DNA from: Klebsormidium nitens
Lineage: Eukaryota; Plantae; Klebsormidiophyceae
Direction of reading: 5' to 3'
Length of the DNA stretch: 64,000 nt
Assembly: GCA_000708835.1 (NCBI GenBank)
Contig: DF237311.1
Span: 28,417-92,416 of the forward strand
Both the position numbers and the translations under genes were made by a program. Positions 1 through 64,000 of the stretch are shown here, piece by piece. The notes under the pieces are model-generated. The model searched no databases. It worked only from the letters and a program-made list of their open reading frames with translations, and was not told the DNA's origin. Each line of letters opens with the position of its first letter. The stretch's first letter is position 1.

Positions 1-1631
1 GAGGACGGTTCCAGAGCCGGACACGTAAGTTTCAATCTGGTCGGTCACTCAAACGTCAGGACTCTTGCTTTCGTCGCTTTTAGAGAACACTGGTTCGCGA
101 GCAATTAGTTTGCCCGACGACAAGTGGCGCGCTTTTGTTTTCCACGCCCCGAGCACCATCTTCTTACAAGCTTCTGACAGGGCCACAGCGACACAGCTAA
201 CACTCTTATATCCGCCAGGACTCGAGCCGGAATCTCAGGCGCGGCGGAATCTGCTAACAGCAGCGATATATAAGTAAACCTTACGCAAACGCTCTGATAC
301 CAAAAAGTCGTAACCAATTGGGATGATCAGGGGCGTAAATCGTAGAAATCCAAAGTCGATTTGTTCAGCTTGATGCGACGGTCCCTCCAGTAAGATCCAG
401 TGAAGACGTCCAAACGTCAGGGTCGATCGAGGAAATGAATCGTTTATCGAAAGCTTGTAGGAACTCAGTACCGGTTCGAAGCTTGTGAAATGATCGTCCA
501 AGCGGGGCTGTAACGTCAGGCGATTAGCCGAACTCTAGCTTGAGCGACGGAAGCAATTGATCAGAACCTTTGGATGGCCAGCTGGTGAAGGGCAAAATTC
601 GTCAGTGCGTCACAAAAGAAGCTCAAGTCTAGTACACGGAAACCGTTTTCACCTGCTTGTATGGATGCAGATCTGAGCGAACTTACCGGGAAAGCCTCAC
701 GATCACCGTGGATCCGCCGTCTAGAATGGTCTGCATCCTTGAACTAGAGCAAACTCTTCAAGGCGCCCCATTCGAGCGTGGGTTATGTGGACAGGTAAGT
801 TTACATTTTCAGCGCTTAGAGACCTTTGAGATCCTTTGGCACTTTGATCTCTTCGTCTCGTTCAACCATGTTGAGCAGTACCATGCTCGATCCGGCCGGC
901 GAAACCGCAATCTGAATCACGCACCTCCTCGAACACGTCCGTCAACGGGAACTACTGTTTCTTTTCCATGTTCTTCGCTGATTCTGTCAGCAACAATGTT
1001 TGTCAACGATCAAGAGAAGTCAAGACCTCTGTGTTTTTGCGCACAAGTCCCACGGATCCCTACAGGCAGGGAAAGAGAGACAGTTGCCACGAAGTCGTCC
1101 GTATCGAATCAAATCCTTATCGGTCAGTCAACCAAGTCATGTTCCTGAAGCTTTGGCCCACCGTCACTTCTGCGGACTATAGCCTCGAAAGGACTCTCCT
1201 AATTATCTAGCACATCTGCTCAGGTATCGTTCATCAAGCAGAGCGGAGGCAAAATGGTTCCCCTGTGCGCGGCTATCTCCTCGGGGCTCTTCCTTTACCG
1301 TCTGATCTCCATCTTCACACACGACATGATGTTTGACAGCTGTGATTTCGCCCCAAACCGATCCCTGGCCGACCTGCCCAAATTCATAAACCCCCCAAAC
1401 CCCGCGAACTCGCTCTGGTATACGGAGATTGCTCACGTGGCGACCGGGCACGTGGTGCGCGTCGGCGAGTTCCGCGGGGCCACGACGGTGTGGAGCGTGA
1501 GCGGAACGGATTCGTTGACAACGGAAACGGAAGTGGCGGCTGTCAAAGAGGACCTTGAGTGGCTGCTGGCGCTAGTCTGCGGCCGGTGTCCGCACACGTA
1601 CGATGGGGTCCTGGCGGGATGCCACGCGTAA
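1..1631 (+). CDS. Family-A protein copy A1 (uncharacterised ISS-LYRL / CPHxYDG domain), 5'-partial; exons <1-24 and 1211-1631
   Basis: ORF 1254-1631 (AISSGLFLYRLISIF...WYTEIAHVATGHVVRVGEFRGA...CGRCPHTYDGVLAGCHA*) is near-identical to 42272-42646(-). The window starts with agg acg gtt cca gag ccg gac ac|GTAAGT (RTVPEPDT), matching the paralog exon end TTVPEPDT|GTAAG at 43557. The acceptor tatctAG at 1210 restores phase 2. Confidence 0.7.
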
Positions 1632-2029
1632 TGAATGACGGAAGTAGACGTCGGCCCGGGACGATAAAGAGCAAAAACGACGGTTTCATCCAGAAATGTT
1701 GTCCTGGAAATCATGCCGCTTCTGTAACCGAGACGGCCATCAATCATGATGCATTCTGCGACTCAGGCAAAGAAATCATGAAACGGTTTGCCCATGTATG
1801 TCCTCTTATTGCCGATTCTAGTCGCACGGCATGAGCTGACACTAGCTTCCAACTTTTTTACAGCTCAGAGTACAATCCACTAGTTTTGGCTCCAATTGCT
1901 GGCGCTTAGTTTATGAGTTGTGCATTTTGGCTCGCGCGTGTGCAACAGAACAAGGCCAAACATTATTCAACCTGTTATGAAGGGGGATGTCACTCCCCAA
2001 AACAGCACAGGGCGTCTACCGCTGCAGCG

Positions 2030-2365
2030 CGGGCGGCCTCGCCGCCAACTAGTTGCGGGCCAGCTTTAGGGTATGCGCCACGCTGGACGCATGCCTGCGC
2101 GCGCATTGCCCGCGGGCCGCGCGGTTCCGATGACCCGACCGACGCCGGCCGCGGCGCTGGGTCCAGTCAGTGATCGAACGTCCGATCGGACTCGACCAAC
2201 GGTAGTTGCGCCGCGGCCGCGGCTCGGAGCCGCCTACCCGCCGGAACTCAGTCGTAAAATCGCGGAACAAACCCTGGCAACGCTGTCCGATGGCGCGGCC
2301 GCGTGCGAACGCCTGCCGCTTTGAAGGCGCGCAGCACGTCCGTATATCCATTTAAATAGGCTGCA
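2030..2365. promoter_or_regulatory. GC-rich island with GCGGCCGC-like motifs followed by a TATA-like TTTAAATA; probable promoter of the 3159-5118 gene
   Basis: High CG content, repeated CCGCGGCCGC motifs, TTTAAATAGG at ~2352. Similar islands lie upstream of several other genes in the window. Confidence 0.35.
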
Positions 2366-3158
2366 AGTTTTGCAGCCTCCGGCCGCTTTGAGACGAGGCT
2401 CGGTTCATCAGAATATGCTCTTGCTGCAACAAGCTGGCCTGCCAGTCAGGGCAGCTGATAAAATCCCTGTAAGGCTGTGTGCTTGACAGGCGGCAAGCTT
2501 CAGAACCAGTCAAAGCATCGGGAACCCTTCAGGAGCTAAGAAAGTGTGGACAAAGTGGACAAAGTGGACTAAAATTCTGCCAGCTAAGAAACATTGGAAG
2601 GTAGGGAGGCGCCTTTGACGCAAAGTACTGCATCTGAGGATCTGAATGATGCTCATGGACCCAGATAAAACGTGATTCTGTTTCTTTCTGGATCAATAGT
2701 CGACTGCATGACTGTGTTTGTTCCAGGTTTTCATTCGAGCCACTCACAAACGAAAGTAACGCTCAATAGCTTTGCGTTCAAGAGATTTGAGCCCCTTACA
2801 ATAAAATTATGTGTACATCAAGAGCACCTGGTTCGGCTGTCATGAGATCCATGCGCTGGTCAAGCTCCTCATATTATTCCGTCTATGTTTGTTTTTGTCA
2901 ATCTGCTCCAAAAACTCCTGCGTTTGTCGCTCATCCCGGCCGACTCATCCTGCCCCTAGACAGTATGCTCTGACGATCTTGATTCTCAATTGAAAATGTA
3001 ACCTAAGAGCGCCTCCGGATCTTACTCCATTTTCCCCGTCAAAGGTGATTGAAATGATGCTTTGAGACCGCTGTGATTTGTTGAGCAGCTTGGTTTGAGT
3101 TGCAAAAACGGAAGCCGATTGGAACTGATGCAGCTTGTGTTTATGCAGCATTTGCAGC

Positions 3159-5118
3159 ATGGCGACCACGCTAGGCTGCCAATTTCACGAACTTGCGGAG
3201 AAGATGCAAAAGACTGAGGACCCTCAAACGTTGCGCATCTATCAGCGGCATCAAATGGTCCTTGAGGCGCGAGCAAAACTACACGCAGAAGCGGGGGTCG
3301 GATTCTACAAGCGTTTCTCCCGCTTCAAAGACCACGAAGACGACTACAGTGAGACCATGCACCGGAGTGACTCCTCAGAACATTGGAAACTAGGGTGGAC
3401 ACAATCTGCTTTAACTTTGGGCATGGCCCGTGAAAGTATAGAGCCTGTTTGGAACGCCAGATCGCAGCTGATTCCACCCTCGAAGGTGGTCGTCTTTCTT
3501 TGCAAGAGGAAGCACTGGTTCTCATCTGTCTGGGTCTGATGAAGAACAATCTATTGATTCGCTGCAGAAGCAGGCCTGAGGCGGAAAGTCACGTTCGCTC
3601 CCCCTCCGCTCATACGATTTCGAAGGATTCAAAGCGTTTCGTCGTTCCGCTGGGACTTCATGCAGCTTTCAGTGGGTGGTCGCATCATGGTTGCAGGGTG
3701 CCACGACGTCCTCGTCCAGCCACGTGTCACCTCCCAAGCTCGCCACGTGGGGCCAGACTGGAGCTTCTCCGGGGGCAATCGGTTAGTGGTCAAGCTCGAC
3801 CCGAAAGCGGTGGGAGCCTGTAAAGCTGAGAACAATGGAACCGACCCTCCGTATGACGTCAGCTTTATCAAGGACTCGTGGAAACCCAAGACGCCTCCGA
3901 AAGAACTGGACAACGAACGAGTTATCATGTGCGAGGGCCTGCAGTATTGGTGGGTTCTCCTTTTCATTGATCATTTCTTCCGCTACACTCTGTACGGTTT
4001 TACGAAGACTTCCAGGGGAAAGCTAGCTCTGACGACTCTCGGCGCCCTGACTAGACGAAGTCATCCAGGTGTTTTGTTGACCGACCCATCCAGGGTCTCA
4101 GGAAACCTTTTAGCTAGCCATAAAGCAATCCGTCGTGCTGTTGAACTCTAGTAAAGCTCAGGTTGAAACAAACGGACTGCTGGGGCTCTGCAACGGACAC
4201 TCTGTAACCTTTTGGTCAGTCTGATGCAAAATCAAATCAAACATTCTCTGTAGATGCCGTTAGTGATTGGCAAAAGGAGCGCGTTCGGATTTGCTTGTAC
4301 ATGTCTTCTCTCATGAGCTTTGTGATCTTTCGAAACTTTGACTGCAGCATTTCGTAATCCCTAATTTGTTGATACTTTCGCAACGTTTTGTTTCTTTTTC
4401 CAGGCAGGAGACGGGATTCGCAAAAGTGCAAGAATCCGAGGGTGAAAACCCGTATCCCTACAAGCACCCCGCCCGGAGATATGCATATCGCTCGCTTCAC
4501 CTGAACCAAGCCGCCTCGGCGCCATACGCTATGTACCGAATGCTGTGCCTCTTCCCGTGGCTTATCTCCGAGTGGCGTCCTTGCGACTATTACAAGTGCC
4601 TTTGGTACTTCACAGTCGAGCATAAGGAGACGGGCTTCGTCTTTCAGATGTCGGAGCACAAGGCTTCTCTGCACGCTGTGGTGCGCTTTCCATCCTTGTT
4701 CGTCTGAATCTTACCATGTTTTTACATCGACGCTCTTGTTTTTGCTTGACGACATCATAGTTTCTTACTGTAGTCTCTGCTTCGTAGATGCGGGAACGTT
4801 TTTTCAATCTCTTGTGTCCATACTTTCTCCGCATCCTCCGAAACATCATCTGCTTCTCGTCATTCTCCCTTTCAGCAACAGATAGTACGCTCTCATTAAA
4901 CTTGAAACTGAATATGGTGATTCTCACCGAAATTTTAGTTGCTTCTCTGCAACTAGATCGAGTGGGATCCGGAGAGCCCCTGGGCCGACTGCTTCAAGAG
5001 CGAGGCGTGCGCGCTGCTGGAGCTGATCTTGTCCGACGCCTCCCGTCACCCGTGCGGCGTCCTCGCGGGCAGCATCGATCCTGTCGTCTTCAAGCCGTAC
5101 AAAGAACACTGGACGAAG
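3159..5118 (+). CDS. Family-A-related protein copy A2 (divergent, long N-terminus); exons 3159-3485, 3666-3949, 4404-4680, 4957-5118, 3' end unresolved
   Basis: Four exons join in phase at GT/AG sites (...PPSK|LSVGG...CEGLQYW|QETGF...HKASLHAV|IEWDP...HWTK|gtaagg). They contain YAMYRMLCLF, DYYKCLWYFTVEHKETGFVFQMSEHKA and ALLELILSDASRHPCGVLAGS, which correspond to the LYRL, H-TG-E[HF][KR]GA and CPHxYDGxxAG motifs of A1/A4. Confidence 0.6.
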
Positions 5119-5771
5119 GTAAGGTTTCTTTTTAGATGCAATAGGAAAAGCCTTGATTTTAAGCTTCTGTCTCAAGGCCAAGTAGTCGGTTGGTCGAGAC
5201 AAGGGATCCTAATACCGAAAAGGATCGAAAAGGTGATCGAAAAGGAAGAAGCGTTCAAAGATGGTTCGACTAGAGATCTCTTTCCTTAATCGACGAAGAT
5301 GAGTTACTAGCTGAGGGTCAGTGTTTTGGGTCATTTGCGTATACCAGAGAGTCTATGTATTCGGCGCCGTCCCCAAGATCTTCGAGACTGTAAGCTTGTG
5401 GGCAACAGGTAATACTTGAGCTTGAGTCGGAACATTCAGGGATCGGGCGACCCATTGAGCGAGCTCCGCTAGAATTCTGCCTTCATGCCTCTGGTCCAAG
5501 AAGGATTGCCAGCAACCACCTTTTCTTTCGAGTCTTAGGATTAAGTCGACCCAGGGCGGTTTTCTTCGGTCGGAGTCAAAATACCTGCGTCATATATGAG
5601 GAATTAGTTGCAAAGGCCCCTTGTTCGGTTTTGTTTGCAAACGCCTTGCCAGCTTAAACTGTTCCTTCTGTCCCGGGCCGCGCCGCATTCTTTCATCTCC
5701 TTCACCTTCTACCGGTCCGGTTTTGGGCCAAGCAATTGCTTGATGAAGCGATGCGTTTCTTCGCTGGTGTG

Positions 5772-6106
5772 CACAGGGAGGAACACCGGTTTGCCCGGTC
5801 TTCCTGCCCGGCCATCCCCGTCCCTTCTAGTTCTGCCCGGTGATCTGACCCCCTGCCCGGTCTACCGACTTCCCTGCCCGGTCACAACACCGGGCAGCCA
5901 ATCGACGGACGTCCTGCCCGGTCTCGCAAAATCACTGGGCAGGAAGAATGACCGGGCAACGATTCTCTACTACCGGGCAGCGCATCACAAGGCAGCAACA
6001 CGACCCGGGGCAGCCGACATCGCCGGGCAAGTGCGCCGGGCAGCATCTACAGCCGGGCAGCGCAGTCGGGGAAGAAAACCGGGCAGTGAGATACGACCGG
6101 GCAATT
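5772..6106. repeat. Left TIR plus subterminal array of the TGCCCGG / CCGGGCA motif
   Basis: About 15 copies, mostly forward in the outer half and reverse in the inner half. Arrays like this are typical of CACTA subterminal regions. Confidence 0.85.
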
Positions 6107-7317
6107 AGGTCGGAGAAAGAGGACAGTAGATATCTGCTGCTTTTGTTCCGTAGTTCATACAAGTACTGTACGATCATTCAATGCGTTCAGATAATCAAAC
6201 TGTTCGCAATCATTGAATTAGAGTCCAAGACGTTCGGAGCCATTATAATTATGTTGCCGCATAGATATGCATGTAACATAATCTTTTTTGTCCATTTCGC
6301 AGGCGATTAAGCTTCGAACTTCACTCGTTCCAAAGTTGAAGTGTGGAATGAATATATTGCTGCATAGTTGTTCGCTGGACCCCTGCGCCATGGATCCTTC
6401 AAGTCTCGTACATGTGCAGCGCGAAATATGCGAAGATTGATCATGAGCCGATGCGATACTCGCTAATTCATATACAACCTGTGCTTGAATAGATGGATGA
6501 GGCCCATTCGGAGAGCAGAGGCGCAAATCCATGTATAACGATTGATTAATCAAAGGCGTTCCAACTTACATACGGTCGAACGATAGCCCTCCTTTTGTTT
6601 TGAAAGTCGGTTCGAGCTCGACCGTTGGATGAAGAACGGACAACCCTGATTTCGTCGAAAAGCCCACAGATGTGTGAGGCCACGCTTCGGCACGTTTATA
6701 ATAAATAATCGCCCCGAATTCTGCCAACAATGAGGGCGAGGACGAGATGCTGGCTACGCTAATTGCCAACCTTGCTTAGATGATCTGAGAGCCGCGGAGC
6801 CCTCTGTTTTAATACGAGGCTTGGCGCGTTGATCGTCGGATCGTATACATCGACGATCCTGACTTCATCGGGACGCCCACAATCATGCGAAGCCACATTC
6901 CGAGAATTTAAAAGGAATGTTCGCTTCACTGTTGTCATGACGCTGGGGCTATGGCGAAACTATATGCGCTTGGCGCCAAGAGCAGCTAGGCGCCAAGCGA
7001 GTCCAATGGGTTCGCCGAGCCCCCTTTTTTGAGAGGCGGTCCGAGCGCTAGGCGCCGACTGTTTGATGAAGAGATCAACGATTGATGTTCCGTAATCAGC
7101 ATCCCATAAACCAGCGATCCAGACGAATGCTCTTCGCAGGCATCATGCATATGCACCAGCAATCCTTCACGCTGCATGTCCAGAGGTGTTAATTCTGTTC
7201 TGATTCCCAGATTCGGAGCCTATAGAGTTGTACGTCCCATTCACAAGCTGTAGTGTAAAGTGGCCCCAAACAATCTTACTTCACAAGCTCACCCCTGAAG
7301 CAGCTCATCCGATTCCG

Positions 7318-7400
7318 CTGACCCGTCCGCTAACCCATCCGCTAACCCGTCCGCTAATGGGTCCGCTAACCCCCCGTCCGTAAATCCCCGTCCGCTAACT
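7318..7400. repeat. 12-bp tandem repeat (CCGTCCGCTAAC)n; reads LADG-LADG on the minus strand
   Basis: About 6 degenerate copies. On the minus strand it is followed by ...ctgcttcaggg|GTGAG, a donor-like site. Confidence 0.7.
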
Positions 7401-8660
7401 CAGGTCCGCGATCACTAGAGTAATTGTCCTGAGTCACTCGTCCTCAAAGTTGCTGTTATCTGTAGCAAAAGGAGAGGGAGATCCGTAAGCATCAAATTCG
7501 CCCATGAGCGGCAGGTTCACGGAATGGTTGTTACTTTCTCTACGAAATGGTTGACACTTTCTCTTCAATCCTGTTTGTCCCCTGTTTGTCAAGCGGCAGA
7601 CTGCGCCTGAACGAGTTCGTGACGGCGAAACTTAAGAATAAGTGCTGTTTCATGCGCTACCGTGAGCTCCTCAAGCGTTCCTTTCCGGGTGTCTGGCCAG
7701 CTTTAAAAAGTCGTCGCGCATCCGTCAGGTTTGGCTAGCCAGGGCGGTGTTTTGCTATCCTGGACTCAAAACCTTGTCAAATGGAGAGCTTGAGTAGTCA
7801 TCAGAAGTTATGAAACGGAAACTGCAGTTCGTGTTGACCTGTGGAAAAGCACAGGCACTGGACTCGCCTCCAGAGATTGTATACCTCATAAGCCTGTGGC
7901 TGAAAAATCTGACCTCCTGATTCGTTGTACGCAGAGCGAAGTTCTCTGTGTCCACCAAGGCCGCTGAGAGTTTCTTCAAAAGCGGGCATATGTCGAGCGA
8001 GCCCGAAAGACACCGTCTTTAGAGCGAATTCGATCGAACTGAGTCGGGGTACGTATCTCAGAGGGCCAGACGCAAAAGTTTACCCTCAGAAGTAGCTTTG
8101 CAAATTCACGCGTCCTTTCGCGAGGTTAAGAGACGGTTCTTTGCGCGAGCTACCGAGTAGCTGCACACGGGTGACAGATTTCTGACCCCGGCTGTTCAAA
8201 TCTGTGGCACTGCATGAAACGTTTCTCTTGACGGCTCTTGTCAGTTCCTATAATGCGAAGGAACCTTTCTCACCTTCTGCCACCGAGTCCCATGAGCCGT
8301 CCGAGTCGCCCTCCGAGTCGCCGTCCGAGTTCGGTTGGCCGTACATCACCTATACACAAGGGGGAAACGGTCAGAGCTGGCTTTTTCTTCGTACTATTCT
8401 GTTCTGTGGTTACAGAGTATTGAACTAGCCAGACCCAAAAGATTGCTCACACTCAGCCCGAATGATCAGAGCTAAGCCTACTTATGCGAGCTACCCAGAA
8501 GCTCTACACGCTCGATCAAGGGAGAGAAGCGCTGGAAGATCTTCGAATCTCTGCATCCGGCTGCTCAGAAGGGCTGAGAATAGGGGTGAATTGAAACAGG
8601 TCTCTCAACGCGTCTGGTTGCGGCAAAGTAATTGCATCATCACCTGGCCAGGCTCCGCGT

Positions 8661-8705
8661 CTGAGCTGTCGCCTGAGCTGTCGCCTGAGCTGTCGCCTGA
8701 GCTGG
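8661..8705. repeat. 12-bp tandem repeat (CTGAGCTGTCGC)x3.5; reads SSGD-SSGD on the minus strand
   Basis: Exact repeats visible. A similar 12-bp acidic repeat (SDGD/SEGD) lies at ~8292-8330. Confidence 0.75.
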
Positions 8706-9805
8706 CGAAGTCGTTCCGGATTACCTGTACCCAAATCAGAAAACGAAAACGGTCAGAGAATCGAATCAGCAGGCGAAGGACCAGCTCGGTGTAGATATCA
8801 TGTAAAAATACAATCGAATCTCAACCGCGCCAGCTACGCGCTCGTCAACGGAAGAACATTGTTGGATGGAAATTTAGCTGCTTAAAGCGGCTGCTAGTGG
8901 GTGCAATGAATGGGAATCCTGAATGCGCCTGGTTACGACTGGACCTCACAAGCGGACCTTATGAGTTTTTGAATGTCCTCACGTCTTCTTCGCCATGCGG
9001 ATTGTAGTCCTCCTCCAGGCGCGGCCACGCCCGCGCGCTCCGGTTGCCCGGCCACACGTCATTCCTCTCTTCCATGTTGTCCGAGAAGGAGATTGCCCGC
9101 ACGAACTCGTCCGGTCTCCAGGGCAGTGGCTCGCTTGTCGGCCGCGGCGGACCAACCTCGTCGGGCATGAGCATCAACGGCGGCTGGACCTCCTTGCACA
9201 GTGTTTGAGATAAATGCCTGTCCTTGATGTTTGCTCACGGAAGCGCAAGAAACACCGAAGTGGCGCTCTCCGAATAGAACGGAGAAGAAAGCGCGAGAGT
9301 CCTTTGTCTGAGCAGATTCTCCGGACCAGATTCTTCAGATTGTTTAGATCCGGTAGTATTCTTCTCACTCCGGTTATCGGTGTTCTCCAGACTCTTCAGA
9401 TCAGATTCTTCTTCTCACAAGCACTGCAAACGGGCAGCACGGGAATCGCAGAAACCTCAGGTCTCGCTTGACTAGATTCCGGTTACTTCGACCCGGCTGG
9501 TTTACCTAAATCTCGATTACTCCCGAGTATTAGAAGGAAAGGATGATGGAATCAAGTAGAATCAGAGAAGGCGAGGCCAACCTACTGCCAATCGGCGGAT
9601 TCATCTCAACAAGACAGACAGAGCTTGAAGGCTATTCTGGACAAAAACGTCTACCATCTTCTGGGTTAATCTAGGCTTCTAGCTGACAATTGATTTTTTT
9701 TTCAACTATTTCTGGAGATCCGAGCAGATTTTCAGAACGTTAACCACAGCAGTCGTATCTCGATAGTAGAGAAGCAACGCAAACCGCTCAGAAAATATGT
9801 ACAAC

Positions 9806-10570
9806 TTACAGGTCCATCTCCAGGCCCTGCCAGGCGAGCGCCTTCTTGCGGCTGTTGGCGAGCATCTTGCTGGTTGTGTGCCTCCTGCTGACTCTCCGCC
9901 CCGTCAGCTGCGTCTGCAGTACAGTCCTGGCCGTGACCGCGTGCCTGTTCTCCTGGATTACCGCTGCCCGGAACGCGGCGAAGTTGACGCTCTTCTCGGA
10001 AAAGAGATGCCTGCCGATCAGGCATTCCCAGTCAGATTCCAACGTTGCCTTGGTTGAGAGCTTTCCAAAGTCAAACAGCAAGTCATCTTCCGGACGATCA
10101 TCCGGGTCGAATTCGGGGTTTAGGTACGCCTTTCCGCAGTTAACCTCGTTCTGGCGGGCTGCAAAGTTAGCACGTGCCCCGCTCGCAAACCCAAAGGTCC
10201 ACATGAAAAGAATGATTCCATCCCGCAGCTCCCAGTACCCGTCATCATTGCCGAGGCCCACTGCATTGTAGGCTGCCCAGAAAGCATCATCCATAGCCCT
10301 CCAGGCCTCAGCAGGCGAGAGGACCGTCCCCTCCTTCACCTCATCAAACACGATCCAGGCAAAGCCCTGAGGGTTGGCTGTCCACCTGGCCATTGACTGT
10401 GCCCTAGTGCGCAGACCAAGGACGTAAGATTCCCAGTGCATGCGCCAACCCTCAGAGGCCACCACCAAGATCGCGAAGTTGGGGACTTCAAGCATGCACT
10501 GGGGCCCATTGAAGCCCTGTTCAGCCAGAAAGCTCAGGCACTTATCCTGGAGAGACGATGGCTCAGACAT
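9806..10570 (-). CDS. Transposon cargo, hypothetical protein (254-aa exon; probably continues in further minus-strand exons toward ~7300)
   Basis: Long ATG-initiated ORF with globular-like composition. It ends at gag atg gac ct|GTAAGT, a strong donor. No family recognised. Confidence 0.5.
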   Translation of the reverse strand: MSEPSSLQDKCLSFLAEQGFNGPQCMLEVPNFAILVVASEGWRMHWESYVLGLRTRAQSMARWTANPQGFAWIVFDEVKEGTVLSPAEAWRAMDDAFWAAYNAVGLGNDDGYWELRDGIILFMWTFGFASGARANFAARQNEVNCGKAYLNPEFDPDDRPEDDLLFDFGKLSTKATLESDWECLIGRHLFSEKSVNFAAFRAAVIQENRHAVTARTVLQTQLTGRRVSRRHTTSKMLANSRKKALAWQGLEMDL

Positions 10571-11834
10571 GGCGCAGCAGACTTCAAGAAGGAGCAGCTA
10601 TGGCGTAACGAGAAAGTGGGGCGCAAAGCTTCCTCAGAAGGCGTTCGTTGCAGGGGCCCCGTTTCTGTTTGAGCGAAGCGGGAGACTTTTCGAAGCTTCC
10701 ATGCGCAATCGCGCAAGGAAAGCCGAAGCTTTGATCGGCCACTGGCAGTCACGCGTACGAAAACGGCAGTTGACGATCGAGCAACGGAGGCATAGACGGC
10801 AATTGCGCAGCAGTTACACTACTGTAGGTTTTAGCACTGACAGGGAAGTCGACCATTGGACAATCCATATCGTACGTCCGAGAAAGTTAAGTCCTAGGCA
10901 GAACGTACGTCCGAGAAAGTTAAGGCCTAGAATGCTTCAGCTGCTGCAGCAGCACGCCTCACAGATCAGGGAGCGCCCTTTGTTTTGACTGCGCGCTTAG
11001 GCTCCAGCCGTATTCCAGACAGCCATATTCCAGACAGGACGTGCTCAGAAAAGATTGGCTAGAGAAAAGCAGGGCGCTCATGAGCTGATCAGGTTATTGC
11101 CAAAGTTGCGTCCCAGCTCTCAGACCGGCAGTCGCGCTTTGCGTAGATATTCGACGTGGGCGCCTTATTGAAACCCGAGACCGGTGACGGAAGGTTTCAA
11201 GATAGACAGACACAGCATCTGAGCAAACCACACTCCTGTCTTTTGACAAGAAAGTTTGGGACGAAGGGTGCGAACAAACCTCTTAAAAGGGAGAAGCAGC
11301 GGGGGCCTTTGAGTGCCCTCAGATGGGCGCTTTTGAGGAAGCAAGCAGACGGACGAAGGTCCGCGTGTCCAAAATTTCAAAGAACGGCTCTCCTTTTGAG
11401 TCCAGTTTTTTGTTCATGAAACTGTGAGAAACTTCTCAACTTCTCAAATTAGAAAGGGGACAAGATCAGGCCAGAAATATATCTAAAGAATCCGGAAAGA
11501 CGGGAAGAAGAACAAGTAGCTTCGCCCACGAACAATCAATCAATCAATCATTCTTTCAATCAGTCAGTCAATGCAAGCTTTGATACTTTGATGTAGCTGA
11601 AATCAACGGGATCAGGCTCTAGCAGTAAGCTGATGGGCGCTGGCCAGAGATTCTTGCTTAGTCTAGGCTTTGTTCAGTCTGACGTAAAGTCTGATCATTC
11701 ACTCCAGCTGTATGTGGGTAGACCTGACCCTGCAGACATGTGTCTTAAACTGACCCTTATCGACCGTTTTCAAATGTCTGAATAAATTGCACTCACGTTT
11801 TTCTAAGGGAACCCATGGGTTCCCTTGGCCAGCC

Positions 11835-14800
11835 CTAGATCCGGATGCGTACGGGCGGCAGCGCCTTGAACGTGTAGATCTGGCCCCGCTGCCTGTCCTC
11901 CACCATCTTCACCGACTCCACGCGGTCTTTTATCTGGTTCCAGGTCACCGTCTTCAGCTCGTAGGCGCGTGCCTCCCCGTCACTCTCAGCGTCACTCTCC
12001 TCGTCTCTCTCGGCGTCGCTGTCGACGTCCATCTCTCCCTCGACTGGGTAGGGCGTCCAGTCTTCTTCCCCCCCGTCCGGTGCAGGTGGTCCGCATCTTT
12101 TCAGCCACTGGAGGGCTGCCTTCCTTCCCCCACCGGAGCTGACCTTCCGCACGATGGCGTACGCCAAGGACCAGCCCGGCCTCACCGACTTGAGGACCCC
12201 GTACGGGACTCCGTAGCCCCACTGCCCTTCTACACCCTCTTTCCGGACGTCCGCGTCCTCTAACACCTCCACTCGGACGATGTCCCCGACCTGCGAGATT
12301 TGGGCGTCCGAAGGTGAGGCCGAGAATCTACAGTAGTAAATTGCTTGCAAAAAAAAAACGGGCCGACTTGACAGGAAGGCGAAAGGATTTTCGAAGAGCT
12401 TGTCTGCAGCAGGTGGTGGGCTCTGTGAGAATTCAAGGTGTTCTTTACGTAGTGCCAGTCTCTCAAGCTATCGCATAGCCTTAGTGTGCAATCAACACGC
12501 ATCACTTCAAAGATTGGTTAAAAGGACCCCTTATGGAGAGGCTTGAACAACTTTCAGGGTTTTGCTTTCGGATTGCGGACGTTGCAGGAGCTCTTGTCGC
12601 ACCGTCTTCATCGCGGCCGCACGCGAGGTTTTTGTCAAGGTTTCTGCGAGGTTTTTCTCGAGGTTTTGCGCGCGGCCGCGCCCGACCGCTTAAGATGTTT
12701 TGTTTGCACAGCCGCGCGCGAGGCCTTTATTGGGGCCGCGCGCGAGGTTTTGCGCGCGGCCGCACCGACCAAAGGTTTGCGCGCGGCCACGCCCAAGGTA
12801 TTGCTCGCGGCCGCGTCCGCGGTTTTGCGCGGCCGGGCGCGAGGTATTGCTCGCGGCCACGCGCGAGGTTTTGTGCGCGGCCGCGGGCGTGTCCGAAGCA
12901 AATATTCGCAAAACCAGAAGGTTGGGGGGACGTGAAGAATAGAATTTCGGCGCGTCGTGAATGATAATAGAGTGTGCCACTTGTCGCGTTTCCTCCAAGA
13001 TAGGGTCTGCCGTTTTGCTGATGGCAGAGCCTATTCTGATGTCTTATGGTTTCTGGAAAAGAAGACCAAAGTCTCTCGAAGCCTCGGAGTCTGTAAACAA
13101 ACTCAAGACTCCCAGAAATAATAGTCTGTGAACGCAGCTGAACGTCTCCCACGTACATTGAAAGTCTCCAAAAAAAGTTTGTAAAATCTTACCCGGGGTA
13201 AGACCGGCACCCACACGTCGTGCGCCTCGAACCCCAGCCCGCTCGGCGCCACCTCGATCACGTGACTCGCCCCTGTGCAGAGCGTCTCGCCGAGGGCGGG
13301 CACCGGGATGAAGTGCCTCCGCAAGTGGCAAGCCAGCCGGACGCGCTTCTGGCCTGGCTTCAGGGGCTCGAGCATGAGGCAGTTGTGCGGACTGCCACCC
13401 AGGGGAAGCCCCGTCTCCGCGTCGCGCTGGATGCGGAACCGCGAGTATTCCAAGAAGATCCGCCGGGGGCCGTTCTTGGGCTTCGCGGTGAAGAACGACT
13501 CCACCAGGACGTACTCCTCCGACTCGTCCGCAGCTTTCGGGGCCAGCACGGCGTGGTCGCCCGGAGCGAAGTTGTTCTCGCCGAGCTGTAGAGGGTGAGT
13601 GCATCGTGTGTGAGTCGCTGTAAGACTTTTCTGCGAGACGGTTACTTCTTACAGCCTCTGTCAATCATGCTTCATAGAGGCCTACAGTCGCATGTTGCCC
13701 GTGATACTACCAATCGGGTCGATTGTCAGAAAGATTCGCACCATCTGTCGAAGAATATCGATTCAATTTGAAACTTGGTGGATTCCAGAAACTTAGAAAC
13801 ACGCGCTTTCGATCTTGGGGAAAAGACTGTTCCAAACGGGTCGTTCAAGGGCGCGAGGAAAGCCCTCAGCACGTACTTTCGACCGCAGGACTTCGTTCAG
13901 ACTGCAGTATATCTTTTGGCAGGACCCATATAAGGGGGGGAGGTCGCTTATAACCATGCTTGGGCTGAGGGAAGGCTTCTCGGAAACCCGTCTCACCGGA
14001 AAGTAAAATCAGTTTTTCTTGGCTAAAAGCCGTGGATGCGTTGAGTGGGGTCCATAAAGTCTTTTAAAATATCTCGGGCACGCCAGACGCCCGACCGGTT
14101 AGGGAGCTGTGGCGTTAAGTGTTGACCAGACCGGTACTAGTGAGCCAGGGATTGAATGAGACTGAATTGGTGTGAATGCACTCTCTCAGGTCTGAATCCG
14201 AAAGAAATTTCACAATCCGCTCTCGCAAGAAGGTTAGCCGGATTGCATGAAACGATGTTGGAGACGTAACCGTGCCTTTCAAAGCGGCTGATGGCAGAAA
14301 CGGAAAGTCGTCTGATTCCAGAGCTTGCCTGCTTTCTCGCTTCGGACACGTCCTTGCTCCTGAACGGCCTGTTGAGCAATTCAAAGTCTCCGTCAATTAG
14401 CTGAAAGACTGTTTAAAAATGGCAAGTTCTTTGCGGCGCAAAACCTGAATACTCCTTGCCCGCCGGACCGTACGACGATCCACTCGGTAGTACCGCTCCC
14501 CCGTCCTCGCGGCCGCCCGCGCCTCTCCGTCAAAGATGCGCTCGACGGCGACGCGCTGCACGTTCTCCAGTCGCAGGCGCGTCCGCGTTTCCCACTTTTC
14601 CGGCAACTGCCCGACCGCCACACCCTCCTCGCGCACGCGCGCGAGTATCTGCTCGTCCGACGCGCGCGCATCGCGCGGCCGCTCGAGCCCCAGCTGCTCC
14701 ACGTAGGTCGCGGCTTCTGTCTGCGACGCGGCGAAGACGACCCCATCCGACTCGCGCGCGCGCGCGCGCGCCCACACGTCGTCGCCCGCTGACCGTCCGG

Positions 14801-17800
14801 CGGCACGGAGTCGCTCTTCGCGTCGTTTTCGGAGCAGCCACGCAATCCTCACGCAGAAAAGCGCCCGCTTGTGGAGCGTACTCTCGACCTCCTTGCAGTT
14901 GTGCTTGGTGTTGACCAGCTGCTTGATCTTGCGTTCTTGCGCGTAACACCAGTACGCGTCGGGCGGGCCGTGCATGCGCACGTTTGTGGGCATGTGCAGG
15001 CAGGTCTCGTGATCGAGCGGGCGCAGCTTGGGCAGCGCGTACTCCTCCGCGCGGACCAGCTTCGCCTTGAGCAGCTGCTGGAACACGCACGCAAGCTTGC
15101 TCGTCCACCCGCCCCGCGTGCCGACCAAGTACACGAGCGTGTGGATGCACGCCACCAGCTGCACGATCGCGTACCCCTCCGGGTCCTCCGTCGCGACGTC
15201 GGCGAACGCGGTGGCGAAGCAGACCGTCGCCGCCTTCATGTGCTCCTCCGCCTTCCACCACCCCAGCGGCCGCTTCTCCGGGTCTGCCGGCCACCGTCCG
15301 TCGCCGAGCTTCCGGGTGGGTCTGATGCCCGCCAGCCGCTTGCCGAAATCCTCTTTATCGGCCCGGGGAGGTTCTAAACTGAACGTCGTGTCGCCCTGCT
15401 TTGAAGTGACCCCGTTCAGAAAGTCTTGTAACAGGTGCTTCACCATGTTTTCGGGGCCACAGTGCAGGAAGTCGCTGCATATGTCCAGCAACAGGTGCAG
15501 ACCGTACGCCGCCCACAGGATCAATAGCATGCAGAACCCATTGAAGCCCGTCCGCTTGTTGATCCGATTCCGCTCCGCCTTTGACCTCGCCCCTAGGTGC
15601 TCGAGCATTGCGGCCGCGACATCTTCCATCGTCTTCTCTTCGCACCCGTCGCGCGCGAGCCGCCGGCCGTCTTGATAAACCAGCCTCCCGTCGTTGTAGC
15701 GCGTAGCCTGGTGCTTGCAGCTCCGCGAAACCCAGTATCCCCCCAGCTTGAACTTCAACATATCCGCCAGGGCCGGAAGGTCTGAAAACACGCTCGAGAC
15801 TATCATCCGGATCCTAACCGGGCCGTTCTGAGGGGGGAGTTTGGGGCTAATCTCGTTGGGAGGGAGGGCGTAGTTGACCAGGATGCCCTCCTTGAAGAGG
15901 CGCAGGGCGTCCAGCACGAATGCGAGCATGAAGGGGTCGTAACAGTCGGGGCCGGCGACCATCTTCGTCTTTTGGGGCAACATTAACGGCCACAGCCAGT
16001 CCTCCGTCCCCCTGTGCAGATTGCGTTTGGAGACCGTCATTGGAAACACGTCCAGGATGCAGCTGGACTTGCTCGACGTGGTTGCCGTCGGGAACCCGTC
16101 CTGATGCAGCCCCAGCTTCAAGTTCCTCGGGTCCCCCCGTCTCGCCAGGTCTGACAGCGTCGCCGTCATCTCCGTTTTGCAGATGGGGCACAGCGCTTCG
16201 AAGCGCTGCCGTTCGGCGACCCACATCTGGAGGGTCGGCCGGGTGAACCAGGGGGGGCTGAACGTCTTGGCGCAATGCACTTTCCGGCTTCTGCAGCACT
16301 CCGGGCACGTCAGCGGAAGAAGGAAGCTGGACTCGGGGTCGAAGAACGCCGCGTCGTCTCGCCACCGCTCCCCGTCCCAGACTTCCGACTGCGGCTCGAA
16401 AACCCCCCCCTTCGGTTGCCCCAGCCAATGTTCCCGCTGTCCCCAAGCCCCCCGGACCGTCGCGTCTTTGCAGCCTTCCAGCGTGGTGAGCTTCGCGCGC
16501 GCGTGCAGCTCTGGCGATATGTACGGCAGCTCGTACGCGTCCCGCCGCCGGAAGCCGCAGTCCGGGCACTTCTCTTGGTGCACGGGGCAGTCGCGCCACG
16601 CTGGCCTGCGCGGCCCCTCTTCGCATTCGGGACAGGGAGTCGTTCTGCAGTCTTCGGCGCTCGGGGCGAAGAGGTGCCAGTGGCCCTTGTTCTCTCCTGT
16701 TTTGGGGCCCGGGTGCCAGCGCCAGTTCTGTGCTTCGCCCAGCTCACGTGACGACCTTGCCAGGTAGGCAGTTACCTGCACAAGAATGTTTCGAAACTGT
16801 AAGTCTACGTACCGGAAGTCATACCATCGGAAGGCCCGACTTTTCCATGCGATCCCGCGTGAAGGACAAGTTTTTTGGAAGCATAATCTTTTCGTGCACC
16901 AATGTTCCGCTGTTCTGCCGTTCCTTTTGTCTGCCTGCTCGAAAGAAGAACGGAACAGCAGAAAATCGGAACAACGGTGCTTGCGTGCGCACCACCGCTT
17001 CCATGTGCACCCCTCCTCGTGAAAAACTCAAGATCTTTCAGTTGAACGTTTTCAAAATCCAACTCTGCTTTCAAGCCGTCTTAATCAATTTTGAAAAAGA
17101 GCCAATCTCCATTCAGACATTGCGCACACTTCTTTTGAGATGCAAACAACTTGGTAAATCAAAGACTATGATTGTCTCCTTGATCAATCTCACGAGTTGA
17201 CGTCTGGTCAGAAAAGTTGATTGGACGGAGATGTCTCCGAGCACAGAATCTACAGAATATTGCTATGCTTCCCTCTCCTTCAGCCGTGCTTTACGATTCA
17301 ACAACGATCAGATCCCTCAACTTCAACTGCCCGGTTTTGAAAGACGGGGAAAGCTTATAGAGTTAGCGGCTGAGTTACTCGCGAATAACTTACCCACCAT
17401 GGTGCTTATTGGCCAACTATGTGGTGCTTGTTGGCCAACTCTCTAAGCTTCCCCTTCGATCGAGGGGACATTGCGGACTCGACTGAGTTGTTGACTAACT
17501 TTCTAAGCTTCCACCTCCACACATTACTACCAGGGGAAGCTTAGAAGTTAGTCAATAACTTAGTGTTTGAAAAGCCAGCAGGTTGCAAGCTGAGAATTGT
17601 AATGTTTTTGGTCAATTACGTCGCCTTTGGTGGTCAAGTGCAGGGCCCTTGTCAAGCCCCGCGGGACAAGGGTCCGGCCGGGGCTCATCGTCGTGGGGTT
17701 GGATTTACCGGTGAATGTTACCCCCCAACCCCCTTGCTGGAATGAAATTCGGAGAAGGCTCTGCAAATTGTCTTATAAAATTGTCTAATTGTCTTATAGA

Positions 17801-18810
17801 ACTGTCTAATTGGCTAATCGTCAAATATTTGTCTAATTGCACAGCATTTCAATTTCTAATTAGGAACGAAGATGCTGCACGGTTCTCTGAATTCAGATCC
17901 TGCATCCTGACGTACCTAAATGGCAGCAGAAAGGGAGATTAATTCCATCTGACGGAGGTCTCCGCAAACTAGAAGAGAAGAATCTGACCAGGGCCAGGTT
18001 TGTTCAAAGGCCCTCTCGAAGTTAACAGATTGTACTGGACAGCTAGATCGATACATATTCATCTGGCCAGCAGCTTCACAGGAGATTTGGTCAGTTCGGA
18101 CAGCCTACCTGAGCATGCGATTGAGGAAGAGCCAGCCTCGTGATGGTCTCTTTCCACCGAGGGTCGATTGCCGCAGCGAAGGAGTCGCTCGCGCCGATGC
18201 ACGTCTTGAGCAGCTTGTCCATGACTGCGTTGCTGAGAGCACTCTGCTCTCCAATCCTCTGCAGGTCGACGATCGCATCGAGCAGCTTCTCCTCAAGAGC
18301 AGACCCTGGACCACCCGCTTGCCCTGGATCTTCCCCCTGGCCATGCTCGCGGTCATCGTCTACAGCAGGAGCCTCAAAGTCCGGTAACTGGCCAAACCAG
18401 CTGCCAATCCCTGCCCTTTCTGTTCCGTTTCTCCCACCCTCTCTTCGCGCATGCGCTGCTTCAGCTCGTGTCCCTGGCTCTGCACCATCTAGCCCCCCTT
18501 CCCCCTCAAATTCCACGTTACCAGCCAGAAGATTGGCCTGGTTTGCTTCAGAGCGCCCTGCTGGAACTCGAAGCTCTGTCTCTGCGTTTGGGATTTCTCT
18601 CTCCACTAAGGCTCCTGCTGCAGATGTTCGAGCATGTGAACTGACAGCAGCTGCAGGTGCTCTCTCTTTCTCAAGGTGCTTTCTCCTGGTGCGTTCGTTG
18701 ACGTACCGTCCCCCATCCTTGTTCTGTTTGCACAGCGTACATGTGCACCAGATTCTTCCCTCCGAGTCGAATTCCGCTTCGAAATCCACGGGAACCTGTT
18801 TCAGACGCAT
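11835..18810 (-). CDS. En/Spm (CACTA) Tnp2/TnpD-like DDE transposase, predicted exons 18810-18109, 16775-14460, 13585-13193, 12290-11835 (~1290 aa)
   Basis: Exon 1 has GRIWCTCTLC...RTRRKHL (transposase-associated Zn motif) and LLDAIVDL...LPQSHAQ. The 794-aa ORF has LKLGLHQDG, SDLPAL, DFLH..ENMVKHL and HMPTNVRMHGPPDAYWCYAQERKIKQL, matching the Transposase_21/DUF4218 motif order with candidate D-D-E residues intact. All junctions are phase 0. Exon 2 ends at a GC donor (14459) or a GT donor (14444). Exons 3-4 are less certain. Confidence 0.88.
12610..12890. repeat. ~24-bp degenerate tandem array (CGCGGCCGCGCGCGAGGTTTTG) in the predicted transposase intron 3
   Basis: About 10 copies of GCGGCC(G/A)C ... 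(G/A)AGGT(T/A)TTG. Confidence 0.85.
17486..17560. repeat. Imperfect inverted repeat (hairpin) in transposase intron 1
   Basis: Arms AGTTGTTGACTAACTTTCTAAGCTTCC (17486-17512) and GGAAGCTTAGAAGTTAGTCAATAACT (17535-17560); one gap, one mismatch, 22-nt loop. Confidence 0.75.
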
Positions 18811-19708
18811 GCTTACTTTCGAACTATACTGCCGGCATACTGCAAGCGCCTCACTGATTACATGAAGATTCTCATGATCGCGAGCAATTCTCAGTGACAC
18901 CTACAGCTTGAGGACGTCGACTCCATCTCTTCACATTCTTCGATCTGTTTCCCCTCTGCAGGAATCTAGCTCGATCTCTGCTAGCATCACAATCGCTTTT
19001 GCGACTGCACATGCGGTCTCTCACAAAGCAGCAAATGAGCTCTAGATAGTCTCCGAGGGTGCTCAAGCTCATCATGTCGATCAGCCTCGAGGCTGATCAA
19101 AGAGCTCTTTGAACGTACAAAGTCAACCATTTCCTTCATCTTGCCATCTTCACTCTGCAGCAAAACACAAGGAGCACCAGCCGGGGTTCGACGCGAGCAT
19201 CGAAGCTAAGATACAGGTATGCGCAAGTACTTCGCGCCCGTCGATGTTATAACTATCTGCAAAGAATCCCGCCAAATTTGAGGCAGATTCGCGCGTACGG
19301 CTCTGATTTCCAGGCTACAGGTTGACTGTCAAGAACGATCGTCCGATATCTTTGGAAACCTGGTTTTGACACGGAGTTACGCACTTCGGTTCGATAGGAG
19401 ATCGAGGTAGATGACCTGACGGAAATGATGTATATCGTCGAACTTCGTGTCAAAGCGAGCGCACGAAATCCCTGGTGTTCGAACATGCAGACGTCGCGCG
19501 CCTAACGTTAGGTTAACCCTGTTACAGTCAGCGCACAAGCAAAGAACGATGCTGCAGCAAGGAGGCAGCACTAGCAGCAGAGACTTAGATCAGCAGTAGT
19601 AGCAGCAGCAAAAGCCGCTGCAGGTCCGTCTGAGAAGGGGCCAAAGCATCTACAGATCGAAGTCGTTCTGGTTTTTTTTGCATTTTGATCAGCGCTCCAT
19701 AGCTTCGG

Positions 19709-21264
19709 ATGGCGCAGGCTGACGCGAACGAGATGAATGACAGCAGCGCTAACGTGAGCGATATGACCTGCGAGGAGTTTGCGCAAGAGGTTGAAAAGAG
19801 ATTGAAGAGCGATAGATACACGAAATTCATCATCGAGGAAGAGATCAGCGGAGAAGCCTTCCAGGCTGGAGGCGACCCTCTCATTCAAAGCTTCACGGAT
19901 CTAGACAGTGAAAAAAAGATAAAGCAGGGTCACATCGTAATCTTGCAGAAGTACAGACAGTCAAGCTTTGGTACGCAGGGATCCACTGATGAGAGAGTCA
20001 GCGGTGAAGCTGACAAGGGTCCTGCAGATTGCCTGAGCAGGGAGCTGGTGGCTGTGGAAGAGGGGGGTGCTTCTGAGGGGGCAAAAGAGAAAGGAACGGA
20101 GAAGAGGAAGGCAGCGCAAGCGATGAATGAACCTGCGACTGCACAAAACCTGTTCGCGACACTGTGGCAGAGCCATAAGTGGAAGCACGTCATGGGAGGG
20201 AATGGGGTCCGGAGGATGCAGGCAATGCATGCAGACCTTAGTAACCGGATGCACGTGGATCTTGGCCTGGAAGACTATGCCCAGGGCGGGAGCAAGGAGA
20301 ACGAGAATCTGCCAGATGAGCAGCAGGAGCGGCTGGCGTCGATCCACTTGAAGAAGAACGGCAAGGACCGAGAATGGAGGGACCGGATCTACGACGCCAT
20401 CATGGGGGAGGGAGAGAGCGGTGGAATGTTGACGACTCTGGACGGCAAGGTCTTCAGGTGGCCCAAGGGTAAGCTTGAAAGCTTTTAACTCTCGCAGAAA
20501 GTACACTTTTTTTCGAGCCAAACTTTCTTCTCTGTGCAGTACAGCTCAGTACGTAACAGACTCTTGAACTGGAAGGTATCATACAGATCCATCGCTGATA
20601 TCGATAATCCTGGGACATTAGACGCTGTCAGCGTGATCTTTCTCAATCTTGGAAATTATACGATGATATCCTGCTAGCTGTTTTGTGCTTTTCATCTTCG
20701 GATGCATCTGGCCTGCGCATATATATGGACCGTGGAGATTGTCAGTCATTCTTGATTGCAGATTGCTAAGACGAAAAGCACTGTTTATTGTGACAGCGTT
20801 ATCGAGAATTATCACCTTCGTCCTGCTCGGTGCATCTGCAACTTCGTACGCATCCAAGGGCGTCGAATTTTATCAGACGTACACGAACGCCTCTTGCTGG
20901 ATTCGTGACTTCACTGGCTTTGATGTGCAGCCGCTCCAACAGATTTGTCGGGAATTGTTCCGGTCATGAACTGGATTTGACTCACGACTGTAGACTCTGC
21001 GAATCCCAGCATCAGATTCGTTCAGCTCAAAGAAATCGGTCTCCAGCAAATCGCGGAGGATTGCCAAGGGCATCATTCTAATTGCGCTGCATGCATTTCA
21101 GGATCGATCACGTACATATATGCATACTTTCACCTGCAGGGACCTTCAACAGGACGTTTAATTCCATCCTGGACACGATGAGGAAGAAGCTCCTGAAGGC
21201 AGAGAAGTACAAACGCAACCAGCAGAAGAAACTACAGAAGTACCATGCCAACAAGAAGCTCAAG
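19709..21264 (+). CDS. Transposon cargo with an N-terminal SAM-like domain and a basic coiled-coil exon; exons 19709-20468, 21140-21264, 3' end unresolved
   Basis: MTCEEFAQEVEKRLKSDRYTKFIIEEEISGEAF...IKQGHIVILQK fits the SAM pattern (F.e.eI.G..l...GH...il). Phase-1 splice aag g|GTAAGC...ctgcAG|gg acc gives WPKGTFNRTFNSILDTMRKKLLK. It is divergent from the transposase. Confidence 0.55.
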
Positions 21265-23557
21265 GTAGGAGAGCCAATGTTCTTTGGACGGCTGCTTTGG
21301 ATGAAAATCGACAGGCACATTGATATCTTGTTCTTCTGTGCCCCGCCTCGCGTGAATCTCTTGGCATGTCCGAAACACAGGGTCGGCCTTTAGAAACAGA
21401 GGTTAGTGCTAGTGTCGGTCAGCTTTCCGCAGGCTGTTTCTGCACGCTTGGGGCGGCGCTCTCTTCACATCTCAGTTGCGTGCCTCTGGACTCCCTACGT
21501 CTCAAGGCCAGAATCTTCACCCCCTTGTTCCAATCTCAGAATACTCTCAAACTTAAGGGGAACGAGTTCTGAGATTCAAATCCCCCGTCGTCGATGGATC
21601 TGATCAGTGCGGCATGATTCCTAAAGCTTCCTTTCCGAAAAGGCTGGTCAAATATGTTCGAAGGTGATGTAAATCGCACGTCAAAGTGAGAAACTTTGCC
21701 AATTCGTTTCCTCTCCCCCGAGCGTTGAAGTTCTCTGCTCTATCTTCAATTCACCTCTGAAATAACTTGTCGGCTTGATCACATGCCGTTGTTTGAGGAC
21801 CGATTCGCACCCGCTGGCTGTTTCGAGTTTGCAGGGACGTTCCGAAGCTCGCGCTGCGCTCCCGCAAGGAAGCGCCGACGGGTCACACGGCGAAGCTCCC
21901 GCGCAGGTAGGCCCGAAAACGCTGTGTGCGTATACGTTTCTGCGCATACGTTTCGTGTCTCCTAAAAAGTGTGAATACACGAAGTTTTGAAAACCTCTCG
22001 GGACTGTCCGCACAATCCGCTGCACAATCCGCCGCAGAACCTGGGGGTTATTCACATCACGTGACTTGCCAGCGGTAAGGAAAGCATTCAGCGGATTGGT
22101 CTCAGCCGTGCGAGGTGGAAGCAGCCAGAAAGCCTCTCCCGTTTGGAACAGTCTCTGTGTCTCTTACACGTTCACGGCTGCGTGATAGGTTCCGGAACCG
22201 ACGCCCGACGCAGCCGACGATTACGTGGGCCCCGAACAGCAGCTCAACAGACAGGCACGTATTCAATTTTGAGAAAGCCGCAACGCGCGGAATTTGCCCC
22301 GCAGAGAGAGGAAGACTCCGATGGGCTCTCAGTCTGATCCCTTTCGCCTCGGTGCAACGTCGTACTGGAAGCGTCTAAGAAAGCAGTGTTATTTCAAGGC
22401 CTCTTGCTCGAATATAGTGTTGACTCTGCAGATCTGAGCTTTGTCGGCATTGCAATATTACGCGAGTGATTCTGAAGCCTACTCGTGTGCAGGAGAGCGG
22501 TACGCCGTCCAGCGACCCCCCCCGCAGCCCTCGAGGCGAGCCGCGCGCGTCAAATGCGAACCCGGTGAGTGCGGAAGACGGTGAATTTGTGCCCGTTCCT
22601 GGTTTCGCTTTATCAGCAACGCAGGATAGGGAAGACTCGGATCTCCTGTCAGTTGGACTTCTCAAAACTTTCTTCTCGACGCAGCGTTGTACCAGAAGCC
22701 CTTGCGAATGATCTTAAATTCTAAGACCCTCTAGCTGTCCGCATCGAAGATTACACTCTTTGCAGACTTTACTTTCGCATCTGAGGCCTCTGGCCTGTAC
22801 GCTGGGCCGCAATACTGGTGTGAAGCCGCAATACTGGTCTGAAGCCGCTATGTGTGCAGGCGAAGGAGACTGGTGCGGACGGCCCCCCTGGCATCTTGGA
22901 CGACCCTGAGGAGGCGCGCACTGCCATCGCAGCTGTGAGCGAGAATGGACTTTCTGCCCAGTACTTTCCGACCAGTACTTCTGCCCCCGACGCATCGAAA
23001 CAAAAATTTGTTCACCGCATCAGATAACACGAGATTCACAAAGAGTATTTATAGGGTCTTGCCGTTGCGCACCCCTCGTCTTGTGTCGGGTTGAATACAC
23101 GCTTTTGACCGCCTCCACTGCAGGAGAACCAGCCCGCTGACCACCCGACGCCTGCTCCCACGAGCGCCACGAAGAAGGCCCCTGTCAGCGACGCGTCCAA
23201 ACAGCGGTAAGCGCTGCACTCGTTCTGCCAATTGCGCACGCTCTGTTTGATATCTCCCTCGTAGAATCTGCTAATGGCTCATGAGGGTCTGCGAGAAATC
23301 TTACCGATGATACTATATCCGGTCCTTTTCGAAGCCAGACTTTCGCCTTCTTTCCACTCCAGGTTTTTTCAGGCCAGACTGCGCCGCCGATTGATTGCCC
23401 GAGCTGGTTCCTTATTGATAGTTGCGGTTCCTTGCGCTCTTTGTGGTTTTTCGGAAGTTGCAAGATACACAGAACGACAGGCGTTTGCCTAGCGACTCCT
23501 AAGCCCTTTGAAACGGATGGCTGCTCTTTGACCTCTTTCATCTTGTTCTCGCGACAG

Positions 23558-26500
23558 CCAAAGCCGAAGTCGGGCTGCGCGATCCAGGGGTGCGCGTCCG
23601 CGGCCAAGATGCAAGATACGGAGTTCTGCAGGGACTGCTCTCAACCCGTGCACAAGGAATGCGCGCGCGTGCAGCTGAAGAAGCTATACGGAGTGCCGCG
23701 GTACGACGGGGACGTGCTGTACTGCAGCGAACATATCGCCAAATTCAACTTCCGGAAGGTCAGTTGTTCTTTAACGGGCGGAAGGTGCGCTCTCGATCTG
23801 CCTGCATTCGCTTCAAGGGTCCGTGGCGAAGTTGCCTGCTCTCCTCTTTGATAGCTCCAGAGGTTCTCATCGAGTCAACTCTGATTAGAGGTCGGGGGAA
23901 GATCTTTAATCGAACACCCTGAAGTCTCTGAAACCTCGAGAGAGTCAGTTCTACCCTATCCTGACCCATCCAGATTTAGCTCAGAGACAAGCACGCAGCA
24001 GCCTGCCTAAGTTTCATGTGAGGGCGCGCGGCGAGTAATGTCCTGTTTTCAGTGAGAGCGTATTTACACCGGCTCAGTCTCTGGCTCACCAGCTGTTTTT
24101 ACTTCCTAACACCGTATCTACCTTATTAACCCGTCAGTGAAGGTTCCGGACATGTCAGCAGAATTTGCGGATATAGGACCTACCGTTCTGAGCTTTTCTT
24201 GACAAGGGTTTGAATGGCCTGCCCAGACCCGCTTCAAGGCGACCCGTTCTCTTGTATCTAAAACGGCGCCAAATAATCTAGCTCGGCCAGTCACAGCGTG
24301 CCACGTGTCACCGCTTAACACTCTCGAGTGCCCTTCCCGTGAGTCACAGAGCTAGATTTCACGGAGATGCCAAGCCGCGCGATAATTAAGTGTAATTTTG
24401 GTCCGAGTCACGTCTCTCTAGCGACAAATCTTTAGCACTACACACATACTTTACTTCCTTTTGCAGGGGCTCGGCGGCAAGTGCGCGCTCCCGAGTTGCG
24501 ACAAGGCGGGCAACATGACCCAGCACTGCTGCAAGACCTGCCAGGCGCCGATGCACAACCTTTGCTACCAGAATTTCCTACGCCAGGAGTATGGGAAGGA
24601 GGACTTCGACGGCGGCGCCTACTTCTGCAAGGTCCACGCAGGTGCTTTGGGCTTGAAGAAGGTAAACGCGCGACACTGCTCTGTTGCTCTTAACAGGATC
24701 CCCTTGTTTGTGTCCGCTCGCATCGGGGTTTTAGAGCGCGCGGCGCGCGCGCGTTGCATAGCAGTTGTCGGGATTTTAATCTAGGGTGCGCGCGCGACAG
24801 GAGAAAGAATAGACTTCAGTGGGCGCGCGCGCCCGGCCTCGAATAAGCGAATTTTATCCAAGCTCTGCTTCGGTGCGATTGTACCTCTTTTGTGATCTGT
24901 GCGTCTAAAATCCGCCGTTGGAAGTGCGCCAGAAAACACCCTAAAGCCATCTCTTGTCGATGTTCTGGTGTTCACTGAACTTTCCCAGCCCCCGGGTCGT
25001 TTTCGTATTGCTTCTTCTTGGCCCCTTCTTGCTGTGTGGTCGGGTGTATAATCATTCGTGACTTCACGATCAGCAGAGAATCTTCTGAATCGATCTCGCT
25101 TCCGTCTTTCCAGCTGACGACAGCATCCACGTCATCAACGGGAGTATGCGCGGAGACGCTCCTGGGCCTGTCGGAGCAGGAGGTTGATTTGCCGGTGAAG
25201 AAGCGGTCTGGGGAAAGCGGGGACGCCGGCGAGGAGCAGCAGAAGAAGCGGAAGGGGGGTGGGGACAGCATGAAGCAGGACAAGAAGAAGCGCAAAACTG
25301 GCCCGGAAGCGGAGAAGACGGACGGGGATGACGGGAAGGACAGCAAGACAGAGGAGGGGGGAAAGTCAGGGAAGGACGGAAAGGGGGGGAAAGGCGACAA
25401 ACCCAGGAAGGAGCTCACGTCAGCGGAGCCAGAAACCGACCCACCCACGGAGCCGGTCGAGGACTCTGCGGCGCCGCGGCAGAGCATGCGCAAGGCGGTA
25501 AAGTATACGCTCATATGGAATGCCAGCCATGTGGTTCCGGACAAGTCAGTGGGGAAGAAGGGGGAGAAGCGGGCAAACGGGGGCGAAAAGGCCAAAAAGG
25601 GCAAGAAGAAGCGGAAGACGGCGGCCCCGGAGGACAGCGAAGATGAGATGAGCCTCGAGGGAAGCGCCGCGGAGTCCTCTGAGGAGGAGTCAGACGCCGA
25701 GGCGCAGACGGACCTGCCAAAGAACGGCGACTTCGAGGACCGGGACGAGAAGCTCTCGCCGGCGATGCGAAACAAGTATGAGATGATCTGCATGAAGGGC
25801 CTGGATGTGACCCAGTCTTACAAGGTAAGAAAAGCATCTTATTTGAGGAGCCGCAACTCGACAACGGCCGGGTTGAATTGCTTTCACTGCTTTCAAATGC
25901 CACGCCAGCGGTCACCATCTGCGAAGAGCTTGGCGGTACATTATCATTACCATTAGTACCGCACATATGTTTTCAGCGGGCTGTCGTCCGCGCTTGTATC
26001 GCTTGTTAGGGGGATAACTGAGTCAAACGGAGGTTACTGACCAGATTGTGGTGGGGCTAGGTCGGGGTTAGGGCTGGTGTTAGCGGAGGCAGGGTTTTGC
26101 TTTTCTGTGTCCCTGATTATCGAGGTTTGAGAGCAAATAAAGTGGCTTACCGTCTGGTCGACAACTCTGCCGGACGATTGTCGTTCAGAGAAGTTCCTCA
26201 GAGACGTGCATTCGTGTGTTCTTATGATCCCAACCATTTCCTCGCTCGGCACACCAGTGCACGCGACACTCACAGTCTCTTCCAGTCGGCATGCTTTGAT
26301 TCTCCGTTGCGCCCATTCTTGCCATAAACACCTGAATCTCGAGGGTTCAAGAAAGATTGCTGTTTGCTGACGTTTACTTTTGTATTCGCAGCTGAGCACG
26401 GATACCCTCGTTAGCGCGATCAAGAAGCTCCAGATTCCGCACGTGTCCAAGAATCGCGAGCTGCCTGATCTGCCCCTCGAGTACCTGCTCAAGCTGCTGG

Positions 26501-26604
26501 CGGAGGGGCTCATCGACAAAAAGAAGATCGTGATCAAGGGCAACAGGTGGAGGGAGGACGCGACAGAGCTGCGCAAGTCGGACATCAGTCGACCTTTTTG
26601 TTAA
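23558..26604 (+). CDS. Transposon cargo with two PHD-like zinc fingers and a Lys/Glu/Asp-rich region; exons 23558-23758, 24467-24661, 25114-25824, 26392-26604, 5' end unresolved
   Basis: Two exons each encode C-x4-C-x10/11-C-x2-C-x4-H-x2-C-x20-C-x2-H. All four exons join in phase 0 with good GT/AG sites. The third exon has multiple basic NLS-like clusters (KKRKGG, KKKRKT). Confidence 0.7.
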
Positions 26605-26761
26605 GACTCCGGGTGAGTCACTTATACGAAGAAGGGTCCTCACTCTAGCGTGTGAGAACGGGAAAACCTGGTATTCAGAATTGATTTGAAGACATTCCTG
26701 AAATGAGACCAGACCAGCAGTGTCGATCGACGAAGTTCCCGCGAAAACAGTCGTGTCAGCG

Positions 26762-26878
26762 TAGCGCGCGCGCGGAGTTTGTACAGGCCGTCCCGCGCGC
26801 GCGGGGTTTCTGTCGGCGTCCCGCGCGCGCGGGGTTTGTGTCGGCGTCGCGCGCGCGCTCGCGCCAGCCGGGGTTTTG
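26762..26878. repeat. 28-bp tandem repeat (GTCCCGCGCGCGCGGGGTTT[CG]TGTCGGC) x~3.5
   Basis: Directly visible. It shares a CGCGCG(A/G)GGTTT core with the 12610-12890 array. Confidence 0.8.
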
Positions 26879-27603
26879 AATATACTGCTATCATCTCCTC
26901 ATTACAACAATCCGTGGTTACTCGGGCACCGCGCGGGAAGGTTGGGACTTCGGTACTGCTGCGATTTTTTCTTTGTTTCGCGCTTGAGCCATTCTATAAA
27001 CGTGGTTCAACGGTCTGACAGCGACAGAGGGCAGTAATTCGAGGCGCCTAGGTGCTTAGCGATACTCAGGCATCGCTCGTCTCACAAGGGCGGAGCACTT
27101 CGCGGATCAAAGCACAGTCATCTAAAACTACTGCCTTATGTGCCCAGGAAACGAGCAGGCCAGGTTTGCAGCGAGACAGACATGCAGCGCGCAGGCGAAA
27201 TATCGTGTCGATATCAAACGAAAACCTTTTTTCGCGTCGGGCATCAATCCTCTCATCCATTCGTTCTTCCGTGCATGCAGATGTACAACGGCGTAGCGCA
27301 TCAACATGAAGCTCACAGGCAGTTCAAGGCTTCCAAGAGCGTGGTAGATAGGCATCAGCTTACGCGTCAGCTGCGGCCAACGAGAAGCAGGACACATTGA
27401 GATACAAGGATATTTTCGTCGCATCCAGGTTGGAGGCCAATAGATGCAGAAAGAGCTTAGTTGTACGGGCAAGACTGAGCAAGGATACTGAGTCTCAGGC
27501 TTAGAGGTTGCTGTAACTCCTTATGACTGCTTCGATATTGATTGATCTTTCTTAGAACTCTCTTTTCGACGTCTTCCTGCTCTTCTCTATGCGCCAGCAT
27601 GTC

Positions 27604-27938
27604 CCTGCCCGCTCATGTACGATGAGTTTGCCCGGTCTAATTGCCCAGCCACTTGCCCGCACATGTGAATGCGTTCCCCGGCGTTGCTGCCCTCCCTTGA
27701 GCGCAAGCTGCCCGGTTGTACTGCCCGCTCTTGAGCGCGAGCTGCCCGTTTGTGCTGCCCGGTTTTCGTTCGCGCTGCACGGAGATACGGGTAACCCCTG
27801 CCCGCTCGTGCTGCCCGGCCACGATCACCGGTCAAACGGCCCGCTGCCCGGATTTCGGCCGATGACCGGGCAGGAGGCCGGGGAACGCGCTGCCCGGTGA
27901 GCTGCCCGTTAACGGGCAAACCGGTGTTCCTCCCTGTG
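27604..27938. repeat. Right subterminal TGCCC(G)G array plus right TIR
   Basis: More than 12 copies of (C/T)TGCCCG(G), ending in CGGGCAAACCGGTGTTCCTCCCTGTG. Confidence 0.85.
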
Positions 27939-28541
27939 GTGGAGACCGCGTTGAGCTCTTGCTATAAACTGGTGCCTGTCAAGCTTTCCCTTGGGATAAA
28001 TGTCGAGGATCTTAATTACGCAATGGTGCTCGCAGCTATTCCAATGGTGGGGATACCCGCCCTTTGCTTTGCTTACGTCGCGCTCGATGACCTTCTCTTC
28101 AAAGCCCCGCTGCCCGACCCTGGCAGCCTCAACGCCTTTCTCCAATCAAGCGGCCAGAACGTAACGCTCAGCCTCTGTACCATCAGGGACGCGTTTCAGG
28201 TCTATCTCGGTTTCTCAGACAGCTGCGACCAGGTTTTGGAGTCTCGCTATCCAGAAGCTGGCGCCTCCTTCGTGGAAATAAGGAAATACACCAAAAGACA
28301 GGCTTACAGCCATGGCTGGGAGCTAAGTGTTATCCTTTGTTTTGCTGGCATAATCTCATGCTACTCCTGGGTGCTTGCTTTCGGAGGCCTGCTTTACTAC
28401 TTAGGGGGAACCGTACGCCTGCTTTGCTGTCAGCGACCTCAGGCCAAAGTGCACGATGTCGAGATGCAGGACGCTGCACTTTTAGATGATGACGACGGTA
28501 GTGACGGACTTGGTAGTGGGTCAGATCTGGAAGATTCTTGA
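27939..28541 (+). pseudogene. Family-B (LPDP membrane protein) copy B1, C-terminal half only, directly abutting the transposon right end
   Basis: Encodes TM-APLPDPGSLNAFLQSSGQNVTLSLCTIRDAFQVYLGFSDSC-TM-CCQRPQAKVHDVEMQDAA, closest to B4. The reading frame begins at the TSD GTG. Confidence 0.8.
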
Positions 28542-29948
28542 CGCGGGTGCTTACGAAACCTGAACGCGGAACTGGGTAAGGCCTCGTAAGGAAGCATGGT
28601 GGGTGAGAGCCAAAGTGACAGGTAAAAGAATAAACAAAGGTGCAAGCAAGGAGTTACAAGTGAAGAAAAAGAGCTCCCAAGCTACCGGTTTTCAAGAGCG
28701 TTGCATAGAAAGAAAACATGAGATGCAGCGATAATTTGGGCTCGAGCGAAAAGACTATCGTGAGGATACTTTCTACTGAGGTACATTCAATTTGATTCTG
28801 GATGCATCTAGTCAACACGTTTAATCTGTAATACACCAACTAGTTTTCGAAGGCTATCACGAGTTTTGGTTTTTCTGGGACCCTTTCGCTGCCATCCAAT
28901 CGTCACCTAGCTCATTTCGTACTAAAAGTATATTCGTATTATGGTGCTTCATTATTCTTGCCCGCTAAGCAAGAGGTGTAATCGAAGGTAGTAAACCATA
29001 CATAGGCTCCTAAAGTAACCTTATGCGCTATTGTCCCTGACGTTCTATGTCCTGTACATTTTCTGCACTCAATACTTCGAAGTCTAAGTAGCATGCTTGA
29101 TGTGGGCGTCTCCACTTTTAAACGATCCAATTGGTTCCAAAAGTCGTTGTTGCTGCAGAGGTAAAACATTCTTCGTTTCATGCTCATGCGGTCTGGTGCA
29201 AAATCTTCTCAATCATGGGCAGCTGTATTTTTGCGCGCAATGAGTTGGTCAATTCAGGACTGTTTATGCCATCCCTGCCGAGTCGCGGGAGTTCGAACTC
29301 AATACCACGATGTCCGTTCTCTTGCATTTTGACGTTAATCCAGAAATGAAACCGATTCCAGGATGTAACGAAACCGACGCAAGCATCTCAAAGGCAGAAC
29401 CCACATTCAACGGACACTAAGCTTTCGAATTCGAATGGAACTCTTTAACTCTCCCGGCTGGCGCTCGCCAATGGTTTCACGTAAGAACTTAAATTGTGTA
29501 TGCCATACAGTATGGGCTTCTTGAAGGGTAGAGTCACCGCTTTCTTCCTGGACTGCAGCCTTCGCTAAACATGGGAACGACGTTGACCTGTTAACGTGGA
29601 TCTATATCCAGATATGGGGCCGGACGCGCTCGCGCCGCGGCGCGCGGCAGGGTAAGCAAAAGCCGCGCACGCCGGCGCATCGGGGGTCGCGAAGGGCCAC
29701 CGGGCGGACGTATCCGAGCGGACGCATAACCGTGACGGTCGGACGTCTTTCTGCGCGGCCGCCACGCGCAGGCCGCCCTCTTCGTCCTTCCAAAGCCTTT
29801 TCAATCCTAAGCTGGGCCAAACCATTCAGCGAACGCGAACGCGAACGCGCGACACGCGAACTTCAGCATCTAACGCGCTGCTTACTTGCCATAGATCAAA
29901 GAAGCGGCTGGACGTACATCCTAAGACTTTAGCTGCGGTGAGGAAAGG

Positions 29949-30958
29949 ATGACGGCCTTCAAGGCTTCTGGCGTGTCACTTTGGGCTGCCAGCATTTTGG
30001 CCATTCTCTTGGCGTTTGTTCAACAAAGCGAGGCTGCAAACTTTACCGTGGAAGTGACACTTGTTCACATGAAGGTCAACGGCACCACCAGCTTGCCTGA
30101 CCCAGGTCCCCTAAACGACTTTCTCCGGCAAAACGAGAGTTTGTTCAACCAATTATTTCCAGACCCTCAGCCCCCCTTGCAGCTGCAGAAATGCAACGCA
30201 ACCATATACCAGATCAACGCGTTTGAATTTTACACGCTCCAGCATCCGAGGGGGTGCGAGAGCGCACCGGGGCTCGCTAAGGATCCTGCGCAAGAGAGAA
30301 TGGTGCGCAAGTATGACAAGATTGTGGGAATCTGGGCAGTGGCCGTGTTGGCTTTGGTGATCCTCCTAGGCTGCGTGTGGCTGGTTAGCCCAAAGTTCGC
30401 TGCAGGCGTTTGCCAGTGCCTCGGAAAGATGCTAGTGCCCCCCCGTTATGGTAACCCTCAGTATAATGAAATCTGGGTGCTCGGTTTCTGCTTCCTCTTC
30501 TTATGCACCACGCTGCTTGGCTGGTTTGCAAGCTTCATCACGGGCATAGTTGTGTACGGCGCATTCATTGGCGTCAAGCACTTAGACCCAGCGAAGCTAC
30601 CTGACCCAGCTAGCCTTAACCAATTCTTTTTAAACAGAAACCAAACCGCCACCCTCTACCAGTGCACAATCCGAGACATGTTCGAGGTTTACGTTGGGTT
30701 TGCTGACAGCTGCAATCAGTTGCAGAGCTGCATTTACCCGGGAGTGGCACGCAAGGATGGGCCACCCCCTTTCGCTCACGGAGGCGGAGTAACCTTCGTA
30801 ATGATGATGGCATCAGTAATCACTTACGCATCCTTTCGGGGACTCTCTACTGTTGCTGCTGTTGCTGGCCGATTACTAAGAGCACCAGGAAGGTCTTTCG
30901 CGAGCGCAAGCAGGTGCGGAGTGTCGAGTTGCGGGCTCCAGATGGGTCCGCAGTGTAG
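29949..30958 (+). pseudogene. Family-B copy B2, full-length but frameshifted near the C-terminus (~30835-30841)
   Basis: Signal peptide, two LPDP repeats and TMs. The family-typical tail TLYCCCCCWPITKSTRKVFRERKQVRSVELRAPDGSAV* lies in a different frame ending at 30958, while the annotated ORF runs on to 31004 in an unrelated frame. Confidence 0.75.
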
Positions 30959-33290
30959 GCCGGATAGATCAGGAAAAGCGCTCTCTTTCGTCCTCTTACG
31001 TTAATAGCGTAAGTTTCAAGAACGGCTTGCAGTTAAGGCGTTACGTATTCACGTCAGAAGTAGATTTGCTTCAGACCGGTCATGACCTCTCGGAAACGAG
31101 TCGTAAGAACAGAGTGCAATGAAGTGAGCTTTGGCAGCATACAGGCATGATTACTTAACTTGAGTCTTGATTATTGAGGCGAGAGATCAACGCTAGAAAA
31201 GCGAGGTGAGTCATGAAAACAGAAGCGCTTCTGTGCGCTTTCTTTTAAAAGCCGTACGCTAAGCATTACCATCAGATTGGGTACATCATGTATACTTCTA
31301 GGTTCGAGTCTGTAGGAAGAAGTAGCAGTCCGGTTTGCGTGGCGGTCTTTGGGCCCTTGTCAAGCGTGTACAACATAAATGCCTGGCGCGTTTGGAGTTG
31401 CTATCTGTTTATGTAAGCTTTGATCATTCAAATTCATGCAATCAAGCAAAGGGCTTTGACACACTCATCCCTACCCAATGGCGATCAAAGTGTTTCGCTT
31501 ATCGTATTATGAGGTGAGGGGCTCTTGGGCTATGAGCTACTACTCCTTGAGTCGTGAAAAAGCTATGACTGCTCATGTGGTTTTGATTGCGCCACGTCTC
31601 ACAACAGCTTCACGTTCCGGCTGTTTCCTGATAAGCACTCATGAATGTAATGGTATTGAGAAAGGCTCTGAATAGCTTCGAGAACAGGATGATGCTTAGA
31701 ACAAGTCCACATGCTTCGTAGGGTGGTTGTAGACTGGCGCCACCACCCAAATGCAAACCTGCTACTAAGGCTCTTTACTTGGACTCGATACTTCTCTACA
31801 TCAAACTAAAAAGCGTCAAAGTCAAAGTCATTCAAACACCAGGAAGATAACAGAATTGCATCTACAGGTTTCGCACACGCCGATCATCATGAACGCATCA
31901 TGCAGCAGAATCAGAAACGTGTATGCTTATAACGCTTGGGTAAGGTTTCACCACAGCTTTATCGAACCCTGATTCTCCAGAGCCTTTTACTTTGCAGAAA
32001 CTTGATCCGTATTAGCAGATCCCGCTGTTATTGCCGTTTGCCAAGAACGGGTCCGAAAGGCAACAGCTTAATCCATTTGTCAAACGAATTGCCGTTCAAT
32101 GTTTCTGCCGCACGCCAATACAGTGAGAGCAGTGGTCCTCCAGTTCAGACTCCATTAGAGCTTCGAAACCTCCTCAAAGCTTGCGTAAATCTGTGGAAGT
32201 TTGAGTGGTAGCTTAAATGGGTCGCCCAGCTGCGCTTGTCGGAACTTTCTCATGAATTGTTCTAGTGGCCGGTTGTACCAATAGTCTGAAGAGAGCGGGG
32301 GAGAGCCACGCCATCACGTACGTCCTGAAACGCTGATAAGATCTGGGGCTCGATTTCAAAGATCTGACAAGACGGGCTTTCACAAAAACGCCGGGTTCTC
32401 AATTTCAGTATGAGGTTCCGAAAGTCACAGCAACAAAATATATCTTCAGACGTTCTGCTGTTCTGCTGACTGAGAAGTGGCCTGCAAGGGAATAGAGGGT
32501 TCCAACGCGCGAATGGTAAGGATCCTTGCAGAATGCTCAAGCCCAGCGCGCGCGCGAGCTCGGCGTGCTCGTGGCGGCCAGCGCATCGGCCCTTGGATGC
32601 GCGGCCGCAGGTCGCGCAGGGTTTAGGAGCCTTCAAATCCACCCCGCCGCGTGCTAGCACAGAAAGATAGAAAGTGCGACCGCGACGCCACAGAACGCGG
32701 CCACTCTCTGCTCAGCGGGGAGGCGCAAGGGAAGGCGGTCTTACTAATCATTAGTAAGAGCAAACCGGCAAACAGCCTTGGCGGCCGCTCGAGCAGGGCC
32801 CCGGGGGGGTAAACGGCTGGAAACGGCCACCCCCAGGAAAGTGAAGGCGGTGCAAAGCATGTTAAACTTCCATACTGCGACCGGACAGCAGAGAAGCAGC
32901 CCGGACGGCGGTGACGTCAGCCAGGAAGCGATGGTGCGTCAGCTGGAGGAAACGGAGGTGAGCCGTTGATCGGAAGAGCGTTAAGCACGATACCATATTT
33001 TCCCGATTCACTGGAAACAAAAGTGTGGCGGGGTTTGCCAGATGCACGTTTTGTTATTCTTGTCCAAAACAGACGAAATGTATAACGCGGCCTCTCTCAG
33101 GGGCGGAAACCGTTCCTGAGCGCGAACTTGTGTCCGATCAACAACCTGATTTCAAACCTGAGATATCCATTTTTGCCAGGAATCTCCACACAATGGAGAT
33201 TGTCCTTCATCAGAAACCCCTCGGAAGCGCCATGTAGGTAGGATGTCCCCAAAACTTTGCTCGAGCGAAACCCACCGAAACACATCACAG

Positions 33291-33462
33291 GATTCGAAGC
33301 GCCCGGCAAAGGCCTCGCACAAGCCGCGGTACACGTGGCGGTCCCCTCGGAACACCCGCGAGTACGACGACTCGAACGCGGACAGGGCCTCCACGGCGGC
33401 GCACGGGCTGCTTCAGAGTGCGGCGGGAGGTCGGCGTGGGGCGCTTCTCCTCCGTCTACCAG
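33291..33462 (+). pseudogene. Frameshifted fragment of a protein kinase N-lobe (CK2-alpha-like)
   Basis: Exon bounded by cAG/GTGCGC. Deleting one G at 33405-33407 gives REYDDSNADRASTAAHGCFRVRREVGVGRFSSVYQ, which aligns without gaps to the CK2-alpha start as I recall it ([35 protein letters not shown]). No later kinase subdomains were found. Confidence 0.45.
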
Positions 33463-33464
33463 GT

Positions 33465-33486
33465 GCGCGCGCGCGCGCGCGCGCGC
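33465..33486. repeat. (GC)11 alternating purine-pyrimidine tract (Z-DNA-prone)
   Basis: Directly visible, immediately after a GT donor. Confidence 0.85.
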
Positions 33487-34098
33487 GGCTGCTGTGATGC
33501 CTCTCTCAGTTTCATCTCTGTATGTGGATATCCAAAGGACGCTTTGTACACTGTCTGCCTTTTCAAGGTTGTCCGCCTGTTATTGTCCCTTCTTTAGTTC
33601 TTTTTTGTTTCTACTTTCGAGAGGGCGATACTCGGACGCTTACCATGAGGTGCGCGCGCACGCGGCGCTGCGGCGTTGAGTTCGCCAGACCTTAACGCGC
33701 GAACCTACTCTGCAGACCTTTCAAAAAAGCTGAGCAGTCTCAGTCTGAGAGACGCACCGTAGAGACGACGTGATACCAGCTGTCGCCCTGAATGGGCTGG
33801 TGTTGCGCACTACACCTGTCCATTTTTAGTCATTACACTTGTCGACAGGCGGGCGCGCGCACCGCGGCCCCCACGCGGATATGCGACGGAAGCGCGGTCG
33901 CTCTCCACAGCTCATCCGAGCCGGAAGGACGCGCCGTAATGACTTGTTATAACCGGCCTTCAACCGGAGCGTCACAAACTTGAACCTCTAGCATTGCAGC
34001 AAGCTCGCGAAGCACCGAAGCTGGACAAAAGCGGGTAGCGCCTGAACGTCCAAATCACAGGTCGAAAGCGCCACAAAGAAGACTCGTCCTGGGCAGCC

Positions 34099-35137
34099 AT
34101 GGCGACTTTCAGACACGGCAGCTGCTCCTTCCCAATGAAGATCTGCCTTCTCCTCCTCGCTGGTGCGTTTGTTTCCACCGGGGAGGCCGCTGACATCACT
34201 GTGGAGGTGGCGCTTGTTCACATAGAGGTGAACGGAACGACCAGCCTGCCGGACCCAGGTCTCCTCAACGACTTTCTTCGAGAGGACGCGAGTTTGTTCA
34301 ACCCTCTCATTCCAGACCACCCCCCATTCCAGCTGCAAAGGTGCGGCTCGCGTCTGTTTGAGACTCCTTTCGACTTCTACACGATCCAGCATCCGGGGGG
34401 ATGCGCGCGCGCGCCGGGGCTGTTGAGAAACCGGGAGAGAGACAGGGCGCTGCATACTTTTGACATGGTCGTATGGATCTGGGCGGCGGTTGTTCTGGGG
34501 CTGATTATCCTTGCCTGCGTAGGCTGCTGCGTGAACAAACCGTTTGCAACGGTTGCGGGGAATTACTTCGGCCAGCCGACAATCCCTGACCGCGAGTCAT
34601 TATGCTCCCCTGGGCCTTCAGTGGGCAATTGCACGGCCTTTTCCCTGCTCGTCGGCGTGGCTTTTGGCGCAGCTTTGTATGCGATAATCAGTCACCAGTA
34701 CCTGAACATGGTAAAGCTCCCCGACCCGGCGCCGATCAACCACGTACGTCTTCGCTTCCCACGGTTACAACACCACCCTTTACCAGTGCTCGATCAAGGA
34801 GAGATTCCAGGTCTACATCGGCTTCGCAGAGAGCTGCGACCAAGTCCAGAACTACACCTACCCGGAAGTGAAACCGATGTCGGAGTTCAACCCACCCCTA
34901 GTTCACGGACCGGGTTTCACCACGCTCATGTGCTTCGCCTCCGGAGTTACTTTTTCTTCGTGGACCCTGCTGGTCCTACTAGCGCTCTCCTTCTGCTGCT
35001 GTGGAGGGGCCAATTGCTCATTTCCCGAGGACCCAGATGAAGGCCTGGATGACATAGCGAGGTTCCGAAAGCTGCAAGGACTCAATCCGGACGGGAGCCC
35101 TAAATTCGAGGTTTACAAAGGAAATCTGGGCGTGTAA
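34099..35137 (+). pseudogene. Family-B copy B3, frameshifted by a 4-bp duplication (ACGT ACGT, 34742-34749)
   Basis: Removing 4 bp restores LPDPAPINHVFASHGYNTTLYQCSIKERFQVYIGFAESC...FCCCGG...*, colinear with intact copies. Confidence 0.85.
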
Positions 35138-36383
35138 CCATGATGGTTCTGGGCTGGCTATGAGCTGGTTTCAAAGTGCTCAAGTGCCCAGTAGCCAGGC
35201 TTGGGCCGTAACCAGCCTTGGAACAAGGTTAGATCCCAGTTACTGTCCATTGATCTGAGACTCGAGTCTGGAAATTCAGCAATATGGTTAGCAGCCAGAA
35301 CTTCTTGTGTAAGGCGCGTTTCGGCAGCATCAAGAACTGTTCAAAAGCGCCCGTATAGTCACATTGAGTTCGTAGAAAGGGCGTGAAAAGCTTCAGATGA
35401 GAGCCGCCGAAGACTTTGTGCGGCATACTATCACCTTGGATCGTTCGTACCTAGTTACGTTGAGAAGTAGATAACTTTCTTAAAGAGCTAGGTTAGGGTA
35501 GATTATACGGGACAGCAATACCCCAAGGTTAGCGTCACTCGTCCTGCTTATTTTGTCGCTTTGGATCTTACCAAATAGGTTCAGAGTAGAACGCATTCTT
35601 CAAGTTAGTCAAGATTGCTCCCGTCAAGCGGTCGTGATCTTCAGACTGAAGTCCCCTGTCGCAACCCCCTGTCGCTTCCATCAGTAGCTATTTAGCGCCT
35701 TTCCAATCGTTCCGTGCGCATCTCAAGCTGAACATAACTGGGCCGTCCAATCAACTTTTCCTTTTCTGCTTCTGAACCATCTCAGACCATCTAGTAAGTG
35801 CAGTTCGTTTGCCATACTGAGTGTCGTTTGATATCAGGTGATGATCATAGCCCCCCTTAATGGAGTCAGGACTCTCAGGCTCTTCTTAGCGATTGCATTT
35901 CTGGCCCTTCACTGATCTATCATACCGTCTTCCGCACTGTCCAAGTAACGTGTGACATTGAAAATTCAATTGATGCTAGATCAGCATAATGATAAGGAAC
36001 GGTCCTGAGAATTTCTAGCCCACCAAACATGTATATATAGCGCCCAGCCTGACTACACCAACATATCGACCTGACTCACCATATGTGTGATCCTGATAAC
36101 TCCTATCAAGCAATGTAAGCACTGGCATGCGCCCAGCTATTTGATCGAGTCACTCAAAACTGTCGCCACTTTCACGACCGTCATATCATAGACTTTGAGT
36201 CTTTCATTGTGATGCATGCCATGCAGGACGGTAAAGCTATGCAAACAACTGCATGGACTTTAATCGTGTAATCGCATCACTACGATCGTGCGGCGCGTGA
36301 TCGAAGGCTTAATTGCGAGTGCGACAAAACGTCCACACAATGATGGTGTTCAAGGCCAAGTTGCAGTCTACTTGCGTCCTTTA

Positions 36384-36719
36384 TCATGCGTGGCATCCCG
36401 CCAGAATCCCATCATATGTGTGCGGGCACTTGCCGACGATCAGCGCCAGCAGCCACTCGAGGTCCTCTTTGACAGCCGCCACTTCCGCTTCCGTTCCCAG
36501 GGCGTCCGTTCCGCTCACGCTCGACACCGTCACCGCCCCGCGGAACCTGTCGACGCGCATCACGTGGGCGATCCGCGTGGGGTTTGCGGAGCTGGGCAGG
36601 GCGGTGTTCAGGGCCGGTTCGGAGCTGTTTATATATTAAGTAGACGGTTATGTCGTTTGTGAAGAAATCAGGCGGCAAACAAACAGCCCCTGCAAGGAGA
36701 CGGCGGTGAAGGGAACCAC
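36384..36719 (-). pseudogene. Family-A copy A3, degenerate (multiple frameshifts)
   Basis: Minus-strand frames give VVPFTAVSLQGLFVCRLIS / FTNDITV / ...RIAHVMRVDRFRGAVTVSSVSGTDALGTEAEVAAVKEDLEWLLALIVGKCPHTYDGILAGCHA*. The 3' flank resembles that of A4. Confidence 0.8.
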
Positions 36720-37719
36720 GACGGTTTACTTCACAGTCACCGATGGAGGATAGCGATGATTCATAAAGTTGGAAGAAGCTACTACAACAAGTGTGCAGGT
36801 TTTAGTACCGCCTCCTTACACCGCCAGAAAGGAACGCAAAATTTTGGGCTTACATCTTGCGCCAGAAAGCATACGACCAGGAAAACGGAAGGTCGAAAAG
36901 ATTCACGTGGTTTGATTGGAAGGAACTGGCAAACTCAGAGGATTTTTCCTTTTGGTTAAGGTCCTAAGAAAAGAAAGTTAGTGAATGTGGTTTCTCGTCC
37001 AGGAACGCAATCTGAAGTGTACGTGAAACCAGATTCAATCCCCGACTTTGTTTTGAGTGGGTGCTCGAGCACGCGGGGTGAGCCGAGACATCGAGTCTCG
37101 CCACTCGTTTTATCGTTTGCATGATGAGTAGAGCGATCTATTTCTTTATGTGAGTGATATATTCCTTTATCCGAGTGATCCGGTTTACGTGACCGTCGCA
37201 AAATTAGGAGCATGATGACCGCATAAACAACGATGAACACCTTCTACTGTTGGAAAGGAGACAATCGAAAGCCGCTGTGGGGCTGTCACAACCATTTTCT
37301 GGGCTGAAACGCGCGACAAAAATGTTGGAAAGCAGGTCCTGAGAGACAGGTCTCGACAACAGGAACCGTGCAAAAGTAGAATACAAAGCCCCAGATCTGC
37401 TTTTCCAGGTTCGGAAAAGCGATGCGCAAACGAGGAAAAAGCGGGGCCCGTCTCATTCCACAGCTCGCGGAGACTTGGCCGAAGAGCTGGCCGCTTCGAG
37501 CACCCGTGCTGACGTCAGCGCTCGCTTCACTTACTTGAGCAGGGGTCTACACGCTCGAATCCCCTGTTCTGCCTTTGCTGCTCCGGCAAATGCAACCGGG
37601 GCCCGACCATCTGATTCTCCCGGTCTTGGTCGCGCTGGTGCCGCCGCCCACTGCATCTTCCAGGCCAGGTGTCTGACCCTCCGACCCCCCAAAGTCCGCA
37701 TCGCTAGCCCCGCCAACTC

Positions 37720-38210
37720 AAATCGAGGCCGGCCGTTTGGACCCCCGGTCAGCTTGCCTCCCCCGCCCTGACGCCATTTGCCCTGCCGCGCACCCCCTCA
37801 AGCGGAAATGTGGCCGTTAAGACCTCAGTGTTCGTCTCTCTGGGCGCTCCCCCTCCTACTGCAGGGGGCTGCCCGGTTTGGCTCCCCGGTCGGCTGCCCC
37901 CTGCCGCGCTGACGCCGTTGCTTCGCAGCACCCCCCCAGGGGAGTTTCTGGCCGTTCGATCGAGTCCGCCTCCCTCGGCGCTCCCCCGGGCTGCCTTTTT
38001 GGGTCCCCGGTCGGCCTTCCCCCGACCCCGCCCCACGCTGCCGCTCACTGCTCGTCCCCGGTCAAGGGTCTGGCCGTTCGAGCCCCCGGTTCAGCTTCCT
38101 CCGGCCGCTTCCACGATGGCCCGCCCGGCCGGCCTGTCTCAGTCCTGCTCGCACCCCCGCTTGCCTCACCCCCCCAATCAAAAAATCTGGCAGTTCGATC
38201 CCCCGAGTCC
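37720..38210. repeat. C-rich degenerate tandem repeats (~120-bp period) built on TGGCCGTTCGA-CCCCCGG
   Basis: Motif at 37731, 37811, 37949, 38071 and 38188. The overlapping Pro-rich ORFs look like low-complexity artefacts. Confidence 0.5.
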
Positions 38211-40213
38211 ACTTTCTCCGGGGGCTCCAACTCCAACCGGGGGCTGGCTATCCCCCATGCCAGGCCGGCCTGTCCCCTGTCCCGCCCGCACTCCCGCTCA
38301 CCGCAAGGTCCCCAACGAGAAGTGGTTCACTTTTTCTCCCTGCTGTGCTCAGGGATCCGTCAGCCGAAACCCCCCGGTCCGAGGGTAGCACTCTTCCCGA
38401 TCGAACTGGTCATGGCTCGAGATCTGCGAGGCCTGTGTTCCGAAATGGAAGGTCAGACGTTATTGAATGCGGGGCGGCTTCTCGGAAGCATGGCAAGTAC
38501 GGCATGGTAAAGAAGAACCCGGCATTTTCGGCCGCCTCAAATATCCACCAAGCGTGCTCGTTCGGATTGCAAGTGGCAACGAAAAAGAGAGGCAGAAAAG
38601 CGACGATCGTCGAGGAGCGCAGAACAGCTCTGAAGAAAAAGGGAGCGGGACTCAAGAGAATCTGACCTTGCAGGAAGACAATGTGGGAAGGGAATTGTGC
38701 TTGCCCCTCAAGCAAATGTGGGCGGCCAATCGGGAACGAGGGGGCGGTTCTCAAAGCTCTCATTTCGGCTCGCTTTGCATCTGCAAAGAATGCAAGGACG
38801 AAAAGGGGTCAGGGGGCTCAGGCTAGCGCAAGCCCTGGTCCCGGGGGCAGTCCTCGCAGCACGCAAGGGTGCAAAGCGCTCTGCCATCTACTCGATAGGC
38901 TGCTTTGCAAGGTGACGTCAACGTCCTGCAAAAAGCCCTCATCTTTGAAATTTGGACCAACGCGCTGAGCAAAGCACGAAGGTGGGGGGGACAAGGAAAG
39001 CCCAGAATGTCCCTGAGGAGACAAAAGGTCTATGCCCCCGCCACTGCCTTTGCGGTAGTACGTGGGAAAAGAGTAGACTTCATTTGTATGCAGGAGCTTG
39101 AGCATTCCAGCAAAGGAACTTGCAGTCTGCAAAAAATGAGGTCATCAACATGGCAGTTAAGCGAATGTGGATTGAGTGACGTGCTCGAGACAACGCGCCC
39201 ATCTGATCCAGGACGCCACACTCGTATGTTTCTGGATACTGTTGCGCAGTACTGATCAAGAGGAGGTGTATCAACTGATGTAAGCACAAGTCGGTCTTAC
39301 ACCTGGTAACCGTGATTGATCATAGAGCGCAGCTTCTGATACCCCCCACCTGTCTAGCCTCACCTTAATAAAGATTGAAGCATCCCTTGCTTGCAAGGTT
39401 CTGAAGGTTGACATGAAAAGACCATCACCGTAGAAACCCACCTGCACTACAATTGTGCGCTTCTGCCAAGCTCATGACTTTAGATTCCTCCAAGCTTTGG
39501 AAAAAAGCTTGGAGGACAAAGGCTGATCGCGATTGAATTACGTGGCGCAGCTACTGCAACATGTTCAAAGTCATCACATGTAAATTGTGTAGGACCTGCA
39601 AGCAGACCTCACAGACCTGCGCAGACCAGGCTCGTCTTTTGATATCTCTGGACATTGAACAGCGAAGCCTGGCCGGGATGCGGAGAAGTTGTCCAGGCGC
39701 TACTAGTGGTGCTGATGTGCTGATCAACTCCGAAGGCCCAATGGCAAGGGTGATCCCCCGGCGACGATTCCCAAGTCTTTTTTAAGATTAGATTTTAGGG
39801 TTTTTTTTTACCCTAACCTGAAGTTTTAATCTTCGAGTTTGGGAGTCTTCGAAAACGACACCATCCGACTGCAGGTAGAGCCAGGTATTCGAACCCGTGC
39901 ATTTTCCTGTTCCTTTCCCGTCTTGCAACGGCGACTCGTGGCACGGAGTGGTTCTCCGGGCGAGAGATTTTATGGTATTGTGTCAAGCTTAGGGACTTCA
40001 TAACCTGTACAGGCTGTCACCACAGTTTGAATCTACCTATTAAACGCAAAAGTTGCTGTGCATGGACCGCATCTGACAGGTGTCAGGATGATCCCTGTAG
40101 ATGTTGTCATTATCATTAAAATGAGAGGGCTCCCGGCTTGGGCTCAGCTTCCTTCATTTTTGCAGAGGGCCAGGGCCCAGGGGGCAGGGGCAAGAAAGCG
40201 CCGCTTAGACGCG

Positions 40214-41227
40214 ATGGGGGCCCGCAGTCTCTTGGGCGCCTGGCATGTGTCAGCCTTCTCAATTGTCCTAATTGCTGCGGCGCTGTTTGTCCAGGGAGGG
40301 GAGTCGCTGACGGTTGAGACCACCTACCGCGTTCACGTGAATGGCAGCACCAGCTTGCCGGATCCAAGTCCTCTTAACGCCTTTCTGCTGAGTCACAGCA
40401 CATCGCTTAACCCGCTGCTGCCTGACCACCCTCCAGTCCAGCTGCAGCTCTGCAACTCCAGGGTTTATTCCCAACCCTTTGATTTCTACACGCTGCAGCA
40501 CCCGGGGGGTTGTGCCAGCGCACCAGGGTGGATAACGAGCAAGTCAGTAGGTGCGAGGGTGCTTGAAGCAATCTGGCTGGCATGGGGTGCGGTCCTTGTA
40601 GCTGGGCTGGTTCTCACTTGGGTGATTCCCTCCAGGATGTCTGCTCTTAAGGGATGGGCAGTCCGCTGTTGCTATAGCTTGGTGCCCGCCAGTCCGGAGC
40701 GCATAAAGATTCCAGCAGACATCATTGCGGCCTCTCCATGCCTGAGGGTAACCGCGGTGTTTCCATTGTTTATCCTGATAGCCCTTCTCAACTTTTCATA
40801 CGCTGCGATGGACAAACTCCTCCCAGCCCCGCTGCCCGATCCTGCCAGCCTGAACGCCTTTCTCCATTCCAGCGGCCAAAACATAACGCTCAGCCTCTGC
40901 ACCATCAGGAGAGACTTTCAAGTCTACATAGGGTTCTCAGACAGCTGCAACCAGCTGTCAGCCTCCCTCTATCCAGATCTTAGCACCACATGCGACGAAA
41001 CAACAATCGACACCAGAGTCCAAGACACTTTTAGTCATGGCTTGGCAGTGGCCATTTTGACGTTCTTTGCCGGCTTTTTCACATGCCTCTCCTGGCTGGT
41101 TATCGCCATAGGGGCACTTGCATACTTTGCAGCGGTCGTATACTTTTGTTGCTGTGGCCGACGTCCGGGCAAAGTGCACGATGTCGAGATGCAGGACGCC
41201 GCCAGCACATCAGGTCTGGTCGTCTGA
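40214..41227 (+). CDS. Family-B copy B4, intact 337-aa intronless membrane glycoprotein (signal peptide, LPDP ectodomain 1, TM, loop, TM, LPDP ectodomain 2, hydrophobic segment, Cys cluster)
   Basis: Uninterrupted ORF from MGARSLLG. It contains VNGSTSLPDPSPLNAFL...LQLC...FDFYTLQHPGGC and PLPDPASLNAFL...NITLSLC...FQVYIGFSDSC and ends FCCCGRRPGKVHDVEMQD. Confidence 0.88.
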   Translation: MGARSLLGAWHVSAFSIVLIAAALFVQGGESLTVETTYRVHVNGSTSLPDPSPLNAFLLSHSTSLNPLLPDHPPVQLQLCNSRVYSQPFDFYTLQHPGGCASAPGWITSKSVGARVLEAIWLAWGAVLVAGLVLTWVIPSRMSALKGWAVRCCYSLVPASPERIKIPADIIAASPCLRVTAVFPLFILIALLNFSYAAMDKLLPAPLPDPASLNAFLHSSGQNITLSLCTIRRDFQVYIGFSDSCNQLSASLYPDLSTTCDETTIDTRVQDTFSHGLAVAILTFFAGFFTCLSWLVIAIGALAYFAAVVYFCCCGRRPGKVHDVEMQDAASTSGLVV

Positions 41228-42271
41228 TGAAGAGACACTTGTGCGGGAAGTCTTGAGGAGGAGTATGCATGTGCTTTTTAGGCCTTCTTGAGGTGGAACC
41301 ATAAGGCTTGTATAAAGACAGCACGATAGTTCACTAGCAAAGGCTAAGAGCCACAATTTGAATGACATAGGCTTGTATTTATAAATAAGTCCCAGGGTTG
41401 TTGTCAAACTTTCAAAGCACAGAGTAATCATAACTGGTGTAAAGTACTGAGGTACGTACACGGACAGAACGTCGGACATGTTTGGAGAAAGTTCAGGGCT
41501 GTACGTTTTGCAGACACACTGACAAGTACGAGTCTGAGCAAGGGCCGGAATGCTTTTTCTTCTTCTACTAACTTTTGATCCACCTAGTATGTACAAAATT
41601 TTCGTAAACTCTGTTCGTCATACTGAGTCAGTGTCGTTTACCATTTCGTACTATCTAGCTAGAGCCCCTGGTGGGATCCGGACTCCCTTTTCGATGATCA
41701 TTTGCAGTTCTGGCCCTCTGTACTGATCCATCTGTCACAGCCGCCCGTCTTTCGCAACATGAGAACGTGTGAAACAATAAAACTAACTCTGATAGATTGC
41801 ACTATGATGATCGAGGTCCCGAGCTGAGCACTTAGTCCATAGAACTTTCTCACCAAGCATGTGCATGTCTAGTGCCCAGCCTGAGCTGATTAGTAAATAC
41901 TCAACGTACGCGGTAATCACCGACCTACTCAGTACCTGTGCTCTTGATGATTCATGGCAGGCACATGCGGCACGGGCGAGCAGGTTGATCAAATCAAATT
42001 GAGAGTGTCGCCATATGCACAAGTTAAGTACGATCATGTATAGACGTTGAGCCGCACCGTTCATTTACATGTATGCTGCACAATAATCAATTTAACTCTG
42101 CAAAGTCCTGCATGGACGGATATGATCTCGTGACTCGTTCATTGCTGCGAGCACGCGGCGCATGACTGAATGCTCGAATGCAAGTGCGACAAAACTTGAA
42201 ACCACACACTAATGATGGCCGCGCTACTCTCAGGTGTTCAAGGCCTCGTGGCGGTCTAGCTCCATCTCTTA

Positions 42272-43738
42272 TCATGCGTGGCATCCCGCCAGAATCCCAT
42301 CATATGTGTGCGGGCACCGGCCGCAGATCAGCGCGAGCAGCCATTCAAGGTCCTCTTTGACCGCCGCCACTTCCGGTTGCGTTCCCAAAGCGTCCGTTCC
42401 GCTCGAGCTCCACACCGTTGCGGCCCCGCGGAACTCGCCGATGCGCACCACGTGTCCAGTCCCCACGTGAGCAATCTCCGTATACCAGAGCGAGATTGTG
42501 GGGTTTGGGGGGGTGATGAACCTGGGCAAATCGGCCAGGGTTCGGTTTGGGGCAAGTTTGAATCCGACGGTCATGTCGTGTGTGAAGACGGAGATCAGAC
42601 GGTAGAGAAACAGCCCCGACGAGATGGCCGCGCACAAGGGGACCATCTCGCCTCCGACGTTCTCAGGGCACGCCTGAGGAAAAGGAGACAGATTGAGTCT
42701 GTAAGTGATTCAACAGGAGCTAGGCATAATGATCGGAGGACTGGAAAGTCGACAAAGTCGATTTTCAGCTGAAGCATCCGCTCGTTGGCTTCCATTATCC
42801 ACACGGAAGCGAAAGACTGCTTCACTTGGTATGCGGAAGTGACGGAGAGCGAGTGGCCGCATGATCCATAGGGTTCGTTCTTCGATAATGTGCTGAAACT
42901 CAGACCGCGTTTAGGATATCTTCTTAGAGAGCAAGAAGCACTTCCAAAGCCCTTCAACAGAAACCGTTGGCTGCCGGCGTGCTCAAAAGCGAAGAAGAGG
43001 AAGAACGCTATCATCACAAAATCATTACGAAGGTACTAATGCAGATGGTTGCAACATTACCTGATTGGTTGATACACGCTCGGAGAAGTCCTGAAGCTTC
43101 TCCTCAAGTTCGCAAATGCAGACTCTTCTGGACGGAGGATCAACGGTGACCGTGAAGCTCTCCTGATGAGTCCGTTCCGATCTGCAGAAGACAATCAGGT
43201 GGATGCATTCTAGCTTCGAGATGCTTCCGAGCTTACTTTACACTCCGAATCCTGCTTCGCCTTTCCGCGGGCAAGCTGGCTCGCCCGCCTTTGATATACT
43301 TTGATACACAGCTATTGTCTTCTGCCGCTCAGGCTCGGGCATCGCTAGGCTTAGACTTGCGCTTGGTGACGTGGCTCCACTAAACAAACTGAAGCAGGAG
43401 CGTCACATACACCTGGAAAAGCCGGAAGTGTCATAGGCAAGAAGGACGCTTCATCGGGTATGGCTTGCTTCGGAGAGAATTGAAAGCATACCAAAATCAT
43501 TTGTTCCAGCTTTGGCGAACGAGTAGAACAGCAAACAGGCGCCAGTTGGCCCTTACGTGTCAGGTTCTGGCACCGTCGTCCAGCGCTCGCGCACCCGGAC
43601 TATGTTGTCGCAGTCTTCTTGCGAAGCACCCTGGGGCCCTGCGTAAACCGGGTCCACCACATACCGCTCAAACTGCACGTGCAGTTTGAGCGGTATGAGT
43701 CTGCTGAGGACCTGGTGCACCAGGTCCTCAGCAGACAT
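42272..43738 (-). CDS. Family-A copy A4; exons 43738(or upstream)-43557 and 42698-42272 (202 aa from M43738), N-terminus F-box-like
   Basis: Phase-2 splice EPD ac|GTAAG...ttacAG|a ctc gives an open 609-nt CDS. EDLVHQVLSRL resembles the start of an F-box motif. The last exon is near-identical to A1. Confidence 0.7.
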
Positions 43739-44166
43739 CCTGGACCAACGGCCGACTAGACAGGCGAGAACGAGCCCAACCAGAATGACGGTAGCCCATG
43801 CTAGCCAGATTGATTCAAGCGTCTTAGCAGCTGCTGGTTTGCTCCTTATCAGCCCCGGCGCGCTGGCACAACCCCCAGGGTGCTGCAGCGTGTAGAAGTC
43901 AAAGGATTGGGAGTAAATGCTAGAGTCGCAAAGCTGCAGCTGGACTGGAGGGTGGTTAGGTAGCAGCGGGCCGGGTTAACCGAACCACTCTGCTTACGCA
44001 GGAAGGCGTTCAGGAGACTTGGATCCGGCAAGGTGGTGCTGCCATTGACGTGAACAGTGACCTCAAGCGTTAGCGACTCCCCTTCCTGAACAAACACCGC
44101 AGCGATAAAGACAAGCTTGAAAAGGGCTGACAACTTCCAGGAGCCTAAGAGACTGCGGGGCGCCAT
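43710..44166 (-). pseudogene. Family-B copy B5, N-terminal half only (signal peptide, ectodomain 1, TM1), with a 5-bp insertion at 43968-43975, fused to the A4 exon
   Basis: MAPRSLLGSW...VNGSTTLPDPSLLNAFL, then after the frameshift LLPNHPPVQLQLC...LQHPGGCASAPG...IWLAWATVILVGLVLACLVGRWSRMSA. Homology to B4 stops abruptly after ccaggatgtctgct. Confidence 0.82.
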
Positions 44167-46285
44167 ATTCGTGCCTCAGCGGCACTTGTCCTGCCCCGAG
44201 TCTAGCCTATGCGACAGAAGCGCCCAAATCGGTTGCGTCCGGCCAGCTTGCAGTTCAGTCTGAATCACGATTGGTCAGTGCTGACACAGAGGCCCCAAAG
44301 AGGATCGAAAGCCGCGTCTCCGCGCGGCCGCACTTCAGCGGGTTTCGAGATTCTAAATTCCCGGCCTGAGCCATGATACTGAGCGGCCGCCGTAAATGCG
44401 CAGCCGCGGCCCGGCCTGCCGCGACACCGCCGCACGCAGCGGTCGATGCGCTAAGTAGGCGGCGCCGTCGTTCGAATTGAGAGATTCAAAGCCCAAGGGA
44501 ACGGATACAAACGTACGTACGATGGTACGACGGTACGTCCTGGCGGGCCTCCATAGACAGGGTTACCACTTGCGAGCTCCGAGCTGCATTCGAGTGCTTC
44601 CGAGTACTGTTCGTGTGTCCCCGGGATTCTTGGTTGGACGAGGCCAAAATGTGTGGTCATTTGCAGGACGCACAAGAGTTACTCGACTGCTTACGGTCAA
44701 GAATGCAATGATCAGTCACAAAACCTCGCCAACTGAGACGGGCGCGAAACAAGCAAAGCAATGACCGCCAGACCGGGGCCAGATCTCAGCACTCAAGGAC
44801 CGAAAGATTCTTTTTGACCGCCATCCCTTTGCCCTGCTAGTGCCTGTAAATTACAAGAGCTTGACGGAGATGCAGGAGATGCGTTGCTTTACTGCTTTAC
44901 TGGTTTACTGCATGCTTGTGACCCGTTTTAGATTCACAGCACCAGTCCGGTCTCGCTTCAGGAACAAGCCAATCATGTCACAAGTTCCACCGGCGTATTA
45001 TGATGCGAGCCGCATAATGGTTCGCGGCAAGCTCGCAGCGCCGTTCGTTGCATAAGATTATACTTCAGTAGATCTGCGGGGAAAACAGGAACGCTACAAG
45101 ATTTGCAAATGCTCAAGCAAAACGGCTTTTGAATCAATGCTTGAAAGTAGTCTCAGGCTGTGTCGACCTGGTGCGTCAATATTGAGCCGTCGGATGGACG
45201 TTCGTCTGGTTCCGCATTGAAGATATGCGCGAACAGGTCGCAGTGACTTGGAATTGAAGGGGTGGAATCAAGGCCCACGCTAGTCGGATCTGCCCATAGT
45301 CGACTCAGGAAACGCACCTATGATTGCTATTCGGCTGAAAACATGGATGGGCAAATATTAAGTACTCGGAAACTCATTCTCAGATGTGCAATATACTCGG
45401 CTGGCTACCTCCGGAAACGCATACATCTGCTCGCATGTCGCACTTCCCTATTCATTTGCATCAACGACACAGAGTCCGGAGTACTTATGATTTCCTATTA
45501 CCGATTGGTCTGTAGAAAGCGAGATGGTGCAGGGGATACGAGGATGAATAGCAAGTCAACAGCCCACCAGCTTTTAAGCAGGCGCTTTTTGCCAAGCAGT
45601 CGGAAGTAGGACTTTTTGCAGCGCTTCGCTACCTCAGTTCTGATTACGATTTTGAGGACCCGACTTCACTTGATTATCATTCCGTCTCAATTTTGGGTCC
45701 TAACCAGAAGCTCGCACATAAACCTAATGGGCAGCACGGTTCTAAGAACGCCCTACAAAAACACTTTAGTTTTGAAAGGGAAGTTATACGGCTTTGCCCA
45801 CAGGACGTCCATAACATGCGAAGGGCGTCAGATCAAACGAAAGAAGGAAATTGCACCGCTTCTCTGCCTGTCAACTTTGCTGCTATTTGGAGAATCCTTC
45901 AAAAGCTGTCCAGGAATCCACCTAATAAGCAAAGTCTGATCTGCCACGAAGTATTGGATTCGGATTCAAAGGTGCCCGAGCTATCAAGTATGATAAGCAA
46001 CGTTAACGAAACAACTATAAGCCTTTCTCAAGGGTGTTCAGCAGGGCTCTTCCTATCGTTTGACCAAAGCGGGCGGCCATATTGAGAAAAACTCACGGCT
46101 ACCAAGAACAGAAGCTATGAAAGAATCTGAAGAAACTGTGAGTGTCACTTTCTTCCTTGAGGTATTGTACGCTATGCACCCTTGAGGGAATCTATGCTAA
46201 TTACCCTTGAAAGTAACTAGGTACGCGACTACTCTCAAATACCGTTTCTGTTCTAGCACTTCCAAGGTCTTTTGCGGACCTGACG

Positions 46286-47287
46286 CTACACCGCTGATCC
46301 AGCAGGGGCCTGCATCTCGATGCTATACACCTTCTGCCGGAGGAAACAGCAGCGGTACAGGAGTCCAGCAGAATGACAAACCAGCCCTGCGATGATACAG
46401 GCCCAGGAGGTGAAACTCATCCAAGCAGCCGCAAACAGCAGAGCGCTCATCCCAGAGCTATGCCTGAAGGCGTGGTCATTGTCCTTGGTTAAGCTGATCC
46501 CAGGGTAGAGAAAGTCCCCAACTTGGTTGCAGCTATCGGAGAACCCTATGTAGACCTGAAACGCGCCTCTGACGGTGCAAAGGTGAAGCGTTAAGTTCTG
46601 ACCACTGGAGAGGAGGAAGGGGTTCAGGGTTGCTGGATCAGGGAGTGCTGCGGAGTTGAGGGGGATTTGTCCAAGGCCAATTGGAGGTGGGGCCAGGTAC
46701 CAGATGGGGGTTAGGTATGCAATCTCCACAATCAATACCGTAACAGTCACGGTATAATTCACAAGGAGATTCTTTGGGGCACGCCCGCCAAAGTAAGCTT
46801 CAAGTTGCTTCGGGAATCCGAAGAATATATTGGCTGCCCACCATCCCCAAGGGGACTTGAAGCAGGTAGTACCTATGAGCGAAACTAGGTACAGCGCAAA
46901 AGCTAAGGGAGCCCAGATCAGCAAGACTATCTCCAATCTCTGGACAGCTTTGCCTGTCTTCTTAACCAGCTCCGGTGCCTTCTTACAACCTCCGGGGTGC
47001 TGCAGCGTGTAATATTGGAATGAGTTGGCAATTGTGCTGGCGTTACAGAGCTGAAGCTGGACTGGGGGCCTGTGTGGGAGAAGGGGATTGGTCATACTGC
47101 TGTTGCTTTGCAGAAAGGCGTTTACCATGGAAGGATCGGGCAGGCTGGTGCTGCCGTTGACCTGAAGGGTGACCTCAAGCTTCATCGCCTCCCCTTTCCC
47201 AATGGATGCAACAGCAACAAGTAGGCAGATCATGACTGCCATCTCAAAGCACGCGGATCTGAAGAGCTTGCAGAAGATTGGTTCCAT
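46286..47287 (-). CDS. Family-B copy B6, intact 333-aa membrane glycoprotein
   Basis: Full ORF with signal peptide, both LPDP repeats, conserved Cys pairs, N-glycosylation sequons and the tail RCCFLRQKVYSIEMQAPAGSAV*. Confidence 0.88.
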   Translation of the reverse strand: MEPIFCKLFRSACFEMAVMICLLVAVASIGKGEAMKLEVTLQVNGSTSLPDPSMVNAFLQSNSSMTNPLLPHRPPVQLQLCNASTIANSFQYYTLQHPGGCKKAPELVKKTGKAVQRLEIVLLIWAPLAFALYLVSLIGTTCFKSPWGWWAANIFFGFPKQLEAYFGGRAPKNLLVNYTVTVTVLIVEIAYLTPIWYLAPPPIGLGQIPLNSAALPDPATLNPFLLSSGQNLTLHLCTVRGAFQVYIGFSDSCNQVGDFLYPGISLTKDNDHAFRHSSGMSALLFAAAWMSFTSWACIIAGLVCHSAGLLYRCCFLRQKVYSIEMQAPAGSAV

Positions 47288-48789
47288 TGCGTCACTCTAA
47301 GTCTTTGGGGTCCTACAACAACTACGTCCAGGAGAGGAGCGCCTAGCAGATTATGTCCGCAACTTATCAGGGGCGCCTTTGGCCGGCCTAACACTGCAGA
47401 GTACAGAAAGCTGGGCGGCTCGAGGTGTCAAAGACGCGGCCGCCGGGCGGGATTCAACCGTTCAAAGGTTTAAGAGCGCCGCTCGGCCGGGCCGCGCCGG
47501 CTGGCCGGTTCAATGAATCTGACCCGCGGCCGCGGTGCTTCCGGCCTACTATGTCTTTCCGGCCGCCGGAAACCGGACCGGAATAGACTTGCTTATCCAA
47601 ATGTGCACCAGACAGGAAGCCTTAGCTGTCAGACACGTCAATTCGCATCTTCAAGTTCTCATGATCAACAAACTGCGGCTGATCAAAAGTTTGAAGAACA
47701 TGTACCGTTTGGCACACCGTTAATTGGCGTCTAGGTGAGCTTTCATTCAACTGATTAGGCTCGAACGCTGAGGCGATGTATCACGTCCGTGACGTCGGCT
47801 GTCTTCTTAGGTCTGCTGTAGAAATATAAGTGCCGTTGTCTGAAGCACGCTGTTGGTGACCTCAGAGGCGCGGCAGCAGATGAAAGAGAAGATAGGTAGT
47901 ACCATCGAAGCGGTCTGCGTGTCTCCATATACATGAAGCTGCAGGACAAAGAGGCGTCCGGAAAAACTCATTATGCAGAGGTTTCGATACTCTCAAACGC
48001 TGGTATAAGACATCAATTCTCGTGATACTGCATGAATTTACTACCCATGGATTTGAAGTTCAATATTCTCATGCTCATCATCCTCTCGGATCATCCGGCT
48101 TCGTGCGGATGATGTCTTTGACCATTGGTCTTGCTTGCATGAAGACAGCTCTGCATATCTGACTTGAAAACGGCCTATCGGCCAGGTACATGCAGTAGAT
48201 GTGTAAAAGTATTTCGAGATCATATGGCCGGCCCTGGAAAGACAACGCTGGGAAAGAAGGCGCCTATATAGTTAACGGGCGATGATATCCAGGTCGACAA
48301 AGAGCGTTCTGTAACAGAGCGCTCAGAGCGCTCTTAGTGCATACAGTTAGTGGTCGACTTCCCTCCAAAGAAACCTGGATCAAAAGCGTTCACCATCTCC
48401 GACACGATAACTTTCAACTGTTTAACGGATGATCACTTCTTCAAGTTCCTGAACGTATAGTCATCACTTGAGACCAAGAATCCAATCAATTTCGAATCGT
48501 CTATCTTAGAAGCTCGATCACGACGTCTGAGGGTGCCCTCCTTTTCGGCATCCTATGAAGTGCTCGTTTCCCATGTCAGCACCGAACAGCGAAAAGCACT
48601 GAACCAATTTTCCTTTTGCAAAACGGGGCACCTCCGGCCGCTGCCTACATAACTTTCACGTCTAAAAGGCGGAAGGTTTACGTCCTCAAGAGAACCGCCA
48701 GGTCAGAAACTACTTCGTTTGCGGCCGACGTTACGTCTTCCCCTCTCTCAAACTAGTGTTGAATAGCTTCGAATCGTTGATTCTTGACG

Positions 48790-49762
48790 TCAGACACCCG
48801 TCCCTGAAGGAGCAGGCATTTCGATCCTAACAGCTTTTCTCCGCTCAAGGCAGCAGTTCCAAATTCCGACACAGTGACAGAACAACCCAAAGATGACGTA
48901 AAGCCAGAACAAGCACGTGATGACACCACACACGCACAGCAGAGCGACCATACCCCCAGTATGGCGGTAGACTCTCTTCTTGTCGATGGTCAGGCTAACC
49001 CCGGGGTACAGGTAGTCTTCAATTTGGCCGCAGCTGCCTGAGAAGCCTATGTAGACCTGAAACGCGCTCCTAACCATGCACCTACACAGCGTTACGTTGT
49101 GGCCGCTGGAGTGGAGAAACTGGGTCAGGCTTGCTGGGTCAGGCAACGGGGCGGCGTGAAGAGTCGTCAGACCAAGATACGCCAGGTAGAGAGCCGCCAC
49201 GCCGAATCCGGATAAAACCGCCACGAGGACGCCTGCCGGGATGCAGTCGCGCCGGATCCACTTGGGAAGACTTCCTCCAAACTCCATGCGCAGTTCTTTT
49301 GGAAAGCACCGCAGGGCGTTGCCAGCGCACTCCCTGAAGGATGCACTGAAGTGACGGGCGATAAAGCAGAGTTTAAAGATTGCCAGAGTCAGGGCAACCC
49401 AAAGCAGCCAGATTGCTTCAAGAGTGCGGATTGCTGTATCTGGGTTCCTTAACAAGCCCGGCGCGCTCTCGCATCCCCCCGGATGCTGAAGCGTGCAGAA
49501 GCTGAAGGGATTGGAGTAGATGCTCGCGTTACAGATCTGCAGCTGCACTGGGGGCCTGCGTGGGAGAAGCGGATTGAACAAACCAGTGTGGTTGTTCTTT
49601 AGAAATGAGTTTAGCAGACTTGGGTCAGGGAGACTGGTGCTGCCATTGACATGGAGGTAGACTTCAAGCGTGTAACGACTCCCCTCTTTGAACAAACACG
49701 AAGACAAAGATGACTAGGCCAAGCAAATAGCCTGCAGACCTTGAGAGCTTGAGGACAGCCAT
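48790..49762 (-). pseudogene. Family-B copy B7, +1 frameshift just after the signal peptide (~49672)
   Basis: ATG 49762 reads MAVLKLSRSAGYLLGLVIFVFVFVQRGESL then shifts. tta C acg ctt gaa should read LTLEV as in B5. The remaining ~295 codons are open and colinear. Confidence 0.8.
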
Positions 49763-51275
49763 GATGCGACAGCTGCGCTCCAAGGCCTCTGCTTTGATCC
49801 TCCCAGTGAGGCTGATCCCAGCCCTTGCCGCGCTCTGCTACGCTTCACCGACACCCCTGATGAAGTCTGAATAAGCCGCCAGCAACCATGCCGGAATTGC
49901 ATCTTTAGGAATAGACAAAGTGACGCCCTTGCCCTCGAGATGGTCCGTCAAGTGAGTCAAGCATATCCGCCGCATGTCTTGGCCGCCGCGGCCGGGTGTT
50001 GCGCGGTCGGCCGCGCGTCGTAATACCACCGGGTTTGGAGGGTTTGGCAGGCCCTCGCTTCAAGTTGCAAAGCTCAGCTCAGATTTCAGTCACTCTCCTG
50101 AACAGTGATCCTGAGTGAAAGTTAAAACTTGAAGTCAAGGTTGAAGCAAGCTCCTTGGAAAAGCGCATTGGTGGCAGCACCTGCCCCTGAGAGTGGTGTG
50201 GTTACTTCTAAGCAGGATAATCAGGAGTCGGGATACAAAAGCGTTGTCCTATCTACCAGAGACTGAGCGGGCGGACCTTTTCAAAAGTTGGAGAGACATG
50301 AGAACATCGACGGAAGAGCAAGGATTGTAGCAGCCGGAAGGTGCTACTTCAGTGACTGCCGGGCTCTGCAAAGTTCCTCTGACTGTCGGTAAGCTCTTCT
50401 GTGCAGCACCACCAAGCTGGCAACTCAGCCATGCTTTCTCTCCTCTTTTGCAATTTTTGCAGCATTTTTAAGGGGCGTGAACTATTTATGGCATGCTGAT
50501 GATAATTGGTTCCTACGTTGGAGAATTTCGGAGTTCCTTCCAACTGATGGTGCGCAGGAACGGCAACTCGGCTGGTGATTTTGCGGTCCAGTGGATTGCT
50601 ACTTTCTGCCACCATGTCAACTGATGTCAGTTGAGTGGTCGAACGCCCTGAACAGAAAGTTTCGCTCACATCTGTTTCACAACCATTTTTGAGATCCTCA
50701 AAAATTATCATTGTGCTGAAGGGATACTATTATAAGCGACATGTTCGTGGAATTGACGCAAATGATGCAATGTACCATTCTTTTGACATGCCCTTTCATT
50801 TGACATTCATCAAGTGCCCTGACTGAGTAGCCAGTTCTGTTTGTGACCAAAAAGAGGCTCCCTGGAGAGTTAGTCAGATGACCAAAGGTTGGATGAATCC
50901 ACGGCATCAATGTGTGCCTTCTGACAGATTGATACTTTGAAAATTCTCTCCCTCTTCTTTGCGGCAACCTTAGTGACTCTGTTTGGTTGAATCACCTCCA
51001 AAAGTCTTGCGCCCCTCCAACTCGACTGCATGCCCTGCACACCTCTGTTTCTAGAAGGACCATCTCGTGTCAAAGAGCTCCTGAACACTCGCTCCCCTGT
51101 GGGGCGCAGCGTGTCAGTTCCCGAACCCCATCCCTCAAGGATTCCTGCTCAGGACTTCGTTCATACATCCTACTTTGAGTCCATGGATCAAATCATATCT
51201 CGTTCCATGTTCAGGCGGTGGCGCCAGGTTCCCCGTGAGGCGGGCCAGTGACCCCCCCTGGAAAAGGCAAGAGCG

Positions 51276-53686
51276 ATGCCTGCTGGACCAGGGGGCCAGT
51301 TGAGCACAGGAGGGGGGACAAGCATTTCGCGGGGGCTAGGCAGAAAGGGCCCTGTAGTGGGGGCCGCGCTCGTGGGAACCCCCGGGTCCAGGAAAGCGGG
51401 GGAGAAGGTCCACTTCTGTGTGCTGTGCGATCTGCCCATCGCCATCTATGGCTTGCTGGTAAGCACTGTCGCCTCTGTTCTTCTTGCAGATTTATGAAGG
51501 ATGGTGTGCCATGCAACTGTTAAGAGTACGGGAAGGGAAGTGAGTCCTTTCATTGGCATAGCAGCTTTCTGAGGCGTCATATCTTGCTTTCTGGCATAGC
51601 TGTATTCACAGGTGGTTGGGGAATTGCTTCATCGACAAGAAGGGCAATGGGACAAATTCGACCAATAAGAGGCAGGGCTAAAAGAGACACTCTCAATTTT
51701 AGCGGACACTCTCAATTTTAGCGATCAGCCTGCTCGGGACCGTGCTTTGTAAGTGGTTGGTTGATGTAAATGCAGAGGAAATCAGGGATCAGTGGGCCGG
51801 GGATTGCTTGAGAGATGTGGGTGCTCAGATGCGCAATATCCTTTAACAGAAGTTCTTAATCATGAAAGGGCGCAGGTTGTACCTGGACAATGTGGCTTGC
51901 TGTAGGACGGCCTTTGTCAACTAGCCGTCCGAAAGTGTGAGGCACACACTTTGTGATGCTGTTGGCTCACCCGCTGACATGAGCTTATTCCTCAAATCCA
52001 TGCTCCTCTGATGTTCGTAGCCCTAAAAGCGGCACAAGCATCTGGTTCTCCACATCCATTCGGCAAAAGGGCGGGCAATTAAGCTTGTCATGAATTCTGC
52101 AAGGACCTTCTGTGTTTTTGGCCCCTGGCTGACGAAAGATTCTATCGCTTCCGCAGGTGCCATGTCAGCACGTGTTTTGCCTGGCATGCGCGAATGCTTT
52201 AGGCAAGACCTGCCCCAGGTACATCCTTTCAATCTACCCATACCACATGGTTTTGGCGGTTTAACTATGGTCGGTTGCGGACTGGTTAGAGGCTGCTTAC
52301 GTGTCCAATGGTCAAACTTGAGCAGTGATCAGATCTTTGAACGAATCTACAGCCCGCTTATCAGTTGACGAACCAGAGCAAATCTGGTGATCGAGGCTAA
52401 CGAGCCCTTCCTGTGATTTCTGAGGATAGCACTGTCGATTCTCTATACGTTTGTGGGCCCTGTGAAATCTTGTTCAAACTCCTGGTCATTGCAGAGGTCT
52501 AGCGTCAGCTAAAGTTAGGCAACGCCCAGCCGTCTTGCCTTTTCCCAATCCCCGTCAACCTAGAGAACTCGGAAAATGAGTTAGTGCTTTCCCTTTCTTT
52601 ATCAAGAGTTCCTTAGTTCTGGCCGCAATGCTGCTCTGGCTTGCTCATTCTCTGCCGCCTTGCGACTTCGGGTGACAATGTCTGTCATTGGCGAGCGTAA
52701 ATAGGCAGCGACGTAAGGAGCAGCGTCAATGTCTTACGTTCTCCATGGACGTCAACATTCTTAACCGCGCCTCGGGCCTGAGAGATGGCAGTCCTGGTTT
52801 TTCTTCCGTCCCTGAGCGTACTGCTTTCATTGTTGGCAGCGACCTTGTCGAGAGGAATCTCGAACTTGACGGGACAGGTGGTCCAACAAATTACTCCTTG
52901 AGTCTGATCGGCTCGACTGATCCTCGTGATTGCTGAAGCTTCACAAGTTCGGAGGGCAGCCGACGGACTGAGATAATAGCCCCTCTTTCCCTTGTGCTTT
53001 TGTGTTTTGTGCCTGCCTATAATCGATAGCGACGGGGGAGCAATCTAGAAGCGCCTCGTCGTGGCGCTTCCCTGCGGCCTTTTGAACAGGCTTTCGGAAA
53101 CGCAATTTGTCCTGACGCCTTTTTCGGCAGCTTCTTGAATCGACTTTCGGAACCGGAACCGGTAAGGCGTGTAATGCTGCAGCCTTCAAAGGGACTTGGA
53201 AGCGCTCAGTTAGATTGCAGCTCAGCTCTCTTCGAAACCCATGCCCAATGTACCCAGGGACTGTCTCCTTCACCCTATCAATACACCAGACAGCCTCGCT
53301 CCCAACTCCGCACAACAAACCGGACTCCCTGTCTGATGAACGGACTGCTTTCCAGGTGCTCCGCTGCCATCCAGAGCGTCGACGCCGTGCGCTCCCCCCC
53401 GGGGGTCCTCATCTGCGGCATCCCCACCTGCCTGCGCGCCTTTCTGTCCAAGCCAGAGTTACTTCTCCACGTCCACGAGTCGCACCAAGATCTTTTCAAA
53501 CCCGCGACCCCCCCTCCCTCGGCTCCGTCCCCTCTTCCAACTCAGCACCGGCCCCTTCACCCCCGGAGCGAAGTCGACTTCCCGCCGTTTTTCCGGGGGC
53601 CCGCCCCCGGGGGATTCGGTCCGGGTCGGCCGCCGGGGCCGGGGGGCCCGCTGATGGCCCCGGAAGGGTTTCGCCCAATGCGATGA
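51276..53686 (+). CDS. HAKAI: E3 ubiquitin ligase HAKAI (CBLL1)-like RING + C2H2 (HYB-domain) protein; exons 51276-51458, 52157-52218, 53356-53686
   Basis: The spliced product GEKVHFCVLCDLPIAIYGLL|VPCQHVFCLACANALGKTCPR|CSAAIQSVDAVRSPPGVLICGIPTCLRAFLSKPELLLHVHESH matches the plant/animal Hakai signature (VHFC..C..PI.IYG..PC.H.FC..CA...C..C...I....C....C...F.....L..H...H), followed by a Pro-rich tail. The start codon is uncertain. Confidence 0.85.
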
Positions 53687-55853
53687 GGATAGCGGGGGCG
53701 CTTTCGGAAGTGGCGTTGGAAGCATTAGCATGGGATTTGCGCGCTTTATCTTGGGGGCCCAACTCCAGAGATTGGTCCAGGACGGCCGCCCGGGCCGGCA
53801 GGACCGGTGATGCCCCCGGACCCCCCCGGTAAGCTTCCATCCGGTGCGATGAGGGAGTTGGAAAGGATCGGAGGAGGTGGACACTTCCGGGAGTGCCGTC
53901 AGATTCAATAGGATGTCTTCAATCAGGATTTGGGCCGGAACGTTCTGGTGCACTGCTGGACACAAAACGTCAATTGAGCCAGCGCTGCAGATCAAGGTCT
54001 ACTGGACCAGAATGGTTGACCGACTTGCAGAGTTCCATTGCACCATATGGTGCGGCGTTCAATGAGGCCTGATTCAAATTCTTTCGTCCACTGTCAAAGC
54101 CTGGCCGAGTCATTACTGAGTTATAGAGACGGCCAGTTCTTTCGCACCAGTGTGACCACGTGCCAAGGAAAAATCATATGGTCAGTGACGGTGGCTATTG
54201 GATGCATGAGTCGAGTCATCCGATTGAGAAATGTCACCGTCTTGAGGCTGCACCGCATGCAGGCGGGTCACTGTAGTCTTTCTTCATGAATGCATAACAT
54301 TGAATGGGATGACTGCTGCTTACATCATAGCAGTCATGCACGCTGGCTGCCCGCTTGCCAATTCATTGCCGCCTTGTCCGACCTTCAAGCCCTTGCAGAA
54401 AGGATACAATGATTGTCCCCTCTGTACCGTACGTGTACACTTCCTTTCATCTTATAAACATCTCGTATCATGCGTGCGACTGCCGCACATTTTCATATCG
54501 TGTTGAACGCATACGGTATAATTACGAATCTGTGGCTCAACGCGATGCTCTTGAAGAATAAGCTAGTGACTCAATGATTGGTGCCATTCAATTGCGCGAT
54601 TTACAAGCCAATTATCTACCAAGGCGGCTAGCTTATACATGGATATAGATGTCATGGCCTTGGCTGTCGGAGTAAGAAGACTAATGTGCATTGACAAACG
54701 CGGTTACTGTCTAGCGACTGTATCACGCTCTTGCCGCACGCAAACATGATAAACGCCAATCGGGCCCACGCACCATGCCAGCATGTAGCCACCAGCCTGA
54801 GGACCGGGAAAACGGATTCATGCATGTGCAAAACTATATGCGGTAGCCTAGAAGGCCCACATCCGGGCCGGGCGGCGAGGTATACTAAGCGGCAGAGTGT
54901 CGCGCCACGTTTATCCCCTGGAGCTCGATGGAATCCCTGGAGAGTGCCCGGTATAGCAGCTGCAACCCTGCAACTGTTGTGCGGGCTCGGCGCCAGTCAG
55001 GGGAGGACATTGGAGGAGCACCGGGCAACAACTGTACGGTCACCCGGTCGTTCGTTGACTTCATGACAAACGCACGAGTAACCCACTGAAACTCGACGGA
55101 AGTGTACGTATTGAGCCAGTATCGTACAAGTTACTACCATCTCACATTACCTGCATTATGCACTGACTTTCTGGAATCTGAGTTGACTCAGCTTGAAGTT
55201 CCCTGCCGTGGTAGAACGAAATAAGGGACAGATCGACAGATGCTAAGTAGCTGCATCGAGGGCCACGTCGATTGCAATAAGGTACTATGGCAGGAGCATC
55301 CCTTCAGCTAGCTTCCTGATCCCTTTTTAATTAATCAAAGCTCTCACGCCCCGGATAGCTGTAACCTACCTACTGCCTCGAGTAGTGTATCCCTTCATTG
55401 TTGAACTTCTGCACGCACTGCTGACTACTGTACTACGCGCTGCTGCAGAGCTGCACAACCGTACCTAGGGAATACAGACTCAAGATACGACCCAAGATCG
55501 ACTATTCAACGAAAAGGCGCCGCCAGCCAATCTCACTTATCACAAAACCCATACATCAGATATAAAGCTCTCACAAAGTCCTGCCTCTCAGCGAACCATC
55601 TAAGAGCGAATCCAAGAGGGGAAGAAGCGGGGGAAGGAGAAATTCTTCAGGGACTAGTGATCGAACTTGCCTCCTCGCCTTTTTCTTCTTTAGTGCCTGA
55701 CCTCAGCTCAGCCGCCTTCACCCACTTTTAAGAAGCGGCAGCGACTTCCCTGTAGCCCTCCGACCACCTGCCACCTTCCACTCTCCTTCCCACAAGTCCC
55801 CGTCCCACAACTTGGCCTTGCAACAGCCAGCCGCCATCCGTCCAACAACTAGA

Positions 55854-57918
55854 ATGAAGCGCCCACCAGCACTCCGGATGCTGGCCTTCGCCGCGCTAGT
55901 TGCGCTCGCGTCGCTTGGTGCTCCCGCTTCCGCTACGCGCACGCTGCAAGAGTCGCAACCGGTTCTGATCCCCACGCCCAAACCCACACAAATTTCTGGG
56001 ACTGCTAGCCCGATTATAAGACCAAGCGTTCCGATCCTCGTTCCGGACTCAACCCCTGCTTCTGGCAATCCGCACGAGTGTCCCCAAGACACGGGGTATG
56101 TTTTCTGGGGCGTTTCGCAGGAGGGGCGCGGACAGTGCGGCAAGGCGTACCTCTCGGCTGAGGTGAAGGGGGACCTGATTGGTGGTGAGGTTCCACTCTT
56201 TGCTCCTACTTAAAGGAATCTTAAGTGAGAAGAACGGCGCCCACATAGAGCTTCAAAGCTGTCCGCTTTCAAAAATAGACTGCTGTGATCATAACAGTGG
56301 AGTCAAAATCAGGCTAAATACAGATTCATTTGCGTGCGCACCCCTAGAAACGCTTTCGCGCTCTACCTTTCCCCGTCAGCCAGCGAGCTACAATTGACTC
56401 AAGATTGCTCGAGTCTTGGGAAAGCGCAGACCTCCCTTGACTCATTCGCTTGACGTAAAACGATACACAGTTTGAATGCACAGAATTTTGCTGCTGTAAT
56501 TTTTATCATTCACACTGATGATGCTGGGCGTTTTGGCACAATATTGTGCAAGGGATCAAAGAAGGCTTGAAGATCTAAAAAAGAAATGGACCCGGCAAAC
56601 TTGGCCACCGGACGCTATTCACGTCGTCCCTCTGCAGAATATCCTAAGTTCGAGCTGTATGTTTGACACCCGGCCCGACATCTTGTCTCCTTTACATGAT
56701 CACGTGTGCTCGAAGAAGGAAGAAAGAACGAAAGCATGACAATCTGAATGGTTACCCCTTGAGATTTTGAAACCTGTTGCCTTGATAGTTGCCTTGATTG
56801 TTCAATTACAGCTTTTCTAAAACAATGTCTGCCTCTTCTCGCAGGCCTAGATCACGGAATACTCATCGGCGAGGCGCGAACAACGGAGGTGTTCACACTC
56901 GAGGTGGACTCCAACAATCACCAGAACGGCGCCATTCTCTGGGACTGCCACAAGAACGTGAAAGCGCTTCTGACGTCGGTCGCCGGCGGAGATACGTCAT
57001 CTGCCACGCCCTACCTCAGGGCTGACGTCACGCTGACCAACGAAGCGGGGCAGACCGTAACGGGGCCCCAGGTGGTTGCGGAGTGGTTCGCGTCGCACTT
57101 CGGCAATCGGCCCAGTCCATCCGTCAAGGTGAGCAGGTCCTGGATTCTAGAGTTCTGGTAGATCTCAGAGCCGAAGCTGAAAAGACACAAAGAGAGGGAG
57201 AGAAGTCTCCATTCCCTGTCGTCGATGGACCGTGTCATGTTGACGTCAGCGAGAGCGTGATCCTCCAAGGATGCTGCTCGTCGTCGATTGTCCTATCAAC
57301 CATGTAGCACCGGCAGATGATGTACAAGCTCAACATGGGGGGGGAGAGCGCGCACATGCGCGCGCGCGCCCTCTTTTGCCTTTCCAAGAACCAGTTTATC
57401 AACGGGTCTTCTCTTGGAATAACAGACCAGGGCTTCTTTTAAAATTGGCCAGCCGCCAAAGATGAAGCCGTTTTTCTTCTAGGCCAAGAGCATCTTAAAG
57501 CCGTTGGCGGCACAAAATAGAGCCGCCTTGACCGTTCATTCTGTCGAGAGACACGGGGAATCCACGTTCATCTTGTTCGTCTAGCGGCAGCTCAAAAGCC
57601 ACTCAAAGCTGCTCGTTCAAAGTCGATTATCTAAGGTGCTCTGTAGGTGCTCTCCTGTCGAGCGTGGGGCTTCTCGTCTATGACTCAAATCAGGATTCGA
57701 AATGCTGCAATTATCTCAGACGACTCTCATTTTGTTTGCAGGTTTTCAAGGTCTCGTGGAAGCGCGACGAGAATAATGGCATTTACAAGGGGCTTCGAAT
57801 GACTGTCCGTGCGGAGACCGACACCCAAGTGATTACGTTCGCCACGAGCTAGGACGTTTCCACGTACCCGGTCAACGTCCTTGCCAGCGTGAATCAGGTC
57901 CGGATTGTAAACAAGTAG
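55854..57918 (+). pseudogene. Secreted protein with Pro/Thr-rich linker, 2-Cys segment and NTF2/SnoaL-like domain, copy 1; exons 55854-56184, 56845-57128, 57742-57918, in-frame TAG at 57850-57852
   Basis: Signal peptide ...PASA|TRTLQ. Splice phases 1 and 0 are identical to copy 2. The TAG replaces the Trp of copy 2 (FATKWD vs FATS*D), and homology continues to RIVNK*. Confidence 0.72.
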
Positions 57919-58718
57919 AGCTTGGTGCGCTCTTCGTGCTTTAAGGAGCTAGACATTAATGGTAGAAATTTCTGTTACGACTCTAAATAAACACTCGTTT
58001 AAGGGCCCCCTATCAGGAGTAGCAGGCGGCACAGAGCATTAGCAAGCGGCACAGAGCAGTGCGCTTATGTTCTATTATTCCTCTTCGTACCCAAGTAAAC
58101 GTAACTGTGTCAATCGGCAAAGTGACATTCTGTAATGTCGCCGTTTCTAAACACGAAAGCGGACAGTGGTACTTGCCTGCATGTGAATTGGGCTTGAGTT
58201 GACTGCAGATATACTGGATTCATTGATCTTAAACCTACTTTAGGTGTAGAACAGAATTGATGCCATACATTGCCGGTGCAACCGGTTGGGCTGCGAGGGC
58301 TGCGACCTGCCGTCTCGTCTAGGGCCCCGGGCGACGTAGTCAACCCGTCTGAGCCCGCCGTCTCGCCATCCGACCGCCCGCCCGTCAAATATGTATGTGC
58401 TGACGTTAGCGAACCGCCGGCTGATTAACTGCAGAAAGTACCACCGACTGATGCCTCGTTAAGTAGAGGAGGCTGCAACGATGCATGGGAATACGAAGTC
58501 ACGTTTCCCAGTTTGCCGAAAAGACCTTAGCTGCAAGTGAAGCGGGACAATTGTGACAACGGCTCGGGAGGGATCGACTCGAATGACAGCGAAATGAGAA
58601 GAGAACCACTTACAAACAAGTCCAAAGGAGATGGCCACTTAGAAGGCGCCATGTTGCAACCATCGAACATCCCTTCAGTAAAGTCTGGGGGCAACTCCTC
58701 GCCCTCGGCAGGCTGTTT

Positions 58719-58800
58719 GCTGACGTCAGCGCTCGCCTCCGTGACATCATCTATTGATCACTAGGAAGTGCCTCATCTCCCAATAGCGCTTCTTATTGGC
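58719..58800. promoter_or_regulatory. Putative promoter elements: palindromic GCTGACGTCAGC (CRE/bZIP-type) plus inverted CCAAT boxes
   Basis: GCTGACGTCAGCGCTCGC (18 bp) also occurs at 37508. CCAAT...ATTGG lies at ~58779-58799. Confidence 0.3.
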
Positions 58801-60645
58801 ACCCGCCACCGCCACCTCGCAACCCCGCTTTTCGTTTAACATTATTATAGCGCCGCCGCTCGAGTTTTTTCTCTGCAGTCTCCGTCACCTTTTCCAGTGC
58901 AATAGCTGGACTCATAGCGTCCCGCTTTCTTCAGCCAATCCATCCGTTCCGGTCCCCAGAACTCCGGGTCCTGATTTTATCTGCAGCTGTCTGAGTCCCT
59001 CCCAATCTTTTAACAACCTCAGCGTTCCTAATCTGACGCGTCAGCGCACGACCCTGGGAACTTTCTTCGCTGCTTCTTGGGCGAGAGCCCACGACTGGAA
59101 TCCAATTCCCCCTGTCCTAGAGTGGATTTCTATTAGCACCCTTGAGAGCCACAGCCCCATCCACAGCGGTCGGATAAGGGCCCCTCGTTTTCGCTCACCT
59201 TTTACCATGTACAAGAATCCTTCAAAGTCCTCTCAGAAGTCGGATGAGAAGCTTTCTGGGAATGCAAATCACAAAGAGGTGACTGTTCGTACAGGTCGGG
59301 AAGATCCTAGGACGTACTGTCGGTACTTTCAAAAGCACTGCTGGTTGGGCCCATCATGACGGCATGCATTTCGAAACGGATGGATGCATCGAAGGGAGAG
59401 AATACGAATCCGCGAACCCAGATTCACATGTGGGCGCGCTCGGCTTCGCAACGCTGCATCATGTATCCGGGCGCGTCTGTAGATTCTATTGGAGGCATTT
59501 ATTGATCTGTAAATGGCTGGCTTTGTTGCAGACGTATTCTAGGTTCGCTCGATGCAAGCGGCGACCAAAATGGTGTTACAGATCCTCTCACGCATGTGAA
59601 AAACCTTTAGTACGAACCAGGTCCGAACAAGGTTCGAAAATGATGAGACCAAGTTGAGATTGATTTTAAGCTCGATGCTGATATGCTGACAATCTGGGAC
59701 TGATTGGATCTTGCTCCGAGATGGTGCAGACTCAATCCTAACTTGTCTGGGCTGTCCGTAGCTGAAGCCGTGCAAGCGGCTTGATTGATATGCGGCTTTT
59801 ATCCCAACAGCATGCGTGAACTTAAAAAATCGAGATTTCCTGATTTTATTGAGCTCTAGTATTGAATTTGTCAGTACAAACGCTATCTTGAGAGGCGTCT
59901 GCAATTGACCATGGCAAGCCCCCTGACAATTGCTTTGAGTCTCACTGGCAGCGTCGAGTCTAAGATTCGTCCTGTGGGCCTGGCATGCAAGTCGTGCGCA
60001 ATACACGTCACGCATCCGTCGCTGGTGGGCGCTGTACGTCAGCAGAATAAGAAAAGTTACTGCGTAAATTACTGATCGTGTAAGGTCTCGTGAAATTTTT
60101 TGACACTGCGTAATTCAAGTCTTCAGGGTTGTTGGCCGCAAGCAGGTTTACAAATAGCTGCTCGTTTTACAGTTCACAAACGTAGCACTCAGCCCGTTTG
60201 CGGCTGGCCAGGCAAACCCCCAGATATATGCATTATGTCCCGCTGGCAGCGTCAGATAGCTTACGCTGTCCTTTGAGCCGCCACTCAACTCGAGCTCATT
60301 CCATGCACATGTATGTCAGCATTTTCTTGAGTTCCGAACGTCGAAAGCGAATCGTCTTCAACAGAGAATTAAGGAACTACAAAGGATTTTATCGACAACG
60401 AATCACACAGAACATCATGATCAAAGCGGTTCAATTCGTGCAGAAGGGAGCTGATCGTAGTCAAGTGCAGCAATCAAATTCGGGATTGTTCGGCGCAGCT
60501 TGTATGAAAGACTAAATATTTTAGAATCATAGCAGCAATAGCCTAGGCACTAATTTAACGCCCGGGTGCTCAGCATCTACGACAAGCACAAGCGTCTCTC
60601 ATTCGGAATATCCCTAGCTCCTGAGAATTGAATTATACCAGAGTT

Positions 60646-62595
60646 TTACTTGTTTACAACGCGGACCTCATATACATAACCAAGGACGTAGGGGTACTCT
60701 GCAATGTCCCACTTGGTAGCAAATTTTACAACCTGTGTGTCCGTTTCTGCTCGGACAGTCATTCTTAGGCTCCACGTGTCCTTCGGGTAAGTCGTTCGCA
60801 TCTCCCACGAAACGTCGAACACCTGGTTCGGATCGAGCAAAGAGAACAGTGAGCTTAAGCATTCAATTTCGGATGGTCGTATTCTGCAGAAGCTGAACAA
60901 TGCTCTAAGCATTCAAAACTAATTGTAGAACTTCTGGAACCTGCTTGATGGGATTGCGCGCCATGCTCAGATGAAAGCAACAAAGTCAAACGGAGCGAGA
61001 CGAATGCGGCAGATGCGCATTCAAGCTGCAGCAAACCAAACCATGAGAACTGCTCCGCGTCGAATTGCCGTGGCATTGGAACCCCTAAGTTCAGGACGCC
61101 TAATGTACTTTGTGGCATCGTGTGCTTCGGTTAACATGGAGATGGCGCCACAAATAGCGCGGCAGACTCGTTCTAAGAAAACCTGAATTGTTGAAAGGGC
61201 AATTCATCGCCAGTGCCTCATATTGACACAACGGCAAACGAAATTGGCCGTTGGTGACGCCACTAATTCGCCTATTGACAGAAGATGCAAAACATATCCT
61301 CACTTCGCATTCTTGATCAGTTCTGGTCCCAGAATTGTACCAAAGTACCAGAAACGCGCACTCCTTACCCCGACGGCTGGACTGGGCCGATTGCCGAAGT
61401 GCAAGGCGAACCACCCCGCCACCGCCTGGGCCCCCGTGATGGTCTGCCCCGCTTCGTCCTTCAGCGTGACGTCAGACCTGATGTAGGGCGTGGCAGCATC
61501 CGGATTTCCGCCGGCGATTGCCGCCAAAAACCCTTTCACTTGCTGGTAGCAGCTCAGAAGGATGGCGCCGTTCAGCTGAAAGGTGGGCTCCATTGTGAGC
61601 TCGAACACTTCCGTCCGCGTCTCTCCCGTTCCGTCTCCTGCAGCGGAAACAAAAACAACACACGGCTGTCAAAAGGCCAATCTTGCTACAACAAGAAAAG
61701 GAGGTACTGAAGCCTTACAGGACCGAGTAATGAGTTTTAGGAGGTAGTCTACAATCCATGATAAAGTTAACTGACTAGTACGAACTTCAGATTGCAAACA
61801 AGCCAGTATCAGAGCACTGAACCGCACGAACAGCTCCAAAAACGACGCACCGCAGTGTTGCGCGGACAGTCGCTTTTGCACACTGTTTCTGCGTCTCCAT
61901 TGACGACTGGATTTGCAAGGATGCTTCAAGTTCGTTGAGGGTCAGTGAAAGCTCGTAGGTGACTTCGATCAAACGGATGATCTACTCTATTCGTACTAGC
62001 GAGGCGTCAGAAAGCCCGAACAAATCTTGCAGTTCCCGGCCACTGCAAGCATCAAATATAAGGTTGGAATGAGCATAGCACTGGAGCTGAACATGAGACT
62101 TCAACAAGCTCTCCAAGAGCTTTGGAAGATATGTGGACTTCATTGAGCTCGAGCTCATTCTAGCGCTTGCACTGCACCATGAAGAGCAATCTTTCATTTT
62201 TGTCAAAGAAAAAGGGCGTCAGATATAGCAAACAGCTGAACGGCCTTACCTGGAAGAATGTCTCCTCGCACCTCGGCCAATTGGTACGTCTTGGCACACC
62301 GTGTAGCTCCTGTCCCGGTCGTGAAAGGCCCCTGTGGCAAGAATCCAGTTTCTACGGGGCAAGTGTGATAGTCCGGCACATGACTGACGCTGCCAGCAGA
62401 CGGAGCGTCTGCCAAGACCTGGACGCCGGGTCTCGCAGTGGGGCTGGCAGTCCCAAACATCAATGACGCGGGTTTTTGCGGGGAGCTGACTGGAGCGGTT
62501 TGGAACTGCTGCAGCGTGCGCGCAGCGGACGTGGGCGAGGCGAGCGCGATGAGGACAGCGACGGCCAGCGTGAGAAATGCCATTGCCTTCTTCAT
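60646..62595 (-). CDS. Secreted protein with Pro/Thr-rich linker, 2-Cys segment and NTF2/SnoaL-like domain, copy 2 (intact, 263 aa); exons 62595-62250, 61637-61369, 60822-60646
   Basis: MKKAMAFLTLAVAVLIALASPTSA|ARTLQ signal. GTAAG donors and cAG acceptors are in phase. The core VKGFLAAIAGGNPDAATPYIRSDVTLKDEAGQTITGAQAVAGWFALHFG plus four strand-like segments fits the SnoaL/NTF2 pattern. Confidence 0.8.
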
Positions 62596-64000
62596 GTTTG
62601 TTCGGGTGTGCAAAGGGAGCAGGCTTTCTAGTCTGGCCAGGGTGCAGAGACTGGCAGGAAGCGTGGAAGCTGAACCAAATGATTTGCAAATTGGGGTCGT
62701 GGCTGCTGGCTATAGCAAGTGTGTTGATGCCTTTAGAGAGTAGTGCGCGCGGCTGGGAGCTGCTTGAAAGAAGAAAAGCCTGGAGGCAATTTGCATGCTT
62801 GTTGATGCATCTGTAGGGTTCCAGTTCTCTGAAAGTCGTGAGAGAGGATGGATCAGCTGAGAGCTTGGTGGTACGATGGAAGTTTGTGAGAGAAAGGATT
62901 GCGTCCCAGGCATATGTAGGAGGAAGTTCATTAGTCCTCTGTGCATATGGCTGGCAAAGCACACAATGCAGTGGTACAACTTCAAGTTCTGTACTCGAAC
63001 ATCTCCAATGAGCTAGCACAGATGATTGACCTCCAAAGCTGATCACTTTCGGGGCTAAGATTATACAGTGTTGTAAGTGCGAGGAAGCCTCACTCTGTAC
63101 GGATGAATCAAAGCAACTCATGATTGTGCTTCATGTCCCTGAAAACTTCACCTATTAAAGCTCATGTGTTTATTATATAAATGTATAGATTGCCGCTTCA
63201 CGTTGACATGAGCTGCACCAGTAGCCTGAGCTCAGAAATATATTGATGGCGGGCCCCGGTCTGGCATTTTCCCAAGCTTTCAACGGCAGGAGATGTTAAG
63301 CTACTCCATAATTTGAATGTGTGTCCGAATCTCTACCGCACTACCGCACGGAGTCTGGACCTTTCTCGGGCCCCTTTTAACATCGCACCCAAGATTTTGC
63401 TTTCGACGAAGTGTGTTCGATAGCTACCAGAAAGGCAGGGAGTATGCTATATCGTCGACTTTCGTACAATTCGGATAATGAATTGCAGACTGGCCGGGCA
63501 ACACACTGTGGCATGGCCGAGTCGGCCTCGGAGTCCGGACCTTCCGAGAAAGTGCCCGGTAGCAGCTGTAACCCTGCAACCGTCAGTCGCGTGATGAAAG
63601 TTGGAGCCCGGTTAGGACCGGCCTTGCGGGTGTACCGTATACAGCCGCCGCCGGCCGATCGGAGCCGTTGACTTGGTCAAACAGTACGTACCGTATCAAT
63701 CATGCAGAAAATCATTGCGTGCAGCCAACTGCGGAGCCTGTGCTTACTGTAGATAGTTGAAGGCCGCGTTTGACCACTCTCTTCTGAGTAGCTGCAAGCC
63801 GCTGTGGCTTCAGAGAACGTAGGCAGACTTAATCTTCAGCTACAAGCAGAATCAGAATCAGCTGTTGTTCAACCATACTAGCTGTCAGACGGAGCAACAC
63901 AGCTGACAAATCTGACGAATTAGGCTTGAGCTAGCTCGGACCACTTCGAATTCACTTGATCCTAAGTTGGAGGTCAACGGACGGCGCTATTGCTCGCTGG

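Follow-up and report, generated by a model that had tools for sequence, protein, structure and literature searches.

What kind of protein is specified by the single-exon genes that recur between positions 27,939 and 49,762 of the Klebsormidium nitens DNA studied here (contig DF237311.1, positions 28,417 to 92,416), and how many of these genes are still intact? A sequence-only reading of this window, by which we mean the whole 64,000-nt stretch that was analysed, had described a cluster of seven copies of an internally duplicated membrane glycoprotein gene, belonging to no recognised family, and had suggested recognition or channel-accessory roles for the products.

State and expression of the gene cluster

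Seven segments of the same family were recovered from the window by tblastn with B4 (E values 1e-39 to 1e-63), and the count of seven stands as a count of segments, but only B4 and B6 retain full ORFs. Three of the others are frameshifted and two are half copies, and the complete architecture that had been attributed to each gene applies to the two intact ones. The copies are as follows:

B1, 27897..28541 (tblastn match 27948-28469), plus strand: C-terminal half copy, with homology to B4 from about 27953
B2, 29949..30958 (match 29982-30836), plus strand: full-length, frameshifted copy
B3, 34099..35137 (match 34147-35005), plus strand: frameshifted copy
B4, 40214..41227 (match 40208-41224), plus strand: intact gene, 337 aa
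B5, 43731..44166 (match 43730-44166), minus strand: N-terminal half copy (signal peptide, ectodomain 1, first transmembrane segment)
B6, 46286..47287 (match 46292-47239), minus strand: intact gene, 333 aa
B7, 48790..49762 (match 48799-49689), minus strand: frameshifted, otherwise full length

B4 specifies a signal peptide, two ectodomains, three transmembrane segments (TM1 to TM3), a CCC cluster and the tail KVHDVEMQ...LVV, and B6 has an orthologue in P0007. The remaining five copies have decayed, and the frameshifts in B2, B3, B5 and B7 are all read from one assembly. In B2, 13 nt are deleted after 30831, within the sequence for TM3, and from there the tail (RKQVRSVEL...GSAV) runs on in another frame to a stop at 30958; its orthologues P0010 and P0015 are intact. 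B3 carries a +4 frameshift, a duplication of ACGT near 34745-34752 in ectodomain 2, and its tail has diverged and lacks the VEM motif. In B7, a single surplus base near 49673-49676, in the stretch that joins the signal peptide to ectodomain 1, shifts the reading frame, and the signal peptide, whose ATG is at 49762, is no longer in phase with the remainder of the protein. Compared with B4, B5 carries 5 additional nt at 43971, and its homology stops at about 43731, where the ORF enters F-box-like sequence. B1 comprises the end of the loop, TM2, ectodomain 2, TM3, the cysteines and a VEMQ tail with an acidic extension, and no N-terminal half is present upstream of it.

The two half copies are probably the remains of one B4-like gene that was split by an inversion of about 15.8 kb (27.95-43.73 kb), as judged from their alignment: B5 matches B4 residues ~3-141 and B1 matches residues ~147-329, they lie on opposite strands, and they mark the two ends of a block that is inverted relative to contig L003 of a related alga. 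Counter to this, B1 is far more diverged than B5. L003 is otherwise collinear, carrying the right flank of the window followed by B7, B6, B2 (in two copies) and B3, and the flanks of three further related contigs (L004-L006) had nothing in common with the window.

Both intact genes are transcribed. B4 is covered without mismatches by contigs of 1354-1556 nt from four runs, each of a different study, and B6 by a single 1560-nt contig, also without mismatch, from one run (X1). These runs are labelled as RNA by guess only, and their contigs give neither strand nor expression level, but they behave as RNA, with patchy coverage and with GT-AG joints in a neighbouring minus-strand gene. The B4 contigs align to 40700-41514/41712 and their remainder, if collinear, would reach about 40141-40170; the B6 contig aligns to 45857-46699 and its remaining 717 nt would, on the same assumption, reach about 47416. 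Over the aligned parts there is no skip relative to the genome, which bears out the single-exon coding that had been proposed, and single ORFs are also found in L003-L006, although B4 may have an intron in its 5'-UTR. B5 had no contig to itself, and B7 appears, by share arithmetic, to be missing from the RNA-like contigs. A relative of the B4 clade (P0003, 64% identical to B4) is represented by a complete ORF in a Trinity transcript.

B4 lies inside the public model KFL_003620105 of K. nitens, with which it is 100% identical. The 93-residue N-terminal extension of that model was rejected, because a close orthologue (P0002) and the transcript ORF P0003 both begin at the signal peptide, and because the RNA-like contigs, if collinear, would end ~45-75 nt upstream of the ATG at 40214. 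This model, along with KFL_003620100 and KFL_003620120, is chimeric or over-extended, and such errors hide the family from orthology pipelines.

Architecture of the proteins and their structural model

The intact members share a common layout, which, along with the cleavage site, was read from simple sequence rules (hydropathy, sequons, cysteines and charge). At the N-terminus, the signal peptide is followed by ectodomain 1 and TM1; a basic loop then leads to TM2, ectodomain 2 and TM3, and the protein closes with a cysteine cluster and a tail that bears the motif K-V-[HY]-x-[VI]-E-[ML]-Q and has, in most cases, valine as its final residue. The LPDP ectodomains with two invariant cysteines each, and the [VI]EM tail, are as first described. 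The N-terminal h-regions are short and are followed by a conserved small-x-A/S site, so that the signal peptide looks cleavable, leaving three transmembrane segments. Sequons are nearly confined to the ectodomains (3.5 per protein, versus 0.3 in the loop and tail), and lysine and arginine together reach a density of 0.13-0.14 in loop and tail, versus 0.05 in the ectodomains, a distribution that fits a positive-inside topology; hydropathy, cysteines, sequons and charge all agree with the topology that had been predicted.

Invariant residues are L48, P49, D50, P51, C80 and C100 in ectodomain 1, and L207, P208, C229 and C245 in ectodomain 2. The two outer segments, of ~85 and ~74 aa, are homologous (hhalign 94%, E 1.3e-7), in agreement with the internal duplication that had been noticed, and the pair would have arisen by duplication and fusion of a unit consisting of signal peptide, ectodomain, transmembrane segment and tail.

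An AlphaFold2 model built with 48 sequences reached a pLDDT of 79, with the ectodomain cores at 89-98 and each modelled as a helix plus a hairpin; an earlier one, based on 13 sequences, had a pLDDT of 57 and was not usable. Fold searches, among them Foldseek PDB, VIA wide and BFVD, gave no match, but they used whole models and could miss a small known fold of the ectodomain alone. A search of the ESM Atlas by features, with the whole protein and with ectodomain 1, likewise returned no usable match.

Relatives and known protein families

Searched with a profile of the family, a set of 1.84 billion proteins yielded 71 relatives (cluster representatives). Ten of the 30 that were looked up are named, and all ten are from K. 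nitens; the remaining relatives come from Logan, JGI or ENA assemblies and are assumed to be from Klebsormidiophyceae. A second word search with a wide alignment added no further taxa, and on these sequence searches the family is so far restricted to Klebsormidium-like sources. K. nitens has at least ten public gene models in the family, distributed over multiple clusters. Members of the wider superfamily at other loci (KFL_000390070/110, KFL_000580110, KFL_001920120, KFL_001970050/130 and KFL_004230020) are also single ORFs, partly clustered, with two LP[DE]P...C...C modules and with membrane segments arranged as in the cluster described here, but the more distant of them share only 18-28% identity with B4 and their cytosolic loops are much longer and acidic. 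The cluster in the window represents a compact subfamily of 320-360 aa with a VEMQ...SAV tail.

No Pfam family matched 48 members at E<=0.01, or four of the copies at E<=1, and what appeared below threshold was noise. Sequence profile searches of the PDB gave only transmembrane noise, in which a designed coiled coil scored best (E 0.011), scans of the window for Rfam families and tRNAs found nothing, and the papers searched neither mention the K. nitens locus tags nor deal with the family. By these searches the family is undescribed, and the original impression that it matches no recognised family holds for Pfam, PDB sequences, whole-model folds and published papers. Neither of the two outcomes named in advance as refuting that reading, a confident match to a known family or silence of every copy, was observed.

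Three groups of small multi-pass proteins invite comparison. The claudin/PMP22/EMP tetraspans are similar in layout only, with two outer segments, a cysteine pair in an outer loop, juxtamembrane cysteines and a hydrophobic residue (valine) at the C-terminus. There was, however, no match to PF00822 or PF13903, the W-GLW-C-C motif is absent from alignment A1, and claudin chains were not among the top rows of the Foldseek PDB or VIA wide searches, whose queries were whole models and in which the claudin fold, a four-helix bundle carrying an outer beta-sheet, might have been missed. The outer segments of the Klebsormidium proteins also differ in being mutually homologous and much larger, the first hydrophobic segment looks cleaved, and N-glycosylation sequons are many. 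With pannexins, innexins and connexins there are four hydrophobic segments and conserved cysteines in both outer loops in common (two per loop in pannexins and innexins). Here, in contrast, the TM helices are poorly conserved, their columns being the least conserved of all, and both outer loops derive from a single duplicated module; no Pfam or fold match to large-pore channels was found, and Cx43 rows in the PDB profile search (E 1.5-1.8) covered a TM stretch only. Tetraspanins share palmitoylation-like juxtamembrane cysteines, disulfide-bonded outer domains and the scaffold-type role that we infer for the present family, but PF00335 did not match, CCG occurs in neither ectodomain, and the outer domain is modelled as helix plus hairpin instead of all-helical.

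Selection and possible function

Purifying selection is concentrated on the ectodomains. Between orthologues, the ectodomain cores have omega values of 0.09-0.17, against 0.35-0.58 across TM1, loop and TM2 and 0.29-0.62 across stalk, TM3 and tail, and column identity follows the same division (0.51-0.57 in the cores versus 0.18-0.32 in the anchors), confirming the contrast between conserved ectodomain cores and divergent loop and membrane regions that was evident at first sight. Across the superfamily, every invariant or nearly invariant column lies in the ectodomains and none in the membrane segments. This pattern of low omega in the ectodomains and higher values in loop and anchors speaks against a pore as well as against hypervariable recognition.

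On balance, we consider it probable, by a modest degree, that this tandem, lineage-restricted family of single-exon genes specifies surface or endomembrane glycoproteins that have a binding or scaffold role and act neither as a pore nor in hypervariable recognition. The intact genes would encode membrane glycoproteins of the secretory pathway, with the loop and short tail in the cytosol and the membrane segments serving as mere anchors. Function would reside in a predicted pseudo-dimeric, N-glycosylated and disulfide-stabilised ectodomain, which may bind a conserved extracellular or luminal partner, such as a second protein or a glycan of the wall or matrix, and the putatively acylated, motif-bearing tail could provide for sorting or adaptor binding.

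A resident protein of the ER, Golgi or other endomembranes, such as a cargo receptor or an accessory to wall-polymer synthesis, in place of a surface protein of the plasma membrane, seems unlikely but has several features in its favour. The conserved short tail has an acidic [VI]-E-[ML] motif and often ends in valine, features that resemble known trafficking signals, and conserved luminal domains together with expression across studies fit a housekeeping role; yet neither KKxx-type nor KDEL-type retrieval motifs occur in the tails of the family.

The idea of a diversifying family that acts in self/non-self recognition, mating or pathogen sensing, first raised by the apparent rapid divergence of a surface protein, is improbable. 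It draws on tandem organization in which copies are gained and lost (of the seven here, five have decayed), on surface exposure and glycosylation, both of them predicted, and on the detection of B6 in only one of the four studies. However, the exposed ectodomain cores are the part that evolves slowest and is most conserved among paralogues, such divergence as there is lies in the anchors, loop and stalk, and orthologue pairs are resolved in the tree, where the paralogues, old and with one-to-one orthologues, predate the split from the related alga. Since B4 contigs occur in all four studies, a mating-specific reading of that gene also finds no support.

A channel subunit or accessory subunit, with a topology like that of large-pore or tetraspan channels, two cysteines in each outer loop included, or derived from a duplicated ancestral two-TM subunit, is a distinctly improbable reading given that no column of the membrane segments is invariant, or nearly so, across the superfamily. 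Least credible is a mobile-element or viral (envelope-like) gene, which would explain the lack of introns (a neighbouring gene has two within 1.3 kb), the multiple copies and their frequent breakage, but which is largely refuted by repeats around the copies that consist of their own coding sequences only, with no terminal repeats, by the absence of relatives in 2.9 million viral contigs (alignment A1) or among BFVD folds, and by orthologues that keep their synteny from one species to another and evolve under purifying selection.

Klebsormidium is a reference alga for green-plant multicellularity and the move onto land. A transcribed family, present in multiple clusters, with strongly constrained outer domains, without relatives elsewhere and, in whole-model searches, without a described fold, is a concrete candidate for a part in surface biology peculiar to this lineage, where it might help to keep filaments together, to attach to or sense the wall, or to direct membrane traffic. 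The claim is of a new protein family, perhaps a new fold, and not yet of a new mechanism. It could be speculated, though we regard this as rather doubtful, that the LPDP module represents an extracellular fold of a new kind, and that the family, abundant and constrained in its ectodomains, is an invention specific to the Klebsormidiophyceae for cell-cell or cell-wall attachment or for wall sensing. If true, it would be an independent way, involving neither claudins nor cadherins, of holding together a simple multicellular body or sensing the wall during drying, and would belong to a streptophyte that was among the earliest to form filaments and live on land.

State of the seven copies

Seven segments homologous to B4 were found by tblastn, with B4 as the query, in the interval 27.9-49.8 kb; the coordinates and copy number of the sequence-only reading were right. 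The B4 ORF is 100% identical to the K. nitens hypothetical protein KFL_003620105. When the copies were read in three frames and aligned to intact relatives, only B4 and B6 (2 of 7) proved intact. The family and architecture first described are real, but the copies are not all complete genes.

Segments homologous to B4 (tblastn with B4)
B1, 27948-28469, plus strand: C-terminal half
B2, 29982-30836, plus strand: 13-nt deletion after 30831, in the last membrane segment
B3, 34147-35005, plus strand: 4-nt ACGT duplication near 34745-34752, in ectodomain 2
B4, 40208-41224, plus strand: intact ORF 40214-41227
B5, 43730-44166, minus strand: N-terminal half, 5-nt insertion relative to B4
B6, 46292-47239, minus strand: intact ORF 46286-47287
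B7, 48799-49689, minus strand: one extra base near 49673-49676

The tail of B3 has diverged, and because of the extra base in B7, the signal peptide of this copy (ATG at 49762) is not in frame with the rest. In the single assembly considered, the lesions of the broken copies are not homopolymer slips.

The public gene models in the window look wrong (spans 29949-38507, 38681-41224 and 46286-49287). KFL_003620100 (769 aa) joins the B2 ORF, with its frameshift, to short fragments, the N-terminus of B3 and an unrelated ORF rich in Pro (37866-38507), KFL_003620105 has a 5' exon (38681-38911) added before the B4 signal peptide, and KFL_003620120 starts inside B7 and then takes in the C-terminal half of B6. 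Non-LPDP sequence interleaved with the LPDP genes also has a second copy, seen as a 222-nt direct repeat (36345-36566 and 42233-42454, 85% identity). A spliced neighbour gene of low depth (42370-43673, minus strand, GT-AG introns 42673-43059 and 43182-43556) overlaps an F-box-like region; contigs joining it to the B5 stump (43731-44166) were not seen in four RNA-like runs.

Protein architecture and internal duplication

The layout was read from 13 full-length members (alignment A1).

Layout of the protein, from the N-terminus
Hydrophobic stretch: short, ending at a conserved small-x-A/S site (e.g., QSEA|A, GEA|A, GES|L)
Ectodomain 1: ~86 aa, after the signal peptide
TM1: after ectodomain 1
Loop: ~37 aa, between TM1 and TM2
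TM2: between loop and ectodomain 2
Ectodomain 2: ~74 aa, after TM2
TM3: after ectodomain 2
Cys cluster: between TM3 and tail
Tail: ~25 aa, C-terminal end

By sequence rule, the N-terminal stretch reads as a cleavable signal peptide. In A1, the invariant residues are LPDP, N55, C80 and C100 in module 1, and LP, C229 and C245 in module 2. N-glycosylation sequons average 3.5 per protein in the ectodomains against 0.3 in loop plus tail, and a sequon precedes the first Cys of module 2 in 12 of the 13 members. The layout is further supported by K+R density, which is enriched in loop and tail (0.13-0.14, versus 0.05 in the ectodomains) and matches the positive-inside rule. The architecture proposed earlier is thus borne out by hydrophobic order, invariant Cys, sequons and charge distribution. 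The tail carries the motif K-V-[HY]-x-[VI]-E-[ML]-Q and mostly ends in Val (-SAV, -LVV, -TGV), and both features recur in several distant members.

AF2 performed poorly with 13 sequences (pLDDT 57), while the wider alignment of 48 gave pLDDT 79 and pTM 0.66, with both ectodomain cores at 89-98. Each predicted module consists of one helix, formed by the residues after LPDP, and a beta-hairpin bearing the first Cys, with the second Cys following the hairpin. Whole-model searches returned no fold match in the PDB by Foldseek (best E 1.0), ESM Atlas (TM <=0.22), BFVD or pdb_via; for this predicted model, the absence of a known fold holds at the whole-model level only.

That the two ectodomains are homologous, as had been suggested, is upheld by hhalign (94% probability, E 1.3e-7, 48-sequence alignment; 87% with 13 sequences), the 47 matched columns covering the LPDP helix, both strands and both Cys. 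The simplest history would be duplication and fusion of a unit of signal peptide, module, TM and acylated tail, in which the second signal peptide would have turned into TM2. One member, P0012 (Logan contig, 363 aa), has an extra partial LP-E-x...L-K-A-F-L helix motif before module 1 (residues ~20-60), which hints at a third, degenerate repeat.

Relatives and history of the cluster

A word search returned 13-14 proteins, naming KFL_003620105 and KFL_003620120, and an exhaustive profile search gave 71 matches among 1.84 billion representatives. Among 30 of these that were looked up, all ten named matches are from K. nitens, the profile search naming KFL_003620100 (window cluster), KFL_000390070/110, KFL_000580110, KFL_001920120, KFL_001970050/130 and KFL_004230020; at least 10 public K. 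nitens models belong to the family. The other looked-up matches come from Logan, JGI or ENA assemblies. Three of the Logan matches were traced, and all three derive from run SRR23617307. One further match, P0003, comes from EukProt and is a complete ORF of a Trinity transcript. Both modules persist in the distant members, the loops of which are long and acidic. There was no Pfam family for any of the 48 members, only TM noise in a PDB sequence profile search, no usable match in an ESM Atlas feature search with the whole protein or ectodomain 1, no relative on viral contigs and no paper in a literature search. We rate the family, detectably related to no described family or fold, as new at the family level, in agreement with the earlier claim. 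On another K. nitens scaffold, KFL_001970130 (P0047) is a second case in which an F-box-like N-terminus is modelled before an LPEP module, and a signal peptide is missing from the junction; this is either a recurrent F-box/LPDP-family neighbourhood or another fused gene model.

A maximum-likelihood tree pairs B6, B7 and B4 with the relatives P0007, P0006 and P0002, respectively, groups B2 with P0015 and P0010, and places B1 and B5 inside the B4 clade. A related alga, that of run SRR23617307, provides contig L003, which is collinear with the right flank of the window (51.1-53.8 kb) and continues with orthologues of B7, B6, B2 (in two copies) and B3, all on one strand; the paralogues are therefore older than the split between K. 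nitens and that alga. The two B2-type copies of L003 (11828-12910 and 14341-15372) are intact and in tandem, versus one broken copy in K. nitens.

B5 matches B4 residues ~3-141, homology stopping at 43731 on the minus strand, and B1 matches residues ~147-329, starting at 27953 on the plus strand. The two are complementary, and flank exactly the B2-B3-B4 block that is inverted relative to L003. This geometry is what a single inversion of ~15.8 kb would give if a breakpoint fell within a B4-like gene, and such an inversion would also account for the B5 stump abutting F-box-like sequence; on balance, we regard B1 and B5 as probably its products. B1 has diverged much further than B5, and contigs L004-L006 have no flanks in common with the window. 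On the JGI metagenome contig L005 (10001-11053), the gene calls split a B4-clade gene into two adjacent ORFs 30 nt apart, P0022 (N-terminal half) and P0005 (C-terminal half), the interruption lying in the same cytosolic loop region as the B5/B1 separation.

Expression, constraint and likely role

Four runs, each from a different study and bearing no label beyond 'RNA? (a guess)', supplied the contigs that were compared with positions 40700-46699. The runs behave as RNA, given contig totals of 28-44 Mb, patchy coverage and two spliced joints in the neighbour gene, with CT..AC ends (GT-AG, minus strand), that skip 42673-43059 and 43182-43556. All four contain a B4 contig of 1354-1556 nt that matches the genome without mismatch from 40700 to 41514-41712; its remaining length is as expected if collinear with the genome back to ~40141-40170, and this remainder cross-matches B5 in the register expected of a coding sequence without splicing. 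Run X1 also has a 1560-nt contig that matches 45857-46699 with 0 mismatches, and its other 717 nt would, if collinear, extend to ~47416 and take in B6 and UTRs. The shares of sampled words (0.34 for X1, ~0.16 for the others) are fully explained by B4, B6 and the small contig of the neighbour gene, so B7 appears to be absent; for B5, the four runs hold no separate contig. The transcripts are thus those of the two intact genes, and the family, against the possibility that no copy is expressed, is transcribed.

Coding in B4 starts at ATG 40214, as in P0002 and P0003, and a good acceptor at ~40163 means that a 5'-UTR intron may exist. The X1 contig of B4 ends at 41514 with 22 nt that resemble an Illumina adapter, and this end is therefore a library artefact, not a transcript end. 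The ~200 nt beyond the stop codon (41228-41434) still align at ~73% identity to B4-clade genes on two metagenome contigs (L005:11048-11259 and L006:5843-6056), which suggests a conserved 3' UTR.

dN/dS (Nei-Gojobori, three orthologue pairs)
Whole gene: 0.25-0.39
Ectodomain cores: 0.09-0.17
TM1-loop-TM2: 0.35-0.58
Stalk-TM3-tail: 0.29-0.62

All invariant or nearly invariant columns of the 48-sequence alignment lie in the ectodomains. B4 and B6 are transcribed and kept by selection, and encode multi-pass proteins, the conserved part of which is a pair of Cys-bonded, sequon-bearing modules. These modules would face the lumen or outside as a pseudo-dimer, the membrane segments would merely anchor them, the Cys clusters would be acylated, and the tail, through its motif and terminal Val, would act in sorting or in the binding of an adaptor. 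Elsewhere, acidic motifs and a C-terminal valine can signal ER export, and S/T-x-V sequences can act as PDZ ligands; for this tail, such precedents are a lead only. A resident endomembrane role seems unlikely, if the best of the alternatives. Hypervariable recognition and, slightly less credible again, a channel function, both ideas raised from the sequence alone, are improbable, since they run against the constraint pattern. A mobile-element gene is the least plausible reading. We lean towards a binding or scaffold role for the family, with a conserved partner outside the cell or in the lumen.

Follow-up and report, generated by a model that had tools for sequence, protein, structure and literature searches.

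Near the end of Klebsormidium nitens scaffold DF237311.1, the 5' half of a gene from one family, here called B, runs in frame into the 3' half of a gene from an unrelated family, A. The question raised by this locus is whether the join encodes a working fusion protein and how the two halves came together. The initial annotation had interpreted it as a receptor-like chimera with an F-box-like cytoplasmic segment, assembled by deletion between neighboring B and A genes. Our analysis of the window, which is the final 64 kb of the scaffold and contains no N gaps, upholds the in-frame join of a B 5' half to an A 3' half but points to an origin by inversion and finds no F-box. We consider the locus to be, in all likelihood, the recent scar of a transposon-mediated inversion, representing one of two reciprocal breakpoints in the K. 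nitens B/A cluster; judged from the sequence, we put the probability of this reading at roughly 0.78.

The locus joins half of a B gene to half of an A gene

B is a Klebsormidium-restricted double-LPDP membrane family, one member of which is expressed full-length in Klebsormidium subtile (P0003). The parts of the B gene at this locus (B5) and of the A gene (A4) are as follows, in window coordinates.

44166-43718, minus strand: B5 as a whole, the first module and membrane helix of a double-LPDP B gene
44166-43972, minus strand: B5 up to the frameshift, comprising the start codon, a signal-like hydrophobic segment, and the first part of LPDP module 1
43967-43975, minus strand: tract with five extra bases, a near-tandem CCCGG duplication (columns 204-208 of the alignment to B4)
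43966-43718, minus strand: B5 beyond the frameshift; in the original B frame it encodes the remainder of module 1, the membrane helix, and SRMSAEDLV
43672-43557, minus strand: exon 5 of the ancestral A gene (FERYVVDP... to ...PEPD), into which the B5 frame now continues
43181-43061, minus strand: next exon of A4 (SERTHQESFTV...STNQ), with GTAAGG/GTAATG donors and CAG acceptors intact
42673-42272, minus strand: last exon of A4, which encodes the CPHTYDG domain at the C terminus and ends in the stop codon (42272)

Several structural claims of the initial annotation hold. B5 aligns with B4 (84%) from the ATG at 44166, and the homology ends just past the SRMSA codons; beyond these, the B frame proceeds without a stop through EDLVHQVLSRLIPLKLHVQFERYVVDP... 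up to the GTAAGG donor at 43556 (GT at 43556-43555). The signal-like hydrophobic N terminus and the single membrane helix are both present, and the B5 piece ahead of the frameshift shares 75% identity with P0003, the protein of a K. subtile transcript. The extra bases that shift the frame are also real, although the insertion can be placed anywhere within the tract 43967-43975. Owing to this frameshift, the open reading frame that begins at the B5 start codon ends at 43849 after 105 aa, so there is no uninterrupted reading frame for the type I receptor that had been proposed. The piece after the frameshift has 0 stops in 83 codons and closes with a GTG at 43720-43718. We regard the 5-base insertion as an ordinary slippage-type lesion in a broken gene; nothing in it suggests reversibility, as a switch between membrane and soluble products would entail. 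A full-length B protein has two LPDP modules, and membrane helices follow both of them, whereas B5 has one module and one helix, its module 2 lying 16 kb off in B1.

The exons of A4 (43738-43557, 43181-43061, and 42673-42272) follow a pattern common to A1 (P0037, KFL_003620040) and the database protein of the locus itself (P0036), and the end of the B5-A4 exon matches window positions 1-24, upstream of the next exon of A1, as had been noted initially. With this splice pattern, the frame-corrected fusion is 375 aa (1,128 nt) rather than the 343 aa (1,032 nt) first calculated, and the form starting at M43738 is 234 aa rather than 202 aa. The A part is likewise incomplete. Full-length A proteins (P0037, 521 aa; P0015, 452 aa; P0038, 497 aa) have ~300 extra N-terminal residues, which include an earlier, diverged copy of the C-terminal domain. 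A4 begins at A1 residue 309 (covering 309-521) and is a gene half without its own first exon.

The C-terminal domain of the A family, located at the very C terminus, has the pattern ...LLYRL...W...H...G...FG...G...CPHxYDG...AG. Assemblies of metagenomes and of sequencing runs (Logan) contain many short, unnamed proteins with this domain, and no Pfam model for it was found, including in a scan of eight A-family proteins. Its fold is predicted with medium confidence as helix/three-strand/helix (pLDDT 74). Foldseek returned no match to the predicted domain at E<=0.001, and the best VIA-align Z score of 5.8 reflected a generic helix/sheet/helix arrangement, as in KA1 and AMPK C-terminal domains; the structural matches to this predicted model are uninformative as to fold. 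The A-family proteins P0015, P0017, P0037, and P0038 have two diverged copies of one domain, of which CPHTYDG marks the C-terminal copy; the first copy follows the pattern ...YRM.CLFP...YK.LW...HK.TG...EHK...LLSD.C.HPCGV.AGS.DP.

Two perfect palindromes form the junction

Two long palindromes, a single base apart, lie where B sequence meets A sequence.

43699-43736: palindrome 1, perfect, 19+19; native B arm 43736-43718, inverted copy 43717-43699
43698: single filler base between the palindromes
43660-43697: palindrome 2, perfect, 19+19; native A arm 43678-43660, inverted copy 43697-43679

These 38-bp palindromes, which first appeared as an opposite-strand tblastn self-hit, have no spacer between their arms. 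The next longest non-simple perfect palindrome in the 64-kb window has 11-base arms, and the longest arms in 20 random sequences generated by a Markov chain that preserves base transitions were 10. The outer arm of palindrome 1 is native B sequence, as the B gene on a related Klebsormidium metagenome contig (L002) has the same codons with few substitutions. The outer arm of palindrome 2 consists of the last six bases of A intron 4 (..gtgcag) and the start of exon 5 (TTTGAGCGGTAT..), and the same intron/exon site is found in the paralogues KFL_000150140 (..ctgcag|TTTGAT) and KFL_000150150 (..gtgcag|TTTAAG). One palindrome is centered directly after the GTG at 43720-43718 on the B side, and the other is centered directly before the GTG at 43678-43676 on the A side.

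Sequencing-adaptor palindromes were ruled out as a source, given the homology of the outer arms to B and A genes, and insertion of a MITE was ruled out because neither palindrome is an inverted copy of the other. Folded as RNA, the 97-nt stretch at the junction reaches -74.7 kcal/mol (z = -11). In the predicted fold, GGTCCA (43741-43746) upstream of the twin palindromes pairs with TGGACC (43650-43655) downstream and would close a three-way structure; this pairing may be due to chance.

The palindromes account for the supposed F-box. The F-box-like peptide comprises four native B residues, thirteen residues from the inverted-copy arms and filler, and two from the intron, and the inverted-copy arms encode residues 6-20. 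No Pfam family matched the 61-aa exon at E<=0.1 or the 308-aa P0036 at E<=1, and the segment is absent from the full-length A proteins P0037, P0015, and P0038. Whereas an F-box domain (Pfam PF00646 and relatives) would be recognized by its profile, the junction segment shares only a superficial leucine-rich pattern, ..DLVHQVLSRL.., with it. From its composition, the F-box-like peptide is a translated repair scar, and the F-box is an artefact.

The possibility that the junction is an assembly or cloning chimera at ~43700 is barely credible. The region does contain repeated gene families and a 22-kb repeat, which count in its favor, but the junction itself is in unique sequence within a window that has no gaps, and the template of each inverted copy is the flank beside it. 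The 3-base duplications that match at the reciprocal junctions, described below, are likewise not something that an assembler would invent.

The missing halves flank a CACTA-like transposon

Both missing gene halves are present in the window, on either side of a single transposon.

5772-27938: CACTA-like transposon, 22,167 bp, with perfect 26-bp terminal inverted repeats and GTG flanking both sides
3159-5771, plus strand: A2, A exons 1-4 and the 5' part of intron 4; abuts the transposon; the missing 5' half of A4
27939-28541, plus strand: B1, covering the linker, a membrane helix, LPDP module 2, and the tail; begins at the transposon end; the missing 3' half of B5

An inverted-repeat search placed the terminal repeats, which start CACAGGG, at 5772-5797 and 27913-27938. 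The GTG triplets at 5769-5771 and 27939-27941 form a direct 3-bp target duplication around the element, as in the CACTA (CMC) superfamily. Termini in that superfamily are CACTA/CACTG; those of this element begin with CACAG. The element carries a transposase-like open reading frame of 794 aa (14397-16781), whose match to DUF4218 is weak (E=0.038) and below the cut-off.

The halves fit together closely. A2 comprises exons 1-4 (3159-5118) and corresponds to A1 residues 15 to ~308; its last exon is phase 0 with a GTAAGG donor, and 653 intron bases separate the end of exon 4 (5118) from the element. A2 and A4 together tile A1 without overlap or gap, and their phase-0 exon ends fit. The same holds for B: when aligned jointly with B4, P0002, and P0003, the two B5 pieces and B1 cover the full protein, neither overlapping nor leaving a gap. 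B5 and B1 fall in the same B subclade; counting against the inversion reading, B1 (~50% amino acid identity to relatives) is more diverged than B5 (~72%). Both pairs, A2 with A4 and B5 with B1, are collinear and nonoverlapping, as expected of the reciprocal halves left by inversion between a pair of transposons.

Since A2 and B1 lie at the element flanks and GTG lies at the palindrome centers, the same triplet is found at all four ends. The scar retains both copies of the target duplication, at 43720-43718 and at 43678-43676 on the minus strand, and the inverted copies, which have no spacer (0 bases between arms), are centered at what would have been the boundary between element and flank. Retaining one GTG per gene restores the B frame (..EDLV-ETALSSCYKLVP.., compared with ..ALKGWAVRCCYSLVP.. 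in B4) and the A intron/exon boundary (..ggtgtgcag|TTTGAG).

These observations contradict the origin by deletion that the initial annotation had favored: a simple deletion is rejected on account of the presence of both missing halves in the window at the ends of the transposon. A related explanation, that neighboring B and A genes were joined by a simple deletion and repaired by polymerase-theta snap-back synthesis copying each end back on itself, we consider very improbable. Repair junctions are known to carry templated inverted insertions (PMC4912351, PMC5728401), and short natural self-complementary cores in both palindrome centers could prime a fold-back. Such synthesis, however, normally leaves an unpaired loop, yet these palindromes have no spacer; moreover, nothing is missing, as the reciprocal halves sit at the transposon ends with GTG at all four.

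A model of inversion followed by excision

The arrangement of the four halves is consistent with inversion of the following segment.

27939-43678: segment proposed to be inverted, 15,740 bp; holds B1, B2, B3, the A3 fragment, B4, and A4

When this inversion is undone, the B genes (B4, B3, B2, B1/5, B6, and B7) all share a strand, and the A genes (A1, A2/4, and the A3 fragment) share the opposite one. The inversion reading can be laid out as a sequence of events. Two copies of the 22-kb CACTA-like cut-and-paste transposon would have been present in inverted orientation, one inserted in intron 4 of the A gene, 3 bases ahead of its 3' splice site, and the other in the cytoplasmic linker of the B gene, and a GTG would have been duplicated at each insertion. 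The DNA between the copies (~15.7 kb) would then have been inverted, either because they recombined or through an equivalent alternative transposition in which their ends took part, giving A5'-GTG-[transposon]-GTG-B3' and B5'-GTG-[transposon]-GTG-A3'. The second copy, between B5' and A3', would subsequently have excised. In this excision, each flank may have been sealed by a hairpin at its boundary with the transposon; opening of the hairpins 19 bases from their tips, fill-in, and joining of the ends with one extra base would have produced two perfect 38-bp palindromes. The B part would have acquired its 5-base frameshift later.

With the 39 bases that the scar adds, the B frame runs on into A exon 5. 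For breakpoints placed at random, an in-frame, stop-free join is expected by chance in ~16% of cases, and the B5-A4 open reading frame is best read as an accident of repair.

The order of inversion and excision is deduced from one K. nitens allele, and the placement of A2 and B1 on two sides of a single copy relies on assembly through a 22-kb repeat, which is without gaps. The occurrence of GTG at both target sites requires either a target preference or a 1-in-64 coincidence. By analogy with P nucleotides, spacer-free inverted copies centered on the cleavage boundary would fit off-center opening of hairpin-capped flanks. We know of no biochemical demonstration of hairpin excision for CACTA elements and of no hairpin chemistry shown for a CACTA-type transposase, and equal-sided inverted copies of 19 bases are much longer than any of the few-base footprints familiar to us. 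Nicking by a nuclease at a measured distance from the hairpin tip is one possible cause of the 19-base length.

Public annotation of the cluster

In the public annotation, the join of B5 to A4 is modeled as the single gene KFL_003620110, which is placed at exactly 42272-44166 on the minus strand and encodes 308 aa (database protein P0036). Arithmetic on the P0036 sequence indicates that this model includes an additional intron.

43945-43740, minus strand: "intron" of KFL_003620110, 206 nt

This putative intron removes the frameshifted remainder of B5 together with the membrane helix. Its donor is GTCCAG, in contrast to the GTAAG or GTAAT of the four A-family introns that were checked. The same hexamer, GTCCAG, stands at both the start and the end of the interval (43945/43740), and the intron borders are therefore ambiguous. 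Overall, the 206-nt intron looks like a computational repair of the reading frame.

Neighboring models show comparable problems. KFL_003620120 (P0009, 231 aa; window positions 46286-49707) splices B7 to B6, merging separate B genes, and a public 769-aa model (window positions 29949-38510) extends from B2 to past B3. KFL_003620105 corresponds to B4 with 100% identity. Annotation of the B/A gene cluster is unreliable. Because of the GTCCAG donor and the merging of B genes in neighboring models, we regard the KFL_003620110 model as computational, and it is probably a patched pseudo-fusion.

The cluster also contains A3 (36387-36713, minus strand), a decayed fragment of an A-family last exon; given its internal stops and deletions, it is a plain pseudogene. 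A3 lies tail-to-tail with B3, as A4 does with B4. Rfam and tRNA scans detected no RNA genes in the 64-kb window.

Relatives of the junction

An uninterrupted fusion in other species was not seen among the database relatives found. The searches used exons and gene pieces separately, together with the database protein of the locus. No B-A fusion protein occurred among 22 relatives of the A domain (from 1.84 billion representatives), and the only B-A fusion among 4 word-search hits was P0036, the computed model of the B5/A4 locus itself. A metagenome scan for relatives of the junction returned one locus, which was distant. The related contigs L001 and L002 carry B genes only, with no fusion or junction; on L001, the B4 orthologue is present and both A4 and B5 are absent within 10 kb. 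A third contig of 642 nt (L003) holds an A last exon only.

The B gene of L002 (9518-10570) has an in-frame stop just past SRMSAMDRA. This stop falls in the same linker that the transposon entered in the K. nitens B1/5 gene.

Age of the scar and evidence for function

The 76 bases of the two palindromes contain 0 mismatches, which limits divergence since their formation to at most ~0.04 substitutions per site. All gene pieces except B5 are still open. Since the palindromes are without mismatch, the terminal repeats are perfect, and A2, B1, and the exons of A4 are open, we take the event to be recent.

Compared with L003, its closest outside sequence, the last exon of A4 has a dN/dS of 0.14. 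Its own branch carries 9 synonymous and 7 nonsynonymous changes (P=0.009 against neutrality), and there are 7 replacements on the A4 branch versus 3 on the L003 branch. By this substitution pattern, the A4 last exon shows purifying selection. The dS of the A4 branch (~0.095) nevertheless exceeds the age of the scar (at most ~0.04), and the selection signal therefore largely predates the fusion. On the B5 branch, a codon-based comparison in which the five extra bases were dropped from B5 gave 31 nonsynonymous versus 20 synonymous changes, a ratio not distinguishable from that of other fast-evolving B branches.

These data bear on whether the locus is a functional new gene, in which the B5 promoter would drive a membrane-anchored or secreted B-A fusion or the 234-aa protein from M43738, with the 5-base lesion toggling between products. 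The in-frame join, the intact exons and splice sites of A4, the constraint on its last exon, the existence of short single-domain relatives of the A domain, and the fact that annotators called a gene here all speak for this explanation. We nonetheless judge it unlikely. The B part is frameshifted, and any transcript from the B5 promoter would place a 105-codon upstream open reading frame ahead of M43738, while the 5-base near-duplication is not a known phase-variable tract. Furthermore, the constraint is largely older than the scar, a stop-free join in frame is not a rare outcome by chance, the annotated intron has a poor donor in a neighborhood of merged models, and the product has neither an F-box nor a counterpart among the 22 relatives. 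A working receptor or switch is thus disfavored by the frameshift, by how young the scar is, and by the lack of a B-A fusion among the relatives found, and the inversion scar is the preferred reading. Production of a truncated A protein at the locus is conceivable.

A more ambitious proposal is that of a newborn gene, producing either a 234-aa A protein or a 308-aa signal-peptide fusion. We consider it unlikely on present sequence evidence. If it were true, inversion and excision would have supplied a promoter-less A 3' half with the promoter and start of B5, and the peptide encoded by the scar would be a new linker. As a separate point, the twin 19-base scars would show a CACTA-like family excising via flank hairpins opened at a fixed distance.

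Comparison with known transposon rearrangements

The proposed mechanism is of a known kind, with Ac/Ds precedents in rice and maize. In rice, two inverted Ds elements recombined and one was then excised, leaving a footprint (PMC3239180). As in the Ac/Ds inversions of the OsRLG5 lines, such as D5, the K. nitens locus would involve two inverted elements and inversion of the segment between them, after which an element would remain at the first breakpoint and the second would bear an excision footprint (PMC3239180). The K. nitens case differs in being natural and in a charophyte alga, and its element is a 22-kb CACTA-like transposon with a 3-bp duplication rather than a hAT element with an 8-bp duplication. 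Its breakpoints also lie inside two unrelated genes, giving two reciprocal chimeras, and its footprint is far longer.

Chimeric genes have been described in maize, where alternative transposition of reversed Ac ends generates them (PMC1592236). There too, transposon ends bring together coding segments from a pair of linked genes, creating a new open reading frame; however, the maize genes are paralogues whose fusion has been shown to be expressed, whereas the K. nitens genes belong to unrelated families, the 5' part is frameshifted, and the product is putative.

The scar itself most resembles P-nucleotide joints. Hairpins at flanking DNA are documented in hAT, Transib, RAG, and MULE excision, and P nucleotides at V(D)J coding joints and in hAT, Transib, and MULE footprints are likewise spacer-free copies of the flank at the cleavage boundary (PMC5499845). 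Such joints and the K. nitens scar are alike in having an inverted copy at each end with little filler between, although the K. nitens copies are 19 bases per side, not a few. The twin 19-base scars are unusual both for their length and for being equally long.

Implications

If the inversion reading is correct, this locus documents with unusual clarity how, in nature, a transposon pair can halve two unrelated genes, swap the halves, and leave an open reading frame by chance; the four ends, the two target duplications, and the scar of the repair all survive intact. It also serves as a warning that the public gene model KFL_003620110 is probably a pseudo-fusion patched together in annotation. 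The equal, spacer-free 19-base inverted copies would provide sequence evidence for hairpin intermediates in CACTA-like excision, and long perfect palindromes bordered by a repeated triplet offer a pattern with which to search for further excision sites in the K. nitens genome.
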